DNA of 20,269 bases from sequence record NC_074633.1; one strand, 5' to 3'. The notes beneath the pieces are model-generated. The model was not told where the DNA came from. It searched no databases and saw nothing but the letters and a program-made list of their open reading frames with translations. Positions 1 through 20,269 of the stretch are shown here, piece by piece. Both the position numbers and the translations under genes were made by a program. How positions within the stretch are numbered: position 1 is the stretch's first letter; each line of letters begins with the position of its first letter.

Positions 1-55
1 GTGTAGGCGATTGCGGTGGAAGTTGTAACGTTTAAAATTGACGAAAACTTGTTGG
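1..55 (+). repeat. Left inverted terminal repeat (55 bp perfect)
   Basis: 1-55 is the exact reverse complement of 20215-20269; the first mismatch is at position 56. Confidence 0.97.
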
Positions 56-192
56 TACTTCTAGATTTTTATGCTATAAATCATAGGCTTAGTAGGAGTG
101 AAGTAATCCGCAAGGCAATAGAAAAACTAGTTCAAGACGAAATAAACAAAGAAATAGTGCATAAAGCTAAGGTAGAGAAGTTTAAGCTTTAA
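16..192 (+). CDS. Ribbon-helix-helix transcription regulator, 58 aa (absent from ORF track)
   Basis: Manual translation from GTG16: [58 protein letters not shown]. It has the RHH beta-strand (VVTFKI) and the [10 protein letters not shown] helix-2 signature. Confidence 0.88.
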
Positions 193-216
193 GTTGTCTC
201 TTTTTTGTCTTACATT

Positions 217-663
217 TTATTCATCTTCAGCCTTTTTTTCTTTCTGTTTAAGCATGTATTTTAGCACTCTTTTTATTGTCTCAACATCAAGGTTTAAAAT
301 CTCAAAGTGTAAGTAGTAGTATTTTCCATATCGCCTTTGAATATCGGCGTAATCAATTGGTTCATTTGTGGCGATCAGTCTGTGGTAATGTAGTTTGTGT
401 TTTTCGCCACGCTCAACAACTGAAAACATCTCTGCCTGATATTTTGTTTTGATGTATTCTTTTGGCGGAAGATATGGTTCTGTGTCTAAAGCTTTGTGTC
501 TCACTCTTGCTTTGGTTTTGCCTTTTTTTGCAGTTTCAGTCATTAAGTAGAGATATTTATAACTGTCAACCTTATCAAGAAAATTTCGCAGTTTTTCGAC
601 AGTCGATTGCGAGATATCAAATTTTAGTGAAATCTCTGCGATAATAATGTCTGAATCTATCAC
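217..663 (-). CDS. rep: HUH-superfamily Rep (nicking) protein, SIRV ORF119-like
   Basis: HUH motif KLHYHRLI and catalytic YxxK (KYMLK); near-terminal position as in rudiviruses. The GTG start is uncertain. Confidence 0.85.
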   Translation of the reverse strand: MIDSDIIIAEISLKFDISQSTVEKLRNFLDKVDSYKYLYLMTETAKKGKTKARVRHKALDTEPYLPPKEYIKTKYQAEMFSVVERGEKHKLHYHRLIATNEPIDYADIQRRYGKYYYLHFEILNLDVETIKRVLKYMLKQKEKKAEDE

Positions 664-684
664 AAGAAGAAGATGGATGAAAAC

Positions 685-692
685 AAAAAAAA
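685..692 (-). terminator. Oligo-T terminator after the small RHH gene
   Basis: T8 on the minus strand 7 nt after the stop codon at 700. Confidence 0.5.
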
Positions 693-699
693 GATTTCT

Positions 700-846
700 T
701 TATTTATCACTTTCTGGCAGTTGATCTACAAATTGTCTAATTAAATCGTTTATTGTGATATCATGGTCTATACAGTATTTCTTTAATTTCTTGTGTTGCT
801 CTTTTGAAAGTCTTACCGTTATTAGTACCTTATCTCCGCCTGGCAT
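700..846 (-). CDS. Ribbon-helix-helix (ParG/CopG-like) protein, 48 aa (absent from ORF track)
   Basis: Manual translation: MPGGDKVLITVRLSKEQHKKLKKYCIDHDITINDLIRQFVDQLPESDK*. Alternating strand ITVRL plus two helices; TATA-like TTTTAAA about 33 nt upstream. Confidence 0.82.
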   Translation of the reverse strand: MPGGDKVLITVRLSKEQHKKLKKYCIDHDITINDLIRQFVDQLPESDK

Positions 847-967
847 AGTTCTATCAATTGTTGTATTACGTGTTTACATTTAAAAGCAATAAAGATTTGA
901 GTAATACTAATAATTACGATTTAAAGATTTAAAAATGTTGTCATCAAATCTTGATTTGCGGTGCCAA
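847..967. promoter_or_regulatory. Divergent promoter region between two RHH genes
   Basis: TTTAAAA at 879-885 (leftward) and TTTAAAAA at 928-935 with A-rich AAAGA upstream (rightward). Inverted repeat GTATTAC (863-869)/GTAATAC (901-907); direct repeat AAAGATTT at 891 and 923. Confidence 0.55.
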
Positions 968-1252
968 ATGGTGAAAAACTTGTCGAAAATGGTTTCGGTC
1001 CGGGTTTCAAAAAGTCAGTATGAGCTTTTTTTAATGTACAAACAAGAGTTAAAACAAAAGTTGTTAAAGAAAGTGGGTGAAATGGAAAACGTAAATATAA
1101 AACTAAAGCCACAACAAGATAGAGAGATTTATGACAACTTGATATCCTTCAGAGTGCCTTACCAATATTATCAGAAACTTGAGGAAATTGCAGATAAAAA
1201 TCAAGTGAAAGTAAGTGACGTAATCAGAAATTTATTGTTTGGAGGTGAGTAA
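968..1252 (+). CDS. Tandem RHH-domain DNA-binding protein
   Basis: Two RHH-like strand-helix units (MVSVRVSKSQYE and LISFRVPYQYYQKLEEIA...VSDVIR). Start moved from 935 to ATG968 because the TATA box overlaps 935. Confidence 0.7.
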   Translation: MVKNLSKMVSVRVSKSQYELFLMYKQELKQKLLKKVGEMENVNIKLKPQQDREIYDNLISFRVPYQYYQKLEEIADKNQVKVSDVIRNLLFGGE

Positions 1253-1253
1253 A

Positions 1254-1622
1254 ATGGCAACACTTGAAGAAATATTCTCAGAACTAAAGCAAAAAGCTAA
1301 AGATAGTGGAAAGCCAGCAACAAGAATATTGAAAATCAAAGGTCTGAAGAGGTTTGTCATTCAGATTAACGCCGTGCCGAATGGTAATAGCGTAAGGTTT
1401 TCGATGACATTCCATAGTCAGAGAAACTACAAGAGACAGATTGGAATTGTCGCAGATGACGCTGACGATTTCGAAATAATCGCTAAGTTCTTGAAGAAAC
1501 ATAAAGATTTACTAGACAAATACGTGAAGTTTAGCGTGAGCAGAGACAACAATGAAGTCGAAATAGATACTGAAGAACAAAAGAAAGAGAAGAAGAATAA
1601 AAATGTGGAGGATGAGCTCTAA
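1254..1622 (+). CDS. Single-stranded DNA-binding protein (SIRV2 gp17/ORF131-like)
   Basis: RILKIKGLKRFVIQINAVP...SMTFHSQRNYKRQIGI closely resembles SIRV2 gp17, with an acidic/charged C-terminal tail. Shine-Dalgarno GGAGGTGA at 1241-1248 supports ATG1254. Confidence 0.88.
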   Translation: MATLEEIFSELKQKAKDSGKPATRILKIKGLKRFVIQINAVPNGNSVRFSMTFHSQRNYKRQIGIVADDADDFEIIAKFLKKHKDLLDKYVKFSVSRDNNEVEIDTEEQKKEKKNKNVEDEL

Positions 1623-1895
1623 ATGTCTGCGATTGAAGAGGATCCGGAGTTAAACGCAATAGCAGATGCGATAGAAAACCAATTTTACAGGCATCATACG
1701 TCAAGAATTGACGTTATTTTGTTGCCGATTAGTGATAGCATGGGCATTTTCTATGTGACGTATACTATCGAATACGTTGACATTACAAATATTGCATCTG
1801 TTGGTTTAGAAAAAGGCATTTACTATTACAACAAGGAAACGAAAACTTTGAAGATTCAAATTGGAAGATTTGAAAAGCAAATCAATTTAAGTTAA
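1623..1895 (+). CDS. Hypothetical protein, 90 aa
   Basis: Abuts the SSB stop (TAAATG) and is followed by a T7 terminator; no family recognised. Confidence 0.75.
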   Translation: MSAIEEDPELNAIADAIENQFYRHHTSRIDVILLPISDSMGIFYVTYTIEYVDITNIASVGLEKGIYYYNKETKTLKIQIGRFEKQINLS

Positions 1896-1899
1896 TATC

Positions 1900-1906
1900 T
1901 TTTTTT
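1900..1906 (+). terminator. Oligo-T terminator
   Basis: T7 run 4 nt after the stop at 1895. Confidence 0.55.
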
Positions 1907-1986
1907 ATGCCTAATTTTTCTCACTTTTGTGTTAATATTACTACTTCTCAATTTACAATTGTCATATTGTTGTGTAAAGTTGAGAG

Positions 1987-2013
1987 ATATTCAACAGTAA
2001 TATTCATAATATT
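1987..2013 (+). repeat. 27-bp intergenic element ATATTCAACAGTAATATTCATAATATT (copy 1)
   Basis: Identical to 10363-10389. Confidence 0.92.
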
Positions 2014-2074
2014 AAACATAAAGATATTGCGCAAGTGAGATAGATTAAAAGATGTTTTCACTCAAGAAATAGTT

Positions 2075-3382
2075 GTGGCATCCCTAGAAGAGTTCAAAAA
2101 ATTGTTTGAAGAGAATTCGTTTGTTTTTAATCCGAGAGATGAAAATCGAATTTTATACTACATTTTCAGAAGTACCAACATTCCAGAAGAAAAGAAGGCT
2201 AACGCACTAAAGGCATGGCACTTAGGAAACGATAACCAGTACTTTGAAATGTATAAAGCGTTTTCTGATGAAATAAAATTTATATCTAAAATTGTGAAAT
2301 TCAAAGAGAAAGACGGCGAAATTGTCGCTTACTTCCAAAACGGCTTTGTCGGAAAGTTTGATCCAAGAATGTTGGCAGACAATCCGGATGACGCTTATAA
2401 TTTAATGCAGTCCTATCTTCTAGTTAAAATCAAAAAAACAACAGACAGTTGGGAAATTTACGATATTATACCAGTTGAACCTGCAAAAAATGTAGATGTC
2501 GCGAAACAACTATTGCAATTTGTAGAGTCTGAGCATATGACATACGCATCTTTGCTTTACGCTTTCGGCTATGACGTGGAAAAGATGGACCCGAATGATG
2601 TCTTTCTGACAGTCCCAAGATTTTTTTCACTTTTTGTCTCTTCATATTCAAAAAGAAGATACAATGTCATTGAGATTTCTAACCCTGGGACTGGCAAAAC
2701 TTCAGTTTTTACAATTTTACAAGAGGTTTTTAATTTTAGATATTATACTGAACCGCCAACTTATGCCAATTTAGTGTATGATGCCAGAAATAATGTGTAT
2801 GGCGCAGTCTATCTTGCTAAAGGTTTAATATTTGACGAAATTCAAACTTGGAAAGATAATACAAATCGTAAAAATATGGACACTATAAATTCCACACTTT
2901 CAACTGGTATCGAAAATTGTATCTGGACAAGAGGTGCCGGGACTGAAAGTAAATCCGCAACAATCCACAGATGTTTGCCGATAATTTATGCAGGAAATCC
3001 GATATCTATGACACTAGATAGATTCGCTTCAACTGAAGTTGAAGATTACCTACAAAAGTATGAAATTTTTACTCCGGCGATATTGGACAGATTCCACTTA
3101 ATCCATATTACAATAAAGAAAACTTACGACAAAGTTGGAAGTAGGAGGGTTCTTTATCCTTCAGTGCTGAAAGCCTTAGTCGACATTCTTCAAGAGAAAT
3201 TGAATCAACAAAATCACTTTGTGGAATGCCAAAATTTCTCATCAAGACGATATGAGCAGGCAGTTGACATCCAACTTCTATTGCGGACTTTGGATTTACA
3301 AAATGACGAAATTGAAAAAGACCAAGATGCATTTTGTTCACGACTTCAACAATATATGCGATTTATGGATCTTGGCGGGTGA
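2075..3382 (+). CDS. AAA+ ATPase / putative helicase (SIRV2 gp18/ORF436-like)
   Basis: Walker A SNPGTGKTS, Walker B LIFDE, sensor region IIYAGN, arginine-finger-like LDRF; syntenic with SSB and Cas4-like genes. GTG start. Confidence 0.88.
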   Translation: MASLEEFKKLFEENSFVFNPRDENRILYYIFRSTNIPEEKKANALKAWHLGNDNQYFEMYKAFSDEIKFISKIVKFKEKDGEIVAYFQNGFVGKFDPRMLADNPDDAYNLMQSYLLVKIKKTTDSWEIYDIIPVEPAKNVDVAKQLLQFVESEHMTYASLLYAFGYDVEKMDPNDVFLTVPRFFSLFVSSYSKRRYNVIEISNPGTGKTSVFTILQEVFNFRYYTEPPTYANLVYDARNNVYGAVYLAKGLIFDEIQTWKDNTNRKNMDTINSTLSTGIENCIWTRGAGTESKSATIHRCLPIIYAGNPISMTLDRFASTEVEDYLQKYEIFTPAILDRFHLIHITIKKTYDKVGSRRVLYPSVLKALVDILQEKLNQQNHFVECQNFSSRRYEQAVDIQLLLRTLDLQNDEIEKDQDAFCSRLQQYMRFMDLGG

Positions 3383-4014
3383 GAAAATTGGTTTACGAAA
3401 ATAGGATTAAGGAAAGCTTCAAAAAGCTTTATCCGGAGGATACGCTTTATCCGTCAGAAATTTGTCATTGTCTGAGGCGTTCAATTTTAGCAAGAAGAAT
3501 TGAACATATAAAAAATCTTACAAGTGAAGTTTTAGATTATGGATTAGCGATACATGAAGATGTCGAAACGTATTTTAAAGAAAAGTTAGGTTGCGAAACT
3601 GAAAAAGCAATTGAATATGAGATTGAAGGCGTAAAAATTTCAGCAAGAGTTGATTTATTGTGCGGAAGTGACCTTCTGGAGCTTAAGACGGTTTCGCATT
3701 TTATTCGTCAGCCTTACCAAGATCACATTGTTCAAGTTTCACTTTATCATCATATACTGTCGCAACTTGGCTATAAAATTGATAATGTTTACATTATTTA
3801 CATTAATAGGCAAAATTATGACGTTCAAGAATTTAAAATTCAAAAAGATCAACTTGAACAAGGATTGAAAAGCGCTATCGACTTCATTAAAAATTACAAA
3901 AAATACAAAGACGAGCAGAACATATTCAAAATCCCGACTGGCGATTCAACATTTTGTAAAAATTGCGAATTTAAGAACATTTGCTATGGATCTTTGGACG
4001 TTTTTTTAAAATGA
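3379..4014 (+). CDS. cas4: Stand-alone Cas4-like (RecB-family) nuclease (SIRV2 gp19-like)
   Basis: YPSEICHC, H...RVD...ELKT, QxxxY and C-terminal CKNC...C Fe-S ligands. The GTG start overlaps the upstream TGA (GTGA at 3379-3382). Confidence 0.9.
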   Translation: MRKLVYENRIKESFKKLYPEDTLYPSEICHCLRRSILARRIEHIKNLTSEVLDYGLAIHEDVETYFKEKLGCETEKAIEYEIEGVKISARVDLLCGSDLLELKTVSHFIRQPYQDHIVQVSLYHHILSQLGYKIDNVYIIYINRQNYDVQEFKIQKDQLEQGLKSAIDFIKNYKKYKDEQNIFKIPTGDSTFCKNCEFKNICYGSLDVFLK

Positions 4015-4082
4015 ATGTATAATTCTCTAATTCATCCCCGGGGTGCTATGCTTATAATCTATTTGTTATTAACTATTTTATT

Positions 4083-4409
4083 ATGAAGAATAAGTTTGAA
4101 GATTGGAATAAATATAGATCTGACGTCAATAAGATTATCGTTGAGTATTTTAACAAAGTCGGCATAATGGCGACAACTAGAGCTTTATATTTCTCATTTG
4201 CACAAAAAATATTGGCAATTGTTAAAAAACATCAAGATGGAAGTCTTATTAATAAATTGATTGAAGGAAATATACAATATTTTGTGACTGCATTTGATGC
4301 AAATGAAAAAGTATTGCGTGATATTGTAAAAATTATAATTTTAGCTAAAATTGAGAAAATGGATCCTGATGATATATTGGAAGAAGTTTTGACACAAAAA
4401 GCTAACTAA
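4083..4409 (+). CDS. N-terminally truncated paralog of the major capsid protein (SIRV2-type four-helix bundle)
   Basis: Gap-free manual alignment to the neighbouring MCP: RALYFSFAQK vs RAIYQGYGLK and YFVTAFDANEKVL vs YYVSAFGANPQIL. Confidence 0.75.
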   Translation: MKNKFEDWNKYRSDVNKIIVEYFNKVGIMATTRALYFSFAQKILAIVKKHQDGSLINKLIEGNIQYFVTAFDANEKVLRDIVKIIILAKIEKMDPDDILEEVLTQKAN

Positions 4410-4410
4410 T

Positions 4411-4460
4411 CATATACAAAATATTATGTATATGGATTTTTTGCATTGAATTTTTATAAG
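4411..4460 (+). promoter_or_regulatory. MCP promoter: palindrome CATATACA-N8-TGTATATG, GCATTGAATTT box and TATA (TTATAAG)
   Basis: 8-bp inverted repeat at 4411-4418/4427-4434 with AATATT in the spacer; box at 4443-4453; TATA at 4454-4460; ATG at 4491. Confidence 0.65.
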
Positions 4461-4490
4461 CTATTAATTCTAATATCTAATTGACAAAAA

Positions 4491-4895
4491 ATGGCGAAAG
4501 GACACACACCAAGAAGTTATTCGCAAAGGTATGGTAAATGGAATGCAAAATTCACCGCATTTTCAAATCCAACTGTTGCCAGCACAATCCTAACTAATGT
4601 TGCACCGACCGCGCAAGAGAACTTCCAGACTAACGTACCTAGATTTACGTCAGTCAATGAGCAAGTTTCGGCGGTATTGACTCAGTACGGCGTGACTGGT
4701 CCTTCTAGAGCAATTTACCAAGGCTATGGTCTAAAGGTTGCGAGAGCGCTTAACAGGATTGGCGCTGGTCCCGCTCTAACGAATATGGTCGCTGGCTTAA
4801 AGGCTTATTACGTTTCAGCGTTTGGCGCTAATCCACAAATTTTAGATGCTGTGACTAACATAATCCTAGGATCTCCTAACGGATACGTAAGCTAA
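4491..4895 (+). CDS. Major capsid protein (rudivirus 134-aa DNA-binding coat protein)
   Basis: MAKGHTPRSYSQRYGKWNAKF...GYVS is highly similar to SIRV1/2 ORF134 and has the same length. Confidence 0.97.
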   Translation: MAKGHTPRSYSQRYGKWNAKFTAFSNPTVASTILTNVAPTAQENFQTNVPRFTSVNEQVSAVLTQYGVTGPSRAIYQGYGLKVARALNRIGAGPALTNMVAGLKAYYVSAFGANPQILDAVTNIILGSPNGYVS

Positions 4896-4915
4896 CCTTA
4901 AAAGCTAATTTTCAA

Positions 4916-4922
4916 TTTTTTT
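4916..4922 (+). terminator. Oligo-T terminator after MCP
   Basis: T7 run about 20 nt after the stop. Confidence 0.6.
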
Positions 4923-4943
4923 ATCTTTTCCTACTTCTTATTT

Positions 4944-4955
4944 TGCTTAAAAATG
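4944..4955 (+). promoter_or_regulatory. Promoter core TGCTTAAAAATG
   Basis: Identical 12-mer at 17155-17166; in both cases TTAAAA starts exactly 29 nt before the ATG. Confidence 0.65.
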
Positions 4956-4975
4956 TAATCTTTTAGTTCTCAATC

Positions 4976-5200
4976 ATGTTTGAGGAATATTTAAGACAAA
5001 AAGGTTTCGAACCCCATCATATTTCAATTCTTAAAGATTTCTTGATTGAAATAAAAGAGGCATTAGGTATAAATGCTAGGAATTATGAATTAGACGACGT
5101 CATAAATTCTATTGTTGAATATTTTGCGACAACATATATGCTAAGAAGAGAAGATCTTTTCCAATTAATAAATGGAGCAATTGAGGACGGTGTTGTGTAA
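4976..5200 (+). CDS. Hypothetical alpha-helical protein, 74 aa
   Basis: Has its own TATA box and abuts the glycosyltransferase start (TAAATG). Confidence 0.75.
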   Translation: MFEEYLRQKGFEPHHISILKDFLIEIKEALGINARNYELDDVINSIVEYFATTYMLRREDLFQLINGAIEDGVV

Positions 5201-6220
5201 ATGCCTAGAACGCTCATTCTCACTATGGGATATGCATCTGTAAAAAATGTGGCAGAAGATATCGCAAGTGTTGTAGGTAATTCCACAATTGATGTTGAGC
5301 CTACTTTATATCTGTTTAATGCCAATAAATTCGATAGGCTTATAGTATCTGTGCCATTTGTTCCGCCATTATTGAATAACTACTTGTTGGTCTATAACTA
5401 TTTCCAAGGTGAAAAGTATTTTTATACGACAGTTGATGGAAAACCAATTGTGCAGGGCATGAATGAGCACCTTGTAAGGAATATAAAATACATTCCAAAT
5501 TCTCAATTTTCAGCTGAAAATTTGAAATCTGTAGATTTAGACGTAGATATTCCAGTTTTTCACGGCGTAAATGTCGATATTGTAAAGAAGGCCGAGCAAT
5601 TAGTTCCAAAATTGAGACAAAAATTAGATTTAGACTTCCCCGACGCTGTGAAGATTGGAGTAGTTACTGGAATGACAAAGCGCAAGAATGTTGATCTATT
5701 TGTTGAGACGACAAAGTATTTAAATGAAAAAATGCCAGATATTGCTAAAAATGTTCATTTCTTTGTAATTTCTCACGCAGATTTTCAAAAGTTAGAAGTT
5801 CCGGCAAATGTCCACTTTATCGCGCGATTTGGATACCAAAGTAGAGAAAAGATATTTGCATTCTACGGCGCAATGGACTACATATTTGTTCCATCCGGAT
5901 GTGAAGGATTTGGACTACCAGTTCTTGAATCCATGGCCATGGGTACCCCCGTCATCCACATGGCTATACCACCGTTTACGGAGTATACTAGTTGGCAGTG
6001 GAACTTTTTGTTTAAAGATGACGACGTAATGGAATATTACGATAAAGATCACGGTCAAATATGGAAAATTCATAGATTTAAGCCAGAGACTGGTGCACTA
6101 GCAATTGCAACTGCCGTAATGGCGACTGACAGAGAAGAGAGGAGCAAAAGATTAAAAGAATTAGCTAAAAAATATGATATTAAGTTTTTATACAAAAGAT
6201 TTCTAGAGGACTTCGAATAG
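5201..6220 (+). CDS. GT-B fold glycosyltransferase (GT4-like)
   Basis: RKNVDL and PSGCEGFGLPVLESMAMGTPVI (EX7E motif). Confidence 0.93.
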   Translation: MPRTLILTMGYASVKNVAEDIASVVGNSTIDVEPTLYLFNANKFDRLIVSVPFVPPLLNNYLLVYNYFQGEKYFYTTVDGKPIVQGMNEHLVRNIKYIPNSQFSAENLKSVDLDVDIPVFHGVNVDIVKKAEQLVPKLRQKLDLDFPDAVKIGVVTGMTKRKNVDLFVETTKYLNEKMPDIAKNVHFFVISHADFQKLEVPANVHFIARFGYQSREKIFAFYGAMDYIFVPSGCEGFGLPVLESMAMGTPVIHMAIPPFTEYTSWQWNFLFKDDDVMEYYDKDHGQIWKIHRFKPETGALAIATAVMATDREERSKRLKELAKKYDIKFLYKRFLEDFE

Positions 6221-7147
6221 CGCATATACTGTTGCAGGACCAGTTGCCCATGCATAGACATTTGCCGGATTATTAACTTCAAATTCTATGCTATCACCTG
6301 GCAAAATTGGGAAATTGTTATACAATTGATTTCCAATGTAAACTATGTAATTTGACAAGTTCTGAAGTATAATTTTTACAGTTTGCAGTGCAGGACCAGA
6401 ATAAATTGGCGATGGTGTTGTTGAAACTTTCAGTTGCAAACCTTGAATTGCAGGCGGTGACATATACATTGTCAACTTATTAATTGTGCTTGATAGTGAG
6501 TTCATTGCCAAGTAAATGTAAGACAGTGCGTAAAGCAAAGTGTCTGCAACACTGTTAATTGCCCTGGATAAACCAGTAACCATCTGATCTGTTAATTTTG
6601 CACTAACCAAATAGATATTTTCGTAAACATTTTGAATTAGTTGAGGCAAATACAAAGTCGGTAATATTGCAGTTTTTAGCTGATTATCAACGCCAATCAC
6701 AACTTGATATAGATTTTCATAAACGTTTGCAATTTCTTGTTGTAAAGCGCTTTGTGTCTGTGCGACTGTCCCGGCGGTAAGTTTTGCGATTGCATTATAA
6801 ACGTCGGTCGGCATTTGTTCAATTGCTTCATATAGTTGAAATTGACTGTTTAAAATTGCTTGAATTTGTTCTATTGCAGAACCAACAAATCCTGCGATAT
6901 AAATTGGGTCTTGTTCAGTTAGCACTGGCTGGCCTTCAACATAAACTTCCTCTGAAAAATTCCCAACTTGCGCAGTAATATTGTTTGGGACATAAAGACT
7001 GCCATTTTTGAATAATTGCCTATCGATTAGTGAACCGCCAAAATAGATGTCTGACAACGTCAGCACTGCCGTGTTCCACATGGCAGATGTCAGTCTCTGG
7101 AACGGCTTTGCAAGAAGACTACTAATTGTCGCATATTGGATGCTCAT
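6203..7147 (-). CDS. Conserved rudiviral protein, probable minor virion component
   Basis: 314 aa. N-terminal LTSAMWN motif, central amphipathic coiled region, and a C-terminal beta domain resembling a segment of the 604-aa protein. Confidence 0.7.
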   Translation of the reverse strand: MSIQYATISSLLAKPFQRLTSAMWNTAVLTLSDIYFGGSLIDRQLFKNGSLYVPNNITAQVGNFSEEVYVEGQPVLTEQDPIYIAGFVGSAIEQIQAILNSQFQLYEAIEQMPTDVYNAIAKLTAGTVAQTQSALQQEIANVYENLYQVVIGVDNQLKTAILPTLYLPQLIQNVYENIYLVSAKLTDQMVTGLSRAINSVADTLLYALSYIYLAMNSLSSTINKLTMYMSPPAIQGLQLKVSTTPSPIYSGPALQTVKIILQNLSNYIVYIGNQLYNNFPILPGDSIEFEVNNPANVYAWATGPATVYALFEVL

Positions 7148-7193
7148 GATTTAAATTTATACGCTTTTAAGCTTAAAAACATCACATTTAATT

Positions 7194-7532
7194 ATGAGTC
7201 TTGACAATATTTTCGGTCCAGTCAGGCTCATTATCGACAAATTAAAAGAATTGGAAATGAGAGGCGAAGCTTATGGATTTTCACAATATTTGCCAAAGTC
7301 AATAATTTTATACAGAGCATCAGAAAATTCAATATTATATCAAGTGTTTATACCATCATTCCCTTACTATTTTGAATTTCTCCTAGAAAAAGATGAAAAA
7401 ACCAAAGCATTGCAAATTTCGGATTATAGAGTTGTTTATCCCGCACCAGTGAAAATCTCTGATTCGCAAATTCTAAAAGAATTAATCCAGGATTACTTGA
7501 CTATGCGACTTGGGGGCGGGCAAAATGAGTGA
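7194..7532 (+). CDS. Hypothetical protein, 112 aa
   Basis: Divergent from 7147, TATA-like sequence upstream, ATGAGTGA coupling to the next gene. Confidence 0.75.
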   Translation: MSLDNIFGPVRLIIDKLKELEMRGEAYGFSQYLPKSIILYRASENSILYQVFIPSFPYYFEFLLEKDEKTKALQISDYRVVYPAPVKISDSQILKELIQDYLTMRLGGGQNE

Positions 7533-7773
7533 GCTGACGCTTATTCTTACTACAATTTCGACAACTGCGACTTTGCTATTATCAATTGTTACTCTTTACT
7601 ACAAAATAAAACAAATGTTTCGTGAGGCAGTGAAAGAAATCGTGAAGCAAGAGTTGGACAATATAGTCAAAGAGATCATAAAGATAAAAGAAAAGCAAGA
7701 TGCGCAACAAAAAGATATTGAATATCTAAAGCAAGAAGTTGAAGAAATAAAAAGGAAGATTGAAAAATTATAA
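7525..7773 (+). CDS. Membrane-anchored coiled-coil protein, 82 aa
   Basis: Hydrophobic N-terminus (LTLILTTISTTATLLLSIVTLYY) followed by a heptad K/E-rich tail; ATG7525 overlaps the upstream stop. Confidence 0.78.
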   Translation: MSELTLILTTISTTATLLLSIVTLYYKIKQMFREAVKEIVKQELDNIVKEIIKIKEKQDAQQKDIEYLKQEVEEIKRKIEKL

Positions 7774-7968
7774 TCACTTTGTTGTTTTTTCTCTTACCTC
7801 TTTCAGAATTTTGATAACTTCTTGTGCTTTTTTGTACAATTCTGTCTTTCTAATATTTTCATCTTCAACTGTCGCTAATTCTAATGCCAAGTTATCAAGG
7901 GCGACAAACAATTTTGCTGAAAACTCTTTGTCAAATTTTGGTTTTTTCTCTTCTTCCTTCTCACTCAT
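7774..7968 (-). CDS. Hypothetical charged protein, 64 aa
   Basis: Translationally coupled to the GNAT-like gene (8-nt overlap). Confidence 0.7.
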   Translation of the reverse strand: MSEKEEEKKPKFDKEFSAKLFVALDNLALELATVEDENIRKTELYKKAQEVIKILKEVREKTTK

Positions 7969-8458
7969 CTTTTCTCACCTCTTCTTTTTTTTCGCTTACA
8001 TTTAAAAACTTGACAAAAACTGGAGTATTTGTCCTAGGGGTATTACCTACATATTCAAATCCGGCGTTCTTGTATAAGGCGTTTGAATGATCTGCAAAAC
8101 CTAAAGTCCATAATACTTCAATTCCATAAGATTTCAGCAGTTGAGATAATTTTTCTAAAAATTCGACTAGATAATCTCCAGGCGCAGTCTTTGTAATCCT
8201 ACGAATGAAATAAGATCTATCGATTGGAATATTATATTTTTCAGCGACAAATCTGAACGGCGTTGAGTCGTTAATCCACGCAACTGCAACTATGTAATTG
8301 TCACATTCATATGCAAAATATTTCTGGATCTTTGACGCCCCTCCGCCATGTGGCATACCCTGGCTGTGATATTTTGCGACAAGCAGTCGTGCTAATTCAA
8401 TATCTTTCTTATCTTGAAGTTCAACTATTTTGCATTCTTCTTGCATTTCAAATATCAT
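7961..8458 (-). CDS. Putative GNAT-family acetyltransferase (SIRV ORF154-like)
   Basis: YIVAVAW strand, YFIRRI, and NALYKNAGFEYVG (GNAT motif B). The true start may be ATG8446, given the TATA at 8471-8480. Confidence 0.7.
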   Translation of the reverse strand: MIFEMQEECKIVELQDKKDIELARLLVAKYHSQGMPHGGGASKIQKYFAYECDNYIVAVAWINDSTPFRFVAEKYNIPIDRSYFIRRITKTAPGDYLVEFLEKLSQLLKSYGIEVLWTLGFADHSNALYKNAGFEYVGNTPRTNTPVFVKFLNVSEKKEEVRKDE

Positions 8459-8497
8459 TATTCATCATATGCTTTATAAGTAAACTGGTATACAGTT

Positions 8498-8845
8498 TTA
8501 GGCATTTATGACGACTTCATCATCTTTATCTACAATTTTAAATTTCCATTTTTTAGCTTTTTTGAAATACACTAATACTGCCGGTTTGCAGTCGCAAAAA
8601 TTGAACATGTCGCAAAATTGAAATAGTTTATCAATTTGGAATTTATCAATCTTTTTCGAAAGTTTTGAAGTTGACTTAACTTCAATTGCAAAAATTATTC
8701 CATCTTTTGTTGCGATAATGTCGGGGAGTGGCTGTTTACCAGAACCAGAAACTGGAATTCTTGCGACTTTATAACCTTCATTTTTTAACAAATCCAGTGC
8801 TTTATATTCATAATATTTCCCAGAATTATGAATGTTAATCTTCAT
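8498..8845 (-). CDS. hjc: Holliday junction resolvase (archaeal Hjc family)
   Basis: SGKYYE, RIPVSG, PDIIA and IEVKST PD-(D/E)xK signatures. Confidence 0.95.
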   Translation of the reverse strand: MKINIHNSGKYYEYKALDLLKNEGYKVARIPVSGSGKQPLPDIIATKDGIIFAIEVKSTSKLSKKIDKFQIDKLFQFCDMFNFCDCKPAVLVYFKKAKKWKFKIVDKDDEVVINA

Positions 8846-8853
8846 GTTTTTTA

Positions 8854-10317
8854 TTATCTGTTTGCTATGTTTTTAAAACCTTTATTGTAAAATATAGGTT
8901 TGTAATTCTGCAGGTACACTTTTTTCAGTTCTAATTTTCTTTGTGTTTGTATTTTTCCAAGACCTTGCAATTGTTCACCAAGTTGTTGAGCAAATTGGAG
9001 ATCTTCATCCGAAAGACCGTAAAATTTCCATTTTTGTCTCCAATATTGTAAAAATTGATCATACGGTAATGTCCTTTCGCCGGCGTTATACGACAGATTG
9101 CCCTGGTATGTATATCTTGCGACTTCTAGGATCGCTGACGCCACCATTTTTGCATACCAGATGTTGTTGTATTTCTTATTTACAATTTTTTGTATTCTTT
9201 CATACAATTCATAATTTGAAATATATGTTTCTGCATATTGTGAATTTGAAATATTTGTTGCACCAGGTCCTAATTCTTGCAAATGCATGCCAAATATTTG
9301 ACCGAAAACTGAAATTACTGCCCTATCAGTTGCCAAAATTGCAGATAATTGAATGTCGTTAAGATTTTGATCTCCGTTCGTGGCTTCGCCACTCACGTCG
9401 TTCGGCACTTCGTGCCTCACTTCAGGGAAGTCTGGCATCAAAACGTTAAAATCTAAGGGCGTAAGGTCTAAAATTACTCCAAGTGCTTGTGAGAAATTTT
9501 GGATTTTTATGTTGTCGGCGAGAAGTTGATAATTATTTTCTTCTTCTGAAAAGGCGGAACGGTCAAACCAAGAAACGTCAAGTGCTATCCCACTATCAAT
9601 TATGTTGTTCAAGAGTGGAAGAAATGCTAACAAATATTTCGCTAAGTCTGGGAGTGAATTGAAATATTGTTGTGGGGTTTCGTTTTTCTGTTGAGCCAAT
9701 TTTGACAGTGCGTCAAATACCCCAGTATTTTTGACTAAAGAGTAAAGATAATTGTCAACTTCTGGATTTTGTGTCACTGCAACTCCAAGATTTTCAAATG
9801 TTGTAACAGTTACTGTCGTTGGCGGATTAGCAAAATACGATTTTAATTTTTCACATGCAAGATTATTGAAAATTACTCCAGGAGCAGGGGCGTAAACTGA
9901 GGCGTCAAATTGTGTTTCGTCAAAAACTGCAATTTGATACAATGTTGAACAATTTTTAACATATTGATCATAAAGTGAAGTAAAACTGTTGATGACGTCA
10001 AGTGCTGAAGATGTTGATAATGTCGCTAAATTGAAAGTAAACGATTGTGGCGAATTTGGTATGAAATTATTTAACACTGATGCTGAAAAATTGTTTATTG
10101 CATTTAGGAAGTTAAGAACAATTTGTGCGAAAGCAACCCCGTAATCGACATTCATGTAAGGCGGGGGTTTAACATTTTCAAGTGAAGATGGCAAAGTGCT
10201 TTCAATTCCTGCGCTTAACATTGCCTTAAATGCGGGATAAACATTTTGATTGAAAATCTTGCGGTAGAGATGATATTTCATCTGTGCAATTGATCTACTG
10301 CCTCTCCTTTTTGTCAT
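8854..10317 (-). CDS. Minor structural protein (SIRV2 ORF488-like)
   Basis: Basic N-terminus MTKRRGSRSIAQMKYHLYRKIF and FDxSxFD-type repeats; about 487 aa from ATG10317, matching the family size. Confidence 0.8.
   Translation of the reverse strand: MTKRRGSRSIAQMKYHLYRKIFNQNVYPAFKAMLSAGIESTLPSSLENVKPPPYMNVDYGVAFAQIVLNFLNAINNFSASVLNNFIPNSPQSFTFNLATLSTSSALDVINSFTSLYDQYVKNCSTLYQIAVFDETQFDASVYAPAPGVIFNNLACEKLKSYFANPPTTVTVTTFENLGVAVTQNPEVDNYLYSLVKNTGVFDALSKLAQQKNETPQQYFNSLPDLAKYLLAFLPLLNNIIDSGIALDVSWFDRSAFSEEENNYQLLADNIKIQNFSQALGVILDLTPLDFNVLMPDFPEVRHEVPNDVSGEATNGDQNLNDIQLSAILATDRAVISVFGQIFGMHLQELGPGATNISNSQYAETYISNYELYERIQKIVNKKYNNIWYAKMVASAILEVARYTYQGNLSYNAGERTLPYDQFLQYWRQKWKFYGLSDEDLQFAQQLGEQLQGLGKIQTQRKLELKKVYLQNYKPIFYNKGFKNIANR
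9375..9422. repeat. Two 24-bp imperfect tandem units, each with a 5-bp stem and GAA (minus strand) triloop
   Basis: GTGGC-TTC-GCCAC at 9380-9392 and GGCAC-TTC-GTGCC at 9404-9416; shared flanks CGTTCG and CTCAC. Confidence 0.8.
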
Positions 10318-10362
10318 GCCACATCTGTGTAATATTTGCATTTTCAAACCTTTTATTGCTCA

Positions 10363-10408
10363 ATATTCAACAGTAATATTCATAATATTCATTATATGCA
10401 TATTAAGC
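10363..10408 (+). repeat. 27-bp element (copy 2) plus ATATGCATAT palindrome in a divergent promoter region
   Basis: 10363-10389 is identical to 1987-2013; 10394-10408 is the exact reverse complement of 17107-17121. Confidence 0.92.
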
Positions 10409-10455
10409 ATTGAATTTATTTTAAGTTGTTGTGACAAAATAGATAACGATAAAAA

Positions 10456-10695
10456 ATGTCAGCCAACCCATCTGGACCACACGGTAAGAAAGTATCTGCA
10501 AGAGTTATTAGAGCTTTATTTGTCGGTTCAACAATTGGAATATTTGGCGGTTTTGGTTTATATTTACTTGCTGACGCAATTAACACATTAGCTCATGCGA
10601 CAATTGTAAGTCCTACTGGATTTCTATTACTAGGTTTTGGCGGTTCAATAGCAGGAGTAGTTGGTACAGAATTATCAAAAGATCTTGAAGAATAA
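10456..10695 (+). CDS. Small membrane protein with two glycine-rich TM helices, 79 aa
   Basis: ALFVGSTIGIFGGFGLYLLA and GFLLLGFGGSIAGVVG hydrophobic GxxxG segments. Confidence 0.8.
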   Translation: MSANPSGPHGKKVSARVIRALFVGSTIGIFGGFGLYLLADAINTLAHATIVSPTGFLLLGFGGSIAGVVGTELSKDLEE

Positions 10696-10707
10696 ATTCA
10701 AGATATG

Positions 10708-10714
10708 TTTTTTT
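10708..10714 (+). terminator. Oligo-T terminator
   Basis: T7 run 12 nt after the stop at 10695. Confidence 0.5.
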
Positions 10715-10740
10715 AAACTCTTTTTCCTAATGTGAAAATT

Positions 10741-12546
10741 ATGAGTAATTTACCCTATCCCTTAAAATACAAATTGCCACTTCAATATTTGTCTGTCGAA
10801 GATTGGAATAATTTTGTAAATGATCTTCTACTAGTTTATAATTCTCCAGTTGGCGCTTTAGCAAAATACTACTCCAAAGGAAATTTGCAAAATTTGAATG
10901 GAATTTTTGCAAAAACGTTAGATGTTGTACAACTTTATGTAAATGGTTATGAAGCGTTATACAATCTTAAGCAAGTTCTGGCATACACTTTTGGCGGTTT
11001 GTTTGAAAAATACAAACTTTACCCCCCAGTTAACTTTCAAGATATTGAGCAATTAACAAAATTGCCAAGTTTCTATGTGCAAAAATACAACATCCCTATC
11101 GCAAAATATAAACAAATAGTTGAAACATTTAATTTCATATTTGAAAAACATTTGCCTAGAATTACAAAAACTATGCAAGTGCTAATTCCCAAACTTTCGT
11201 ATAAATACCTGCCTAAGGCAATTGCGGGCGGAATGACGACAATTTCTGGTTCACAGTCATTATCTCAAATTTTGCAAAACGAATTCGGAATTACAGATTT
11301 TTCGACATGGAAAGGCGTAACAATTGAAAATTTAAGCGATAACAACTTGATTATTAATAATGCAATTGTATTAATGCCAAAACAGTGTTTAAAACTTACC
11401 GCCTCAAGTCCATCAGAAGTTACAATTACTGCTCAACAACCTGCGCTAATTTCAACATTATTAGAATTTAGCGGTATACCTGTGACAGCCTATGCAATAA
11501 CGATAACGAATAGCCAATCTGATCCTACACCTACAAATTTTCAACAATTATTAACGCTTAATTTGTCCGGTATAATTTCTTCACCTTCACAATTATTGAA
11601 TTTGAAATTCTGCCAAGACGTAAATTGCAACACACAATTATACGCATGGATTGAATATTATACCAGTGATTTATCCACAGTTTACGTTTGGGTTTTAATA
11701 CCAGGCGGTATTCCCGCAAATTCTTCAATAACGATATACATGTTTGTAACAAATAAAAATCAATATCCTTACACTGGGATAAATGCATATTACAACACGG
11801 CATACGATAACGGTCCAAATGTCTTTGACGCTTATATGAACTTTATGGGTTCTAGACCAATACCTTCAGATTACAATTATTATACAAATCTTTCTGGATA
11901 TCCAGCGTTTGTCGCTGAAAGTGGAACAACTCCAGGATATTTGGATACATTTCCTAACGCCAGCTATTCCTATGCCGATGTTTATATATCAGCTCCAAAG
12001 TCTGCAAGAGTCCCGGAAATATTTGAAGGTATGGCATATTATGACGGCAGTGTTGATGAGCAAGGAATTTTCTTTCTTGCTAATCCGTCAGGCGGTTGGT
12101 CAACTCCTGCATATACTGTATGTGGTGGAAGTATTAGCGGGGATCTTGAAGTCCCAACAGATGGTTGGGCTGTTACATGGGATCCAGCAGGTTGTACCCC
12201 AGCAGGAATTTTAGGCGGGGGTAATGTAGAGGCGCAAATATCAGGTGCTTTTTTTACATCTTCTGGATATAATTTCTATCAAGCAATAGTTACAGATAAT
12301 GAAATAATTTTCAATGGTGCAACACCAAGTGATCCAACTACTCCATATGCCCAATTGCAAATCCAAAATGTTACTAGTTACAGTGGGACGATTACGATTT
12401 ATGGCAATGCGTTAGGGACAGTCGACAGTTCGTTCACTGATTCACATTATGGATATTGGTATTATCTCAGGGCAAGAGCCTATCCACCAAACGGAGTAAT
12501 GCCGACAAATTCACAACCACAGAAAATTATCGCATATATTGCATGA
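10741..12546 (+). CDS. Minor structural protein (SIRV2 ORF564-like) with a DUF2341-like/lectin-like C-terminal region
   Basis: Position before the large tail gene; YAITITN...LKF...LYAWIE...VWVLIP...IPANSSITIYM...NGPNVF pattern and terminal YYLRARAYPPNGVMP. ATG10741 preferred over GTG10732. Confidence 0.72.
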   Translation: MSNLPYPLKYKLPLQYLSVEDWNNFVNDLLLVYNSPVGALAKYYSKGNLQNLNGIFAKTLDVVQLYVNGYEALYNLKQVLAYTFGGLFEKYKLYPPVNFQDIEQLTKLPSFYVQKYNIPIAKYKQIVETFNFIFEKHLPRITKTMQVLIPKLSYKYLPKAIAGGMTTISGSQSLSQILQNEFGITDFSTWKGVTIENLSDNNLIINNAIVLMPKQCLKLTASSPSEVTITAQQPALISTLLEFSGIPVTAYAITITNSQSDPTPTNFQQLLTLNLSGIISSPSQLLNLKFCQDVNCNTQLYAWIEYYTSDLSTVYVWVLIPGGIPANSSITIYMFVTNKNQYPYTGINAYYNTAYDNGPNVFDAYMNFMGSRPIPSDYNYYTNLSGYPAFVAESGTTPGYLDTFPNASYSYADVYISAPKSARVPEIFEGMAYYDGSVDEQGIFFLANPSGGWSTPAYTVCGGSISGDLEVPTDGWAVTWDPAGCTPAGILGGGNVEAQISGAFFTSSGYNFYQAIVTDNEIIFNGATPSDPTTPYAQLQIQNVTSYSGTITIYGNALGTVDSSFTDSHYGYWYYLRARAYPPNGVMPTNSQPQKIIAYIA

Positions 12547-12600
12547 TTTGATTATTTTTTCCTTAAATGCAATAAATCAAACTACACAATTCTTATAATG

Positions 12601-12627
12601 AATAATATGAATATTCGCATTCAATAT
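12601..12627 (-). repeat. Degenerate inverted copy of the 27-bp element
   Basis: The reverse complement ATATTGAATGCGAATATTCATATTATT matches the element at 21/27 positions. Confidence 0.7.
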
Positions 12628-12678
12628 TGTGCAGTTGAATAAATTATAATTGCATTTGCTGATATTATTTAGATAGAA

Positions 12679-15600
12679 ATGAGCTTTATCATCTCTGGTC
12701 TTGAAAGTTTGGAAACATTCTTTTCAGATGAACTTACTGCTCTGGAAAACTTTACAAACTTTTTAGCATCTGATTTCGTTTCATTTTTCCAAACTGTTTC
12801 AACGGATTTGCAAAATTTCATTTCATTTTTGGCAACTGCAATTAGCGATATTCCAACTTTCATACAACAGAACATATCATATTTTGTACAAGTACTTCAA
12901 AATGTATTTGCAAATATTGCATCTGCAGTATCTGGATTTACACAATATGTTGCAAACGCATTACAAGGCTTTTTCCAAGATGTTGCAAATTTAATGCAAG
13001 GATTCCTAAATGCAATTTATAACTTTTTCTCAAATATTGCAAACGATCTTGCTAATTTTGTAAATGTCGCAGTTTCTGATTTTATACAAGGTTTTAGTCC
13101 GTTAGCGAAATATATTGCCCCCGCTATTCCACAAATTGTAAGCTCAGTCTCCCCAATTATTGCCCCCTATCTTTTAGCTAGGATTTTGCCAAATGCAATT
13201 GACAGATTAGGAGAAATCTTGCCTGAAATTGAAATTGATTTAGCCCCAATCGGTTTAGGTGGGAAATTTAACATTAAATTTGGAGAAATTGCAAAAATGG
13301 TTGGTGAGCCAATTGCAGATCTCATGAAAGAGATCTCTGGTGAAATGATGACTGACCTTAAGGAGTTTTTGAAAGAACCATTTATTTCTAATTTCAAAAT
13401 TACAATAAGAGAAATTTTCAATAGTATTGGACTTGGAGACCTGCCATTTGCGGATCCATCATATCGTGAAATTACGGCATGGTTAGGGGCGAGATCATTT
13501 TCAGAATTGAAAGATCATCTAAAAGAGACACTACTTCTCACTGGTTATCCTGCATGGTTCACTAATGCATTCTTAGAACCGCCAGCTGACGATTATATTC
13601 CTGGAAATCCACTGTTTAAGCCAGTTTCAATTCGTGATGTGATTACTGCAGTTGAATATGGTCTATTATCTTCATCAGCAGTTGAACAATATGCAGAAAA
13701 TAATTTGGTAACGAAAAAAACTGCAAAATTAATGTATCAAAATCAGAATTTGAGATTATTTCAGCGTGTGGTTGAGGAAGGAATAAGAAGTTTTGTCATC
13801 CAGCCGGATAAGGCTTATGATCTAATGTTGTCTGGGAAAGATCTCACAGGAAAAGATCTATTTACAAAATATTTCGAAATATTTTATCAATTTGCGACAC
13901 AAAGATTCGCAAAACAAGTCCTCAGATCCCTACTTTCAAGAGCACTATCCAATTTTGGTAGACCTTATATAGATATAAAGTATTTATCTAAAACAGTTGA
14001 TGAAATATACAAACAATTGAATTTGCCAAAAGAAATCTCCCTATTATTTGGACAATTAATTACAGAATCACAATTAATACAGTACAACGAGTTAATTTTC
14101 ACATTTTTGAGATCAAAAGCTGAAAAAGGAATATTTAACAAAGCAGATGTAGAGAAGTTATTAAAAGAACACAATTTTAATGTTTCTGAATCACTTTTCA
14201 TTTTACAACATTATGTAGATTCAGTTGTTGCAACTGAAGAAATACAACTATTAGAACAAAAACTACAAAATTTCTTTATATCTGACAAAGATGCAGAAAA
14301 TGAATTGAAAAATTTAAAAGTAGATGATAGATATGCAAAACTTTTAATCGAAAGATACTACAATTTGACGTTAACAAAAGAGAAAGCAAACGTATACCTT
14401 TCACTGTTGAAAAAAGGATATTACAACAAACATGAGGCAAAAACTGTATTCAAAGCACTTGGTTACTCAACAAGTGTAATTGATGAACTGCTAGACTTAT
14501 ATTCACAAGAAATTGAGGCAGAATTACAGATAAAGACAATACAACAGAAAGCCCAAATGTTCCTTCTGGATGAACAAGAGATTAACACTGAATTGAAAAA
14601 ATTACATGTCTCTGACGCACTTATTCAAGAAATTGTAACGGAGTATTTGCAAATTCCACTTTTAAAGCAACAAGTTGACGTTTATACATCTCTGATCAGA
14701 AAGGGGTACATAAACGCACAAGAGGCAAAAAGGATATTTTCTGCACTCGGATTTAAACAAACTGCAATTGAACAATTGATCCCACTTTACACACAAGAAA
14801 TTGAAATTGAGGCAACAATTTCGAAATATAAAGCACTTCTTCAACATTTCCTAATTGATGAAAAGGTTGCAGAACAAGAATTGCTAAAACTGCATATTTC
14901 TAATGCATTAATTGACGAATTGTTAACAGAATATTATCAAGTCCCATTGAATGGAAAAATATTCAATATCTACTTTGGTTTGTTAGAAAAAGGATATATG
15001 ACGGCGGAAACAATTAAGCGAATTCTAGGGTCAAAAAATATTAATGCAACTGCACTTGCAGAAATTTCAAACGCTTACAATTTCGCAATTGAAATTGAAA
15101 ATGCAGTTAAATATTACCAGTCATTGCTGAAAAATTTACTAATTGATGCCAAAACTGCGGAACAAGAATTAAGGAAATTAGGCGTTTCTGACGTGTTGAT
15201 AAAAGCAATAATTGCGGAGTATACGCCAGTTTTAGTAAATGTGAAAGCAGTTGCGCAAACAATTATAGAGGGCGCAATATATCATGTGGGCAAAGTTCCA
15301 ATTTCAGTTGCTCATGTCGTGCCAGAATTGAAGAAATTGAACATTCCAGATAACCAAATTAATTCGCTTATAGCTGAAATTGAATCACAAATTGCATTGG
15401 AAATCTGGAAAAAATATTTACCGTCACTTTCAGATATTAAAACTGCGCTGACTTACAATTATCCAATCGACAAATTATTGCAATTATCTCTCATACCTGC
15501 TGAATTATTCAATCTGCATGCTGATCTAACTAGATATGAACTTATCGCAAGAGAAGTACAAAGCTTAAAGTCGTATTACTCAAAATTACTGATCTACGGC

Positions 15601-16026
15601 ATAACAAATTCACAGTTAGAACAAATACTGAGACAATATGGAATTAACGACTCAATATTGCAAGTTTTACAATTACAGGCACAACTGGAGAAAATTCTGA
15701 CTGCTTACCAGGAGTTATACTTAACGCCGTCAAAAGTACTATCAATCGCTGAATATGTTTCAAACCCAGATCAATTAATTCAAAAAGTATTCAGAGAATA
15801 TAGCGTGCCGGCTGACTTACAGAATGTCTACTTGGAATACGCAAGAAATAGAAGGCTTAGGTCATACGTTAGCGAAATAATATACACAATTTCAGATTTA
15901 GTTGAGAGACATAAGATATCCCTGGACCAGGCGGTCCAGTACTTGCAACAATTCAAAAAATATGGTCTAACAGATGAAGAAATTGAATTAATTAAATTAA
16001 ACTGGCAATTAAGAGGGATGACATAA
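12679..16026 (+). CDS. Large terminal-fibre protein (SIRV2 ORF1070/gp38-like)
   Basis: Largest ORF (1115 aa), all-alpha, with an amphipathic N-terminus and internal repeats; syntenic with other rudiviruses. Confidence 0.85.
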   Translation: MSFIISGLESLETFFSDELTALENFTNFLASDFVSFFQTVSTDLQNFISFLATAISDIPTFIQQNISYFVQVLQNVFANIASAVSGFTQYVANALQGFFQDVANLMQGFLNAIYNFFSNIANDLANFVNVAVSDFIQGFSPLAKYIAPAIPQIVSSVSPIIAPYLLARILPNAIDRLGEILPEIEIDLAPIGLGGKFNIKFGEIAKMVGEPIADLMKEISGEMMTDLKEFLKEPFISNFKITIREIFNSIGLGDLPFADPSYREITAWLGARSFSELKDHLKETLLLTGYPAWFTNAFLEPPADDYIPGNPLFKPVSIRDVITAVEYGLLSSSAVEQYAENNLVTKKTAKLMYQNQNLRLFQRVVEEGIRSFVIQPDKAYDLMLSGKDLTGKDLFTKYFEIFYQFATQRFAKQVLRSLLSRALSNFGRPYIDIKYLSKTVDEIYKQLNLPKEISLLFGQLITESQLIQYNELIFTFLRSKAEKGIFNKADVEKLLKEHNFNVSESLFILQHYVDSVVATEEIQLLEQKLQNFFISDKDAENELKNLKVDDRYAKLLIERYYNLTLTKEKANVYLSLLKKGYYNKHEAKTVFKALGYSTSVIDELLDLYSQEIEAELQIKTIQQKAQMFLLDEQEINTELKKLHVSDALIQEIVTEYLQIPLLKQQVDVYTSLIRKGYINAQEAKRIFSALGFKQTAIEQLIPLYTQEIEIEATISKYKALLQHFLIDEKVAEQELLKLHISNALIDELLTEYYQVPLNGKIFNIYFGLLEKGYMTAETIKRILGSKNINATALAEISNAYNFAIEIENAVKYYQSLLKNLLIDAKTAEQELRKLGVSDVLIKAIIAEYTPVLVNVKAVAQTIIEGAIYHVGKVPISVAHVVPELKKLNIPDNQINSLIAEIESQIALEIWKKYLPSLSDIKTALTYNYPIDKLLQLSLIPAELFNLHADLTRYELIAREVQSLKSYYSKLLIYGITNSQLEQILRQYGINDSILQVLQLQAQLEKILTAYQELYLTPSKVLSIAEYVSNPDQLIQKVFREYSVPADLQNVYLEYARNRRLRSYVSEIIYTISDLVERHKISLDQAVQYLQQFKKYGLTDEEIELIKLNWQLRGMT
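14125..15222 (+). repeat. Four 96-aa (288-bp) protein repeats in the fibre protein
   Basis: KG(I/Y) starts at 14125, 14413, 14701 and 14989, exactly 288 bp apart; the fourth unit is partial. Confidence 0.88.
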
Positions 16027-16027
16027 A

Positions 16028-17107
16028 ATGGCCTACGTAAACAAATATTCCATAATTAGCTCATCTGCATGGAATCAAATTGTACAAAATGCGCAACTAA
16101 TTTACAATATTTGGCAACAAGTCGTGAGCGCAATTCAACAACTTACAAATATAAATGCACAAGTAAATTATTCAAATTATCAAACACAACAACAAAATGT
16201 AGCGAATATAATAAGTGGTCTTTCCAGGTATTTGTCCTATCCAACAATAAAAACTCCTACTCCAAATATTCTAACTGCAAGCCCTGGCATGATATTAACT
16301 GCCGACATGATGAATAAAATGGTAAATGCAATACAAAAATTGTATAATTCAATAATGCCAACGCCTGCACCACAAATTTCAGAGGTTTTTGGCGGAGATA
16401 TTGTAACCTCAGATCATTGGAATAAAATCGTTAAAGCAATAAATGAATTACAAAATGCATTTGAAATAATATTTTTACCAGTACCCACACTAGGCGGTCC
16501 CATCATAGGCGGACCAATAATATTACCGCCAGAAAGTTTTTCATTCGATTTAATATCACCATATGTGATTATACCGTTTACACCTAGTTTTGGTATTCAA
16601 GTTAAAGAATATTTAATAGATCTCTTTGTTAAAAATCATATTTTATATTTGATTGCGGGATATCCAGAACCTGCAATAAATACAAAATATACTTTCTCTG
16701 GATCAGAAAAAATAGGCAATATCTTTGCATATGGTTACAATGTAACATTTTCACTGATTGAAAGCGTAAAAATACAGGATATATATCTATATGGAGATTA
16801 CAATAATGTAAACCCGGCATACAATTCAAAAATAGGAAACCTATTAATGATAGGCGATAATAATGTAATAACGGCATCTAATAGTGCAACAATTGTAAAT
16901 GTAACAATAATAGGAAATAACGACACTGTAACTACAAATGATAACTCAGTAATTCAAAATCTTACCGTATGCGGTCAAGGAAATTTAATCTCAGGATCTG
17001 GTATTGTAAATCTCTATTTATGTAATCCTGACAATACTATCGGAAGTGGTGTGCAAAATATAATAACAAGTTCTCCACTATGCCAAGTTGTCTGCGGTTC
17101 AGGTTAG
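16028..17107 (+). CDS. Putative virion spike/adhesin with N-terminal WN-helix repeats and a C-terminal beta-helix
   Basis: Three [IVL]-[ST]-x3-(W/M)N-x2-V motifs; five exact 20-aa I-x-N/D...G-x-N repeats starting at 16712; coupled to the fibre gene. Confidence 0.72.
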   Translation: MAYVNKYSIISSSAWNQIVQNAQLIYNIWQQVVSAIQQLTNINAQVNYSNYQTQQQNVANIISGLSRYLSYPTIKTPTPNILTASPGMILTADMMNKMVNAIQKLYNSIMPTPAPQISEVFGGDIVTSDHWNKIVKAINELQNAFEIIFLPVPTLGGPIIGGPIILPPESFSFDLISPYVIIPFTPSFGIQVKEYLIDLFVKNHILYLIAGYPEPAINTKYTFSGSEKIGNIFAYGYNVTFSLIESVKIQDIYLYGDYNNVNPAYNSKIGNLLMIGDNNVITASNSATIVNVTIIGNNDTVTTNDNSVIQNLTVCGQGNLISGSGIVNLYLCNPDNTIGSGVQNIITSSPLCQVVCGSG

Positions 17108-17166
17108 CTTAATATGCATATGTTTAATATTTGGAATATTACAATTGCGCATTCTGCTTAAAAATG
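17107..17166. promoter_or_regulatory. Inverted copy of the AATATT element plus TGCTTAAAAATG core upstream of the methyltransferase operon
   Basis: 17107-17147 matches the reverse complement of 10368-10408 at 34/41 positions; TATA core at 17155-17166. Confidence 0.7.
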
Positions 17167-17186
17167 CCCACATCAGGGATTAAAAT

Positions 17187-17657
17187 ATGTTGGAAAAGTA
17201 TTTTCACGACTTACAATGTGATTATTGGAGGGAATACCCCCACGCCTACGGACTTCTGAATGTCTACAACAAAACGATACAAATTGTTGGGGCTGATTGT
17301 GGATCTTCAGCTTTGTATTTTTTACTTAGAGGCGCAAAATATATCATCCAATACGAGAAGAAACAACATTTAAGAGAAAAATGGAAAGAAGTATGCACAC
17401 ACTTTGACATTTGTCAAAAGGCTGAAATGCGGTCAGAATGGAACGGACAGTATGATAATGCCGACATTTTCATTATGGATTGTGAAGGATGTGAAGAGAA
17501 TTTAGATGTTTCTCAGTTAAAGAGGTATGAGCAATATTGTATTGCGGTTCACGATTGGACAAAAAATAGAGTCGACTTAATGCGAAAACTTGAAGGCTTA
17601 ACGTTTACATATATTTCAGACGACGGTAGAGAAATTGTATTGTGCAAAGTGAGGTGA
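17187..17657 (+). CDS. SAM-dependent methyltransferase (SIRV ORF158-like, FkbM-like)
   Basis: Motif I IVGADCGSSALYF, acidic residue after strand 2 (QYEK), and MDCEGCE (D-x-E-G-x-E). Confidence 0.85.
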   Translation: MLEKYFHDLQCDYWREYPHAYGLLNVYNKTIQIVGADCGSSALYFLLRGAKYIIQYEKKQHLREKWKEVCTHFDICQKAEMRSEWNGQYDNADIFIMDCEGCEENLDVSQLKRYEQYCIAVHDWTKNRVDLMRKLEGLTFTYISDDGREIVLCKVR

Positions 17658-17663
17658 GGCAAA

Positions 17664-18254
17664 ATGAAAATTATCACGTTTTGCGGTAATTGCAAATATT
17701 TAGATGAGCTGGATTTTGATTATGTTGTCGTAGATAAAACATATAACGACATTACGCAAGAACAAATAGAGAAATTTAAAGATAAAATAATTTGGAACGA
17801 AACAAATTCTGATGATAGGCAAACAAGAATTGCAAAAAATGTGCTAAAAGCGTTAGAAATTGCAAAAAATTTAAATGACGATAAATTCGCAATTCTAGAT
17901 AGCGACATTATTATGCCAAGAGTTAGACAAATATCGTTAACTCCATTAGTTCTATCGCTTTGTTATCCACTTTATTACGATTGGGCTGACGAAATTAGAC
18001 CGTTTTGTTCTGGGACAAATTACATATTTACAAAACAACAAATTTATATATTAGAAAATGCATTTTTACAGTTTGTTAACAACAGAGATAAAATTACTGA
18101 AAAAGTTGATATATTTGTACACGATAACATACCGCACCTCAATACCTTTATACCGCCGGTTTCCCATTATATTAACGGAGAGAAGGTGACGTTTACAATT
18201 GACAATTTAGACCTCATTAGAAAGCATATTCCAGAACTTGTACTGGTGTTTTGA
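17664..18254 (+). CDS. Putative GT-A fold glycosyltransferase
   Basis: DYVVVD and FAILDSDII (DxD motif); lies in an operon with the MTase and GT4. Confidence 0.7.
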   Translation: MKIITFCGNCKYLDELDFDYVVVDKTYNDITQEQIEKFKDKIIWNETNSDDRQTRIAKNVLKALEIAKNLNDDKFAILDSDIIMPRVRQISLTPLVLSLCYPLYYDWADEIRPFCSGTNYIFTKQQIYILENAFLQFVNNRDKITEKVDIFVHDNIPHLNTFIPPVSHYINGEKVTFTIDNLDLIRKHIPELVLVF

Positions 18255-18255
18255 C

Positions 18256-19311
18256 GTGATAATCTATTACGTTTACCCCATGCATCATGACGTTAGCTTC
18301 AAATTTGTCGCACAAGAGCATATCAAAATGCTAAGAAGCAAATATACTGTCTATGACATTCCAGAGCTTAACTTTTATCAGTTTACACCATACGGGCGCC
18401 CACTGACATTTATCCACCCACTTTTTTACGGTATGTTGAATTGGACCGACATACAGTGGTCATTTTTCAAAATGTACAGATCGAAAGTGTCAAAAATTGT
18501 TGGCGTTGAAGTTGCGGACAGTGACAGAATTTCAGAAAAGTTCATTGAGATTGCAAACTTATGGGCTGACGCACTTGTCGTCAACTCTAAGTGGTCTTAT
18601 GATGCTTATATAAATTCAGGGCTCAAAATTCTAATCCATATTGTACCACATAATTACGATCCAAGACTTGAAGCCCCAGATGATCAATTAAAAGTTTCGC
18701 CAGAAATCAAAAAAATTGAAGAGATAAAGAAAGACAAAAAGATAAAGATCATCTTATTCTTTTCCTGGCATAGCGGTTACAGGAAAGGTGACGATTTATT
18801 TCAGAAGATAGCAAGACAAATACAAAAAGAGAGAGATGACGTTTACTTTATTGTAAAAAGCGCAACACCAAGACAAGATTTGGCAGACTTGAGGCTTTTC
18901 AACATCACTGGCGTAATTCCGTTTGACGATATCGTAAAGCTATACAGAATTTCTGACCTTCTGCTTTTGCCGTCAAGGGGTGGCTCATTTGAACTTAACG
19001 GTCTTGAGGCTTTAGTTAGTGGCATACCAGTTATAGCATCAGATGAAGGACCTTGGACTGAATATTTCCCACCGACATTAAGGCATTTTCTAGCTAAAAC
19101 TGTAAACCATCCAATCGTCCTGCCCAATAATCCAATTCATATCGGTCGTGGAGTAGAAATTTCAGTTGATGACGCAGTAGATAAAGCACTCAAAATACTG
19201 GATAACGTGGAAGAAGAAAAAGCAAAAGTGAGAGATGAAATTGAGTTTTTCCGCAATAACTACAGTTTTGAAGTAGTAAAAAAGAAATTACTTAAGGTTG
19301 TTGAGAATTGA
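18256..19311 (+). CDS. GT-B fold glycosyltransferase (GT4-like)
   Basis: YYVYPMHHDVSFKFVA N-terminus typical of rudiviral GTs; RKGDD and PSRGGSFELNGLEALVSGIPVI. GTG18256 chosen as start because it directly follows the upstream TGA. Confidence 0.92.
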   Translation: MIIYYVYPMHHDVSFKFVAQEHIKMLRSKYTVYDIPELNFYQFTPYGRPLTFIHPLFYGMLNWTDIQWSFFKMYRSKVSKIVGVEVADSDRISEKFIEIANLWADALVVNSKWSYDAYINSGLKILIHIVPHNYDPRLEAPDDQLKVSPEIKKIEEIKKDKKIKIILFFSWHSGYRKGDDLFQKIARQIQKERDDVYFIVKSATPRQDLADLRLFNITGVIPFDDIVKLYRISDLLLLPSRGGSFELNGLEALVSGIPVIASDEGPWTEYFPPTLRHFLAKTVNHPIVLPNNPIHIGRGVEISVDDAVDKALKILDNVEEEKAKVRDEIEFFRNNYSFEVVKKKLLKVVEN

Positions 19312-20136
19312 CTCTGCGTACTTTCTGATAATTCTTGTGTTCATCCTCAATGCTGACGCAGTAACCCCACATTTTTTGTCAATATCTGGTTGAGTTATTG
19401 TATAACCGTCATTCTTTGCAAGATAATACAAAATTGTGCATGCAACAACTTTTGGACTTCTGCCAGAGAAAATGCCAGATTTCTCAATCTCTTTTGAAAA
19501 GTTAAGCGCTTTTTCTATTAATTCAATTGGCAATCCCAATCGCAAACCGCACTCTTTTACAAAATCTTCAACTGCAAAATTTGGTATCTTCTCATCAAAA
19601 TACTTTAACACCTCAAAATAAGCGCTGGTAAATTGTTTTGGCGAAATCTTGTATATCTCCCAAACTTTTTCGACATATTCATCAAACGGCATTAAAATTC
19701 TCAGTTTACGATACGCAATATAGATAGAAACTAAAACAACAATTTCATGACCTAGATATCTTAAATGTTTATTTCCCCACAACTTCTGCAAAATCCTACT
19801 GGCTTCTTGCCTTATGGCGTCATTTCCACCAATTTTTTGAACTGCAGTTACTAAAAATCTTAAAGCTTCCAACAAAGGCTTACTTTCTGCTGAATAAAGA
19901 TTTGAAAGCCTGATGTTTTTCGGTTTTATACCGATAGTTGGCAAAAATCCTGAATTGATGATAACACTTGGATTTATTGGAAAAGCTCTTGCCCTTTCCA
20001 TAAATTGCTCGGCGTTATAAGCTCTCCAGTCCATGCCCTGGTCTACAACTCTATCTTCTAAAACTTCGCCAGTTTCAGTACAGATGAACTCACCTCTTTC
20101 ACTATCAAATACAATTTTGTCTGGTGCGCAACTCAT
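19288..20136 (-). CDS. tfb: Virus-encoded transcription initiation factor B (TFB/TFIIB) homolog, full length and divergent
   Basis: CAPDKIVFDSERGEFICTETGEVLEDRVVDQGMDWRAY mirrors the Sulfolobales TFB ribbon/B-reader; two cyclin repeats (SIYIAYRK; SGRSPKVVACTILY...TQPDI...GVT). Confidence 0.93.
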   Translation of the reverse strand: MSCAPDKIVFDSERGEFICTETGEVLEDRVVDQGMDWRAYNAEQFMERARAFPINPSVIINSGFLPTIGIKPKNIRLSNLYSAESKPLLEALRFLVTAVQKIGGNDAIRQEASRILQKLWGNKHLRYLGHEIVVLVSIYIAYRKLRILMPFDEYVEKVWEIYKISPKQFTSAYFEVLKYFDEKIPNFAVEDFVKECGLRLGLPIELIEKALNFSKEIEKSGIFSGRSPKVVACTILYYLAKNDGYTITQPDIDKKCGVTASALRMNTRIIRKYAESILNNLK

Positions 20137-20254
20137 ATGTGAACATCAAATTGATTACATTTTTATTTCTTGCTATAGCCGATTGCATTTTTATTGCATA
20201 TACATCAAGTCGTTCCAACAAGTTTTCGTCAATTTTAAACGTTACAACTTCCAC
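20105..20254 (-). pseudogene. Truncated or chimeric copy of the terminal RHH gene (49-aa ORF)
   Basis: Manual translation: [49 protein letters not shown]. The first 13 aa are identical to 16..192, similarity continues to YAIK, and the SRSEVIR helix is lost. Confidence 0.65.
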
Positions 20255-20269
20255 CGCAATCGCCTACAC
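20215..20269 (-). repeat. Right inverted terminal repeat (55 bp perfect)
   Basis: Reverse complement of 1-55. Confidence 0.97.

Follow-up and report, generated by a model that had tools for sequence, protein, structure and literature searches.

A three-box ATAT palindrome upstream of core promoters in Metallosphaera rod-shaped virus 1 and other rudiviruses, and its candidate binders

The closest precedent for the elements described here is the host protein Sta1 on the SIRV1 capsid promoter, which an earlier reading of this DNA made from the letters alone (the sequence-only reading) had missed. Sta1 was pulled down with the SIRV1 promoters 134, 399 and 56 (Kessler et al. 2006, PMC1635249), and on promoter 134 it gives two ~20-bp footprints, one on the core promoter and one ~30 nt upstream (PMC1635249). 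It activates transcription in vitro, with an effect when TBP or TFB is limiting, and its published 16-bp consensus, ATNT-N8-(A/T)NAT, was derived from three sites in one virus (PMC1635249). In the sso0777 promoter of the host, the site mapped for Sta1 reads TTATT/CANGNA/TTATT (PMC2175319). For the Reg2 oligonucleotide, the Kd of Sta1 is only ~10 uM. Viral regulators of the ribbon-helix-helix (RHH) type, whose binding is cooperative (review PMC5569661), offer a second comparison. According to that review, SvtR (SIRV1 gp08, RHH) has a high-affinity site ~80 nt upstream of the ORF1070/gp30 TATA box (PMC5569661) and is a repressor with four targets, for which spreading along DNA was proposed (Guilliere et al. 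2009, PMC5569661). AvtR of the lipothrixvirus AFV6, a tandem RHH in one chain, has about eight conserved sites and activates or represses (PMC5569661). Ptr2 of Methanocaldococcus jannaschii, according to PMC1635249, is a dimeric factor that recruits TBP from palindromic sites upstream of the TATA box. Lastly, an early/anti-defence promoter motif with Aca8 consists of a strong BRE/TATA and flanks before terminal early genes (Bhoobalan-Chitty et al. 2024, PMC11065993); the ARV2 anti-defence genes are gp03, gp39, gp42 and gp43 (PMC11065993 supplement).

The window (record NC_074633.1, 20,269 nt) spans the whole genome of Metallosphaera rod-shaped virus 1 (MRV1), a member of the Rudiviridae. The sequence-only reading had described a family of AATATT-hexamer arrays confined to intergenic promoter regions, and all of its repeat figures were reproduced. 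The same 27-mer (ATATTCAACAGTAATATTCATAATATT) stands at 1987-2013 and at 10363-10389; 12601-12627, read in reverse complement, agrees with it at 21 of 27 positions, and 17107-17147, read likewise, agrees with 10368-10408 at 34 of 41, a perfect 15-mer (GCTTAATATGCATAT) included. Positions 4411-4434 read CATATACAAAATATTATGTATATG, with 11 of 12 palindromic pairs holding upon a base-by-base check. The proposed 9-bp register was confirmed, but the unit is an ATAT-core palindrome and not the hexamer: ATAT-N5-ATAT-N5-ATAT, a 22-24 bp palindrome with three ATAT boxes 9 bp apart (family consensus cATATWCATAATATTATGWATATg, from 51 unique instances). The MRV1 elements (Table 1) carry three to five boxes each, the ATAT cores being at this spacing, and some copies possess a fourth outer AATATT box and the tail GCATATTAAGC besides the core palindrome.

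Table 1. Elements, putative TATA boxes and candidate binder in MRV1. Scores are from a matrix built without MRV1; distances are centre to centre.
Feature	Position	Strand	Sequence or parts	Bits	Context and spacing
gp04 long form, candidate binder	968..1252	+			predicted single-chain tandem ribbon-helix-helix; record annotates 1034-1252 only
Element A	1987..2021	+	partial outer box ATATT 1987-1991; 7-nt spacer CAACAGT; 22-mer 2000-2021 (ATATTCATAATATTAAACATAA), third box degenerate	19.4	upstream of gp07 (ATPase/Cas4 operon); exact 27-mer common to element B
Putative gp07 TATA box	2044..2051	+	ATTAAAAG		block conserved in four-virus alignment; palindrome 37 bp upstream in MRV1, ARV2, SSRV1
Element E	4411..4434	.	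near-perfect 24-bp palindrome CATATACAAAATATTATGTATATG; 22-mer 4412-4433	32.8	upstream of major capsid gene gp10; top site of the genome
Putative capsid-gene TATA box	4452..4459	+	TTTTATAA		invariant in four viruses; palindrome 33 bp upstream in 4/4
Weak sixth match	8458..8479	.	TTATTCATCATATGCTTTATAA	7.8	gp18/gp17 intergenic spacer; overlaps likely gp17 TATA box
Putative gp19 TATA box	10350..10357	-	AATAAAAG (minus-strand reading)		conserved in four viruses; 33 bp from palindrome in 4/4
Element B	10362..10408	+	outer box AATATT 10362-10367; spacer CAACAGT; 22-mer 10376-10397; tail GCATATTAAGC 10398-10408; box starts 10363, 10376, 10385, 10394, 10400	25.9	between divergent gp19 (-) and gp20 (+)
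Putative gp20 TATA box	10417..10424	+	TATTTTAA		34 bp from palindrome
Element C	12593..12628	-	degenerate 22-mer 12593-12614; outer box AATATT 12623-12628, gene-proximal side	10.6	inverted; upstream of gp22/ORF1115 (minor structural protein)
Putative ORF1115 TATA box	12641..12648	+	AAATTATA		spacing: palindrome 41 bp upstream in MRV1, ARV2, ARV3
Element D	17107..17147	-	tail GCTTAATATGC 17107-17117; 22-mer 17118-17139	22.8	inverted; upstream of gp24 (MTase-gp25-GT operon)
Putative gp24 TATA box	17157..17164	+	CTTAAAAA		centre 26.5 nt from ATG; palindrome 32 bp upstream in MRV1, ARV2, SSRV1, 44 bp in ARV3

The restriction to intergenic DNA did not hold for the AATATT hexamer, 49 of whose 60 genome copies are coding, mostly owing to codon usage (a synonymous-codon shuffle predicts 37.5 +/- 4.6). 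It did hold for the multi-box array, in all four MRV1 sites with at most one mismatch to ATATNNNNAATATTNNNNATAT. Mismatches to the AATATT-centred pattern number zero at 4412, 10376 and 17118, one at 2000 and two at 12593. Both the counts and the close pairs of AATATT exceed dinucleotide shuffles, a control that had been proposed for the pattern: the shuffles give 24 +/- 4.7 copies per genome, and 3.4 +/- 1.8 in the 1299 nt of intergenic sequence, where the observed 11 were reached in 0 of 2000 shuffles. Pairs no more than 13 bp apart occur six times genome-wide and five times in intergenic DNA (0.09 expected), and the sole coding pair lies at 13868/13878. When five rudiviruses were pooled, perfect triple boxes were intergenic in 23 of 25 cases, with intergenic DNA being 12% of the sequence; the corresponding binomial P of 1.8e-19 takes account of length share only, and intergenic DNA is richer in A+T. 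Scanned with the MRV1-free matrix, MRV1 returned the five flagged sites at ranks 1-5, all intergenic, against a Markov null whose maximum averages 7.3 bits; five sites of at least 10 bits were observed where 0.17 are expected. Membership of the sixth match is uncertain because its score falls inside the null range. It looks like the degenerate copy that other rudiviruses have close to the TATA box of their capsid promoters.

Elements A, B, C, D and E all have orthologous copies in ARV2, SSRV1 and ARV3, and thus conservation in relatives, another proposed check, was found. The 22-mer of element E is identical in SSRV1, and at the same place in ARV2 and ARV3 it differs at spacer positions only. 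When the four hoswirudiviruses (~79-83% DNA identity) are aligned, the ATAT cores and TATA boxes are invariant and the spacers variable, and each promoter keeps its own spacing between palindrome centre and TATA centre across the viruses (37, 33, 34, 33, 41 and 32 bp). In ARV3, the shared palindrome stands 94 bp from the gp20 TATA box owing to an insertion, and a second palindrome brings the distance back to 34 bp; upstream of the ARV3 capsid gene, a second palindrome likewise restores 33 bp after an insertion. MRV1 TATA boxes and transcription starts are read from sequence here. The putative gp07 TATA box is centred 27.5 nt from the GTG start, thus suggesting a leaderless transcript, and the position of the gp19 box would place the gp19 start at 10317, as in ARV2, and not at the annotated 10341. 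As had been suggested, the copies make up a single multi-box family, independent of orientation and placed upstream of TATA-like boxes. Orthologous placement with fixed TATA spacing is also what a protein-binding site defining a regulon, as the sequence-only reading had it, predicts.

Sister copies were found in SIRV1, SRV and metagenomic rudiviruses, including copies upstream of the capsid gene in SIRV1 and IMG/VR rudivirus contigs. SIRV1 has seven and SRV four sites of at least 12 bits (null means 0.1-0.15), and the SIRV1 palindromes have TTATAT/TATATA at the centre, not AATATT. Altogether, the palindrome is present 4-10 times per genome in six genomes, plus many contigs, while the AATATT centre, extra outer box and tail are found in the four hoswirudivirus genomes only. 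Essentially no palindrome copies were found in the ARV1 and SMRV1 genomes, and a search of 596 Gb of prokaryotic genomes found the strict consensus in no Sulfolobales genome.

The palindrome is a real cis-regulatory element with candidate binders, conserved in most of the virus family. Most probably, a regulator of transcription docks on it to control the core genes for replication and structure. What the analysis shows is a sequence family that is restricted to intergenic DNA, conserved and held at a fixed spacing; that a protein binds it, which protein this would be and whether it raises or lowers transcription are inferred. We lean, by a modest measure, towards the elements being double-stranded upstream activating sites whose binder is a host Sta1-type protein, acting with the viral protein gp04 or replaced by it. 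The elements would be double-stranded-DNA sites bound by a dimeric or multimeric transcription regulator, with the palindrome preceding the TATA box of six core promoters by ~three to four helical turns (ATPase/Cas4, capsid gene, gp19-HJR, gp20-gp21, ORF1115-gp23 and MTase-GT; 32-34 bp centre to centre at four of them, 37 and 41 bp at the others). The bound factor would help TBP/TFB assembly on the adjoining core promoter, and the position of the elements points to activation instead of repression. Because the site is palindromic, it could act in either orientation and one copy could suffice for two divergent promoters; element B would serve gp19 (33 bp) and gp20 (34 bp) together. The likeliest factor is a winged-helix activator of the host, of the Sta1 type (Lrs14/MarR-like) described at the SIRV1 capsid promoter; the tandem-RHH gp04 of the virus may join or replace it.

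The SIRV1 sites bear on the choice of Sta1. Taken jointly, ATATACATTATATTAT (the SIRV1 palindrome at 11072), ATTTAAAGAATAAAAT (within the Reg2 oligonucleotide) and ATATACTTATATACAT (promoter 56) give the published Sta1 consensus exactly, and the promoter-399 fragment has two palindrome copies. The 11072 palindrome is of one sequence family with the MRV1 elements (25.2 bits), and its first 16 bp fit ATNT-N8-(A/T)NAT; 39 nt further downstream, start to start, the Reg2 oligonucleotide contains the consensus match at 11111. In our reconstruction, the 11072 palindrome would be the upstream Sta1 footprint of the capsid promoter. The MRV1 elements lie at the position expected of a Sta1 site, ~30 nt upstream of the core promoter (32-41 bp centre to centre). 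We would like to note that this consensus discriminates very poorly, with SIRV1 matching it 11 times per kb, and that by our reading two of the five MRV1 sites fit it: those at 4412 and 10376 (minus strand) fit, while those at 2000 and 17118 do not. The sso0777 site does not resemble the palindrome. Moreover, absence of the strict palindrome from Sulfolobales would be odd for a host factor's preferred site and thus favors a virus-encoded binder.

The candidate for such a binder is gp04, and that the palindrome is the operator of this tandem-RHH protein is a tentative possibility. One pseudo-dimeric molecule would bind per ATAT/AATATT box, with three to five binding cooperatively in the 9-bp register, and the resulting assembly would switch the core regulon on or else seed a repression that spreads, a mode put forward for SvtR and AvtR. 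RHH operators such as those of MetJ, Arc and omega consist of short palindromic boxes in a fixed short register and in variable number, and the MRV1 elements, with ATAT cores 9 bp apart and three to five boxes each, show this register. gp04 is apparently annotated too short, and the N-terminal extension is kept at the protein level in ARV2, SSRV1 and ARV3. The AlphaFold2 model of gp04 (pLDDT 78.5) has two beta-alpha-alpha units, and the best PDB matches retrieved by Foldseek were VirC2 and the F-plasmid relaxosome chains E/F/G, presumably TraY (the output names the complex only). These matches have weak E-values (0.05-0.5), and no sequence similarity to solved structures was found for gp04.

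The sequence-only reading had named a viral RHH protein as a possible binder, and this is plausible for gp04 insofar as the predicted tandem-RHH gene co-occurs with the motif. A gp04-like gene is found in the examined motif-bearing genomes, namely MRV1, ARV2, SSRV1, ARV3, SIRV1 (an unannotated ORF), SRV (ORF98) and 11 IMG/VR contigs, and in several contigs the palindrome is directly downstream of it. The motif-poor SMRV1 lacks a homologue, and the likewise motif-poor ARV1 has only the 56-aa single-RHH ORF56 at the syntenic place. The virus-specificity of the strict motif also favors gp04. However, this co-occurrence is confounded with shared descent, as ARV1 and SMRV1 diverge most from the rest and so provide only two independent absences. 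Furthermore, DNA binding by the gp04 family is a prediction, and pull-downs from infected-cell extract with palindrome-bearing SIRV1 promoters yielded host Sta1 alone (PMC1635249).

It is improbable that the element is non-transcriptional, that is, a site of replication, recombination/resolution, packaging/capsid nucleation or cruciform formation. Such a role would suit a perfect or near-perfect AT-rich palindrome that is virus-specific, and rudiviral genes include those for a Holliday-junction resolvase and a Cas4-like nuclease. However, every copy lies in a spacer with a promoter, at a conserved TATA distance, and the genome termini, from which rudiviruses begin replication, carry none. Spacer symmetry is lost in several copies that retain the ATAT cores (for example CAT...CAT in element B), indicating that pairing is not the conserved feature. 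Nor does selection act on single-strand structure: the hairpins are weak (-2 to -4.7 kcal/mol at 37 C, for hosts that grow at ~70-80 C), and only one element of the five outdoes its shuffles in folding.

Even less probable is a BRE-like promoter signal read by the viral TFB homologue gp27, which would redirect host RNA polymerase to viral genes. The four hoswirudiviruses are the only ones to encode a TFB, and the same genomes hold the AATATT centre, outer box and tail. Nevertheless, copies of the palindrome family abound in SIRV1, where a TFB homologue is lacking, and in SRV, for which no TFB is annotated (an absence from annotation only), and the palindrome is also present in metagenomic rudivirus contigs (the TFB search covered other genomes). 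The BRE abuts the TATA box and is directional, whereas these elements occur in both orientations, are centred 32-41 bp upstream of the TATA centre, and have the nearest 22-mer edge ~17 bp or more from the TATA box. Cooperation with the viral TFB, which the sequence-only reading had also raised, is therefore unlikely, given that the element is present in the TFB-less SIRV1 and lies ~20 bp or more upstream of where a BRE would be. Finally, that the pattern arises by chance or from the AT-rich composition of intergenic DNA (26% G+C against 35% in coding DNA), with AATATT over-represented generally and codon usage explaining most coding copies, is refuted by the shuffle and Markov controls, by the positions conserved in relatives and by a leave-one-genome-out matrix that returns exactly the flagged sites, and we give it almost no credence.

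Among the known systems, the early/anti-defence motif is alike in being virus-specific, conserved in promoter regions and identified by a comparison of upstream sequences inside rudivirus genomes, but the MRV1 elements precede core genes and lie upstream of the core promoter. MRV1 has a single early-type promoter, TTAAAAATGTTGTCAT, at 929-944. The aCcr1-box AGTATTA, the target of SIRV2 gp21 and the MRV1 gp01 clade, has 4 matches in MRV1 against 3.5 expected, with none inside an element, and ARV1 keeps a gp01 homologue (48% identity) yet essentially lacks the palindrome motif. SvtR is similar in being a small virus RHH regulator at a structural-gene promoter, and element C precedes the MRV1 homologue of ORF1070. 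Its consensus ATnnTTCAAnAnnnnnAAAATG is not enriched in MRV1 (21 matches with at most 3 mismatches against 18.6 +/- 4.3 expected), none of these matches overlaps an MRV1 element, and MRV1 proteins gave no tblastn match to the SIRV1 svtR locus. The likeness to AvtR lies in the gp04 long form, modelled with two RHH units per chain, though the AvtR consensus ATnnTnnTAnnACnTT is unrelated to the palindrome. Ptr2 would be comparable by analogy as a factor at a classical archaeal upstream activating site; it differs in belonging to the Lrp family, in recognizing another sequence and in using two sites, where MRV1 has one three-box palindrome. Compared with the 16-bp Sta1 consensus, the MRV1 unit is a 22-24 bp three-box palindrome, and it differs from the SIRV1 Sta1 sites in its AATATT centre, extra box and tail, with Sta1 binding in MRV1 being predicted. 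Nevertheless, Sta1 sites and MRV1 elements alike are imperfect inverted repeats in rudiviral promoters, and at the capsid gene such a repeat precedes the core promoter by ~30 nt.

The window is identical (100%) to MN876843, the complete genome of Metallosphaera rod-shaped virus 1 (MRV1; Rudiviridae, Hoswirudivirus; host Metallosphaera sedula), whose record carries 27 annotated genes and whose nearest relatives are ARV2, SSRV1, and ARV3, at approximately 79-83% DNA identity. Its ends (1-80 and 20190-20269) form an 80-nt terminal inverted repeat with 91% complementarity. As gp01 starts at base 16, with almost no room for a promoter, the MRV1 termini may be incomplete.

The repeats reported by the sequence-only reading were reproduced: the 27-mer at 1987-2013 recurs exactly at 10363-10389, the reverse complement of 12601-12627 matches it at 21 of 27 positions, that of 17107-17147 matches 10368-10408 at 34 of 41 positions (a perfect 15-mer included), and 4411-4434 is a near-perfect 24-bp palindrome. 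The AATATT hexamer that these repeats share is also in excess over shuffled controls, with 60 copies in MRV1 against 24 +/- 4.7 in dinucleotide shuffles. The 1299 intergenic bases hold 11 copies (3.4 +/- 1.8 expected; at least 11 in 0 of 2000 shuffles), and five of the six AATATT pairs at most 13 bp apart are intergenic, where 0.09 would be expected. Nevertheless, the hexamer alone is not confined to intergenic DNA, since 49 of its 60 copies are coding and synonymous-codon shuffles give 37.5 +/- 4.6; codon usage thus accounts for most of them, and AATATT was rejected as the unit. We also observed that TATA-like hexamers are rarer in MRV1 coding DNA than in synonymous-codon shuffles (TATATA 5 vs 12.3, TAATTA 6 vs 11.7, TTATAA 9 vs 14.6), a pattern that fits with spurious promoters being avoided.

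When the copies were compared with one another and with those of relatives, the unit proved to be three ATAT cores in a 9-bp register, ATAT-N5-ATAT-N5-ATAT (hereafter the triple box, or palindrome). The proposed 9-bp spacing and variable spacers stand; the conserved core is ATAT rather than AATATT. The triple box is mostly flanked by c...g, and its spacers are palindromic. Symmetrising the 51 unique copies collected from rudiviral genomes and contigs yields the consensus A-nn-c-ATATWCATAATATTATGWATAT-g-nn-T. Elements A and B carry an extra fourth box, AATATT (or ATATT), beyond the 7-nt spacer CAACAGT, element B also has a tail, GCATATTAAGC, and elements C and D are an inverted version of the A/B composite. 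When MRV1 is scored with a weight matrix to which every genome but its own contributed, the top five sites are the five flagged ones, all of them intergenic. Under a first-order Markov null the best score averages 7.3 bits, and 0.17 sites would reach 10 bits or more, against the five observed. The elements almost certainly represent a genuine cis-element under selection.

Palindromic elements of MRV1, with scores from the MRV1-free matrix and distances from palindrome centre to putative TATA centre
Element	Site	Score (bits)	Adjacent gene or operon	Distance to putative TATA (bp)
A	2000	19.4	gp07 (ATPase/Cas4)	37
E	4412	32.8	gp10 (capsid)	33
B	10376	25.9	gp19/gp20 divergent pair	33 (gp19), 34 (gp20)
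C	12593	10.6	ORF1115	41
D	17118	22.8	gp24 methyltransferase/GT operon	32

Conservation in related rudiviruses, which the sequence-only reading had named as a check, was found as orthologous copies in ARV2, SSRV1, and ARV3, upstream of the ATPase gene, the capsid gene, the gp19/gp20 divergent pair, ORF1115, and the methyltransferase operon; ARV2 and SSRV1 have one further palindrome upstream of the TFB gene. In four-way alignments the ATAT cores and the TATA-like boxes are invariant and the spacers variable, and the distance from palindrome centre to putative TATA centre is kept across viruses for each promoter. In ARV3, insertions have displaced the first palindrome to 93-94 bp from the capsid and gp20 putative TATA boxes, and a second palindrome lies at exactly 33 bp (capsid) and 34 bp (gp20). 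The single palindrome of the gp19/gp20 spacer is equidistant from two opposed putative TATA boxes. The annotated gp19 start (10341, minus strand) is probably too far upstream, judging from ARV2, which starts at the equivalent of 10317; with a start at 10317, the conserved AATAAAAG box (10350-10357, minus strand) would lie where a TATA box is normally found.

Two further conserved stretches were noticed in the same genomes. Directly past the gp06 stop, at 1906-1929, is a 24-bp block, TATGCCTAATTTTTCTCACTTTTG, present once in MRV1 and nearly invariant across the four hoswirudiviruses, with an inverted copy in the TFB-side spacer of ARV2 (about 24750-24787) and of SSRV1; it could be a terminator or other regulatory site. 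A half-element, ATATTCATAATATT, at 8804-8817 near the 5' end of the gp18 (Holliday-junction resolvase) coding sequence is kept in ARV2 (11239) and SSRV1 (9420) and could be an internal promoter mark or a coding coincidence.

Across the family, sites of at least 12 bits were counted with leave-one-out matrices (null means in brackets). MRV1 has 4 (0.05), ARV2 7 (0.07), SSRV1 7 (0.03), ARV3 10 (0.12), SIRV1 7 (0.10), and SRV 4 (0.15); ARV1 and SMRV1 have one marginal site each, at 6286 (13.8 bits; 0.15) and 9831 (12.8 bits; 0.03), respectively. Metagenomic rudivirus contigs from IMG/VR contain 2-5 perfect copies each, one of them approximately 110-130 bp upstream of the capsid gene. The SIRV1 palindrome has TTATAT/TATATA rather than AATATT at its centre, and its copies lie upstream of ORF399, the capsid gene, GT335, the ORF110 operon, ORF562, and the ORF268/gp35 divergent pair. 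Of the 25 perfect triple boxes in five genomes taken together, 23 are intergenic (P = 1.8e-19, with the 12% intergenic share of sequence as the expectation and uncorrected for the higher A+T of intergenic DNA). The other two, at 843 and 939 (96 bp apart), both fall in the ARV3 terminal ORF gp01 (839-1012, 57 codons), possibly a spurious ORF in a stretch that may instead be regulatory. The strict consensus has 38 matches in 596 Gb of bacterial and archaeal genomes, scattered among unrelated taxa and none in Sulfolobales, which indicates that the element is virus-specific and led us to reject a host regulon using the palindrome.

The hairpin potential of the elements is poor, with weak folding and only one of the five exceeding shuffles, and a hairpin or cruciform reading was therefore discarded. 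Taken together with the restriction to promoter spacers, the orientation independence, the conserved cores with free spacers, and the fixed TATA distance, this points to a binding site for a protein on double-stranded DNA that would act on the neighbouring core promoter, and the elements are very probably transcription-factor sites for the adjacent promoters. The distance from palindrome to putative TATA is fixed at three to four helical turns. Such a distance upstream of BRE/TATA is typical for archaeal activators and not for repressors occluding TBP, TFB, or RNA polymerase. By analogy, we lean towards an activating role; one archaeal activator, Ptr2, is discussed in PMC1635249.

As to the binder, a host protein offers a precedent. 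According to the same paper (Kessler et al. 2006, PMC1635249), the winged-helix factor Sta1 was pulled from Sulfolobus extracts with SIRV1 promoters 56, 134, and 399; it footprints two regions of about 20 bp on promoter 134, at the core promoter and approximately 30 nt upstream, has the consensus ATNT-N8-(A/T)NAT, and activates in vitro when TBP or TFB is limiting. Around promoter 134, SIRV1 matches this consensus at ATATACATTATATTAT, at ATTTAAAGAATAAAAT, and at an overlapping position, 11060, with no others. ATATACATTATATTAT is the first 16 bp of the SIRV1 palindrome at 11072, and the published Reg2 oligonucleotide contains ATTTAAAGAATAAAAT. Because these two, together with ATATACTTATATACAT from promoter 56, rebuild the published consensus exactly, and because the promoter-399 fragment carries two palindrome copies, we infer that the upstream Sta1 site on promoter 134 is the SIRV1 member of the palindrome family. 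However, the consensus for Sta1 is very loose, the site to which Sta1 was mapped in the host sso0777 promoter differs in appearance (PMC2175319), and the palindrome is missing from the Sulfolobales genomes searched. We tentatively put forward a Sta1-type host factor as the binder.

The sequence-only reading had also suggested the viral RHH (ribbon-helix-helix) proteins, and MRV1 encodes three small proteins of this type, of which gp04 is the candidate binder. It is annotated at 1034-1252 (+; 72 aa), with the frame open from 935 and ATG codons at 935 and 968. As the annotated start removes an N-terminal strand and helix (MVSVRVSKSQYELF) that ARV2, SSRV1, and ARV3 have kept, the true start is probably 968 or 935. 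Two beta-alpha-alpha units appear in the structure model of 968-1252 (pLDDT 78.5, pTM 0.68), and a tandem RHH within one chain is predicted for the long form. Sequence searches of Pfam and PDB with gp04 returned no match. Its best structural matches in PDB are VirC2 and three chains (E/F/G) of the F-plasmid relaxosome, the latter in our reading TraY (a single-chain tandem RHH), at probabilities up to 0.99 and TM-scores of 0.54-0.69, with E-values of only 0.05-0.9. Homologues of gp04 are found in the motif-bearing genomes and contigs examined, including SRV ORF98 and an unannotated SIRV1 gene (NC_004087, 6084-6320, +; 78 codons, GTG start) between Rep-like ORF119 and ORF131, whose frame may reach upstream to about 6063. 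No homologue was found in SMRV1, and the syntenic place in ARV1 holds only a 56-residue single-RHH protein. This co-occurrence is suggestive of a link between gp04 and the motif, confounded by phylogeny. We consider a gp04-type tandem RHH a somewhat unlikely binder; it is compatible with, and not mutually exclusive of, a role for Sta1.

The remaining viral candidates were rejected. gp27 has a Pfam TFIIB zinc ribbon and cyclin repeat and is restricted to the four hoswirudiviruses. The suggested cooperation with this viral TFB is not supported, as the palindrome also occurs in SIRV1 (no TFB homologue) and SRV (none annotated in its record), the site is not adjacent to TATA, and it works in both orientations. 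Another RHH protein, gp01, groups with SIRV1 ORF59, presumably a member of the SIRV2 gp21/aCcr1 clade, whose target is AGTATTA (PMC9976892). This box is absent from the elements and was therefore dismissed as their signal. ARV1 has a gp01 homologue at 48% identity, yet essentially lacks the palindrome motif. An SvtR operator was likewise rejected, as the published consensus is not enriched in MRV1 and none of its matches overlaps the elements.

To our knowledge, few factors and few footprinted sites are known in the transcription control of archaeal viruses. The present analysis adds an element that is defined by sequence, occurs family-wide, and obeys a strict spacing rule. It names two concrete candidate binders, lists the operons that the element targets (replication/recombination, capsid, terminal fibre, glycosylation), and as by-products yields probable start codon corrections (gp04, gp19) and a flagged unannotated SIRV1 gene. 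It makes testable the co-ordination of rudivirus core genes, with host Sta1 or the viral tandem RHH as agent, and the serving of two divergent promoters by one archaeal upstream activating site. On a more speculative reading, which we judge unlikely, the palindrome and a gp04-type tandem RHH would form a dedicated viral regulator/operator pair in most Rudiviridae, the symmetric site three helical turns from TATA switching on the whole core (non-early) set, divergent pairs included. Were this so, the pair would provide an early case of an archaeal virus that encodes an activator and carries a defined upstream activating site for it, with the Sta1 footprint of secondary importance.

The MRV1 description paper does not mention a promoter motif, and a full-text literature search with palindrome strings gave nothing relevant, though figures or further papers could still carry a prior description. 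In the gp03/gp04 divergent spacer of MRV1, TTAAAAATGTTGTCAT at 929-944 resembles SIRV1 early-type promoters (GATATAAAAATGTCATAAT upstream of ORF56b and ORF131), so that at least two promoter classes are apparent in MRV1. The early/anti-defence promoter motif of Bhoobalan-Chitty et al. (PMC11065993) belongs to terminal genes, in ARV2 gp03, gp39, gp42, and gp43. The palindrome is a different signal from that motif, of which MRV1 has the one early-type promoter. Upstream regulator sites in rudiviral promoters were known already; what is new is a family-wide, spacing-constrained regulon signal and a new candidate binder.

What the first reader, a model, noticed from the sequence alone, without database searches (positions are those of the whole stretch)
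4083..4895. Tandem capsid genes: a truncated, AT-rich MCP paralog directly upstream of the MCP
Seen: the 108-aa ORF aligns without gaps to MCP residues ~53-127 (VN, G, RAxY, K, G, Y-V-AF-AN, L, II conserved). It lacks the basic N-terminal DNA-wrapping arm and has an acidic tail. Sampled 60-nt lines give about 23-27% GC versus about 48% in the MCP gene. Known: rudivirus virions use an MCP homodimer, whereas lipothrixviruses and tristromaviruses use two paralogous MCPs. Inference: an evolutionary intermediate or relic, possibly repurposed as an end cap, assembly chaperone or length terminator because it cannot wrap DNA. It may already have been noted in related rudiviruses.
Basis: partly seen in the sequence, partly recalled or inferred. 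Interest (0 to 1): 0.7.

Follow-up and report, generated by a model that had tools for sequence, protein, structure and literature searches.

The report
Armless capsid-protein paralog beside rudivirus MCP
The 108-aa gene just upstream of the major capsid protein of Metallosphaera rod-shaped virus 1 is a real, conserved, selectively maintained copy of the capsid protein's outer four-helix domain that lacks the DNA-wrapping arm; it is already annotated and has been noted in print, and its function is still unknown.

Summary
The window is the complete genome of Metallosphaera rod-shaped virus 1 (MRV1, MN876843). The ORF at 4083-4409 is MRV1 gp09, deposited as "putative coat protein". The gene at 4491-4895 is the MCP, gp10.

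**Observation: confirmed.**
- gp09 matches the MCP without gaps (24% identity over 74 aa, E 4e-11) and Pfam Sulf_coat_C (E 1.8e-30).
- The AlphaFold2 model is a four-helix bundle plus a fifth helix. Its best solved-structure matches are rudiviral MCPs.
- gp09 lacks MCP residues 1-52, the DNA-wrapping arm.
- gp09 has the lowest GC of the 27 genes and the MCP the highest.

**It is not a relic.**
- Intact orthologs exist in SSRV1, ARV2 and ARV3, with dN/dS of 0.05-0.10 among the close pairs.
- gp09 has its own conserved TATA box.
- A distant homolog, ARV1 ORF124, is unannotated. A metagenomic relative (P0053) sits in a contig with its own MCP. Together these form a supported clade separate from all MCPs.

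**It is not a second body protein.** No PDB chain matches it at ortholog level, although the SSRV1 virion structure is deposited.

**Other points.**
- The acidic tail is specific to MRV1.
- A 2025 preprint already describes Hoswirudivirus as having two coat-gene copies.
- The function is inferred only: an accessory, MCP-interacting assembly or minor virion factor.
- gp11 (74 aa) may be a third protein with the MCP fold.

The parts
4051..4058 (+). TATA-box-like element (CTTATAAT) about 29 nt upstream of the gp09 ATG. This implies a separate, near-leaderless transcript.
   Evidence: The sequence was read. The block GCTATGCTT[A/T]TAA is conserved in MRV1, SSRV1, ARV2 and ARV3 (alignment A4). The promoter function is inferred from the usual Sulfolobales TATA-to-start spacing (own knowledge).
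4083..4409 (+). MRV1 gp09 (ORF09-108): an armless MCP paralog. It has four bundle helices (8-26, 30-49, 53-71, 75-89), a fifth helix (95-104) and a conserved N-terminal K-F-x-D-W-N-K-Y-R motif.
4437..4442 (+). T6 run between gp09 and the MCP promoter; a possible archaeal terminator signal.
   Evidence: The sequence was read. The run is present in MRV1 and SSRV1, is T4 in ARV3 and is absent in ARV2, so it is not strictly conserved. The terminator function is an inference.
4451..4459 (+). TATA box of the MCP gene (TTTTTATAA), preceded by a GCATTGAAT element (4443-4451).
   Evidence: It is invariant in the four hoswirudiviruses. The GCATTGAAT element is shared with the gp20 upstream region at 10407-10424.
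4491..4895 (+). MRV1 gp10, the major capsid protein (134 aa): a basic N-terminal arm (1-52) plus a four-helix bundle.
   Evidence: Pfam Sulf_coat_C E 2.1e-75 over its full length. It is 81-94% identical to other rudiviral MCPs. Its nearest solved relative is the SSRV1 virion protein 6WQ0.
4976..5200 (+). gp11 (74 aa, pI 4.6): a candidate third, minimal protein with the MCP fold. Its stop codon abuts the start of the glycosyltransferase gene gp12.
   Evidence: The gp09-family HMM gives E 4.9e-4. hhalign against the gp09 family gives P 1.4e-4 and against MCPs P 2.7e-4, both in the same register. An AF2 model made without any MCP in the alignment has AFV1 MCP 3fbl as its best PDB hit (TMq 0.71). 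This is suggestive, not proven.

Best explanation
**Shown.** gp09 is an expressed, selectively maintained paralog of the rudiviral major capsid protein. It keeps only the outer four-helix-bundle domain, plus an extra C-terminal helix and a conserved N-terminal DW-KY motif. It has no counterpart of the ~50-residue basic arm that wraps the A-form DNA in the MCP. It belongs to a small, old family: hoswirudivirus gp09 and its orthologs, ARV1 ORF124, and the metagenomic protein P0053. It is not part of the helical body of the virion.

**Inferred mechanism.** Because it keeps the MCP bundle but cannot hold DNA, it most likely acts through bundle-to-bundle contacts with the MCP as an accessory factor. 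Candidate roles are:
- keeping the MCP from assembling prematurely or without DNA;
- capping the lattice at the filament ends;
- serving as a low-copy virion component.

The family identity is close to certain. The functional step is only the most plausible of several.
For: - Homology and fold: (hhalign probability 98%).
- Arm missing.
- Purifying selection: dN/dS is 0.05-0.10 for the MRV1, SSRV1 and ARV2 pairs and 0.26-0.30 against ARV3. The MCP gives 0.07-0.09.
- Conserved length and motifs in the four genomes.
- Its own conserved TATA box.
- Family older than the genus: ARV1 ORF124 matches at 26% identity over 99 aa, E 2e-11. The match includes the N-terminal motif and the fifth helix, with structural TMq 0.87 and rmsd 1.1 Å. 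P0053 matches at 36% identity over 75 aa, E 1e-11. The clade has 98/90 support.
- Always near the capsid genes. It is adjacent to the MCP in four viruses. In contig L019 one gene (the glycosyltransferase) separates it from the MCP. In ARV1 it lies 2.9 kb away.
- Not in the virion body. phmmer of gp09 against all PDB sequences finds only MCPs, at E 8.7e-6 or weaker with about 25-30% identity. Yet the SSRV1 virion 6WQ0 is in the PDB and SSRV1 gp10 is 92% identical to gp09. The ICTV profile shows SSRV1 as an MCP homodimer.
Against: - No direct evidence of any interaction with the MCP, of presence in virions, or of expression timing.
- SIRV2, SRV, SBRV1, SIRV8 and SMRV1 have no detectable homolog, so rod assembly does not need it.
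- In ARV1 the gene stays next to the Cas4-like nuclease rather than the MCP.
- The gp09 promoter lacks the GCATTGAAT element shared by the MCP and gp20 promoters. This hints at different regulation.
- The acidic tail that might have suggested shielding of the arm is not conserved.
- The AF2 alignment contained MCPs, so the fold match is partly circular.
Confidence: 0.4

Rival explanations
1. Exapted bundle with a function unrelated to the capsid. On this reading the four-helix domain was recruited for host interaction, or for genome replication and repair, and no longer touches the MCP.
For: - gp09 is only 24-30% identical to any MCP, while MCPs are 81-94% identical to each other.
- In ARV1 the homolog sits directly after the Cas4-like nuclease, as in MRV1, but away from the MCP.
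- It has family-specific features absent from MCPs: the DW-KY motif and the fifth helix.
- Its promoter differs from those of the structural genes.
Against: - It lies within 3 kb of the MCP and glycosyltransferase genes in all three genome architectures seen.
- It is not among the predicted early or anti-defence genes of ARV1, ARV2 and ARV3 in PMC11065993.
- No other domain or motif was detected.
Confidence: 0.3
2. A young tandem duplicate on the way to a lipothrixvirus-like heterodimeric capsomer.
For: - The two genes are tandem and on the same strand.
- The AU test does not reject a tree in which the gp09 clade and the rudiviral MCPs share one ancestor (p 0.29-0.38).
- Other adnaviruses use two paralogous MCPs.
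Against: - The family includes ARV1 ORF124 and P0053, which comes from a virus with a different (124-aa) MCP type.
- gp09 is no closer to its own MCP than to distant MCPs.
- Both subunits of known heterodimers keep their DNA-binding N-terminal helices. gp09 has none.
- The SSRV1 body is a homodimer.
Confidence: 0.1
3. Second major capsid protein that co-polymerises with the MCP along the rod.
For: It has the same fold and is the neighbouring gene.
Against: - It has no arm with which to bind DNA.
- The SSRV1 ortholog is absent from the PDB although the SSRV1 virion structure is deposited.
- The SSRV1 capsomer is described as a homodimer.
Confidence: 0.03
4. Non-functional relic of a duplication.
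For: The gene is truncated relative to the MCP, has the lowest GC of any gene, and is very divergent.
Against: - dN/dS is 0.05-0.10 with dS of 0.56-0.80.
- It is intact in four genomes, with 60 invariant positions.
- It has a conserved promoter.
- It has an ancient homolog in ARV1.
Confidence: 0.03

Closest known systems
Rudiviral major capsid protein (SIRV2 P134, SSRV1 gp11; Pfam PF12193; PDB 3J9X, 6WQ0, 3F2E)
   Same: It has the same C-terminal four-helix bundle. Foldseek gives TMt 0.77 and rmsd 2.0 Å to 3F2E. It shares the G-x-x-x-x-x-R-A-x-Y and A-F-x-A-N motifs and passes the Pfam threshold.
   Different: It has no N-terminal DNA-wrapping arm. It has an extra C-terminal helix and a DW-KY N-terminal motif. 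It is only 24-30% identical to MCPs and is not in the solved virion body.
MCP1/MCP2 paralog pairs of Lipothrixviridae, Ungulaviridae and Tristromaviridae (e.g. AFV1 ORF132/ORF140)
   Same: Two genes of the same fold sit side by side in a filamentous archaeal virus. AFV1 MCPs are the next-best structural matches.
   Different: In those viruses both paralogs keep their N-terminal DNA-binding helices and form the heterodimeric capsomer. Here one copy is armless and the capsomer is a homodimer.
ARV1 ORF124 (gp18, 'hypothetical protein')
   Same: It is a distant member of the same family: 26% identity over 99 aa, E 2e-11, TMq 0.87. It occupies the same position directly after the Cas4-like nuclease.
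   Different: It is 124 aa long, with a longer C-terminus. It is not adjacent to the MCP because of ARV1's inversions. It falls below the Pfam threshold (17.6 bits), so it is not annotated as coat-like.
Duplicate SIRV2-like MCP genes reported in Hoswirudivirus, Demeterviridae and Ahmunviridae PBV300 (bioRxiv 10.1101/2025.08.23.671958)
   Same: [quoted passage not shown] It suggests that only one copy is structural.
   Different: In the passages read, the preprint reports no selection analysis, ARV1 homolog or armless architecture for the hoswirudivirus copy. It raises inactivation as a possibility for such copies, which the data here contradict for gp09.

Membership tests
Pfam PF12193 Sulf_coat_C / SIRV2-type MCP fold | Sequence match above the curated gathering score | tested here: met
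   106.2 bits against a cutoff of 25.2, E 1.8e-30.
Pfam PF12193 Sulf_coat_C / SIRV2-type MCP fold | C-terminal four-helix bundle | tested here: met
   The AF2 model has pLDDT 88 and pTM 0.82, with four helices plus one more. The top PDB hits are 3f2e, 3j9x and 6wq0, with probability 1.00 and TMt up to 0.77. Caveat: MCPs were in the AF2 alignment.
Functional rudiviral major capsid protein | Basic N-terminal segment of about 50 residues that forms the helix wrapping A-form DNA | tested here: not met
   gp09 aligns only to profile positions 44-129, i.e. MCP 53-126. Its 12 N-terminal residues show no significant match to the arm.
Functional rudiviral major capsid protein | Building block of the helical virion body | tested here: not met
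   No PDB chain matches gp09 at ortholog level, although the SSRV1 virion (6WQ0; its MCP sequence occurs as 46 chains in that entry) is present. The SSRV1 capsomer is described as a homodimer. This evidence is indirect: a low-copy or terminal location is not excluded.
Heterodimeric MCP1/MCP2 system (Lipothrixviridae, Tristromaviridae) | Two adjacent paralogous MCP genes | tested here: met
Heterodimeric MCP1/MCP2 system (Lipothrixviridae, Tristromaviridae) | Both paralogs carry N-terminal DNA-binding helices and contact DNA equivalently | tested here: not met
   gp09 has no arm. The requirement is as described for AFV1 in PMC5517147.
Heterodimeric MCP1/MCP2 system (Lipothrixviridae, Tristromaviridae) | Physical heterodimer of the two proteins | not testable with these tools
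   No multimer prediction or experimental data were available.
Pseudogene / decaying duplicate | Relaxed selection, frame disruption, loss of expression signals | tested here: not met
   dN/dS is 0.05-0.10. The ORF is intact in four genomes. The TATA box is conserved.
gp09 / ARV1 ORF124 / P0053 family (armless MCP-like proteins; defined here) | Monophyly apart from MCPs; shared fifth helix; no arm | tested here: met
   The clade has 98/90 support on 73 columns. The pairwise alignments extend into the fifth helix. Only five clusters were found among 5.8 billion proteins. Caveat: the branches are long, and the AU test cannot exclude an origin from a rudiviral MCP.

The most novel reading that the evidence does not exclude
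The capsid locus of hoswirudiviruses would be an array of three genes with the SIRV2-type bundle. gp09 is armless and basic, with an extra helix. gp10 is the MCP. gp11 is minimal and acidic. On this reading the two small paralogs would be dedicated assembly partners of the MCP, acting as chaperone, cap or length control. gp09 would belong to an ancient accessory lineage shared with ARV1 and with an uncultured virus group. That would give a concrete, testable example of how capsid-protein duplication in Adnaviria produces new functions other than a heterodimeric capsomer.
Probability: 0.15. Interest if true: 0.6.

Novelty: already known. Interest (0 to 1): 0.35.

Why it matters
Reference texts state that rudiviruses encode a single MCP that forms a homodimer, and that other adnaviruses use two paralogs. 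A conserved, armless second copy in one rudivirus lineage is a natural experiment on what the outer bundle domain can do without the DNA arm, and on how capsid genes diversify.

The gene and its coat-protein homology are already public, so the added value here is limited to four points:
- The copy is under strong purifying selection, so it is not inactivated.
- The family is older and wider than the genus (ARV1 ORF124, P0053).
- It is excluded from the solved virion body.
- gp11 is a possible third member.

The function remains open. It could be tested readily in the SSRV1 / Saccharolobus solfataricus system.

Tried and rejected
- **Internal deletion rather than N-terminal truncation.** MAFFT placed gp09 'DWNK' on MCP W17-K20. 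Shuffling gives p 0.17-0.68, so this is not supported.
- **More family members.**
  - The IMG/VR scan returned only ARV2 itself.
  - The metagenome contig scan found none.
  - The word-indexed search with gp09 alone found only its own cluster.
  - The profile search added ARV3, ARV1, one ARV1-like 1.1-kb contig and P0053.
  - Eight IMG/VR rudivirus contigs have no second copy within 3 kb of the MCP.
  - A family-HMM scan of all ORFs of SIRV2, SRV, SBRV1, SIRV8 and SMRV1 hit only their MCPs.
They were rebuilt as A3.
- **Conserved block after the Cas4 stop (4016-4028).** It is not repeated in the genome above chance.
- **The sigma-70 and intrinsic-terminator scan** is uninformative for an archaeal virus.
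- **NCBIfam** gave nothing relevant. **PHROGs** gave only the MCP family, annotated as of unknown function.
- **ARV1 ORF74a and ORF74b** are not homologs of gp11.
- **AU tests** could not decide whether the gp09 clade arose from a rudiviral MCP.
- **Papers.** The SSRV1 and SIRV2 structure papers (PMC7443925, PMC5512286) are not held. The MRV1 description paper does not discuss the paralog in its text, and no supplement is held.
- **Anti-defence reading.** The orthologs are not in the predicted anti-defence gene lists of PMC11065993.

Full report
**Identity of the window.** The 20,269-base window is 100% identical to the complete genome of Metallosphaera rod-shaped virus 1 (MRV1, MN876843 / NC_074633; Rudiviridae, genus Hoswirudivirus; Pozzuoli, Italy). 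The finding's ORF at 4083-4409 is MRV1_gp09, deposited as "putative coat protein" (ORF09-108). The gene at 4491-4895 is gp10, "putative major capsid protein". The local gene order, all on the + strand, is: ATPase gp07, Cas4-like nuclease gp08, gp09, MCP gp10, gp11 (74 aa), glycosyltransferase gp12.

**Check of the observation.**
- BLASTP aligns gp09 residues 13-86 with MCP 53-126 without gaps: 18/74 identical, E 4e-11.
- Pfam Sulf_coat_C matches gp09 at 106 bits, E 1.8e-30, covering profile positions 44-129 of 134.
- An HMM built from MCPs alone gives 34 bits.
- Profile-profile comparison of the gp09 family with MCPs gives 98% probability.
- Nothing in gp09 corresponds to MCP residues 1-52, a basic segment with pI 10.6. 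In SIRV2 this N-terminal tail forms the long kinked helix that wraps the DNA (PMC5517147).
- MAFFT suggested that the gp09 N-terminus matches MCP residues 12-21, which would mean an internal deletion. This is not significant (p 0.17-0.68).

**Base composition.**
- gp09 is the most AT-rich of the 27 genes (27.2% GC, z -2.0). The MCP is the most GC-rich (45.2%, z +3.1). The genome is 34.1%.
- Most of the contrast lies at codon position 2 (0.21 against 0.49), so it reflects amino-acid composition.
- MCP genes exceed the genome GC in SIRV2, SRV, ARV1 and the other hoswirudiviruses.
- The paralogs ARV1 ORF124 and P0053 track their own genomes.
- The composition is therefore no evidence of foreign origin.

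**Acidic tail.** The tail is acidic in MRV1 only (2 K/R against 6 D/E). It is neutral in SSRV1, ARV2, ARV3 and ARV1.

**Structure.**
- AlphaFold2 on a 10-row alignment gives mean pLDDT 88 and pTM 0.82. The helices are at 8-26, 30-49, 53-71 and 75-89, with a fifth at 95-104.
- Against the PDB, the three best Foldseek matches are rudiviral coat proteins: 3F2E (TMt 0.77, rmsd 2.0 Å), 3J9X and 6WQ0. AFV1 MCPs follow.
- Caveat: MCP sequences were in the alignment. The independent sequence evidence is strong, however.

**Distribution.**
- tblastn finds orthologs only in SSRV1 (92% identity), ARV2 (85%) and ARV3 (61%). All lie in the same position between Cas4 and the MCP.
- Structure search against predicted viral proteins then turned up ARV1 Q50I53 (TMq 0.87, rmsd 1.1 Å over 103 columns). 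This is ARV1 ORF124 (gp18), annotated as a hypothetical protein.
- ORF124 aligns with gp09 at 26% identity over 99 residues (E 2e-11). The alignment includes the N-terminal D-W-x-K-Y motif and the fifth helix.
- ORF124 lies directly after the Cas4-like nuclease, as gp09 does. ARV1's inverted gene block puts its MCP 2.9 kb away.
- ORF124 scores below the Pfam threshold (17.6 bits), which explains why it is not annotated.
- An exhaustive HMMER search of 1.84 billion representative proteins gave 56 family members. The best match to a gp09-family HMM is P0053 (167 aa; 36% identity over 75 aa, E 1e-11).
- P0053 lies in an 8.3-kb contig (L019) that has its own 124-aa MCP, a glycosyltransferase and an Hjc resolvase.
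- A profile search of 5.8 billion proteins found only five clusters of this family.
- Family-HMM scans of all ORFs of SIRV2, SRV, SBRV1, SIRV8 and SMRV1 hit only their MCPs. Eight IMG/VR rudivirus contigs have no second copy near the MCP.

**Evolution.**
- In a maximum-likelihood tree of the bundle domain (60 sequences, 73 columns), one clade holds gp09, its three orthologs, ARV1 ORF124 with its metagenomic twin, and P0053. Its support is 98/90.
- That clade is separate from the rudiviral MCP clade (99/98) and from all other MCPs.
- AU tests do not reject an origin from a rudiviral MCP (p 0.29-0.38), so the root of the family is unresolved.
- The duplication predates the split between ARV1 and the hoswirudiviruses. 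One member sits in a virus with a different MCP type. This is not a recent tandem duplicate.

**Selection and expression signals.**
- dN/dS for gp09 is 0.05-0.10 among MRV1, SSRV1 and ARV2, with dS of 0.56-0.80. Against ARV3 it is 0.26-0.30.
- The same genomes give 0.07-0.09 for the MCP and 0.06-0.13 for Cas4.
- Sixty positions are invariant in the four orthologs, including K-F-x-D-W-N-K-Y-R and P-D-[DE]-[IV]-L.
- A TATA-like box (CTTATAAT, 4051-4058) about 29 nt upstream of the ATG is conserved in all four genomes. The MCP's own TATA box (4451-4459) is conserved as well. The two genes therefore have separate promoters.
- The MCP promoter carries a GCATTGAAT element shared with gp20. gp09 lacks it.
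- gp09 is a functional gene, not a relic.

**What it is not.** SSRV1 gp10 is 92% identical to gp09, and the SSRV1 virion structure (6WQ0) is in the PDB. Even so, phmmer of gp09 against all PDB sequences returns only MCP chains, at E 8.7e-6 or weaker with about 25-30% identity. The ICTV profile shows SSRV1 as an MCP homodimer and states that rudivirids encode a single MCP. The paralog is therefore not a co-major capsid protein of the helical body. A low-copy or terminal location is not excluded.

**Most likely mechanism (inferred).** gp09 keeps the outer bundle but has no means of holding DNA. In three different genome architectures it lies next to or within 3 kb of the MCP and glycosyltransferase genes. 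I consider an MCP-interacting accessory role the best-supported reading, at about 0.4. Candidate roles are an assembly modulator or chaperone, a lattice cap at filament ends, or a minor virion protein.

The main rival, at about 0.3, is exaptation to a role unrelated to the capsid. Four observations favour it:
- the extreme divergence from MCPs;
- the family-specific motifs;
- the linkage to Cas4 in ARV1;
- the different promoter.

Most rudiviruses lack the gene, so it cannot be essential for rod assembly as such.

**Prior knowledge.** GenBank already calls gp09 and its SSRV1 and ARV3 orthologs "putative coat protein". The paper describing MRV1 does not discuss the gene in its text. [quoted passage not shown] It raises the possibility that only one copy is structural. 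The finding is thus already known.
- the selection result;
- the armless architecture with a fifth helix;
- the ARV1 and metagenomic homologs and their clade;
- the exclusion from the solved virion body;
- the gp11 lead below.

**Lead: gp11 (4976-5200).** This 74-aa acidic protein sits directly after the MCP and is conserved only in the four hoswirudiviruses. Its dN/dS is 0.07-0.20.
- The gp09-family HMM hits it at E 4.9e-4.
- hhalign aligns it in one consistent register to the gp09 family (P 1.4e-4, 67 columns) and to MCPs (P 2.7e-4).
- An AF2 model built from two gp11 sequences, with no MCP in the alignment (pLDDT 78), has the AFV1 MCP domain 3FBL as its top PDB hit (TMq 0.71, probability 0.80). 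3F2E ranks fourth.
- The gp09 model also matched the SSRV1 74-aa protein in BFVD (TMt 0.71).
- This is suggestive of a third bundle paralog, but the statistics are weak for a small helical protein.

Noticed in passing
window 4976-5200 (gp11): This 74-aa acidic protein directly downstream of the MCP may be a third, minimal protein with the MCP fold. hhalign against the gp09 family gives P 1.4e-4, in register. The best PDB match of an MCP-free AF2 model is AFV1 MCP 3FBL. It occurs only in the four hoswirudiviruses and is under purifying selection.
   Followed up: partly
L017 (ARV1 NC_009965) 6315-6689: ARV1 ORF124 (gp18, 'hypothetical protein') is a distant homolog of gp09. It sits in the same position after the Cas4-like nuclease but away from the MCP. 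It scores below the Pfam Sulf_coat_C threshold, so it is unannotated.
   Followed up: yes
L019 1562-2065 (P0053), with an MCP at 3235-3609: An 8.3-kb metagenomic contig carries its own 124-aa MCP, a glycosyltransferase and Hjc. It also encodes a 167-aa protein whose C-terminal half is the closest non-Italian relative of gp09 (36% identity). Its ~85-aa N-terminal extension is of unknown nature.
   Followed up: partly
L018 5215-5493; L022 2386-2637; L024 400-636; L025 2428-2739: Several metagenomic virus-like contigs encode short (78-103 aa) proteins that have the Sulf_coat_C bundle domain but no arm. They sit next to glycosyltransferase, methyltransferase or Hjc genes. In L024 the 78-aa ORF overlaps an upstream 105-aa ORF, so it could be a split or frameshifted MCP.
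   Followed up: partly
window 4443-4460 and 10407-10424: The MCP and gp20 (79 aa) upstream regions share a GCATTGAAT element immediately before the TATA box. ARV2's MCP upstream region (ATGCATATTAAGCATTCAATTT) is nearly identical to MRV1's gp20 upstream region. This may be a shared promoter module of the structural genes. gp09 lacks it.
   Followed up: partly
L002 (SSRV1) about 1145-1440: SSRV1 has an AT-rich insertion of about 290 bp between Cas4 and its gp09 ortholog. The insertion begins with a second copy of the gp09 promoter-like sequence GCTATGCTTTTAAA (alignment A4).
   Followed up: no
window 4016-4037: A block just after the Cas4 stop codon (TGTATAATTCTCT...) is conserved in all four hoswirudiviruses. 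It is not repeated elsewhere in the genome above chance. Its role is unknown.
   Followed up: partly
window 3334-4014 vs 3379-4014: The mechanical ORF for the Cas4-like nuclease starts at TTG 3334 (226 aa). GenBank uses GTG 3379 (211 aa), which overlaps the ATPase stop codon. The true start was not examined.
   Followed up: no
protein P0059 (1.1-kb contig): A near-identical copy of ARV1 ORF124 is deposited as a hypothetical protein of a 'Firmicutes bacterium' MAG. It is probably a mis-binned rudiviral contig.
   Followed up: no
MRV1, ARV1, ARV2, ARV3 (from the literature): The MRV1 description paper notes that ARV1, ARV2, ARV3 and MRV1 lack a recognisable P98-type pyramid (egress) protein. This set largely overlaps the viruses that carry the gp09 family. 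gp09 has no transmembrane segment, so no link is proposed.
   Followed up: no

Follow-up and report, generated by a model that had tools for sequence, protein, structure and literature searches.

A conserved pre-TATA box of Metallosphaera rod-shaped virus 1 as the TATA-proximal end of palindrome-linked composite promoters, probably read by host factors

The stretch of DNA analyzed here (NC_074633.1; 20,269 nt) represents in full the genome of a member of the genus Hoswirudivirus (Rudiviridae), Metallosphaera rod-shaped virus 1 (MRV1), which encodes the MCP (gp10), a terminal-fibre protein (gp22), an ATPase (gp07), a methyltransferase (gp24), and a viral TFB homologue (gp27). A first-pass annotation singled out a GCATTGAAT box at a fixed distance before three structural-gene starts and read it as a late-promoter signature and the best candidate target of the viral TFB. 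The coordinates and sequences of the three boxes, their spacing of 48, 49, and 48 nt to the respective ATGs, and the occurrence of one identical 11-mer at two of the sites all hold, and a TATA-like run lies directly 3' of each box (Table 1). The spacing is fixed for the boxes as annotated; the TTGAAT core lies 45, 46, and 44 nt before the ATGs, and box 3 can be aligned with the other two only with a 1-nt insertion. The term structural gene fits gp20 only loosely, this gene encoding a 79-aa hydrophobic protein and heading an operon with the structural gene gp21.

Table 1. Predicted promoter elements of MRV1 and the gene for the viral TFB homologue
Feature	Position	Strand	Remarks
gp07 (ATPase) module	2000-2051	+	palindrome 2000-2021; 22-nt linker with ATTGCGCA; TATA ATTAAAAG (2044-2051); repeat D3
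MCP palindrome ATATACAAAATATTATGTATAT	4412-4433	.	18 nt upstream of MCP TATA; PWM 25.4; kept in SIRV1/2/4 MCP promoters
Box 1, GCATTGAATTT	4443-4453	+	gp10/MCP promoter; MCP ATG 4491 (48 nt); TTGAAT 4446-4451 at BRE position
TATA-like element TTTTATAAG	4452-4460	+	MCP promoter; 31-39 nt before ATG; invariant in four viruses
gp19 TATA-like element AATAAAAG	10350-10357	-	after ...TTGAATATTGAGC; conserved in ARV2, SSRV1, ARV3
gp19/gp20 linkers	gp19 side 10358-10375; gp20 side 10398-10415		
Palindrome common to divergent gp19/gp20 promoters	10376-10397	.	18 nt from each TATA; PWM 23.5
Box 2, GCATTGAATTT	10407-10417	+	gp20-gp21 promoter; gp20 ATG 10456 (49 nt); TTGAAT 10410-10415
TATA-like element TTATTTTAAG	10416-10425	+	gp20 promoter
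gp22 palindrome	12593-12614	.	PWM 17.2; longer 26-nt linker containing ATTCAATATTG
Box 3, GCAGTTGAAT	12631-12640	+	gp22 (terminal-fibre protein) promoter; ATG 12679 (48 nt); TTGAAT 12635-12640
TATA-like element AAATTATAA	12641-12649	+	gp22 promoter
gp24 (methyltransferase) module	17118-17165	+	palindrome 17118-17139; 18-nt linker ending GCATTCTGC (17149-17157); TATA TTAAAAAT (17158-17165)
gp27, viral TFB homologue	19288-20136	-	zinc ribbon and cyclin repeats; Pfam PF08271, PF00382

Counts of the word within the genome are weak evidence for it. The MRV1 genome holds two copies of GCATTGAAT against 0.56 expected, with at least two copies arising in 10 of 100 shuffles (not significant), and ten copies with one mismatch against 12.4 expected, which is no enrichment; an extra copy of GCAGTTGAAT lies at 13648, within the gp22 coding sequence. 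With correction for discovery across 15 upstream windows, a hexamer recurred at one offset (±1) in three windows in 869 of 2000 shuffles, again not significant, and 63 of 2000 shuffles placed one and the same 11-mer at matching offsets in two windows, a marginal result. The upstream regions of the paralogous gp10 and gp20 promoters are identical at 33 of 42 positions in register and without gaps; none of 300 shuffles exceeded 29. On these comparisons, the GCATTGAAT box counts as a genuine and conserved component of the predicted MRV1 core promoters, because of the identity between the gp10 and gp20 promoters and the near-invariance of box and TATA in orthologues, and not because of word counts.

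Box and TATA have hardly changed in the orthologous promoters of ARV2, SSRV1, and ARV3, and no other block of the MCP and gp20 intergenic regions is as well conserved in the four viruses, whose overall identity is about 76 to 84%; conservation of the box exceeds that of the flanking linker and of the sequence 3' of TATA. In the MCP orthologues the box reads G[CT]ATT[GC]AAT, with TTCAAT rather than TTGAAT in three of the four viruses, and in the gp20 promoter all but one position of G[CT]ATTGAATTTATTTTAA are invariant. The fibre-gene box is kept in ARV2 (GCAGTAGAAT) and ARV3 (GCAATTGAAT) and lost in SSRV1. This pattern indicates that the box is under purifying selection in the four related viruses, and therefore that it is part of real promoters. 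In the ARV2 MCP promoter, the upstream part has been replaced by gp20-type sequence, an exchange between promoter copies.

Comparison of the promoters with one another indicates that the box is the TATA-proximal end of a larger composite module, not a free-standing signature. The parts of this module are, in order, a 22-bp palindrome with the consensus ATATACATAATATTATGTATAT, a linker of 18 nt with G[CT]ATT[GC]AAT at its end, and TATA. MRV1 has five such palindromes, all of them intergenic, which serve six transcription units and score 17 to 25 with a PWM whose shuffle maximum is 13.1; the gp22 palindrome forms inverted-repeat pairs (I3, I6) with the gp19/gp20 and gp07 modules. The distance from palindrome to TATA is exactly 18 nt at MCP, gp20, gp24, and gp19, including both sides of the gp19/gp20 palindrome, and elsewhere is 22 nt (gp07), 23 to 26 nt (gp22), and 28 nt (the TFB genes of ARV2 and SSRV1). 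The distance from palindrome to ATG is identical within orthologue groups of the four viruses for MCP (57 nt), gp20 (58 nt), and the fibre gene (64 nt); it is 47 nt for the methyltransferase and 53 nt for the ATPase in MRV1, ARV2, and SSRV1, ARV3 differing at both. Outside its training set, the PWM matched the TFB gene promoters of ARV2 (22.1) and SSRV1 (24.6), the SIRV2 MCP promoter (26.1, at 13988), and several other promoters of SIRV1, SIRV2, and SIRV4, and a SIRV1 match at 11072, in the MCP promoter, scored 22.4. A search of the whole MRV1 stretch against Rfam found no RNA family.

The distribution of this module gives no support to a signature of late or structural genes. Three of the six palindrome-served units (gp07, gp24, and gp19) are without virion genes and have the same palindrome-linker-TATA architecture, the module sits before the TFB gene itself in ARV2 and SSRV1, and the SSRV1 fibre promoter has no box. 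The gp24 module carries GCATT, and the GCATT half of the box is therefore not confined to virion genes; the motif does not mark one functional gene class.

Nor is the motif confined to TFB-encoding genomes. Of the Rudiviridae, only the four hoswirudiviruses encode TFB homologues, and SIRV1, SIRV2, and SIRV4, which encode no TFB, have both the palindrome and a hexamer of the same type, [GT]TGA[AG]T, at the same pre-TATA position. In a MAFFT alignment, the MRV1 box is matched with GACGTGAA[AT] of the SIRV1/2/4 MCP promoters, which includes the hexamer GTGAA[AT] and directly follows the palindrome, with a 9-nt gap for the extra hoswirudivirus linker. At SIRV2 ORF399 and ORF564, the palindrome is followed by 10 nt, with TTTGAGT at the same pre-TATA position, and then by TTTATTTA. 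Clade-specific to the TFB-encoding genus are only the GCA triplet (G[CT]A) and the 9-nt extra linker.

Among these relatives, the promoter of SIRV1/SIRV2 ORF134, a gene orthologous to the MRV1 MCP gene, has been studied together with the host wHTH protein Sta1 (Kessler et al. 2006, PMC1635249). SIRV1 promoter 134 is transcribed in vitro by host RNAP with recombinant host TBP and TFB, and host Sta1 activates it and footprints both the core promoter and a further site, about 30 nt upstream (PMC1635249). Both the alignment and the PWM support homology of the MRV1 promoter to it, including the upstream imperfect palindrome. Common to the two are a 22-bp palindrome upstream (PWM 22 to 26 in SIRV1/SIRV2), a [GT]TGAA[AT] hexamer abutting a TTTAT-type TATA, and TTGAC just before the ATG. 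They differ in the distance from palindrome to TATA, which is 18 nt in hoswirudiviruses and 9 nt at SIRV1/SIRV2 ORF134, the extra linker being GCATATTAA-like, and in the hexamer, which in hoswirudiviruses, unlike SIRV ORF134, is TT[GC]AAT after G[CT]A. Measured between centres, the SIRV1 palindrome is 34 nt upstream of the core-site oligonucleotide that was published (PMC1635249). In MRV1, the Sta1 consensus ATNT-N8-WNAT matches 4412-4427, but with 95 matches in the genome against 94 expected this is uninformative, and Sta1 is put forward as a candidate for the MRV1 palindrome from promoter homology and position only.

The placement of the box at the BRE position and just upstream is borne out, TTGAAT lying directly 5' of the A/T-rich TATA run at all three MRV1 sites in a register that is kept in the orthologues. 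As in the archaeal BRE/TATA core promoter, the hexamer stands directly 5' of an 8-bp A/T-rich box and has A at -3. Strong Sulfolobales promoters are said to carry G at -6 and A at -3 of the BRE; the MRV1 boxes have T at -6, without that G, and their conservation runs 3 nt (GCA) further upstream than the canonical BRE. The Sulfolobales BRE consensus is RNWAAW, and ATTGAA/ATTCAA fits five of its six positions. An archaeal TATA box is expected to be centred some 26 nt upstream of the TSS. The MRV1 TATA elements start 37 to 39 nt before the ATG, a distance compatible with leaders of 7 to 8 nt, and the MCP transcript would start near 4483-4485 with a leader of about 7 nt.

Taking promoter homology and architecture together, the box is probably an ordinary host-read promoter element and not a special target of the viral TFB. 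The model that we favor, with a probability of roughly 60%, is that the box is the TATA-proximal end of duplicated composite promoters in which the hexamer is read by host TFB and the palindrome is bound by a dimeric regulator. TATA would be bound by TBP, and the terminal hexamer of the linker, TT[G/C]AAT, which lies at the place where archaeal TFB reads the BRE, would be contacted by a TFB that orients the complex. Host TFB is the simplest candidate because the homologous promoters of TFB-less rudiviruses share the arrangement. The GCA before the hexamer is the end of a recurring ATT(G/A)nGCA linker element. Transcription would start about 22 to 25 nt downstream of TATA and yield leaders of 7 to 8 nt, and this TATA-to-start and short-leader geometry would be the reason that the box lies 48 to 49 nt from each ATG. 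The palindrome would be the site of a dimeric regulator that helps to recruit TBP and TFB, the best candidate being a host orthologue of Sta1, the protein whose footprint has been obtained on the homologous MCP promoter of SIRV1. That MCP and gp20 have the same 11-mer would reflect common descent or gene conversion of promoter copies, not independent selection of the word.

It is unlikely, if the best placed of the alternatives, that the box is an extra operator half-site of a dimeric or polymerising regulator, which would act by occlusion or activation and not by TFB contact. Candidates would be a viral RHH protein such as gp01 or gp03 or a palindrome-binding factor spreading towards TATA; MRV1 encodes two RHH proteins. 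Words resembling T[GC]AATAWT are found in the arms of the palindrome (ATGAATAT), in the linkers of gp19 and gp22 (TTGAATATTG and ATTCAATATTG), and again in the box as TTGAATTT or TTGAATAA, but the arms of the MCP palindromes are GTATAT, not GAATAT, and the resemblance is not general. The gp22 promoter contains an ATTCAA-N10-TTGAAT inverted repeat, which is not kept in ARV2 or ARV3. The SIRV1 RHH protein SvtR (gp08) represses the promoter of the fibre gene gp30/ORF1070, the orthologue of MRV1 gp22, and is thought to spread along DNA (PMC5569661). However, its site in SIRV1 lies about 80 nt upstream of TATA whereas the MRV1 box adjoins TATA, and its consensus ATnnTTCAAnAnnnnnAAAATG is absent at the box promoters, with one two-mismatch match in MRV1, at 4218 inside gp09, against 1.9 expected. 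A position directly abutting TATA is, moreover, that expected of a BRE.

It is distinctly unlikely that the box is a variant or extended form of the BRE to which gp27 responds specifically, with gp27 turning on late virion genes much as a phage sigma factor does. Late sigma factors encoded by phages steer the RNA polymerase of the host to late promoters, and MRV1 likewise pairs a virus-encoded initiation-factor paralogue with a conserved word upstream of virion genes. A zinc ribbon and, by Pfam, a cyclin repeat are present in gp27, which aligns with human TFIIB over residues 5-274 and is at most 35% identical to full-length proteins outside the rudivirus group. Its predicted BRE-recognition helix, TASALRMNTR, keeps the Arg of the cellular consensus TEVTIRNRYK and otherwise departs from it, so that an altered specificity is conceivable. 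Hoswirudiviruses alone combine a gp27 homologue with G[CT]A and the extra 9-nt linker before the hexamer, and their promoters are nearly identical in viruses infecting three host genera.

As a phage-like pairing of factor and word, however, the MRV1 arrangement falls short, and with it the view of the box as the best target of the viral TFB. The word is restricted neither to factor-bearing viruses, the TFB-less SIRVs having their own hexamers at the MCP, ORF399, and ORF564 promoters, nor to virion genes, the GCA-containing linker also preceding non-virion genes and the TFB gene; the homologous SIRV1 promoter works with host TFB (PMC1635249). No two of the four viral TFBs have the same putative recognition helix (TASALRMNTR, VDTALRRNTG, TGAGLRKNAK, and TVIGLREQIK) while the box stays constant, so factor and word do not covary in the hoswirudiviruses. 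The central base of the box is G or C in orthologues, SSRV1 encodes a TFB yet has no box at its fibre gene, and the association of TFB and box comes from a single clade and thus amounts to one evolutionary event. No further TFB-encoding virus turned up when IMG/VR was searched, and the MCP loci retrieved from it added more MCP promoters with no TFB in the stretches covered, which are part of each contig. One metagenomic TFB relative (P0007, 31% identity) neighbours an S-layer SlaA gene and was set aside as cellular.

We consider it very unlikely that G[CT]A, the linker lengthened by 9 nt (one helical turn), and the hexamer together make up an extended BRE, one read better by the divergent viral TFB than by host TFBs. 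If there is any viral-TFB-specific element, the clade-specific GCA and extra linker are likelier to be it than the TTGAAT hexamer. Least probable of all is that the word itself is functionless, a leftover of duplicated or gene-converted promoters in AT-rich DNA where only TATA and palindrome matter, a reading in keeping with the weak word statistics and the swapped upstream part of the ARV2 MCP promoter but opposed by the superior conservation of the box over its flanks and by the alignable counterpart kept in SIRV1/2/4.

Our analysis provides a predicted promoter map for a TFB-encoding rudivirus, none having been mapped before, with five palindrome-linked modules at exact spacing and one palindrome predicted to serve two divergent promoters (gp19/gp20). 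It also links the MRV1 promoters to SIRV1 P134 (with Sta1), the one rudiviral promoter that has been studied biochemically. Should host factors prove sufficient, the box would be an ordinary variant of the BRE, and the role of the viral TFB would have to be a different one. If, on the other hand, the extended-BRE reading were true, the viral TFB would be a portable initiation factor, with one promoter set usable in Metallosphaera, Acidianus, and Saccharolobus, which could time the expression of virion genes and would represent the first sigma-like switch of an archaeal virus.

At 20,269 bp and with 100% identity, the window is the complete genome of MRV1 (Metallosphaera rod-shaped virus 1; genus Hoswirudivirus, Rudiviridae; MN876843), the record of which has 27 annotated genes. 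ARV2, SSRV1, and ARV3, its nearest relatives, are syntenic with it, and all encode a transcription factor B (TFB). The first-pass annotation had described a GCA(G)TTGAAT box before three structural-gene starts; all three copies are present, each directly 5' of an A/T-rich TATA-like run and 48, 49, and 48 nt from the ATG. The terminal inverted repeat is just 80 nt (1-80 and 20190-20269; 91% match), and gp01 (16-192) begins 15 nt from the genome end, leaving a promoter no space; either the deposited sequence stops short of the true termini or gp01 has an unusual mode of expression.

Genes, boxes, palindromes, and promoters of the second type in MRV1, with palindromes of SIRV1 and SIRV2
Feature	Position	Remarks
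gp10	4491-4895	major capsid protein (MCP)
gp20	10456-10695	79-aa hypothetical protein
gp21		DUF2341 structural protein; next after gp20
gp22	12679-16026	1115-aa minor structural (terminal-fibre) protein
gp27	19288-20136	putative transcription factor B; minus strand
Box 1	4443-4453	before gp10
Box 2	10407-10417	before gp20
Box 3	12631-12640	before gp22
MRV1 palindromes	2000-2021, 4412-4433, 10376-10397, 12593-12614, 17118-17139	position weight matrix
SIRV2 palindromes	8623, 8737, 13988, 14711, 17322, 23679, 23737, 27758	
SIRV1 palindromes		eight sites
Second promoter type	~866-880	upstream of gp03
Second promoter type	~4945-4958	upstream of gp11
Second promoter type		upstream of gp16
Second promoter type	17158-17168	upstream of gp24
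Second promoter type	~20163-20176	upstream of gp27
Second promoter type	2044-2056	upstream of gp07

As a mere word, the box is statistically unremarkable in this AT-rich genome. Genome-wide, GCATTGAAT occurs twice against 0.56 expected, with at least two copies in 10 of 100 shuffles, variants with one mismatch are not enriched in the MRV1 genome, and GCAGTTGAAT is found again within the gp22 coding sequence (13648-13657). That copy lies 30 nt from GCAGTTGAAC (13678-13687), also in gp22, and the pair is probably a short coding repeat, not a promoter. When discovery over 15 upstream windows was corrected for, 63 of 2000 shuffles gave an identical 11-mer at a shared offset, and 869 of 2000 gave a hexamer at one offset in three windows. 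The regions upstream of gp10 and gp20, compared ungapped and in register, are identical at 33 of 42 positions, a level reached by 0 of 300 shuffles (best, 29). It is on this promoter identity and on conservation among orthologues, not on word statistics, that we regard the box as real.

Box and TATA together form the best-conserved block in the orthologous intergenic regions of ARV2, SSRV1, and ARV3, reading G[CT]ATT[GC]AATTTTTATAAGCT at the MCP gene and G[CT]ATTGAATTTATTTTAA at gp20. The central base of the MCP box is G in MRV1 only and C in the other three, and SSRV1 has lost the fibre-gene box, which ARV2 (GCAGTAGAAT) and ARV3 (GCAATTGAAT) retain. In ARV2, the palindrome arms and the linker GCATATTAA in the upstream half of the MCP promoter (6661-6745) belong to the gp20 type, unlike the MCP-type half found in MRV1, SSRV1, and ARV3, a pattern suggestive of intragenomic gene conversion between promoters.

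The box belongs to a larger unit. Repeat analysis (D3, D4, I2-I4, I6) identified a 40-60-nt module common to five MRV1 intergenic regions, in either orientation, the core of which is a 22-bp palindrome with the consensus ATATACATAATATTATGTATAT. With a position weight matrix derived from 17 copies in hoswirudiviruses, exactly five palindromes were located in MRV1, all intergenic, with scores of 17-25 against a shuffle maximum of 13.1. In all four hoswirudiviruses the palindrome-to-ATG distance is 57 nt at the MCP gene, 58 at gp20, and 64 at the fibre gene; for the methyltransferase (47) and ATPase (53) it is constant in MRV1, ARV2, and SSRV1, and ARV3 deviates at both. From palindrome to TATA the distance is exactly 18 nt for the MCP gene, gp20, gp24, and gp19, and gp19 and gp20, whose promoters diverge, have a single palindrome in common (10376-10397), with either TATA 18 nt away. 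The box constitutes the final nine bases of this linker, and TT[GC]AAT fills the six positions directly before TATA, bearing out the earlier claim that the box covers the position of the TFB-responsive element (BRE). A T6 run (GGATTTTTTG) at 4434-4442, past the gp09 stop and ahead of box 1 within the MCP promoter linker, is plausibly an archaeal terminator signal for gp09.

The first-pass reading of the box as a late-promoter signature is weakened by the presence of the module at nonvirion genes: the ATPase (gp07), the methyltransferase (gp24), gp19, and also the TFB gene of ARV2 and SSRV1. The GCA of the box is the end of a recurrent ATT(G/A)nGCA linker element (variants ATTAAGCA, ATTGCGCA, ATTGAGCA, and ATTGTGCA), and because the gp24, gp19, and gp07 linkers have it, the "GCATT" half of the box extends beyond the virion genes. 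At gp24 the place of the box is taken by GCATTCTGC+TTAAAAAT, at gp19 GCA adjoins TATA directly, and at gp07 ten bases separate the two. TATAA- or T-rich TATA boxes and short leaders are common to the three box promoters, whereas those of gp24 and gp07 are almost leaderless, with TATA boxes of the TTAAAA(A)(G)ATG type, so the box promoters may be a functional subclass, although the sequence fits a simple "strong promoter" class as well. A second MRV1 promoter type has TATA followed directly by ATGT(A/C) (TTAAAAATGTAA or TTTTAAATGTAA) and probably corresponds to the "GTC" element reported downstream of TATA in SIRV1/2 (e.g., SIRV2 ATTTAAAAATGTC).

The annotated gp19 start (ATG 10341, minus strand) follows the conserved TATA-like AATAAAAG by only ~9-16 nt, and the next in-frame ATG (10317, minus strand; MTKRRGSRS...) agrees with the ARV2 start and with the 58-nt palindrome-to-ATG distance of ARV2 and ARV3. 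For MRV1, this start has probably been miscalled by 8 codons. In SSRV1 the gp20 slot, behind the same box promoter, is occupied by gp21 (11024-11320), a true homologue of the SIRV2 pyramid (egress) protein P98 with 52% identity, whereas in MRV1 (gp20), ARV2, and ARV3 it is filled by a 79-aa protein unrelated to P98 with two hydrophobic segments. This looks like nonhomologous replacement, making gp20 a candidate egress protein.

Homologues of gp27, the viral TFB, were found by tblastn of 50,697 virus records in only the four hoswirudiviruses and the unclassified Sulfolobales viruses YNP1 and YNP2. The palindrome is more widespread: outside its training set the matrix matched the ARV2 and SSRV1 TFB gene promoters, the SIRV2 MCP promoter (26.1), and further promoters of SIRV1, SIRV2, SIRV4, SRV, and SBRV1. 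It thus marks many promoters across the Rudiviridae, and we found no description of it as a family-wide rudiviral element in the literature searched. Palindrome-to-TATA spacings form two clusters, one near 9-10 nt and the other near 18-20 nt, which lie about a helical turn apart. In the MCP promoters of SIRV1, SIRV2, and SIRV4, the same palindrome is followed by 9 nt (GACGTGAA[AT]) and a TTTAT-type TATA; MAFFT aligned the hoswirudivirus box with this 9-mer column by column, with a 9-nt gap for the extra linker. In SIRV2, ORF399 and the gp21 homologue ORF564 are preceded in order by the palindrome, 10 nt (gtTTTGAGTg or gaTTTGAGTt), and TTTATTTA, and other rudiviral MCP promoters in IMG/VR mostly have CGTGAAA before TATA. 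Given these counterparts, a hexamer of the [GT]TGA[AG]T type in the BRE position is a family trait and no correlate of a viral TFB. Limited to the TFB-encoding genus are the G[CT]A triplet and a linker longer by 9 nt, or about one helical turn. The uncultured rudiviral contig IMGVR_UViG_3300026906_000062 has GCTAATTCAATCTTTAAAT before its MCP gene (~9920-10000), like the hoswirudivirus TTCAAT type and unlike the common CGTGAAA; there was no TFB gene in 16.1 kb of this 16.9-kb contig, possibly an incomplete genome.

Host RNA polymerase transcribes the SIRV1 MCP promoter, P134, in a reconstituted system with recombinant TBP and TFB of the host, and the host winged-helix protein Sta1 stimulates it, most at limiting TBP or TFB, with footprints on the core promoter and on a second region ~30 nt upstream (PMC1635249). 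Reg2, the oligonucleotide published for the core site, corresponds to TATA and the sequence downstream of it in P134, and the SIRV1 palindrome is centered 34 nt upstream of the Reg2 center, a position that would fit the second footprint. Since the Sta1 consensus ATNT-N8-WNAT is uninformative in MRV1 (95 matches, 94 expected), we infer the palindrome-Sta1 link from homology and position. The orthologous fibre gene of SIRV1 is controlled by the ribbon-helix-helix (RHH) repressor SvtR (PMC5569661), the consensus of which was not found at the MRV1 box promoters.

The box had been proposed as the best candidate target of the viral TFB. This protein, gp27, carries a zinc ribbon and a cyclin repeat, both of TFIIB type; its alignment with human TFIIB spans residues 5-274, and it shares at most ~35% identity with any full-length protein outside the rudivirus group. 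P0007, a cellular protein among its nearest relatives (31% identity), has its gene next to the S-layer gene SlaA and therefore on a Sulfolobales-type chromosome. The zinc ribbon keeps only two Cys (C3 and C19; CTETG replaces CxxC), as in the nearest metagenomic relatives. Alignment with 82 other TFBs revealed that the helix-turn-helix with which TFIIB and TFB read the BRE retains its Arg in gp27, in the column of the established TFIIB residue R286. The residues flanking it depart from the cellular consensus TEVTIRNRYK, differently in each virus (TASALRMNTR, VDTALRRNTG, TGAGLRKNAK, and TVIGLREQIK). The box is constant in the four viruses, with no covariation, which is not what tight co-evolution of reader and word would predict. 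The B-reader region (ARAFPINPSVIINSGFLPT; NSGFLPT) is conserved among the viral TFBs and deviates from the cellular consensus, a hint that the function changed is one in initiation and not in BRE reading. With the hexamer in TFB-less relatives, P134 driven by host TFB, and no helix-box covariation, the proposal finds no support in the comparisons and would survive only in a narrower form, in which the clade-specific GCA and extra linker act as an extended BRE.

Our comparisons establish a conserved, paralogous composite promoter, comprising palindrome, linker with BRE-position hexamer, and TATA, that precedes six MRV1 transcription units and is homologous in sequence to promoters of rudiviruses without a TFB. 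In the model we propose, TATA would be bound by TBP and TT[GC]AAT contacted by a TFB, most simply that of the host, while a dimeric factor on the palindrome, for which a host Sta1 orthologue is the best candidate, would aid recruitment of both. Initiation would then occur ~22-25 nt downstream of TATA, near 4483-4485, 10447-10449, and 12671-12673, and this geometry, with leaders of 7-8 nt, would account for the constant 48-49-nt distance from box to ATG. The MRV1 promoter map is mainly useful for testing the role of a virus-encoded TFB.

Follow-up and report, generated by a model that had tools for sequence, protein, structure and literature searches.

RNA polymerase (RNAP) genes are absent from all archaeal viruses sequenced so far (PMC9501531), and the most direct candidate for redirecting host transcription is a virus-borne factor that recruits the polymerase as well as reading the promoter. 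The window analyzed here, the complete 20,269-nt genome of Metallosphaera rod-shaped virus 1 (MRV1), carries a gene, gp27, that raises this possibility and with it a more specific question: can its product still dock on the host machinery, and what, if anything, does it read upstream of the TATA box? Pilotto and Werner 2022 already ask whether this "vTFB" redirects transcription (PMC9501531). An earlier note on this DNA had supposed that the gene might already be annotated in related viruses; in fact gp27 itself is labelled "putative transcription initiation factor B" in GenBank. It is therefore a transcription factor B (TFB) homolog of MRV1 that was annotated before this analysis, and neither the gene nor the idea of promoter redirection is new to the literature (Baquero 2020; Pilotto and Werner 2022). 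Like the earlier note, which knew of no functional study, our literature search found no functional or biochemical work on vTFB, and a search for transcriptomes of the rudivirus SSRV1 returned unrelated papers only, with no expression data. An RNAP subunit gene was sought among the 27 annotated genes of MRV1, and none was found.

Identity, distribution and selection

The gp27 open reading frame starts with ATG, and its end coordinate counts the stop codon (Table 1). The product matches the Pfam families Zn_Ribbon_TF (PF08271; residues 6-39, 34.2 bits, cut-off 29) and TFIIB repeat (PF00382; residues 190-265, 30.8 bits, cut-off 23.6), and its residues 5-274 align to human TFIIB in a PDB match (E=6e-15) that goes far beyond chance. 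TFIIB/TFB proteins were the only significant matches in Pfam, NCBIfam, PDB and Foldseek, and the PHROGs family of gp27, phrog_20431, is unannotated. At its 3' end, the gene overlaps the convergent glycosyltransferase gene gp26 by 24 nt.

Table 1. Coordinates of the vTFB gene, its encoded regions and its promoter in the MRV1 window
Feature	Residues	Position	Strand	Remarks
Window, complete MRV1 genome				MN876843
vTFB CDS, MRV1 gp27		19288..20136	(-)	282 aa + stop; ORF list, GenBank, Pfam/NCBIfam/PDB matches
B-ribbon	1-35	20032..20136	(-)	Two Cys, C3 and C19; Pfam PF08271
B-reader region	36-61	19954..20031	(-)	Universal D/E-W-R and R50 kept
B-linker remnant	62-84	19885..19953	(-)	20-residue deletion vs host TFB1
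Cyclin-like repeat 1	85-184	19585..19884	(-)	AF2, Foldseek; highly divergent
Cyclin-like repeat 2 incl. C-terminal HTH	185-275	19312..19584	(-)	Pfam PF00382, AF2
HTH segment TQPDIDKKCGVTASALRMNT	248-267	19336..19395	(-)	A260-S261-A262 in place of E-V-T; R264 kept
vTFB-gene core promoter CAAGAAATAAAAATGTA		20156..20172	(-)	Conserved
TATA-like box AATAAAAA		20160-20167	(-)	31 nt upstream of vTFB ATG; placed by EM alignment

The gene occupies the same syntenic position and strand in MRV1, ARV2, SSRV1 and ARV3, four Italian rudiviruses of the genus Hoswirudivirus, and even the rudivirus with the smallest genome (20.3 kb) has retained it. A tblastn search with the gp27 protein gave zero matches in SIRV1, SIRV2 and ARV1, which bears out the statement in the earlier note that SIRV1/2 have no such gene. 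The orthologs of ARV2, SSRV1 and ARV3 (77, 66 and 47% identity to gp27, respectively) share with it the promoter block CAAGnnATAAAAATGTA, invariant in all four viruses, the B-linker deletion and the loss of the E-V-T residues of the recognition helix, but differ from gp27 and from one another in the residues that this helix carries instead. In ARV2 and SSRV1, vTFB is the first gene of a block of three, the other two encoding an amino-acid transporter and a 207-aa protein; MRV1 and ARV3 lack both. The SSRV1 ortholog is gp30, and the host of that virus is S. solfataricus. TFB genes are also carried by other archaeal mobile elements, i.e., the Sulfolobales viruses YNP1/YNP2 and Asgard viruses and mobile elements. 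However, these TFBs form a separate lineage (25-26% identity) that groups with the metagenomic sequences P0010/P0011, and they lack the first ribbon Cys, bear a C-terminal Cys-rich extension and have a near-canonical helix.

Selection on vTFB is purifying, both for the whole gene (dN/dS 0.16-0.25) and in all of its regions, the two cyclin repeats included (omega 0.10-0.30); thus, the core is in use, and not the ribbon alone. These values, together with the conserved promoter, exclude a decaying pseudogene or passenger. The plain TFB annotation, the retained helix Arg and the overall fold could instead suggest an ordinary extra TFB copy that provides more initiation factor with a host-like promoter preference. 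Against it stand a stem branch of ~2.4 substitutions per site, a score of 107.3 bits under the 384-bit cut-off of the NCBIfam TFB model PRK00423, a TFIIB-repeat Pfam score of 31 bits as compared with 149 bits (both repeats) in host TFB1, and the absence of the most conserved BRE-reading residues. Of the explanations considered here, we give an ordinary copy or passenger gene the lowest probability.

A kept ribbon and a lost linker

Host TFB1 and gp27 were compared region by region, each region being scored by the host-conserved columns that gp27 keeps. The B-ribbon is the best-conserved part of the protein (17 of 18 columns; 72% identity to M. javensis TFB1) and shows a lower dN than any other part of the gene. 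It is predicted to form strands at residues 8-11, 16-19 and 25-27 and contains exactly two Cys ("SCAPD...ICTET"; pattern xCCx in the alignment, vs four-Cys TFBs). Two Cys are likewise present in 66 of 68 Sulfolobales/Desulfurococcales TFBs. TFB1 of Metallosphaera, Acidianus and Saccharolobus has the same two-Cys ribbon and carries the helix GVTEVTVRNRYKEL; the statement in the earlier note that Sulfolobales TFB1 has such a ribbon therefore stands. In the B-reader, D36-W37-R38 and R50 are kept in every vTFB, at columns that are 85-94% conserved among 189 cellular TFB/TFIIBs, but lineage-specific residues are altered, with 5 of 15 host-conserved columns kept.

The B-linker was rightly described before as shorter than that of host TFB: 20 of the 43 host TFB1 positions are deleted, and a single one of 22 conserved columns is kept. 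A search of the AF2 model for a B-linker helix yielded none, only a three-residue helical turn (77-79) between helices 56-61 and 83-102, and the remnant is modelled with pLDDT <50. The earlier reading gave too little weight to this near-complete loss, which is the larger change. In Pyrococcus TFB and yeast TFIIB, promoter opening is reported to require the B-linker (Kostrewa et al. 2009). The near-complete loss of this element therefore casts real doubt on whether vTFB can open DNA.

These observations bear on a competitive, dominant-negative inhibitor. Through its host-like ribbon, and possibly its TBP-binding core, such a vTFB would occupy RNAP or TBP-promoter complexes, fail to open DNA for want of a B-linker and shut down or throttle TFB1-dependent host transcription, with an outcome resembling that of the ATV RNAP inhibitor RIP. 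Consistent with this, no part of gp27 is nearly as well conserved as the ribbon and none as poorly as the linker, and the residues for BRE reading are gone. Furthermore, in vitro, a TFB construct reduced to the ribbon inhibits transcription because it competes for RNAP, and TFB3 and TFB1 are likewise rivals for the polymerase (Goetz 2007, PMC2246294). However, rudiviruses do not bring an RNAP with them, as far as the 27 MRV1 genes tell, so that global inhibition would also hit viral genes; the universal B-reader residues are retained; and the cyclin repeats and HTH, which a mere RNAP decoy should shed as TFB3 did, are all under purifying selection in vTFB. We regard an inhibitor as unlikely, but as the alternative to be taken most seriously. 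RIP itself (ORF145) is a crenarchaeal-virus protein that acts on the TFB-binding site of host RNAP (PMC9501531, PMC5123050); its fold is unrelated, and it imitates the B-linker and obstructs the DNA channel, whereas vTFB is a true TFB homolog without a B-linker.

Sulfolobales TFB3 offers a cellular parallel, since it is an alternative paralog that keeps the RNAP-binding ribbon, has no functional BRE-reading HTH and does without B-finger/linker (PMC2246294). This cellular, UV-induced protein is, however, so severely truncated that its core is abbreviated and its HTH entirely absent; vTFB has a complete two-repeat core and, in the model, an HTH fold, and so falls outside the TFB3-type profile. 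TFB3 already acts as an activator in Sulfolobales (PMC6101594, PMC6101591), and the host-like ribbon and degraded HTH of vTFB might by analogy point to a co-activator that joins TFB1 complexes in trans or remodels them, stimulating selected promoters instead of taking the place of TFB1. The full core and the B-reader residues, missing from TFB3, and the lack of clustering with any truncated TFB paralog in the tree argue against such a role, to which we assign a slim chance.

Cyclin core, recognition helix and viral promoters

The core of gp27 is modelled with high confidence (pLDDT >90, AF2 monomer). It superposes on TBP/DNA-bound P. woesei TFBc (Foldseek; 1d3u_B, TM 0.78; 1ais_B, TM 0.77; rmsd ~3 A), and reaches a TM of only 0.43 against apo TFIIBc. 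Repeat 1 keeps 13 of 44 host-conserved columns and scores too low for Pfam in MRV1, although Pfam does pick it up in ARV3; its G-R motif (human G153/R154, a BREd contact) is Y-L in MRV1 according to the human TFIIB alignment. The helices of repeat 2 span residues 189-199, 204-220, 228-242, 249-256 and 260-281 in the AF2 model, the last two forming the HTH. DNA recognition by the TFB HTH has been described in general terms (PMC4581349).

This HTH retains 4 of 19 host-conserved columns, and its recognition helix has GVTASALR where GVTEVTVR is canonical. The E, V, T and R of the canonical helix are conserved at 83, 83, 88 and 98%, respectively, in 189 cellular TFB/TFIIBs, in agreement with the earlier description of GVTEVT(V/I)RNRY as the archaeal norm. 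E-V-T is gone from all five vTFBs and differently so in each (ASA, DTA, GAG, DGA and VIG), and the adjacent Arg (R264 in gp27, human R286) is invariant. The ungapped alignment with human TFIIB maps the gp27 residues to V283, in the middle of E-V-T, and to R286. We take V283 and R286 to be BRE-contact positions, as reported by Lagrange (1998) and by Tsai and Sigler (2000). The claim that the DNA-recognition helix was rewritten thus holds for E-V-T but not for G257, V258 and R264, which are kept. Nor is the divergence specific to this helix, since every region but the B-ribbon has diverged. The HTH is nonetheless the least constrained region in the vTFB clade (43% pairwise identity, highest dN).

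An altered helix might read a distinct viral upstream element, e.g., T-rich or TGC before TTAAAAA boxes, and thereby define a temporal promoter class in the manner of a sigma factor. The promoters offer some hints of this. "TGC" lies directly upstream of the TATA box in 10 of 54 promoters of vTFB-bearing viruses vs 0 of 37 in viruses without the gene, and these promoters serve conserved core genes (orthologs of MRV1 gp03, gp11 and gp24). Likewise, two or fewer purines in seven at the BRE position were counted in 14 of 54 promoters of the former vs 1 of 37 in SIRV2 and ARV1 (p=0.003), but these counts are not phylogenetically independent, as the four vTFB-bearing viruses make up one genus and the 14 promoters represent ~5 orthologous families. 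The contrast was not significant between MRV1 and ARV1 alone (p=0.12), and ARV1, which is devoid of vTFB, has at least one pyrimidine-rich promoter. Since common ancestry confounds the promoter contrast, we do not treat it as evidence that vTFB has acquired a new specificity. For the motif AAAATGTAA, which lies downstream of TATA boxes, the window showed no enrichment (3 occurrences vs 1.16 expected; 11 of 100 shuffles reach 3).

Sigma-like reading is further weakened by the behavior of the helix. Upstream promoter sequences are conserved across the vTFB-bearing viruses, whereas the putative base-contacting residues differ in every vTFB and the HTH is the region under the least constraint; helix and promoters do not co-vary. 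A variable helix facing conserved viral promoters therefore favors relaxed or lost BRE reading over new specificity, and the proposed redirection of polymerase through a sigma-like switch becomes improbable. The companion claim, that the factor still docks on TBP and RNAP with BRE reading altered or lost, is partly supported by sequence and model: the kept ribbon, reader and core fold and the missing E-V-T fit it, although the new-specificity version of an altered reading has lost ground.

The explanation that we tentatively favor, with a confidence somewhat short of even, is that gp27 is a virus-encoded alternative general initiation factor, largely or wholly independent of the BRE, that drives viral TATA promoters. 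Its near-unchanged B-ribbon would dock on host RNAP, and the two remodelled cyclin repeats would still be seated on the TBP-TATA complex. With the base-reading residues of the BRE helix replaced by small, variable ones, the resulting preinitiation complexes might depend little or not at all on a purine-rich BRE. Viral TATA promoters could then be driven by gp27 independently of host TFB1 and in competition with it, and its targets may include a viral promoter class that is pyrimidine-rich upstream. With so little of the B-linker left, the opening of DNA would have to rely on TFE, high temperature and the AT-rich viral DNA. Full TFB architecture, the kept ribbon and reader, the modelled core, E-V-T loss beside an invariant Arg, purifying selection, conserved promoter and synteny, retention in so small a genome, the larger share of purine-poor promoters in vTFB-bearing viruses and the variable helix facing conserved promoters speak for this explanation; the essentially deleted B-linker, the reader score of 5/15, the change of repeat-1 G-R to Y-L, the confounding of that promoter contrast and the pyrimidine-rich promoter of ARV1 speak against it.

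Origin and significance

The favored explanation has gp27 derive from a TFB of the Sulfolobales/Desulfurococcales type. Sulfolobales TFB1 (e.g., Metallosphaera javensis, L029) shares with it the two-Cys ribbon, D/E-W-R and the reader Arg, two cyclin repeats, the C-terminal HTH and the helix Arg. The two proteins nonetheless have ~28% overall identity, and gp27 differs by 20 fewer B-linker residues, a 4-residue insertion in repeat 1, the replaced repeat-1 G-R and a helix reading GVTASALRMNT instead of GVTEVTVRNRY. Its best cellular matches (34% identity, E=2e-40) are short-linker chromosomal paralogs, probably of the TFB2 type, comprising second copies from Acidianus (L002-L004) and the metagenomic P0006, P0007 and P0014. 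Their B-linker is 10-12 residues below TFB1 length, but the linker helix region is still present. The Acidianus copies (GVTQVTIRNRY) and P0014 (GVTEVTIR) keep the canonical recognition helix, whereas that of P0006 (GITDYALR) and P0007 (QISEISIR) is divergent as well. That these nearest relatives come from other mobile elements was ruled out: the P0007 gene adjoins slaA and hjc, and its contig also bears a dCTP deaminase gene, in a chromosomal setting.

In the TFB phylogeny, a check suggested in the earlier note, the vTFBs fall beside these paralogs as their sister group in the best tree (support 88/92). AU tests leave the donor paralog ambiguous, since they reject neither a tree that joins vTFB to Sulfolobaceae TFB1 (p=0.14) nor one that joins it to the second copies of Acidianus (p=0.18). 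Thus, the sequences place the origin of vTFB within the Sulfolobales/Desulfurococcales TFB radiation and no more narrowly.

Like vTFB, the TFIIBs of giant viruses and ASFV and the sigma factors of phages are virus-encoded promoter-recognition or initiation factors, and the Foldseek matches of gp27 include mimivirus, marseillevirus and pithovirus TFIIBs (13-19% identity). Giant-virus TFIIBs, however, pair with virus-encoded RNAPs, of which MRV1 has none. Phage sigmas are bacterial, and their new promoter specificity has been demonstrated, whereas a specificity switch in vTFB is a proposal from sequence. MRV1 promoters fall into two classes, exemplified by gp11 and gp24 on the one hand and the terminal GAAAGATTTAAA promoter on the other. 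Host TFB1 might serve the purine-BRE (early/terminal) promoters, that of vTFB included, and a vTFB that is BRE-blind or tuned to T-rich/TGC elements might serve the second viral class. We rate such a division of labor as a low-probability outcome; if true, archaeal viruses would have their first known parallel to the sigma cascades of phages, and vTFB would be a naturally occurring TFB capable of initiation with no B-linker.

To conclude, with the gene and the general idea previously published, the value of these findings lies in a sharper hypothesis rather than in discovery. The residue-level picture of a factor with the ribbon kept, the B-linker deleted and the BRE-reading residues lost and evolving fast yields definite predictions where there had been a vague annotation. 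Judged from its sequence, gp27 is a plausible tool for the takeover of host transcription, and vTFB would be a test case provided by nature of whether a functional TFB can dispense with the B-linker.

Identity, distribution, and origin of the viral TFB

The complete genome of Metallosphaera rod-shaped virus 1 (MRV1; MN876843.1 / NC_074633), a member of the Rudiviridae (genus Hoswirudivirus) from Italy whose host is Metallosphaera sedula, is 100% identical to the 20,269-bp window. Its gp27 gene is convergent with the glycosyltransferase gene gp26, which it overlaps by 24 nt. Its start, 133 nt from the right end of the genome, lies slightly inward of the 80-nt terminal inverted repeat (TIR). The product matches the Pfam families Zn_Ribbon_TF (34.2 bits) and TFIIB repeat (one copy, 30.8 bits), aligns through residues 5-274 with human TFIIB (E=6e-15), and also matches P. 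furiosus and P. woesei TFB fragments; its score against the NCBIfam TFB model (107 bits) lies below the 384-bit cut-off. It belongs to phrog_20431 (E=6e-95), a family labeled 'unknown function' though its members are clear TFB homologs.

By tblastn, this viral TFB (vTFB) gene is present in 4 of ~21 distinct rudiviruses, namely MRV1, ARV2 (77% identity), SSRV1 (66%), and ARV3 (47%), all of them Italian and all Hoswirudivirus. The same search found no match in SIRV1 or SIRV2, as the earlier note had suggested, nor in ARV1, from the same site. An annotation in related rudiviruses, which that note had anticipated, exists in ARV2 record KP282675 ('Transcription initiation factor B'). Synteny and strand of the gene are conserved across the four viruses. 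In ARV2 and SSRV1 it is followed on the same strand by genes for an amino-acid transporter and a 207-aa protein, with operon-like gaps of ~21 nt and ~9 nt; MRV1 and ARV3 lack both genes.

An exhaustive phmmer search of 1.84 billion representatives returned 964 matches at E<=1e-3 and only 2 at E<=1e-30; the vTFB clade is tiny and very divergent. Our trees recover vTFBs as a monophyletic group (100/100) with a stem of ~2.4 substitutions per site, placed within the Sulfolobales/Desulfurococcales TFB radiation as sisters of short-linker chromosomal paralogs (88/92). This phylogeny supports the proposed capture from the host lineage. For the donor paralog, AU tests reject placement beside neither the Acidianus second copies (p=0.18) nor Sulfolobaceae TFB1 (p=0.14). 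One of the short-linker sister paralogs, the metagenomic copy P0007, is the closest cellular relative of the vTFBs, and its gene adjoins slaA, dCTP deaminase, and hjc. A long-linker TFB, P0008, and P0007 are encoded on two contigs, L074 and L075, of one metagenome (ERZ1684502), at similar coverage (185x and 195x), and probably constitute a TFB1/TFB2-type pair of one uncultured Sulfolobales-like genome. A separate, distant viral lineage occurs in the Sulfolobales viruses YNP1 and YNP2 (25-26% identity to vTFB), whose TFBs differ in having a C-terminal Cys-rich (Zn-ribbon-like) extension and group with metagenomic P0010 and P0011. Thus, Sulfolobales viruses have captured TFB at least twice. Neither ribbon position carries Cys in the YNP1/YNP2 proteins, and their recognition helix is near-canonical.

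The dN/dS values of vTFB (0.16-0.25, against 0.03-0.13 in five neighboring or core genes) are approximate, with dS ~1. The ribbon is the most constrained region (81% mean pairwise identity among vTFBs) and the HTH the least (43% identity, top dN in each of the three pairs, omega reaching 0.40). Together, these patterns indicate a gene that is functional over its full length and fast-evolving, the HTH fastest of all.

An unannotated ORF that spans the vTFB promoter and start codon matches PHROG transcriptional-repressor families; its residues 1-21 are 86% identical to gp01 and the remainder diverges. It looks like a TIR-derived degenerate gp01 copy. An AT-rich repeat lies upstream of gp07, again in the gap separating the divergent gp19 and gp20, and a third time upstream of gp24. 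Its GAATATTA motif occurs 8 times in the window against 1.75 expected (0/100 shuffles reach 8), and the repeat is likely an operator, serving either a viral or a host regulator.

Coordinates of vTFB and associated features
Feature	Genome	Coordinates	Strand	Description
MRV1_gp27	MRV1	19288-20136	minus	282-aa ATG-initiated ORF; last annotated gene; 'putative transcription initiation factor B'
gp01	MRV1	16-192		RHH-type 'putative transcriptional regulator'
Unannotated ORF	MRV1	20105-20254	minus	49 aa; begins within right TIR
AT-rich repeat	MRV1	1992-2028, 10351-10408, 17107-17164		GAATATTA / TAATATTC; three intergenic regions
vTFB, transporter, 207-aa protein	ARV2 (L076)	21879-24635	minus	
vTFB, transporter, 207-aa protein	SSRV1 (L077)	20000-22720	minus	
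TFB	YNP2 (L072)	3998-5020		
TFB	YNP1 (L073)	3998-5002		

Domain-by-domain divergence from host TFB

All sequence statements of the earlier note were correct on re-check. The two-Cys ribbon of gp27 (C3 and C19) recurs in the presumptive TFB1 of four Sulfolobales (Metallosphaera javensis, M. yellowstonensis, Acidianus hospitalis, and a Saccharolobus MAG), which reads 'CPPDK...IC[ST]ETGEV' and carries the canonical helix '...AGVTEVTVRNRYKEL'; the terminal HTH peptide TQPDIDKKCGVTASALRMNT corresponds to gp27 residues 248-267. Aligned to four-Cys TFBs, all five viral homologs (the four rudiviral proteins and metagenomic P0004) show the pattern xCCx, which is also found in 66/68 Sulfolobales/Desulfurococcales TFBs, a set collected using ribbon-derived patterns, versus only 18 in a diverse set of 121 representatives, where four Cys are present in 88.

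Alignment of the five vTFBs with 189 cellular TFB/TFIIBs defined 30 columns whose conservation among the cellular proteins is 80% or more. At least four vTFBs retain 19 of these, including both ribbon Cys, G-x-V, W37, R38, R50, G63, G225, P228, Y237, Q249, and R264, and a further 6 persist in one or more. Five are absent from all vTFBs; three of these are adjacent and make up the recognition-helix E-V-T, replaced in MRV1 by A260-S261-A262. Among universally conserved positions, the altered helix was thus borne out as the most conspicuous loss. In an ungapped alignment, S261 and R264 pair with human TFIIB V283 and R286, which we take to be BRE-contacting residues (attributed to Lagrange 1998; Tsai and Sigler 2000). 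In general, BRE reading takes place in the major groove, through the N-terminal end of HTH helix 3 (PMC4581349).

Divergence from host TFB1 extends beyond this helix. Among columns at least 90% conserved in 33 host-lineage TFB1-type proteins, those that four or more of the five vTFBs retain number 17/18 in the B-ribbon, 5/15 in the B-reader, 1/22 in the B-linker (where 20 of 43 positions are deleted), 13/44 and 7/26 in cyclin repeats 1 and 2, and 4/19 in the HTH. Pfam scores for gp27 and host TFB1 are 34 versus 42 bits for the ribbon and 31 (one repeat detected) versus 149 bits (both) for the TFIIB repeats. The biggest single change is therefore loss of the B-linker, which the earlier note had described as looking shorter than in host TFB and which is 20 residues shorter than that of TFB1, rather than the helix. 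That gp27 is an ordinary or redundant TFB is the least probable reading.

The AlphaFold2 model of gp27 (42-sequence alignment, mean pLDDT 81.9) has ribbon strands of moderate confidence (pLDDT ~77-78), two five-helix cyclin repeats (pLDDT >90), and no predicted linker helix, residues 29-79 being of low confidence. Its top Foldseek matches are exclusively TFIIB, TFB, and Brf proteins, and its core resembles DNA/TBP-bound P. woesei TFBc (1d3u_B, TM 0.78; 1ais_B, TM 0.77; rmsd ~3 A) far more than apo TFIIBc (TM 0.43).

Promoters and proposed mode of action

The four viruses share the vTFB promoter block CAAGnnATAAAAATGTA without variation; its TATA-like box lies 31 nt upstream of the ATG and is preceded by purine-rich sequence, as would fit transcription by host machinery. 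Alignment of 139 upstream regions from six rudiviruses on their TATA boxes distinguished class 1 promoters with a purine-rich BRE (GAAAGATTTAAA), on terminal small genes of viruses with and without vTFB alike, from class 2 promoters with pyrimidine-rich upstream sequence (e.g., TTTTGC|TTAAAAA|TGTAA), on orthologs of MRV1 gp03, gp11, gp21, and gp24. At least two promoter classes are visible across the window and loci L076-L080: a purine-rich BRE with GATTTAAA, common to SIRV2 also, and a pyrimidine-rich upstream region with CTTAAAAA-TGTAA on conserved core genes of Hoswirudivirus. SIRV2 middle promoters differ in having AAAATGTCAT after the TATA box.

Among 91 promoters with a TATA score of at least 5.5 (54 from vTFB-carrying viruses, 37 from SIRV2 and ARV1), at most two of the 7 nucleotides at the BRE position are purines in 14/54 versus 1/37 (Fisher p=0.003), and 'TGC' immediately precedes TATA in 10/54 versus 0/37. 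This contrast is suggestive and not independent evidence: all four viruses come from a single genus, and the 14 promoters represent ~5 orthologous families. For MRV1 versus ARV1 alone p=0.12, and ARV1 too has a pyrimidine-rich gp21-type promoter. Recognition of the T-rich/TGC element by gp27 as a true sigma-like switch is improbable: the helix positions read ASA, DTA, GAG, and VIG in the four viruses (DGA in P0004), while class 2 promoters stay conserved across those four. Loss or relaxation of base-specific reading fits this better than a new specificity.

The best-supported reading, still a tentative one, is that gp27 acts as an alternative initiation factor. It would dock on host RNAP via the ribbon and universal B-reader residues, and on TBP-TATA via its conserved fold. 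R143, K167, Y173, and K178 align with human TFIIB R169, K189, F195, and K200, presumably TBP contacts, which we treat as a lead only. Dependence on a purine-rich BRE would be gone, and gp27 could then serve viral TATA promoters independently of TFB1 and as its competitor. The chief argument against this alternative-factor reading is the missing B-linker, for which TFE, temperature, and the AT-rich DNA (35% GC) would need to make up. A dominant-negative competitor for RNAP or TBP, which the earlier note had also proposed, is somewhat unlikely, and a co-activator of the TFB3 type highly so.

Baquero et al. 2020 listed a transcription initiation factor among the genes exclusive to Italian rudiviruses, Pilotto and Werner 2022 (PMC9501531) called these proteins 'vTFB', and rudiviral TFBs are cited as precedent in Asgard-virus papers. 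Given these two studies and the GenBank annotation, the gene was already known and the promoter-redirection hypothesis already in print; our literature search found no functional or residue-level vTFB study. Our analysis adds a quantified per-domain picture in which the B-linker is nearly gone, the selection pattern, the specific loss of E-V-T with the Arg retained, and, from a fast-evolving helix facing conserved promoters, an argument for relaxed over new specificity. No archaeal virus is known to have its own RNA polymerase (PMC9501531). The vTFB gene will not surprise the specialist, yet it gives the takeover of host transcription by archaeal viruses a directly testable entry point.

Follow-up and report, generated by a model that had tools for sequence, protein, structure and literature searches.

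The right-hand end of the genome record of Metallosphaera rod-shaped virus 1 (MRV1; Rudiviridae, Hoswirudivirus) probably holds the inner margin of a terminal inverted repeat (TIR) that would run on beyond the record, with a truncated copy of a regulator gene abutting the promoter of the viral tfb gene. The window analysed here is the whole record, 20,269 nt (NC_074633.1), and it was 100% identical to GenBank MN876843 (MRV1) across all 20,269 nt. The account that we consider reasonably likely as a whole combines four elements, namely the inner margin of a longer TIR, the replacement of an arm, a remnant open reading frame (ORF) and record edges set by the k-mer of the assembler.

The nearest relatives of MRV1 are ARV2 (83% over 93% of the window), SSRV1 and ARV3. 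The paper on MRV1 gave a TIR of 80 bp, took it as evidence of coding-completeness and called the genome coding-complete, described gp01 as a transcriptional regulator and counted tfb among the genes exclusive to Italian rudiviruses (bioRxiv 10.1101/2020.01.16.907410). New with respect to that paper are the overlap of the TIR with gp01, the truncated copy at the tfb promoter and the agreement of the 55 nt with the assembler k. Exact look-ups of the gp01 and TFB sequences returned the MRV1 GenBank record as the sole match, a TFB peptide-pattern scan of IMG/VR found zero relatives, and an exact-pattern scan of IMG/VR and JGI metagenomes for the opening 22-30 nt of the window yielded zero matches. 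The same kind of scan with the tfb promoter block returned ARV2 and four chance matches with no TFB nearby. A word search for homologues of TFB residues 1-70 gave zero candidates, a weak blank given the length and word limits of the search. The public runs that best matched the words of the window were hot-spring metagenomes, which shared 0.21-0.30 of the words in fragmented Logan contigs.

Direct comparison showed that positions 1-55 (plus strand), the first 55 nt of the record, are the reverse complement of 20215-20269 (minus strand) at 55 of 55 positions. The right copy holds a 15-nt spacer, a GTG start and 13 RHH codons identical to those on the left; the earlier note had described the 13 codons encoded by the repeat. 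Its figure of 18 matches in 25 nt for the adjoining segments, 56-80 (plus) against 20190-20214 (minus), was reproduced too, and inverted identity dropped to 3-10 of 25 in the later 25-nt blocks. The likeness is not due to chance, because none of the 40,088 other 25-mers in the MRV1 genome matches 56-80 at 18 or more positions. Both segments span RHH codons 14-22, and against the SSRV1 orthologue the left one agrees at 19 of 25 nt and the right one at 20 of 25. Thus, the two MRV1 copies are as far apart in codons 14-22 as orthologues are, and the outer 55 nt are identical. In the protein alignment, residues 14 and 22 of the right copy are E and K, as is typical of the family, against V and N in the left copy, and codons 14-22 of the right copy are accordingly read as genuine RHH sequence. 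Either an old duplication whose outer part was kept uniform or a right arm from a related virus would fit the extension; with seven differences in 25 nt, an old duplication and a foreign donor cannot be told apart. We interpret the left 55 nt as the innermost part of a repeat that is longer and runs outward.

On the left, the repeat leads into the complete gene gp01 (16-192, plus), which encodes a 58-aa RHH regulator homologous to SIRV2 gp21. The protein matched Pfam RHH_1 with 24.2 bits (cut-off 20.5) over residues 4-39, comprising the strand, helix A and helix B, and matched phrog_876 at 2e-16; its identity with SIRV2 12525-12695 (annotated gp21/ORF59b) was 59.6% over 57 aa. By these sequence matches, gp01 is an RHH regulator of the aCcr1 clade. 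SIRV2 gp21 founds this clade of RHH cell-cycle regulators, which is a core gene in all rudiviruses, is common to many viruses and hosts of the Sulfolobales, and has homologues in ATV, STIV, SMV and AFV1 (PMC9976892). Binding of aCcr1 to the AGTATTA aCcr1-box and its block of cell division were established by EMSA and overexpression (PMC9976892). We also considered whether gp01 is SvtR and rejected this, as a PDB match was absent and SvtR falls in an RHH cluster apart from gp21 (PMC9976892). A T6 run lies downstream of gp01 at 203-208. Since only 15 nt precede the gene within the record, there is no room in the record for its promoter.

The right copy leads into an ORF of 49 aa (20105-20254, minus) that carries no annotation in the GenBank record. 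An RHH remnant of about 22-25 codons makes up its first part; the reading frame then crosses the tfb promoter and stops 32 nt inside tfb (ATG at 20136), an overlap already pointed out in the earlier note. Its first 13 codons are exactly identical to those of gp01, and it has LLERLDVYAIK where gp01 reads differently. Whereas gp01 resembles SIRV2 gp21/aCcr1 in passing the RHH_1 cut-off and in being a 58-aa product about 60% identical to it, the right-arm copy differs from that protein in keeping the strand and helix A only, and it failed the family test with 15.4 bits, below the cut-off of 20.5, over residues 4-24 only. Helix B and its RSE-IRKAIEK motif are missing from the protein alignment. 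Every tblastn match of the ORF stops at residue 21-26, and residues 26-49 are the tfb promoter and the tfb start in another frame, so that the promoter (20153-20173) lies inside the ORF and the description of the latter as a truncated RHH copy over the tfb promoter held. The tail had zero homologues in phage records by tblastn; a word search was also blank, which is weak given its length and word limits. We estimated the chance of a 24-codon open tail at the base composition of MRV1 at about 0.15. Because the RHH likeness ends at residue ~22-25 and the tail is tfb promoter DNA, the ORF is most likely a gene remnant whose product would probably be without function.

The tfb gene itself (gp27; 19288-20136, minus) encodes a viral TFIIB/TFB homologue, with an N-terminal PF08271 domain (Zn_Ribbon_TF, 34.2 bits) and a cyclin-like PF00382 domain (TFIIB, 30.8 bits), both above the cut-offs. 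It is syntenic in ARV2, SSRV1 and ARV3 (77%, 66% and 47% identity, respectively), where it is convergent with or near the glycosyltransferase gene, as in MRV1; YNP1 and YNP2 carry TFB-like genes that are more distant. In MRV1, tfb converges directly on the glycosyltransferase gene with an overlap (19288-19311), and ARV3 is alike; ARV2 and SSRV1 have two extra genes between them, for a putative amino-acid transporter and a ~200-aa protein. Alignment of the four genomes revealed a block at 20153-20173 (minus) that ARV2 shares in full and SSRV1 and ARV3 almost in full. The block comprises a purine-rich BRE and a TATA-like ATAAAAAT (20159-20166) located ~26 nt 5' of the tfb ATG, and from this spacing it would be the BRE/TATA core promoter of a leaderless tfb mRNA.

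The conserved promoter ends where the MRV1-specific sequence begins. The megablast match of ARV2 spans tfb and stops at window position 20173, from which the homology upstream of tfb in the relatives extends, while RHH homology can be followed with certainty to 20190 and perhaps to ~20180. The interval between, 20174-20189 (minus), showed ungapped identity with ARV2 at the random level; it may include RHH-like codons 23-25, and its origin is not assignable nucleotide by nucleotide. The earlier note had placed a recombination junction near 20190. A junction just 5' of tfb stands, and its position is better given as 20174-20189. In all three relatives, ARV3 as the most divergent among them, the tfb promoter is preceded by a shared intergenic element together with a 74-aa gene, a 47-aa ORF and DUF1874, and MRV1 has the RHH fragment at this site instead of these accessory genes; no RHH remnant was found upstream of tfb in ARV2, SSRV1 or ARV3. 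We asked whether the 74-aa gene 5' of tfb in SSRV1 and ARV3 is homologous to the gene that lies 5' of the RHH gene and rejected this, since the two belong to different PHROG families. Because tfb is syntenic and its promoter conserved in all four genomes, parsimony makes tfb and its promoter ancestral to the genus and the RHH fragment the newcomer. On this parsimony the fragment would be a derived insertion or replacement beside tfb and not the reverse, and the event would have left the tfb core promoter intact up to its upstream edge. An assembly chimera at this place, which the earlier note had named as a possible objection, does not explain the junction. A hot-spring metagenome contig of 265 nt, with a word depth of 882, matches 19973-20198 apart from 11 mismatches. 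This span crosses the junction and enters the RHH remnant, and the junction therefore exists in an independent sample; past 20198, its remaining 39 nt are unlike the window.

The edges of the record are very probably not the physical termini of MRV1, judging from the assembly and from related sequences. The genome was assembled from trimmed 150-nt MiSeq reads (Trimmomatic) with SPAdes 3.11.1 at its defaults, and PSV2, an unrelated globulovirus of the same study, was given a perfect TIR of 55 bp (bioRxiv 10.1101/2020.01.16.907410). We found that the perfect repeat is exactly 55 nt in both MRV1 and PSV2 (MN876845), and that identity in PSV2 falls to random at once beyond it. For reads shorter than 150 nt, the largest default k of SPAdes is 55. 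In a de Bruijn graph, a unique region between inverted repeats of at least k is output as a contig that includes, on either side, k nt of the repeat and no more. As the 55 nt equal k, the true perfect repeat is only known to be at least 55 nt. The PSV2 record is probably truncated at its ends as well, with the same assembler-k signature; a search with its ends against other phage records returned no ITR of a relative for comparison.

Sequence beyond the left edge was found in a Logan contig of 1,025 nt from a hot-spring run (L015). It is 94.6% identical to window positions 1-941 (942 nt aligned) and reaches 84 nt beyond position 1; these additional nucleotides encode the C-terminal end of the gene located before the RHH gene. 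By comparison with L015, window positions 1-6 (plus), GTG TAG, are the last sense codon and stop of this upstream gene of the phrog_38502 family, the body of which lies outside the record. A ~76-aa gene of this family precedes the RHH start at a distance of 9-18 nt in ARV2, SSRV1 and ARV3 (43-47% identity between pairs), and a search of the MRV1 window for a gene of the phrog_38502 family gave zero matches. The outward continuation thus comes from a 94.6% relative and concerns the left end; we infer that it also holds for the right end and for MRV1 itself. The virion points the same way. MRV1 particles measure 630 ± 20 nm, and SIRV2 with ~900 nm for 35,450 bp gives 25.4 nm per kb, so that ~24.8 kb would be expected against 20.3 kb recorded (some 4.5 kb short), the lengths being from negative stain in different laboratories. 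The lack of promoter room 5' of gp01, the tail of the upstream gene at 1-6 and the virion length together argue for a longer real repeat. The record therefore probably lacks the true ends, with at least one conserved gene missing per end and ~4-5 kb in total. The term genome ends, as used in the earlier note for these two edges, is thus not supported, since the 55 nt equal an assembler k-mer and the contig of the close relative continues past position 1.

The record could instead be complete, with MRV1 ending at 1 and 20269, an ITR of 55 (+25) nt and the smallest rudivirus genome. This is the reading suggested by the authors' 80-bp TIR and coding-complete label (bioRxiv 10.1101/2020.01.16.907410), and a real 55-nt perfect repeat would yield an identical contig. 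Nevertheless, the k value of the assembler is matched exactly in two unrelated genomes from one pipeline, gp01 with its 15 nt upstream would have no promoter, and 1-6 are the tail of a gene present in the 94.6% relative and in three named relatives; the virion would also be ~22% too long for 20.3 kb. We therefore regard a complete record as improbable. Somewhat better placed, yet still unlikely, is the view that the 55 or more nt belong to a dispersed inverted repeat, beyond which the arms differ and the right-arm accessory genes lie in other contigs. A de Bruijn graph breaks at any repeat of at least k, terminal or not, the arms of ARV2 have in common numerous short inverted repeats that resemble promoters instead of a single long and clean ITR, and the metagenome contig across the junction departs from the window after 20198. 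However, short repeats with different flanks are usually resolved by paired reads, and the ITRs of finished rudivirus genomes (SIRV1, SIRV2, ARV1) are 1-2 kb.

With a longer TIR as the preferred explanation of the edges, the origin of the junction and the fate of the ORF can each be read in another way. In the model of the earlier note, each end once had a complete RHH gene as part of a longer ITR, and tfb was then acquired by landing in the right copy, with the junction near 20190. The abrupt stop of RHH homology just 5' of tfb agrees with this, as does the listing of tfb as exclusive to Italian rudiviruses (bioRxiv 10.1101/2020.01.16.907410). However, tfb stands at one syntenic position in 4 of 4 Hoswirudivirus genomes, with the distant TFB-like genes of YNP1 and YNP2 in addition, its core promoter is conserved to exactly 20173, and the relatives carry the 74-aa gene and the intergenic element at the site that would have held the RHH copy. 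With tfb and its BRE/TATA ancestral, we consider the insertion of tfb highly improbable, and the replacement of the sequence distal to tfb remains our preferred course of events. As for the ORF, its product might be made and act as a poison subunit with gp01 or host aCcr1, or bind the tfb promoter. If the repeat continues outward, the right ORF would have the promoter, spacer and start codon of gp01, and the retained beta-strand and helix A keep E14 and K22. Moreover, the stretch from 20254 to the tfb ATG is free of T runs of five or longer, and therefore transcripts from beyond the right edge would enter tfb. Against a working product, the part with helix B and its motif is absent. The tail is read from a promoter whose conservation has another cause, it has no homologues in phage records or by word search, and by our estimate an open tail of 24 codons has a chance of about 0.15. 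A predicted heterodimer model of gp01 and the 49-aa ORF scored 0.21 against a mark of 0.34, which gives no verdict either way. A working peptide seems to us very unlikely. An extended version, to which we give scarcely more credit, would have the outward repeat put the aCcr1 operon promoter on both arms, the 49-aa half-RHH product of the right arm (strand and helix A) poisoning viral or host aCcr1 dimers and read-through entering tfb; if true, the viral TFB would be tied to the early, terminus-proximal promoter of a cell-cycle regulator.

Under the preferred reading, in which the ORF is a remnant, the right-end 165 nt would be the inner margin of the TIR of MRV1, with the physical terminus further out. 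The inner boundary of the repeat would lie inside gp01, and for this reason the right arm has the spacer, the start codon and the first 13 codons perfectly. Some 9-12 further, diverged RHH codons would follow and abut the ancestral tfb core promoter within 20174-20189. In the direction and mechanism that we infer, the right arm distal to tfb was replaced by an inverted copy of a left arm, and the distal arm thereby lost would have resembled that of the relatives, with the 74-aa gene, DUF1874 and other accessory genes. The donor left arm may have been that of MRV1 itself or of a co-infecting relative, with the break inside the RHH gene, and through later homogenisation the outer part would have stayed identical as far as position 55/56. 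The tail of the 49-aa ORF would then be tfb promoter DNA that is open by chance. The record would stop one SPAdes k-mer (55 nt) outside the boundary between repeat and unique sequence at both sides, and the real repeat would run outward with at least the conserved RHH-preceding gene and its promoter, probably for ~2 kb more per end. If the repeat holds the operon promoter, the remnant on the right arm would begin to be transcribed and translated just as gp01 is on the left arm.

Several other features of these genomes were observed. The arms of ARV2 contain imperfect inverted segments of 77-88% identity (1784-1942 against 26690-26848, and 1-86 against 29662-29747), one of which is the region 5' of the RHH-preceding gene; they point to old, eroded arm duplications in the genus. 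A conserved element of ~45 nt (a T-run, ATGG, TAATTTTTCTCAC and TTTG) recurs 3' of genes in both arms of ARV2 (992-1032, 2386-2427, 4140-4186 and 24745-24791), SSRV1 (465-525, 2236-2284, 22817-22875 and 25658-25705) and ARV3, and its sites include those right after the RHH gene and 5' of the tfb promoter. MRV1 has a degenerate copy after gp01, and its copy 5' of tfb is gone. AATATT-rich palindromic elements are dispersed in intergenic DNA of MRV1 at 1987-2028, 10351-10412, 12587-12633 and 17107-17164, and also occur in ARV2 and ARV3. Within gp22, a minor structural protein of 1115 aa, several joints of metagenome contigs at 14505-15199 skip or return exactly 288 nt (96 codons), which suggests variation in the copy number of a repeat unit of this fibre-like protein among wild variants. 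Hot-spring contigs also join pieces that match the window (18257-18309, ~18646 and ~20135-20173) through a 24-28-nt GTAACAACACAAAGAAACTAAAAC-like unit; these contigs look like CRISPR arrays whose spacers target MRV1-like viruses, with one spacer covering the tfb promoter and start.

The feature is an ordinary gene remnant at a repeat boundary, and its counterparts are known. As in the TIRs of rudiviruses (SIRV1, SIRV2, ARV1) and of other linear, hairpin-ended dsDNA genomes such as those of poxviruses, both arms bear the same sequence in opposite orientation, and the arms hold variable accessory genes. The repeat boundary interrupts a gene, which is complete in one arm and in the other truncated and joined to unrelated DNA. 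Unlike finished rudivirus genomes with their repeats of 1-2 kb, the MRV1 record shows 55 perfect and 25 diverged nt and has no hairpin termini. It resembles in this respect the k-mer overlaps of SPAdes contig ends at collapsed repeats, in that the length equals k 55, recurs in PSV2, and the sequence of a close relative continues past the left edge; in contrast to a pure artefact of SPAdes, the MRV1 repeat is real biology, and what is artefactual is its apparent length and the ends.

The value of the present result lies mainly in curation. In the literature, MRV1 figures as a coding-complete rudivirus of very small size. As the records of MRV1 and PSV2 are probably truncated, comparisons of gene content, anti-CRISPR genes and genome size should allow for it. 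For the family, the right end of MRV1 would be one further example of arm replacement in rudivirus termini, with the polarity of the event corrected, tfb being ancestral and the regulator fragment new.
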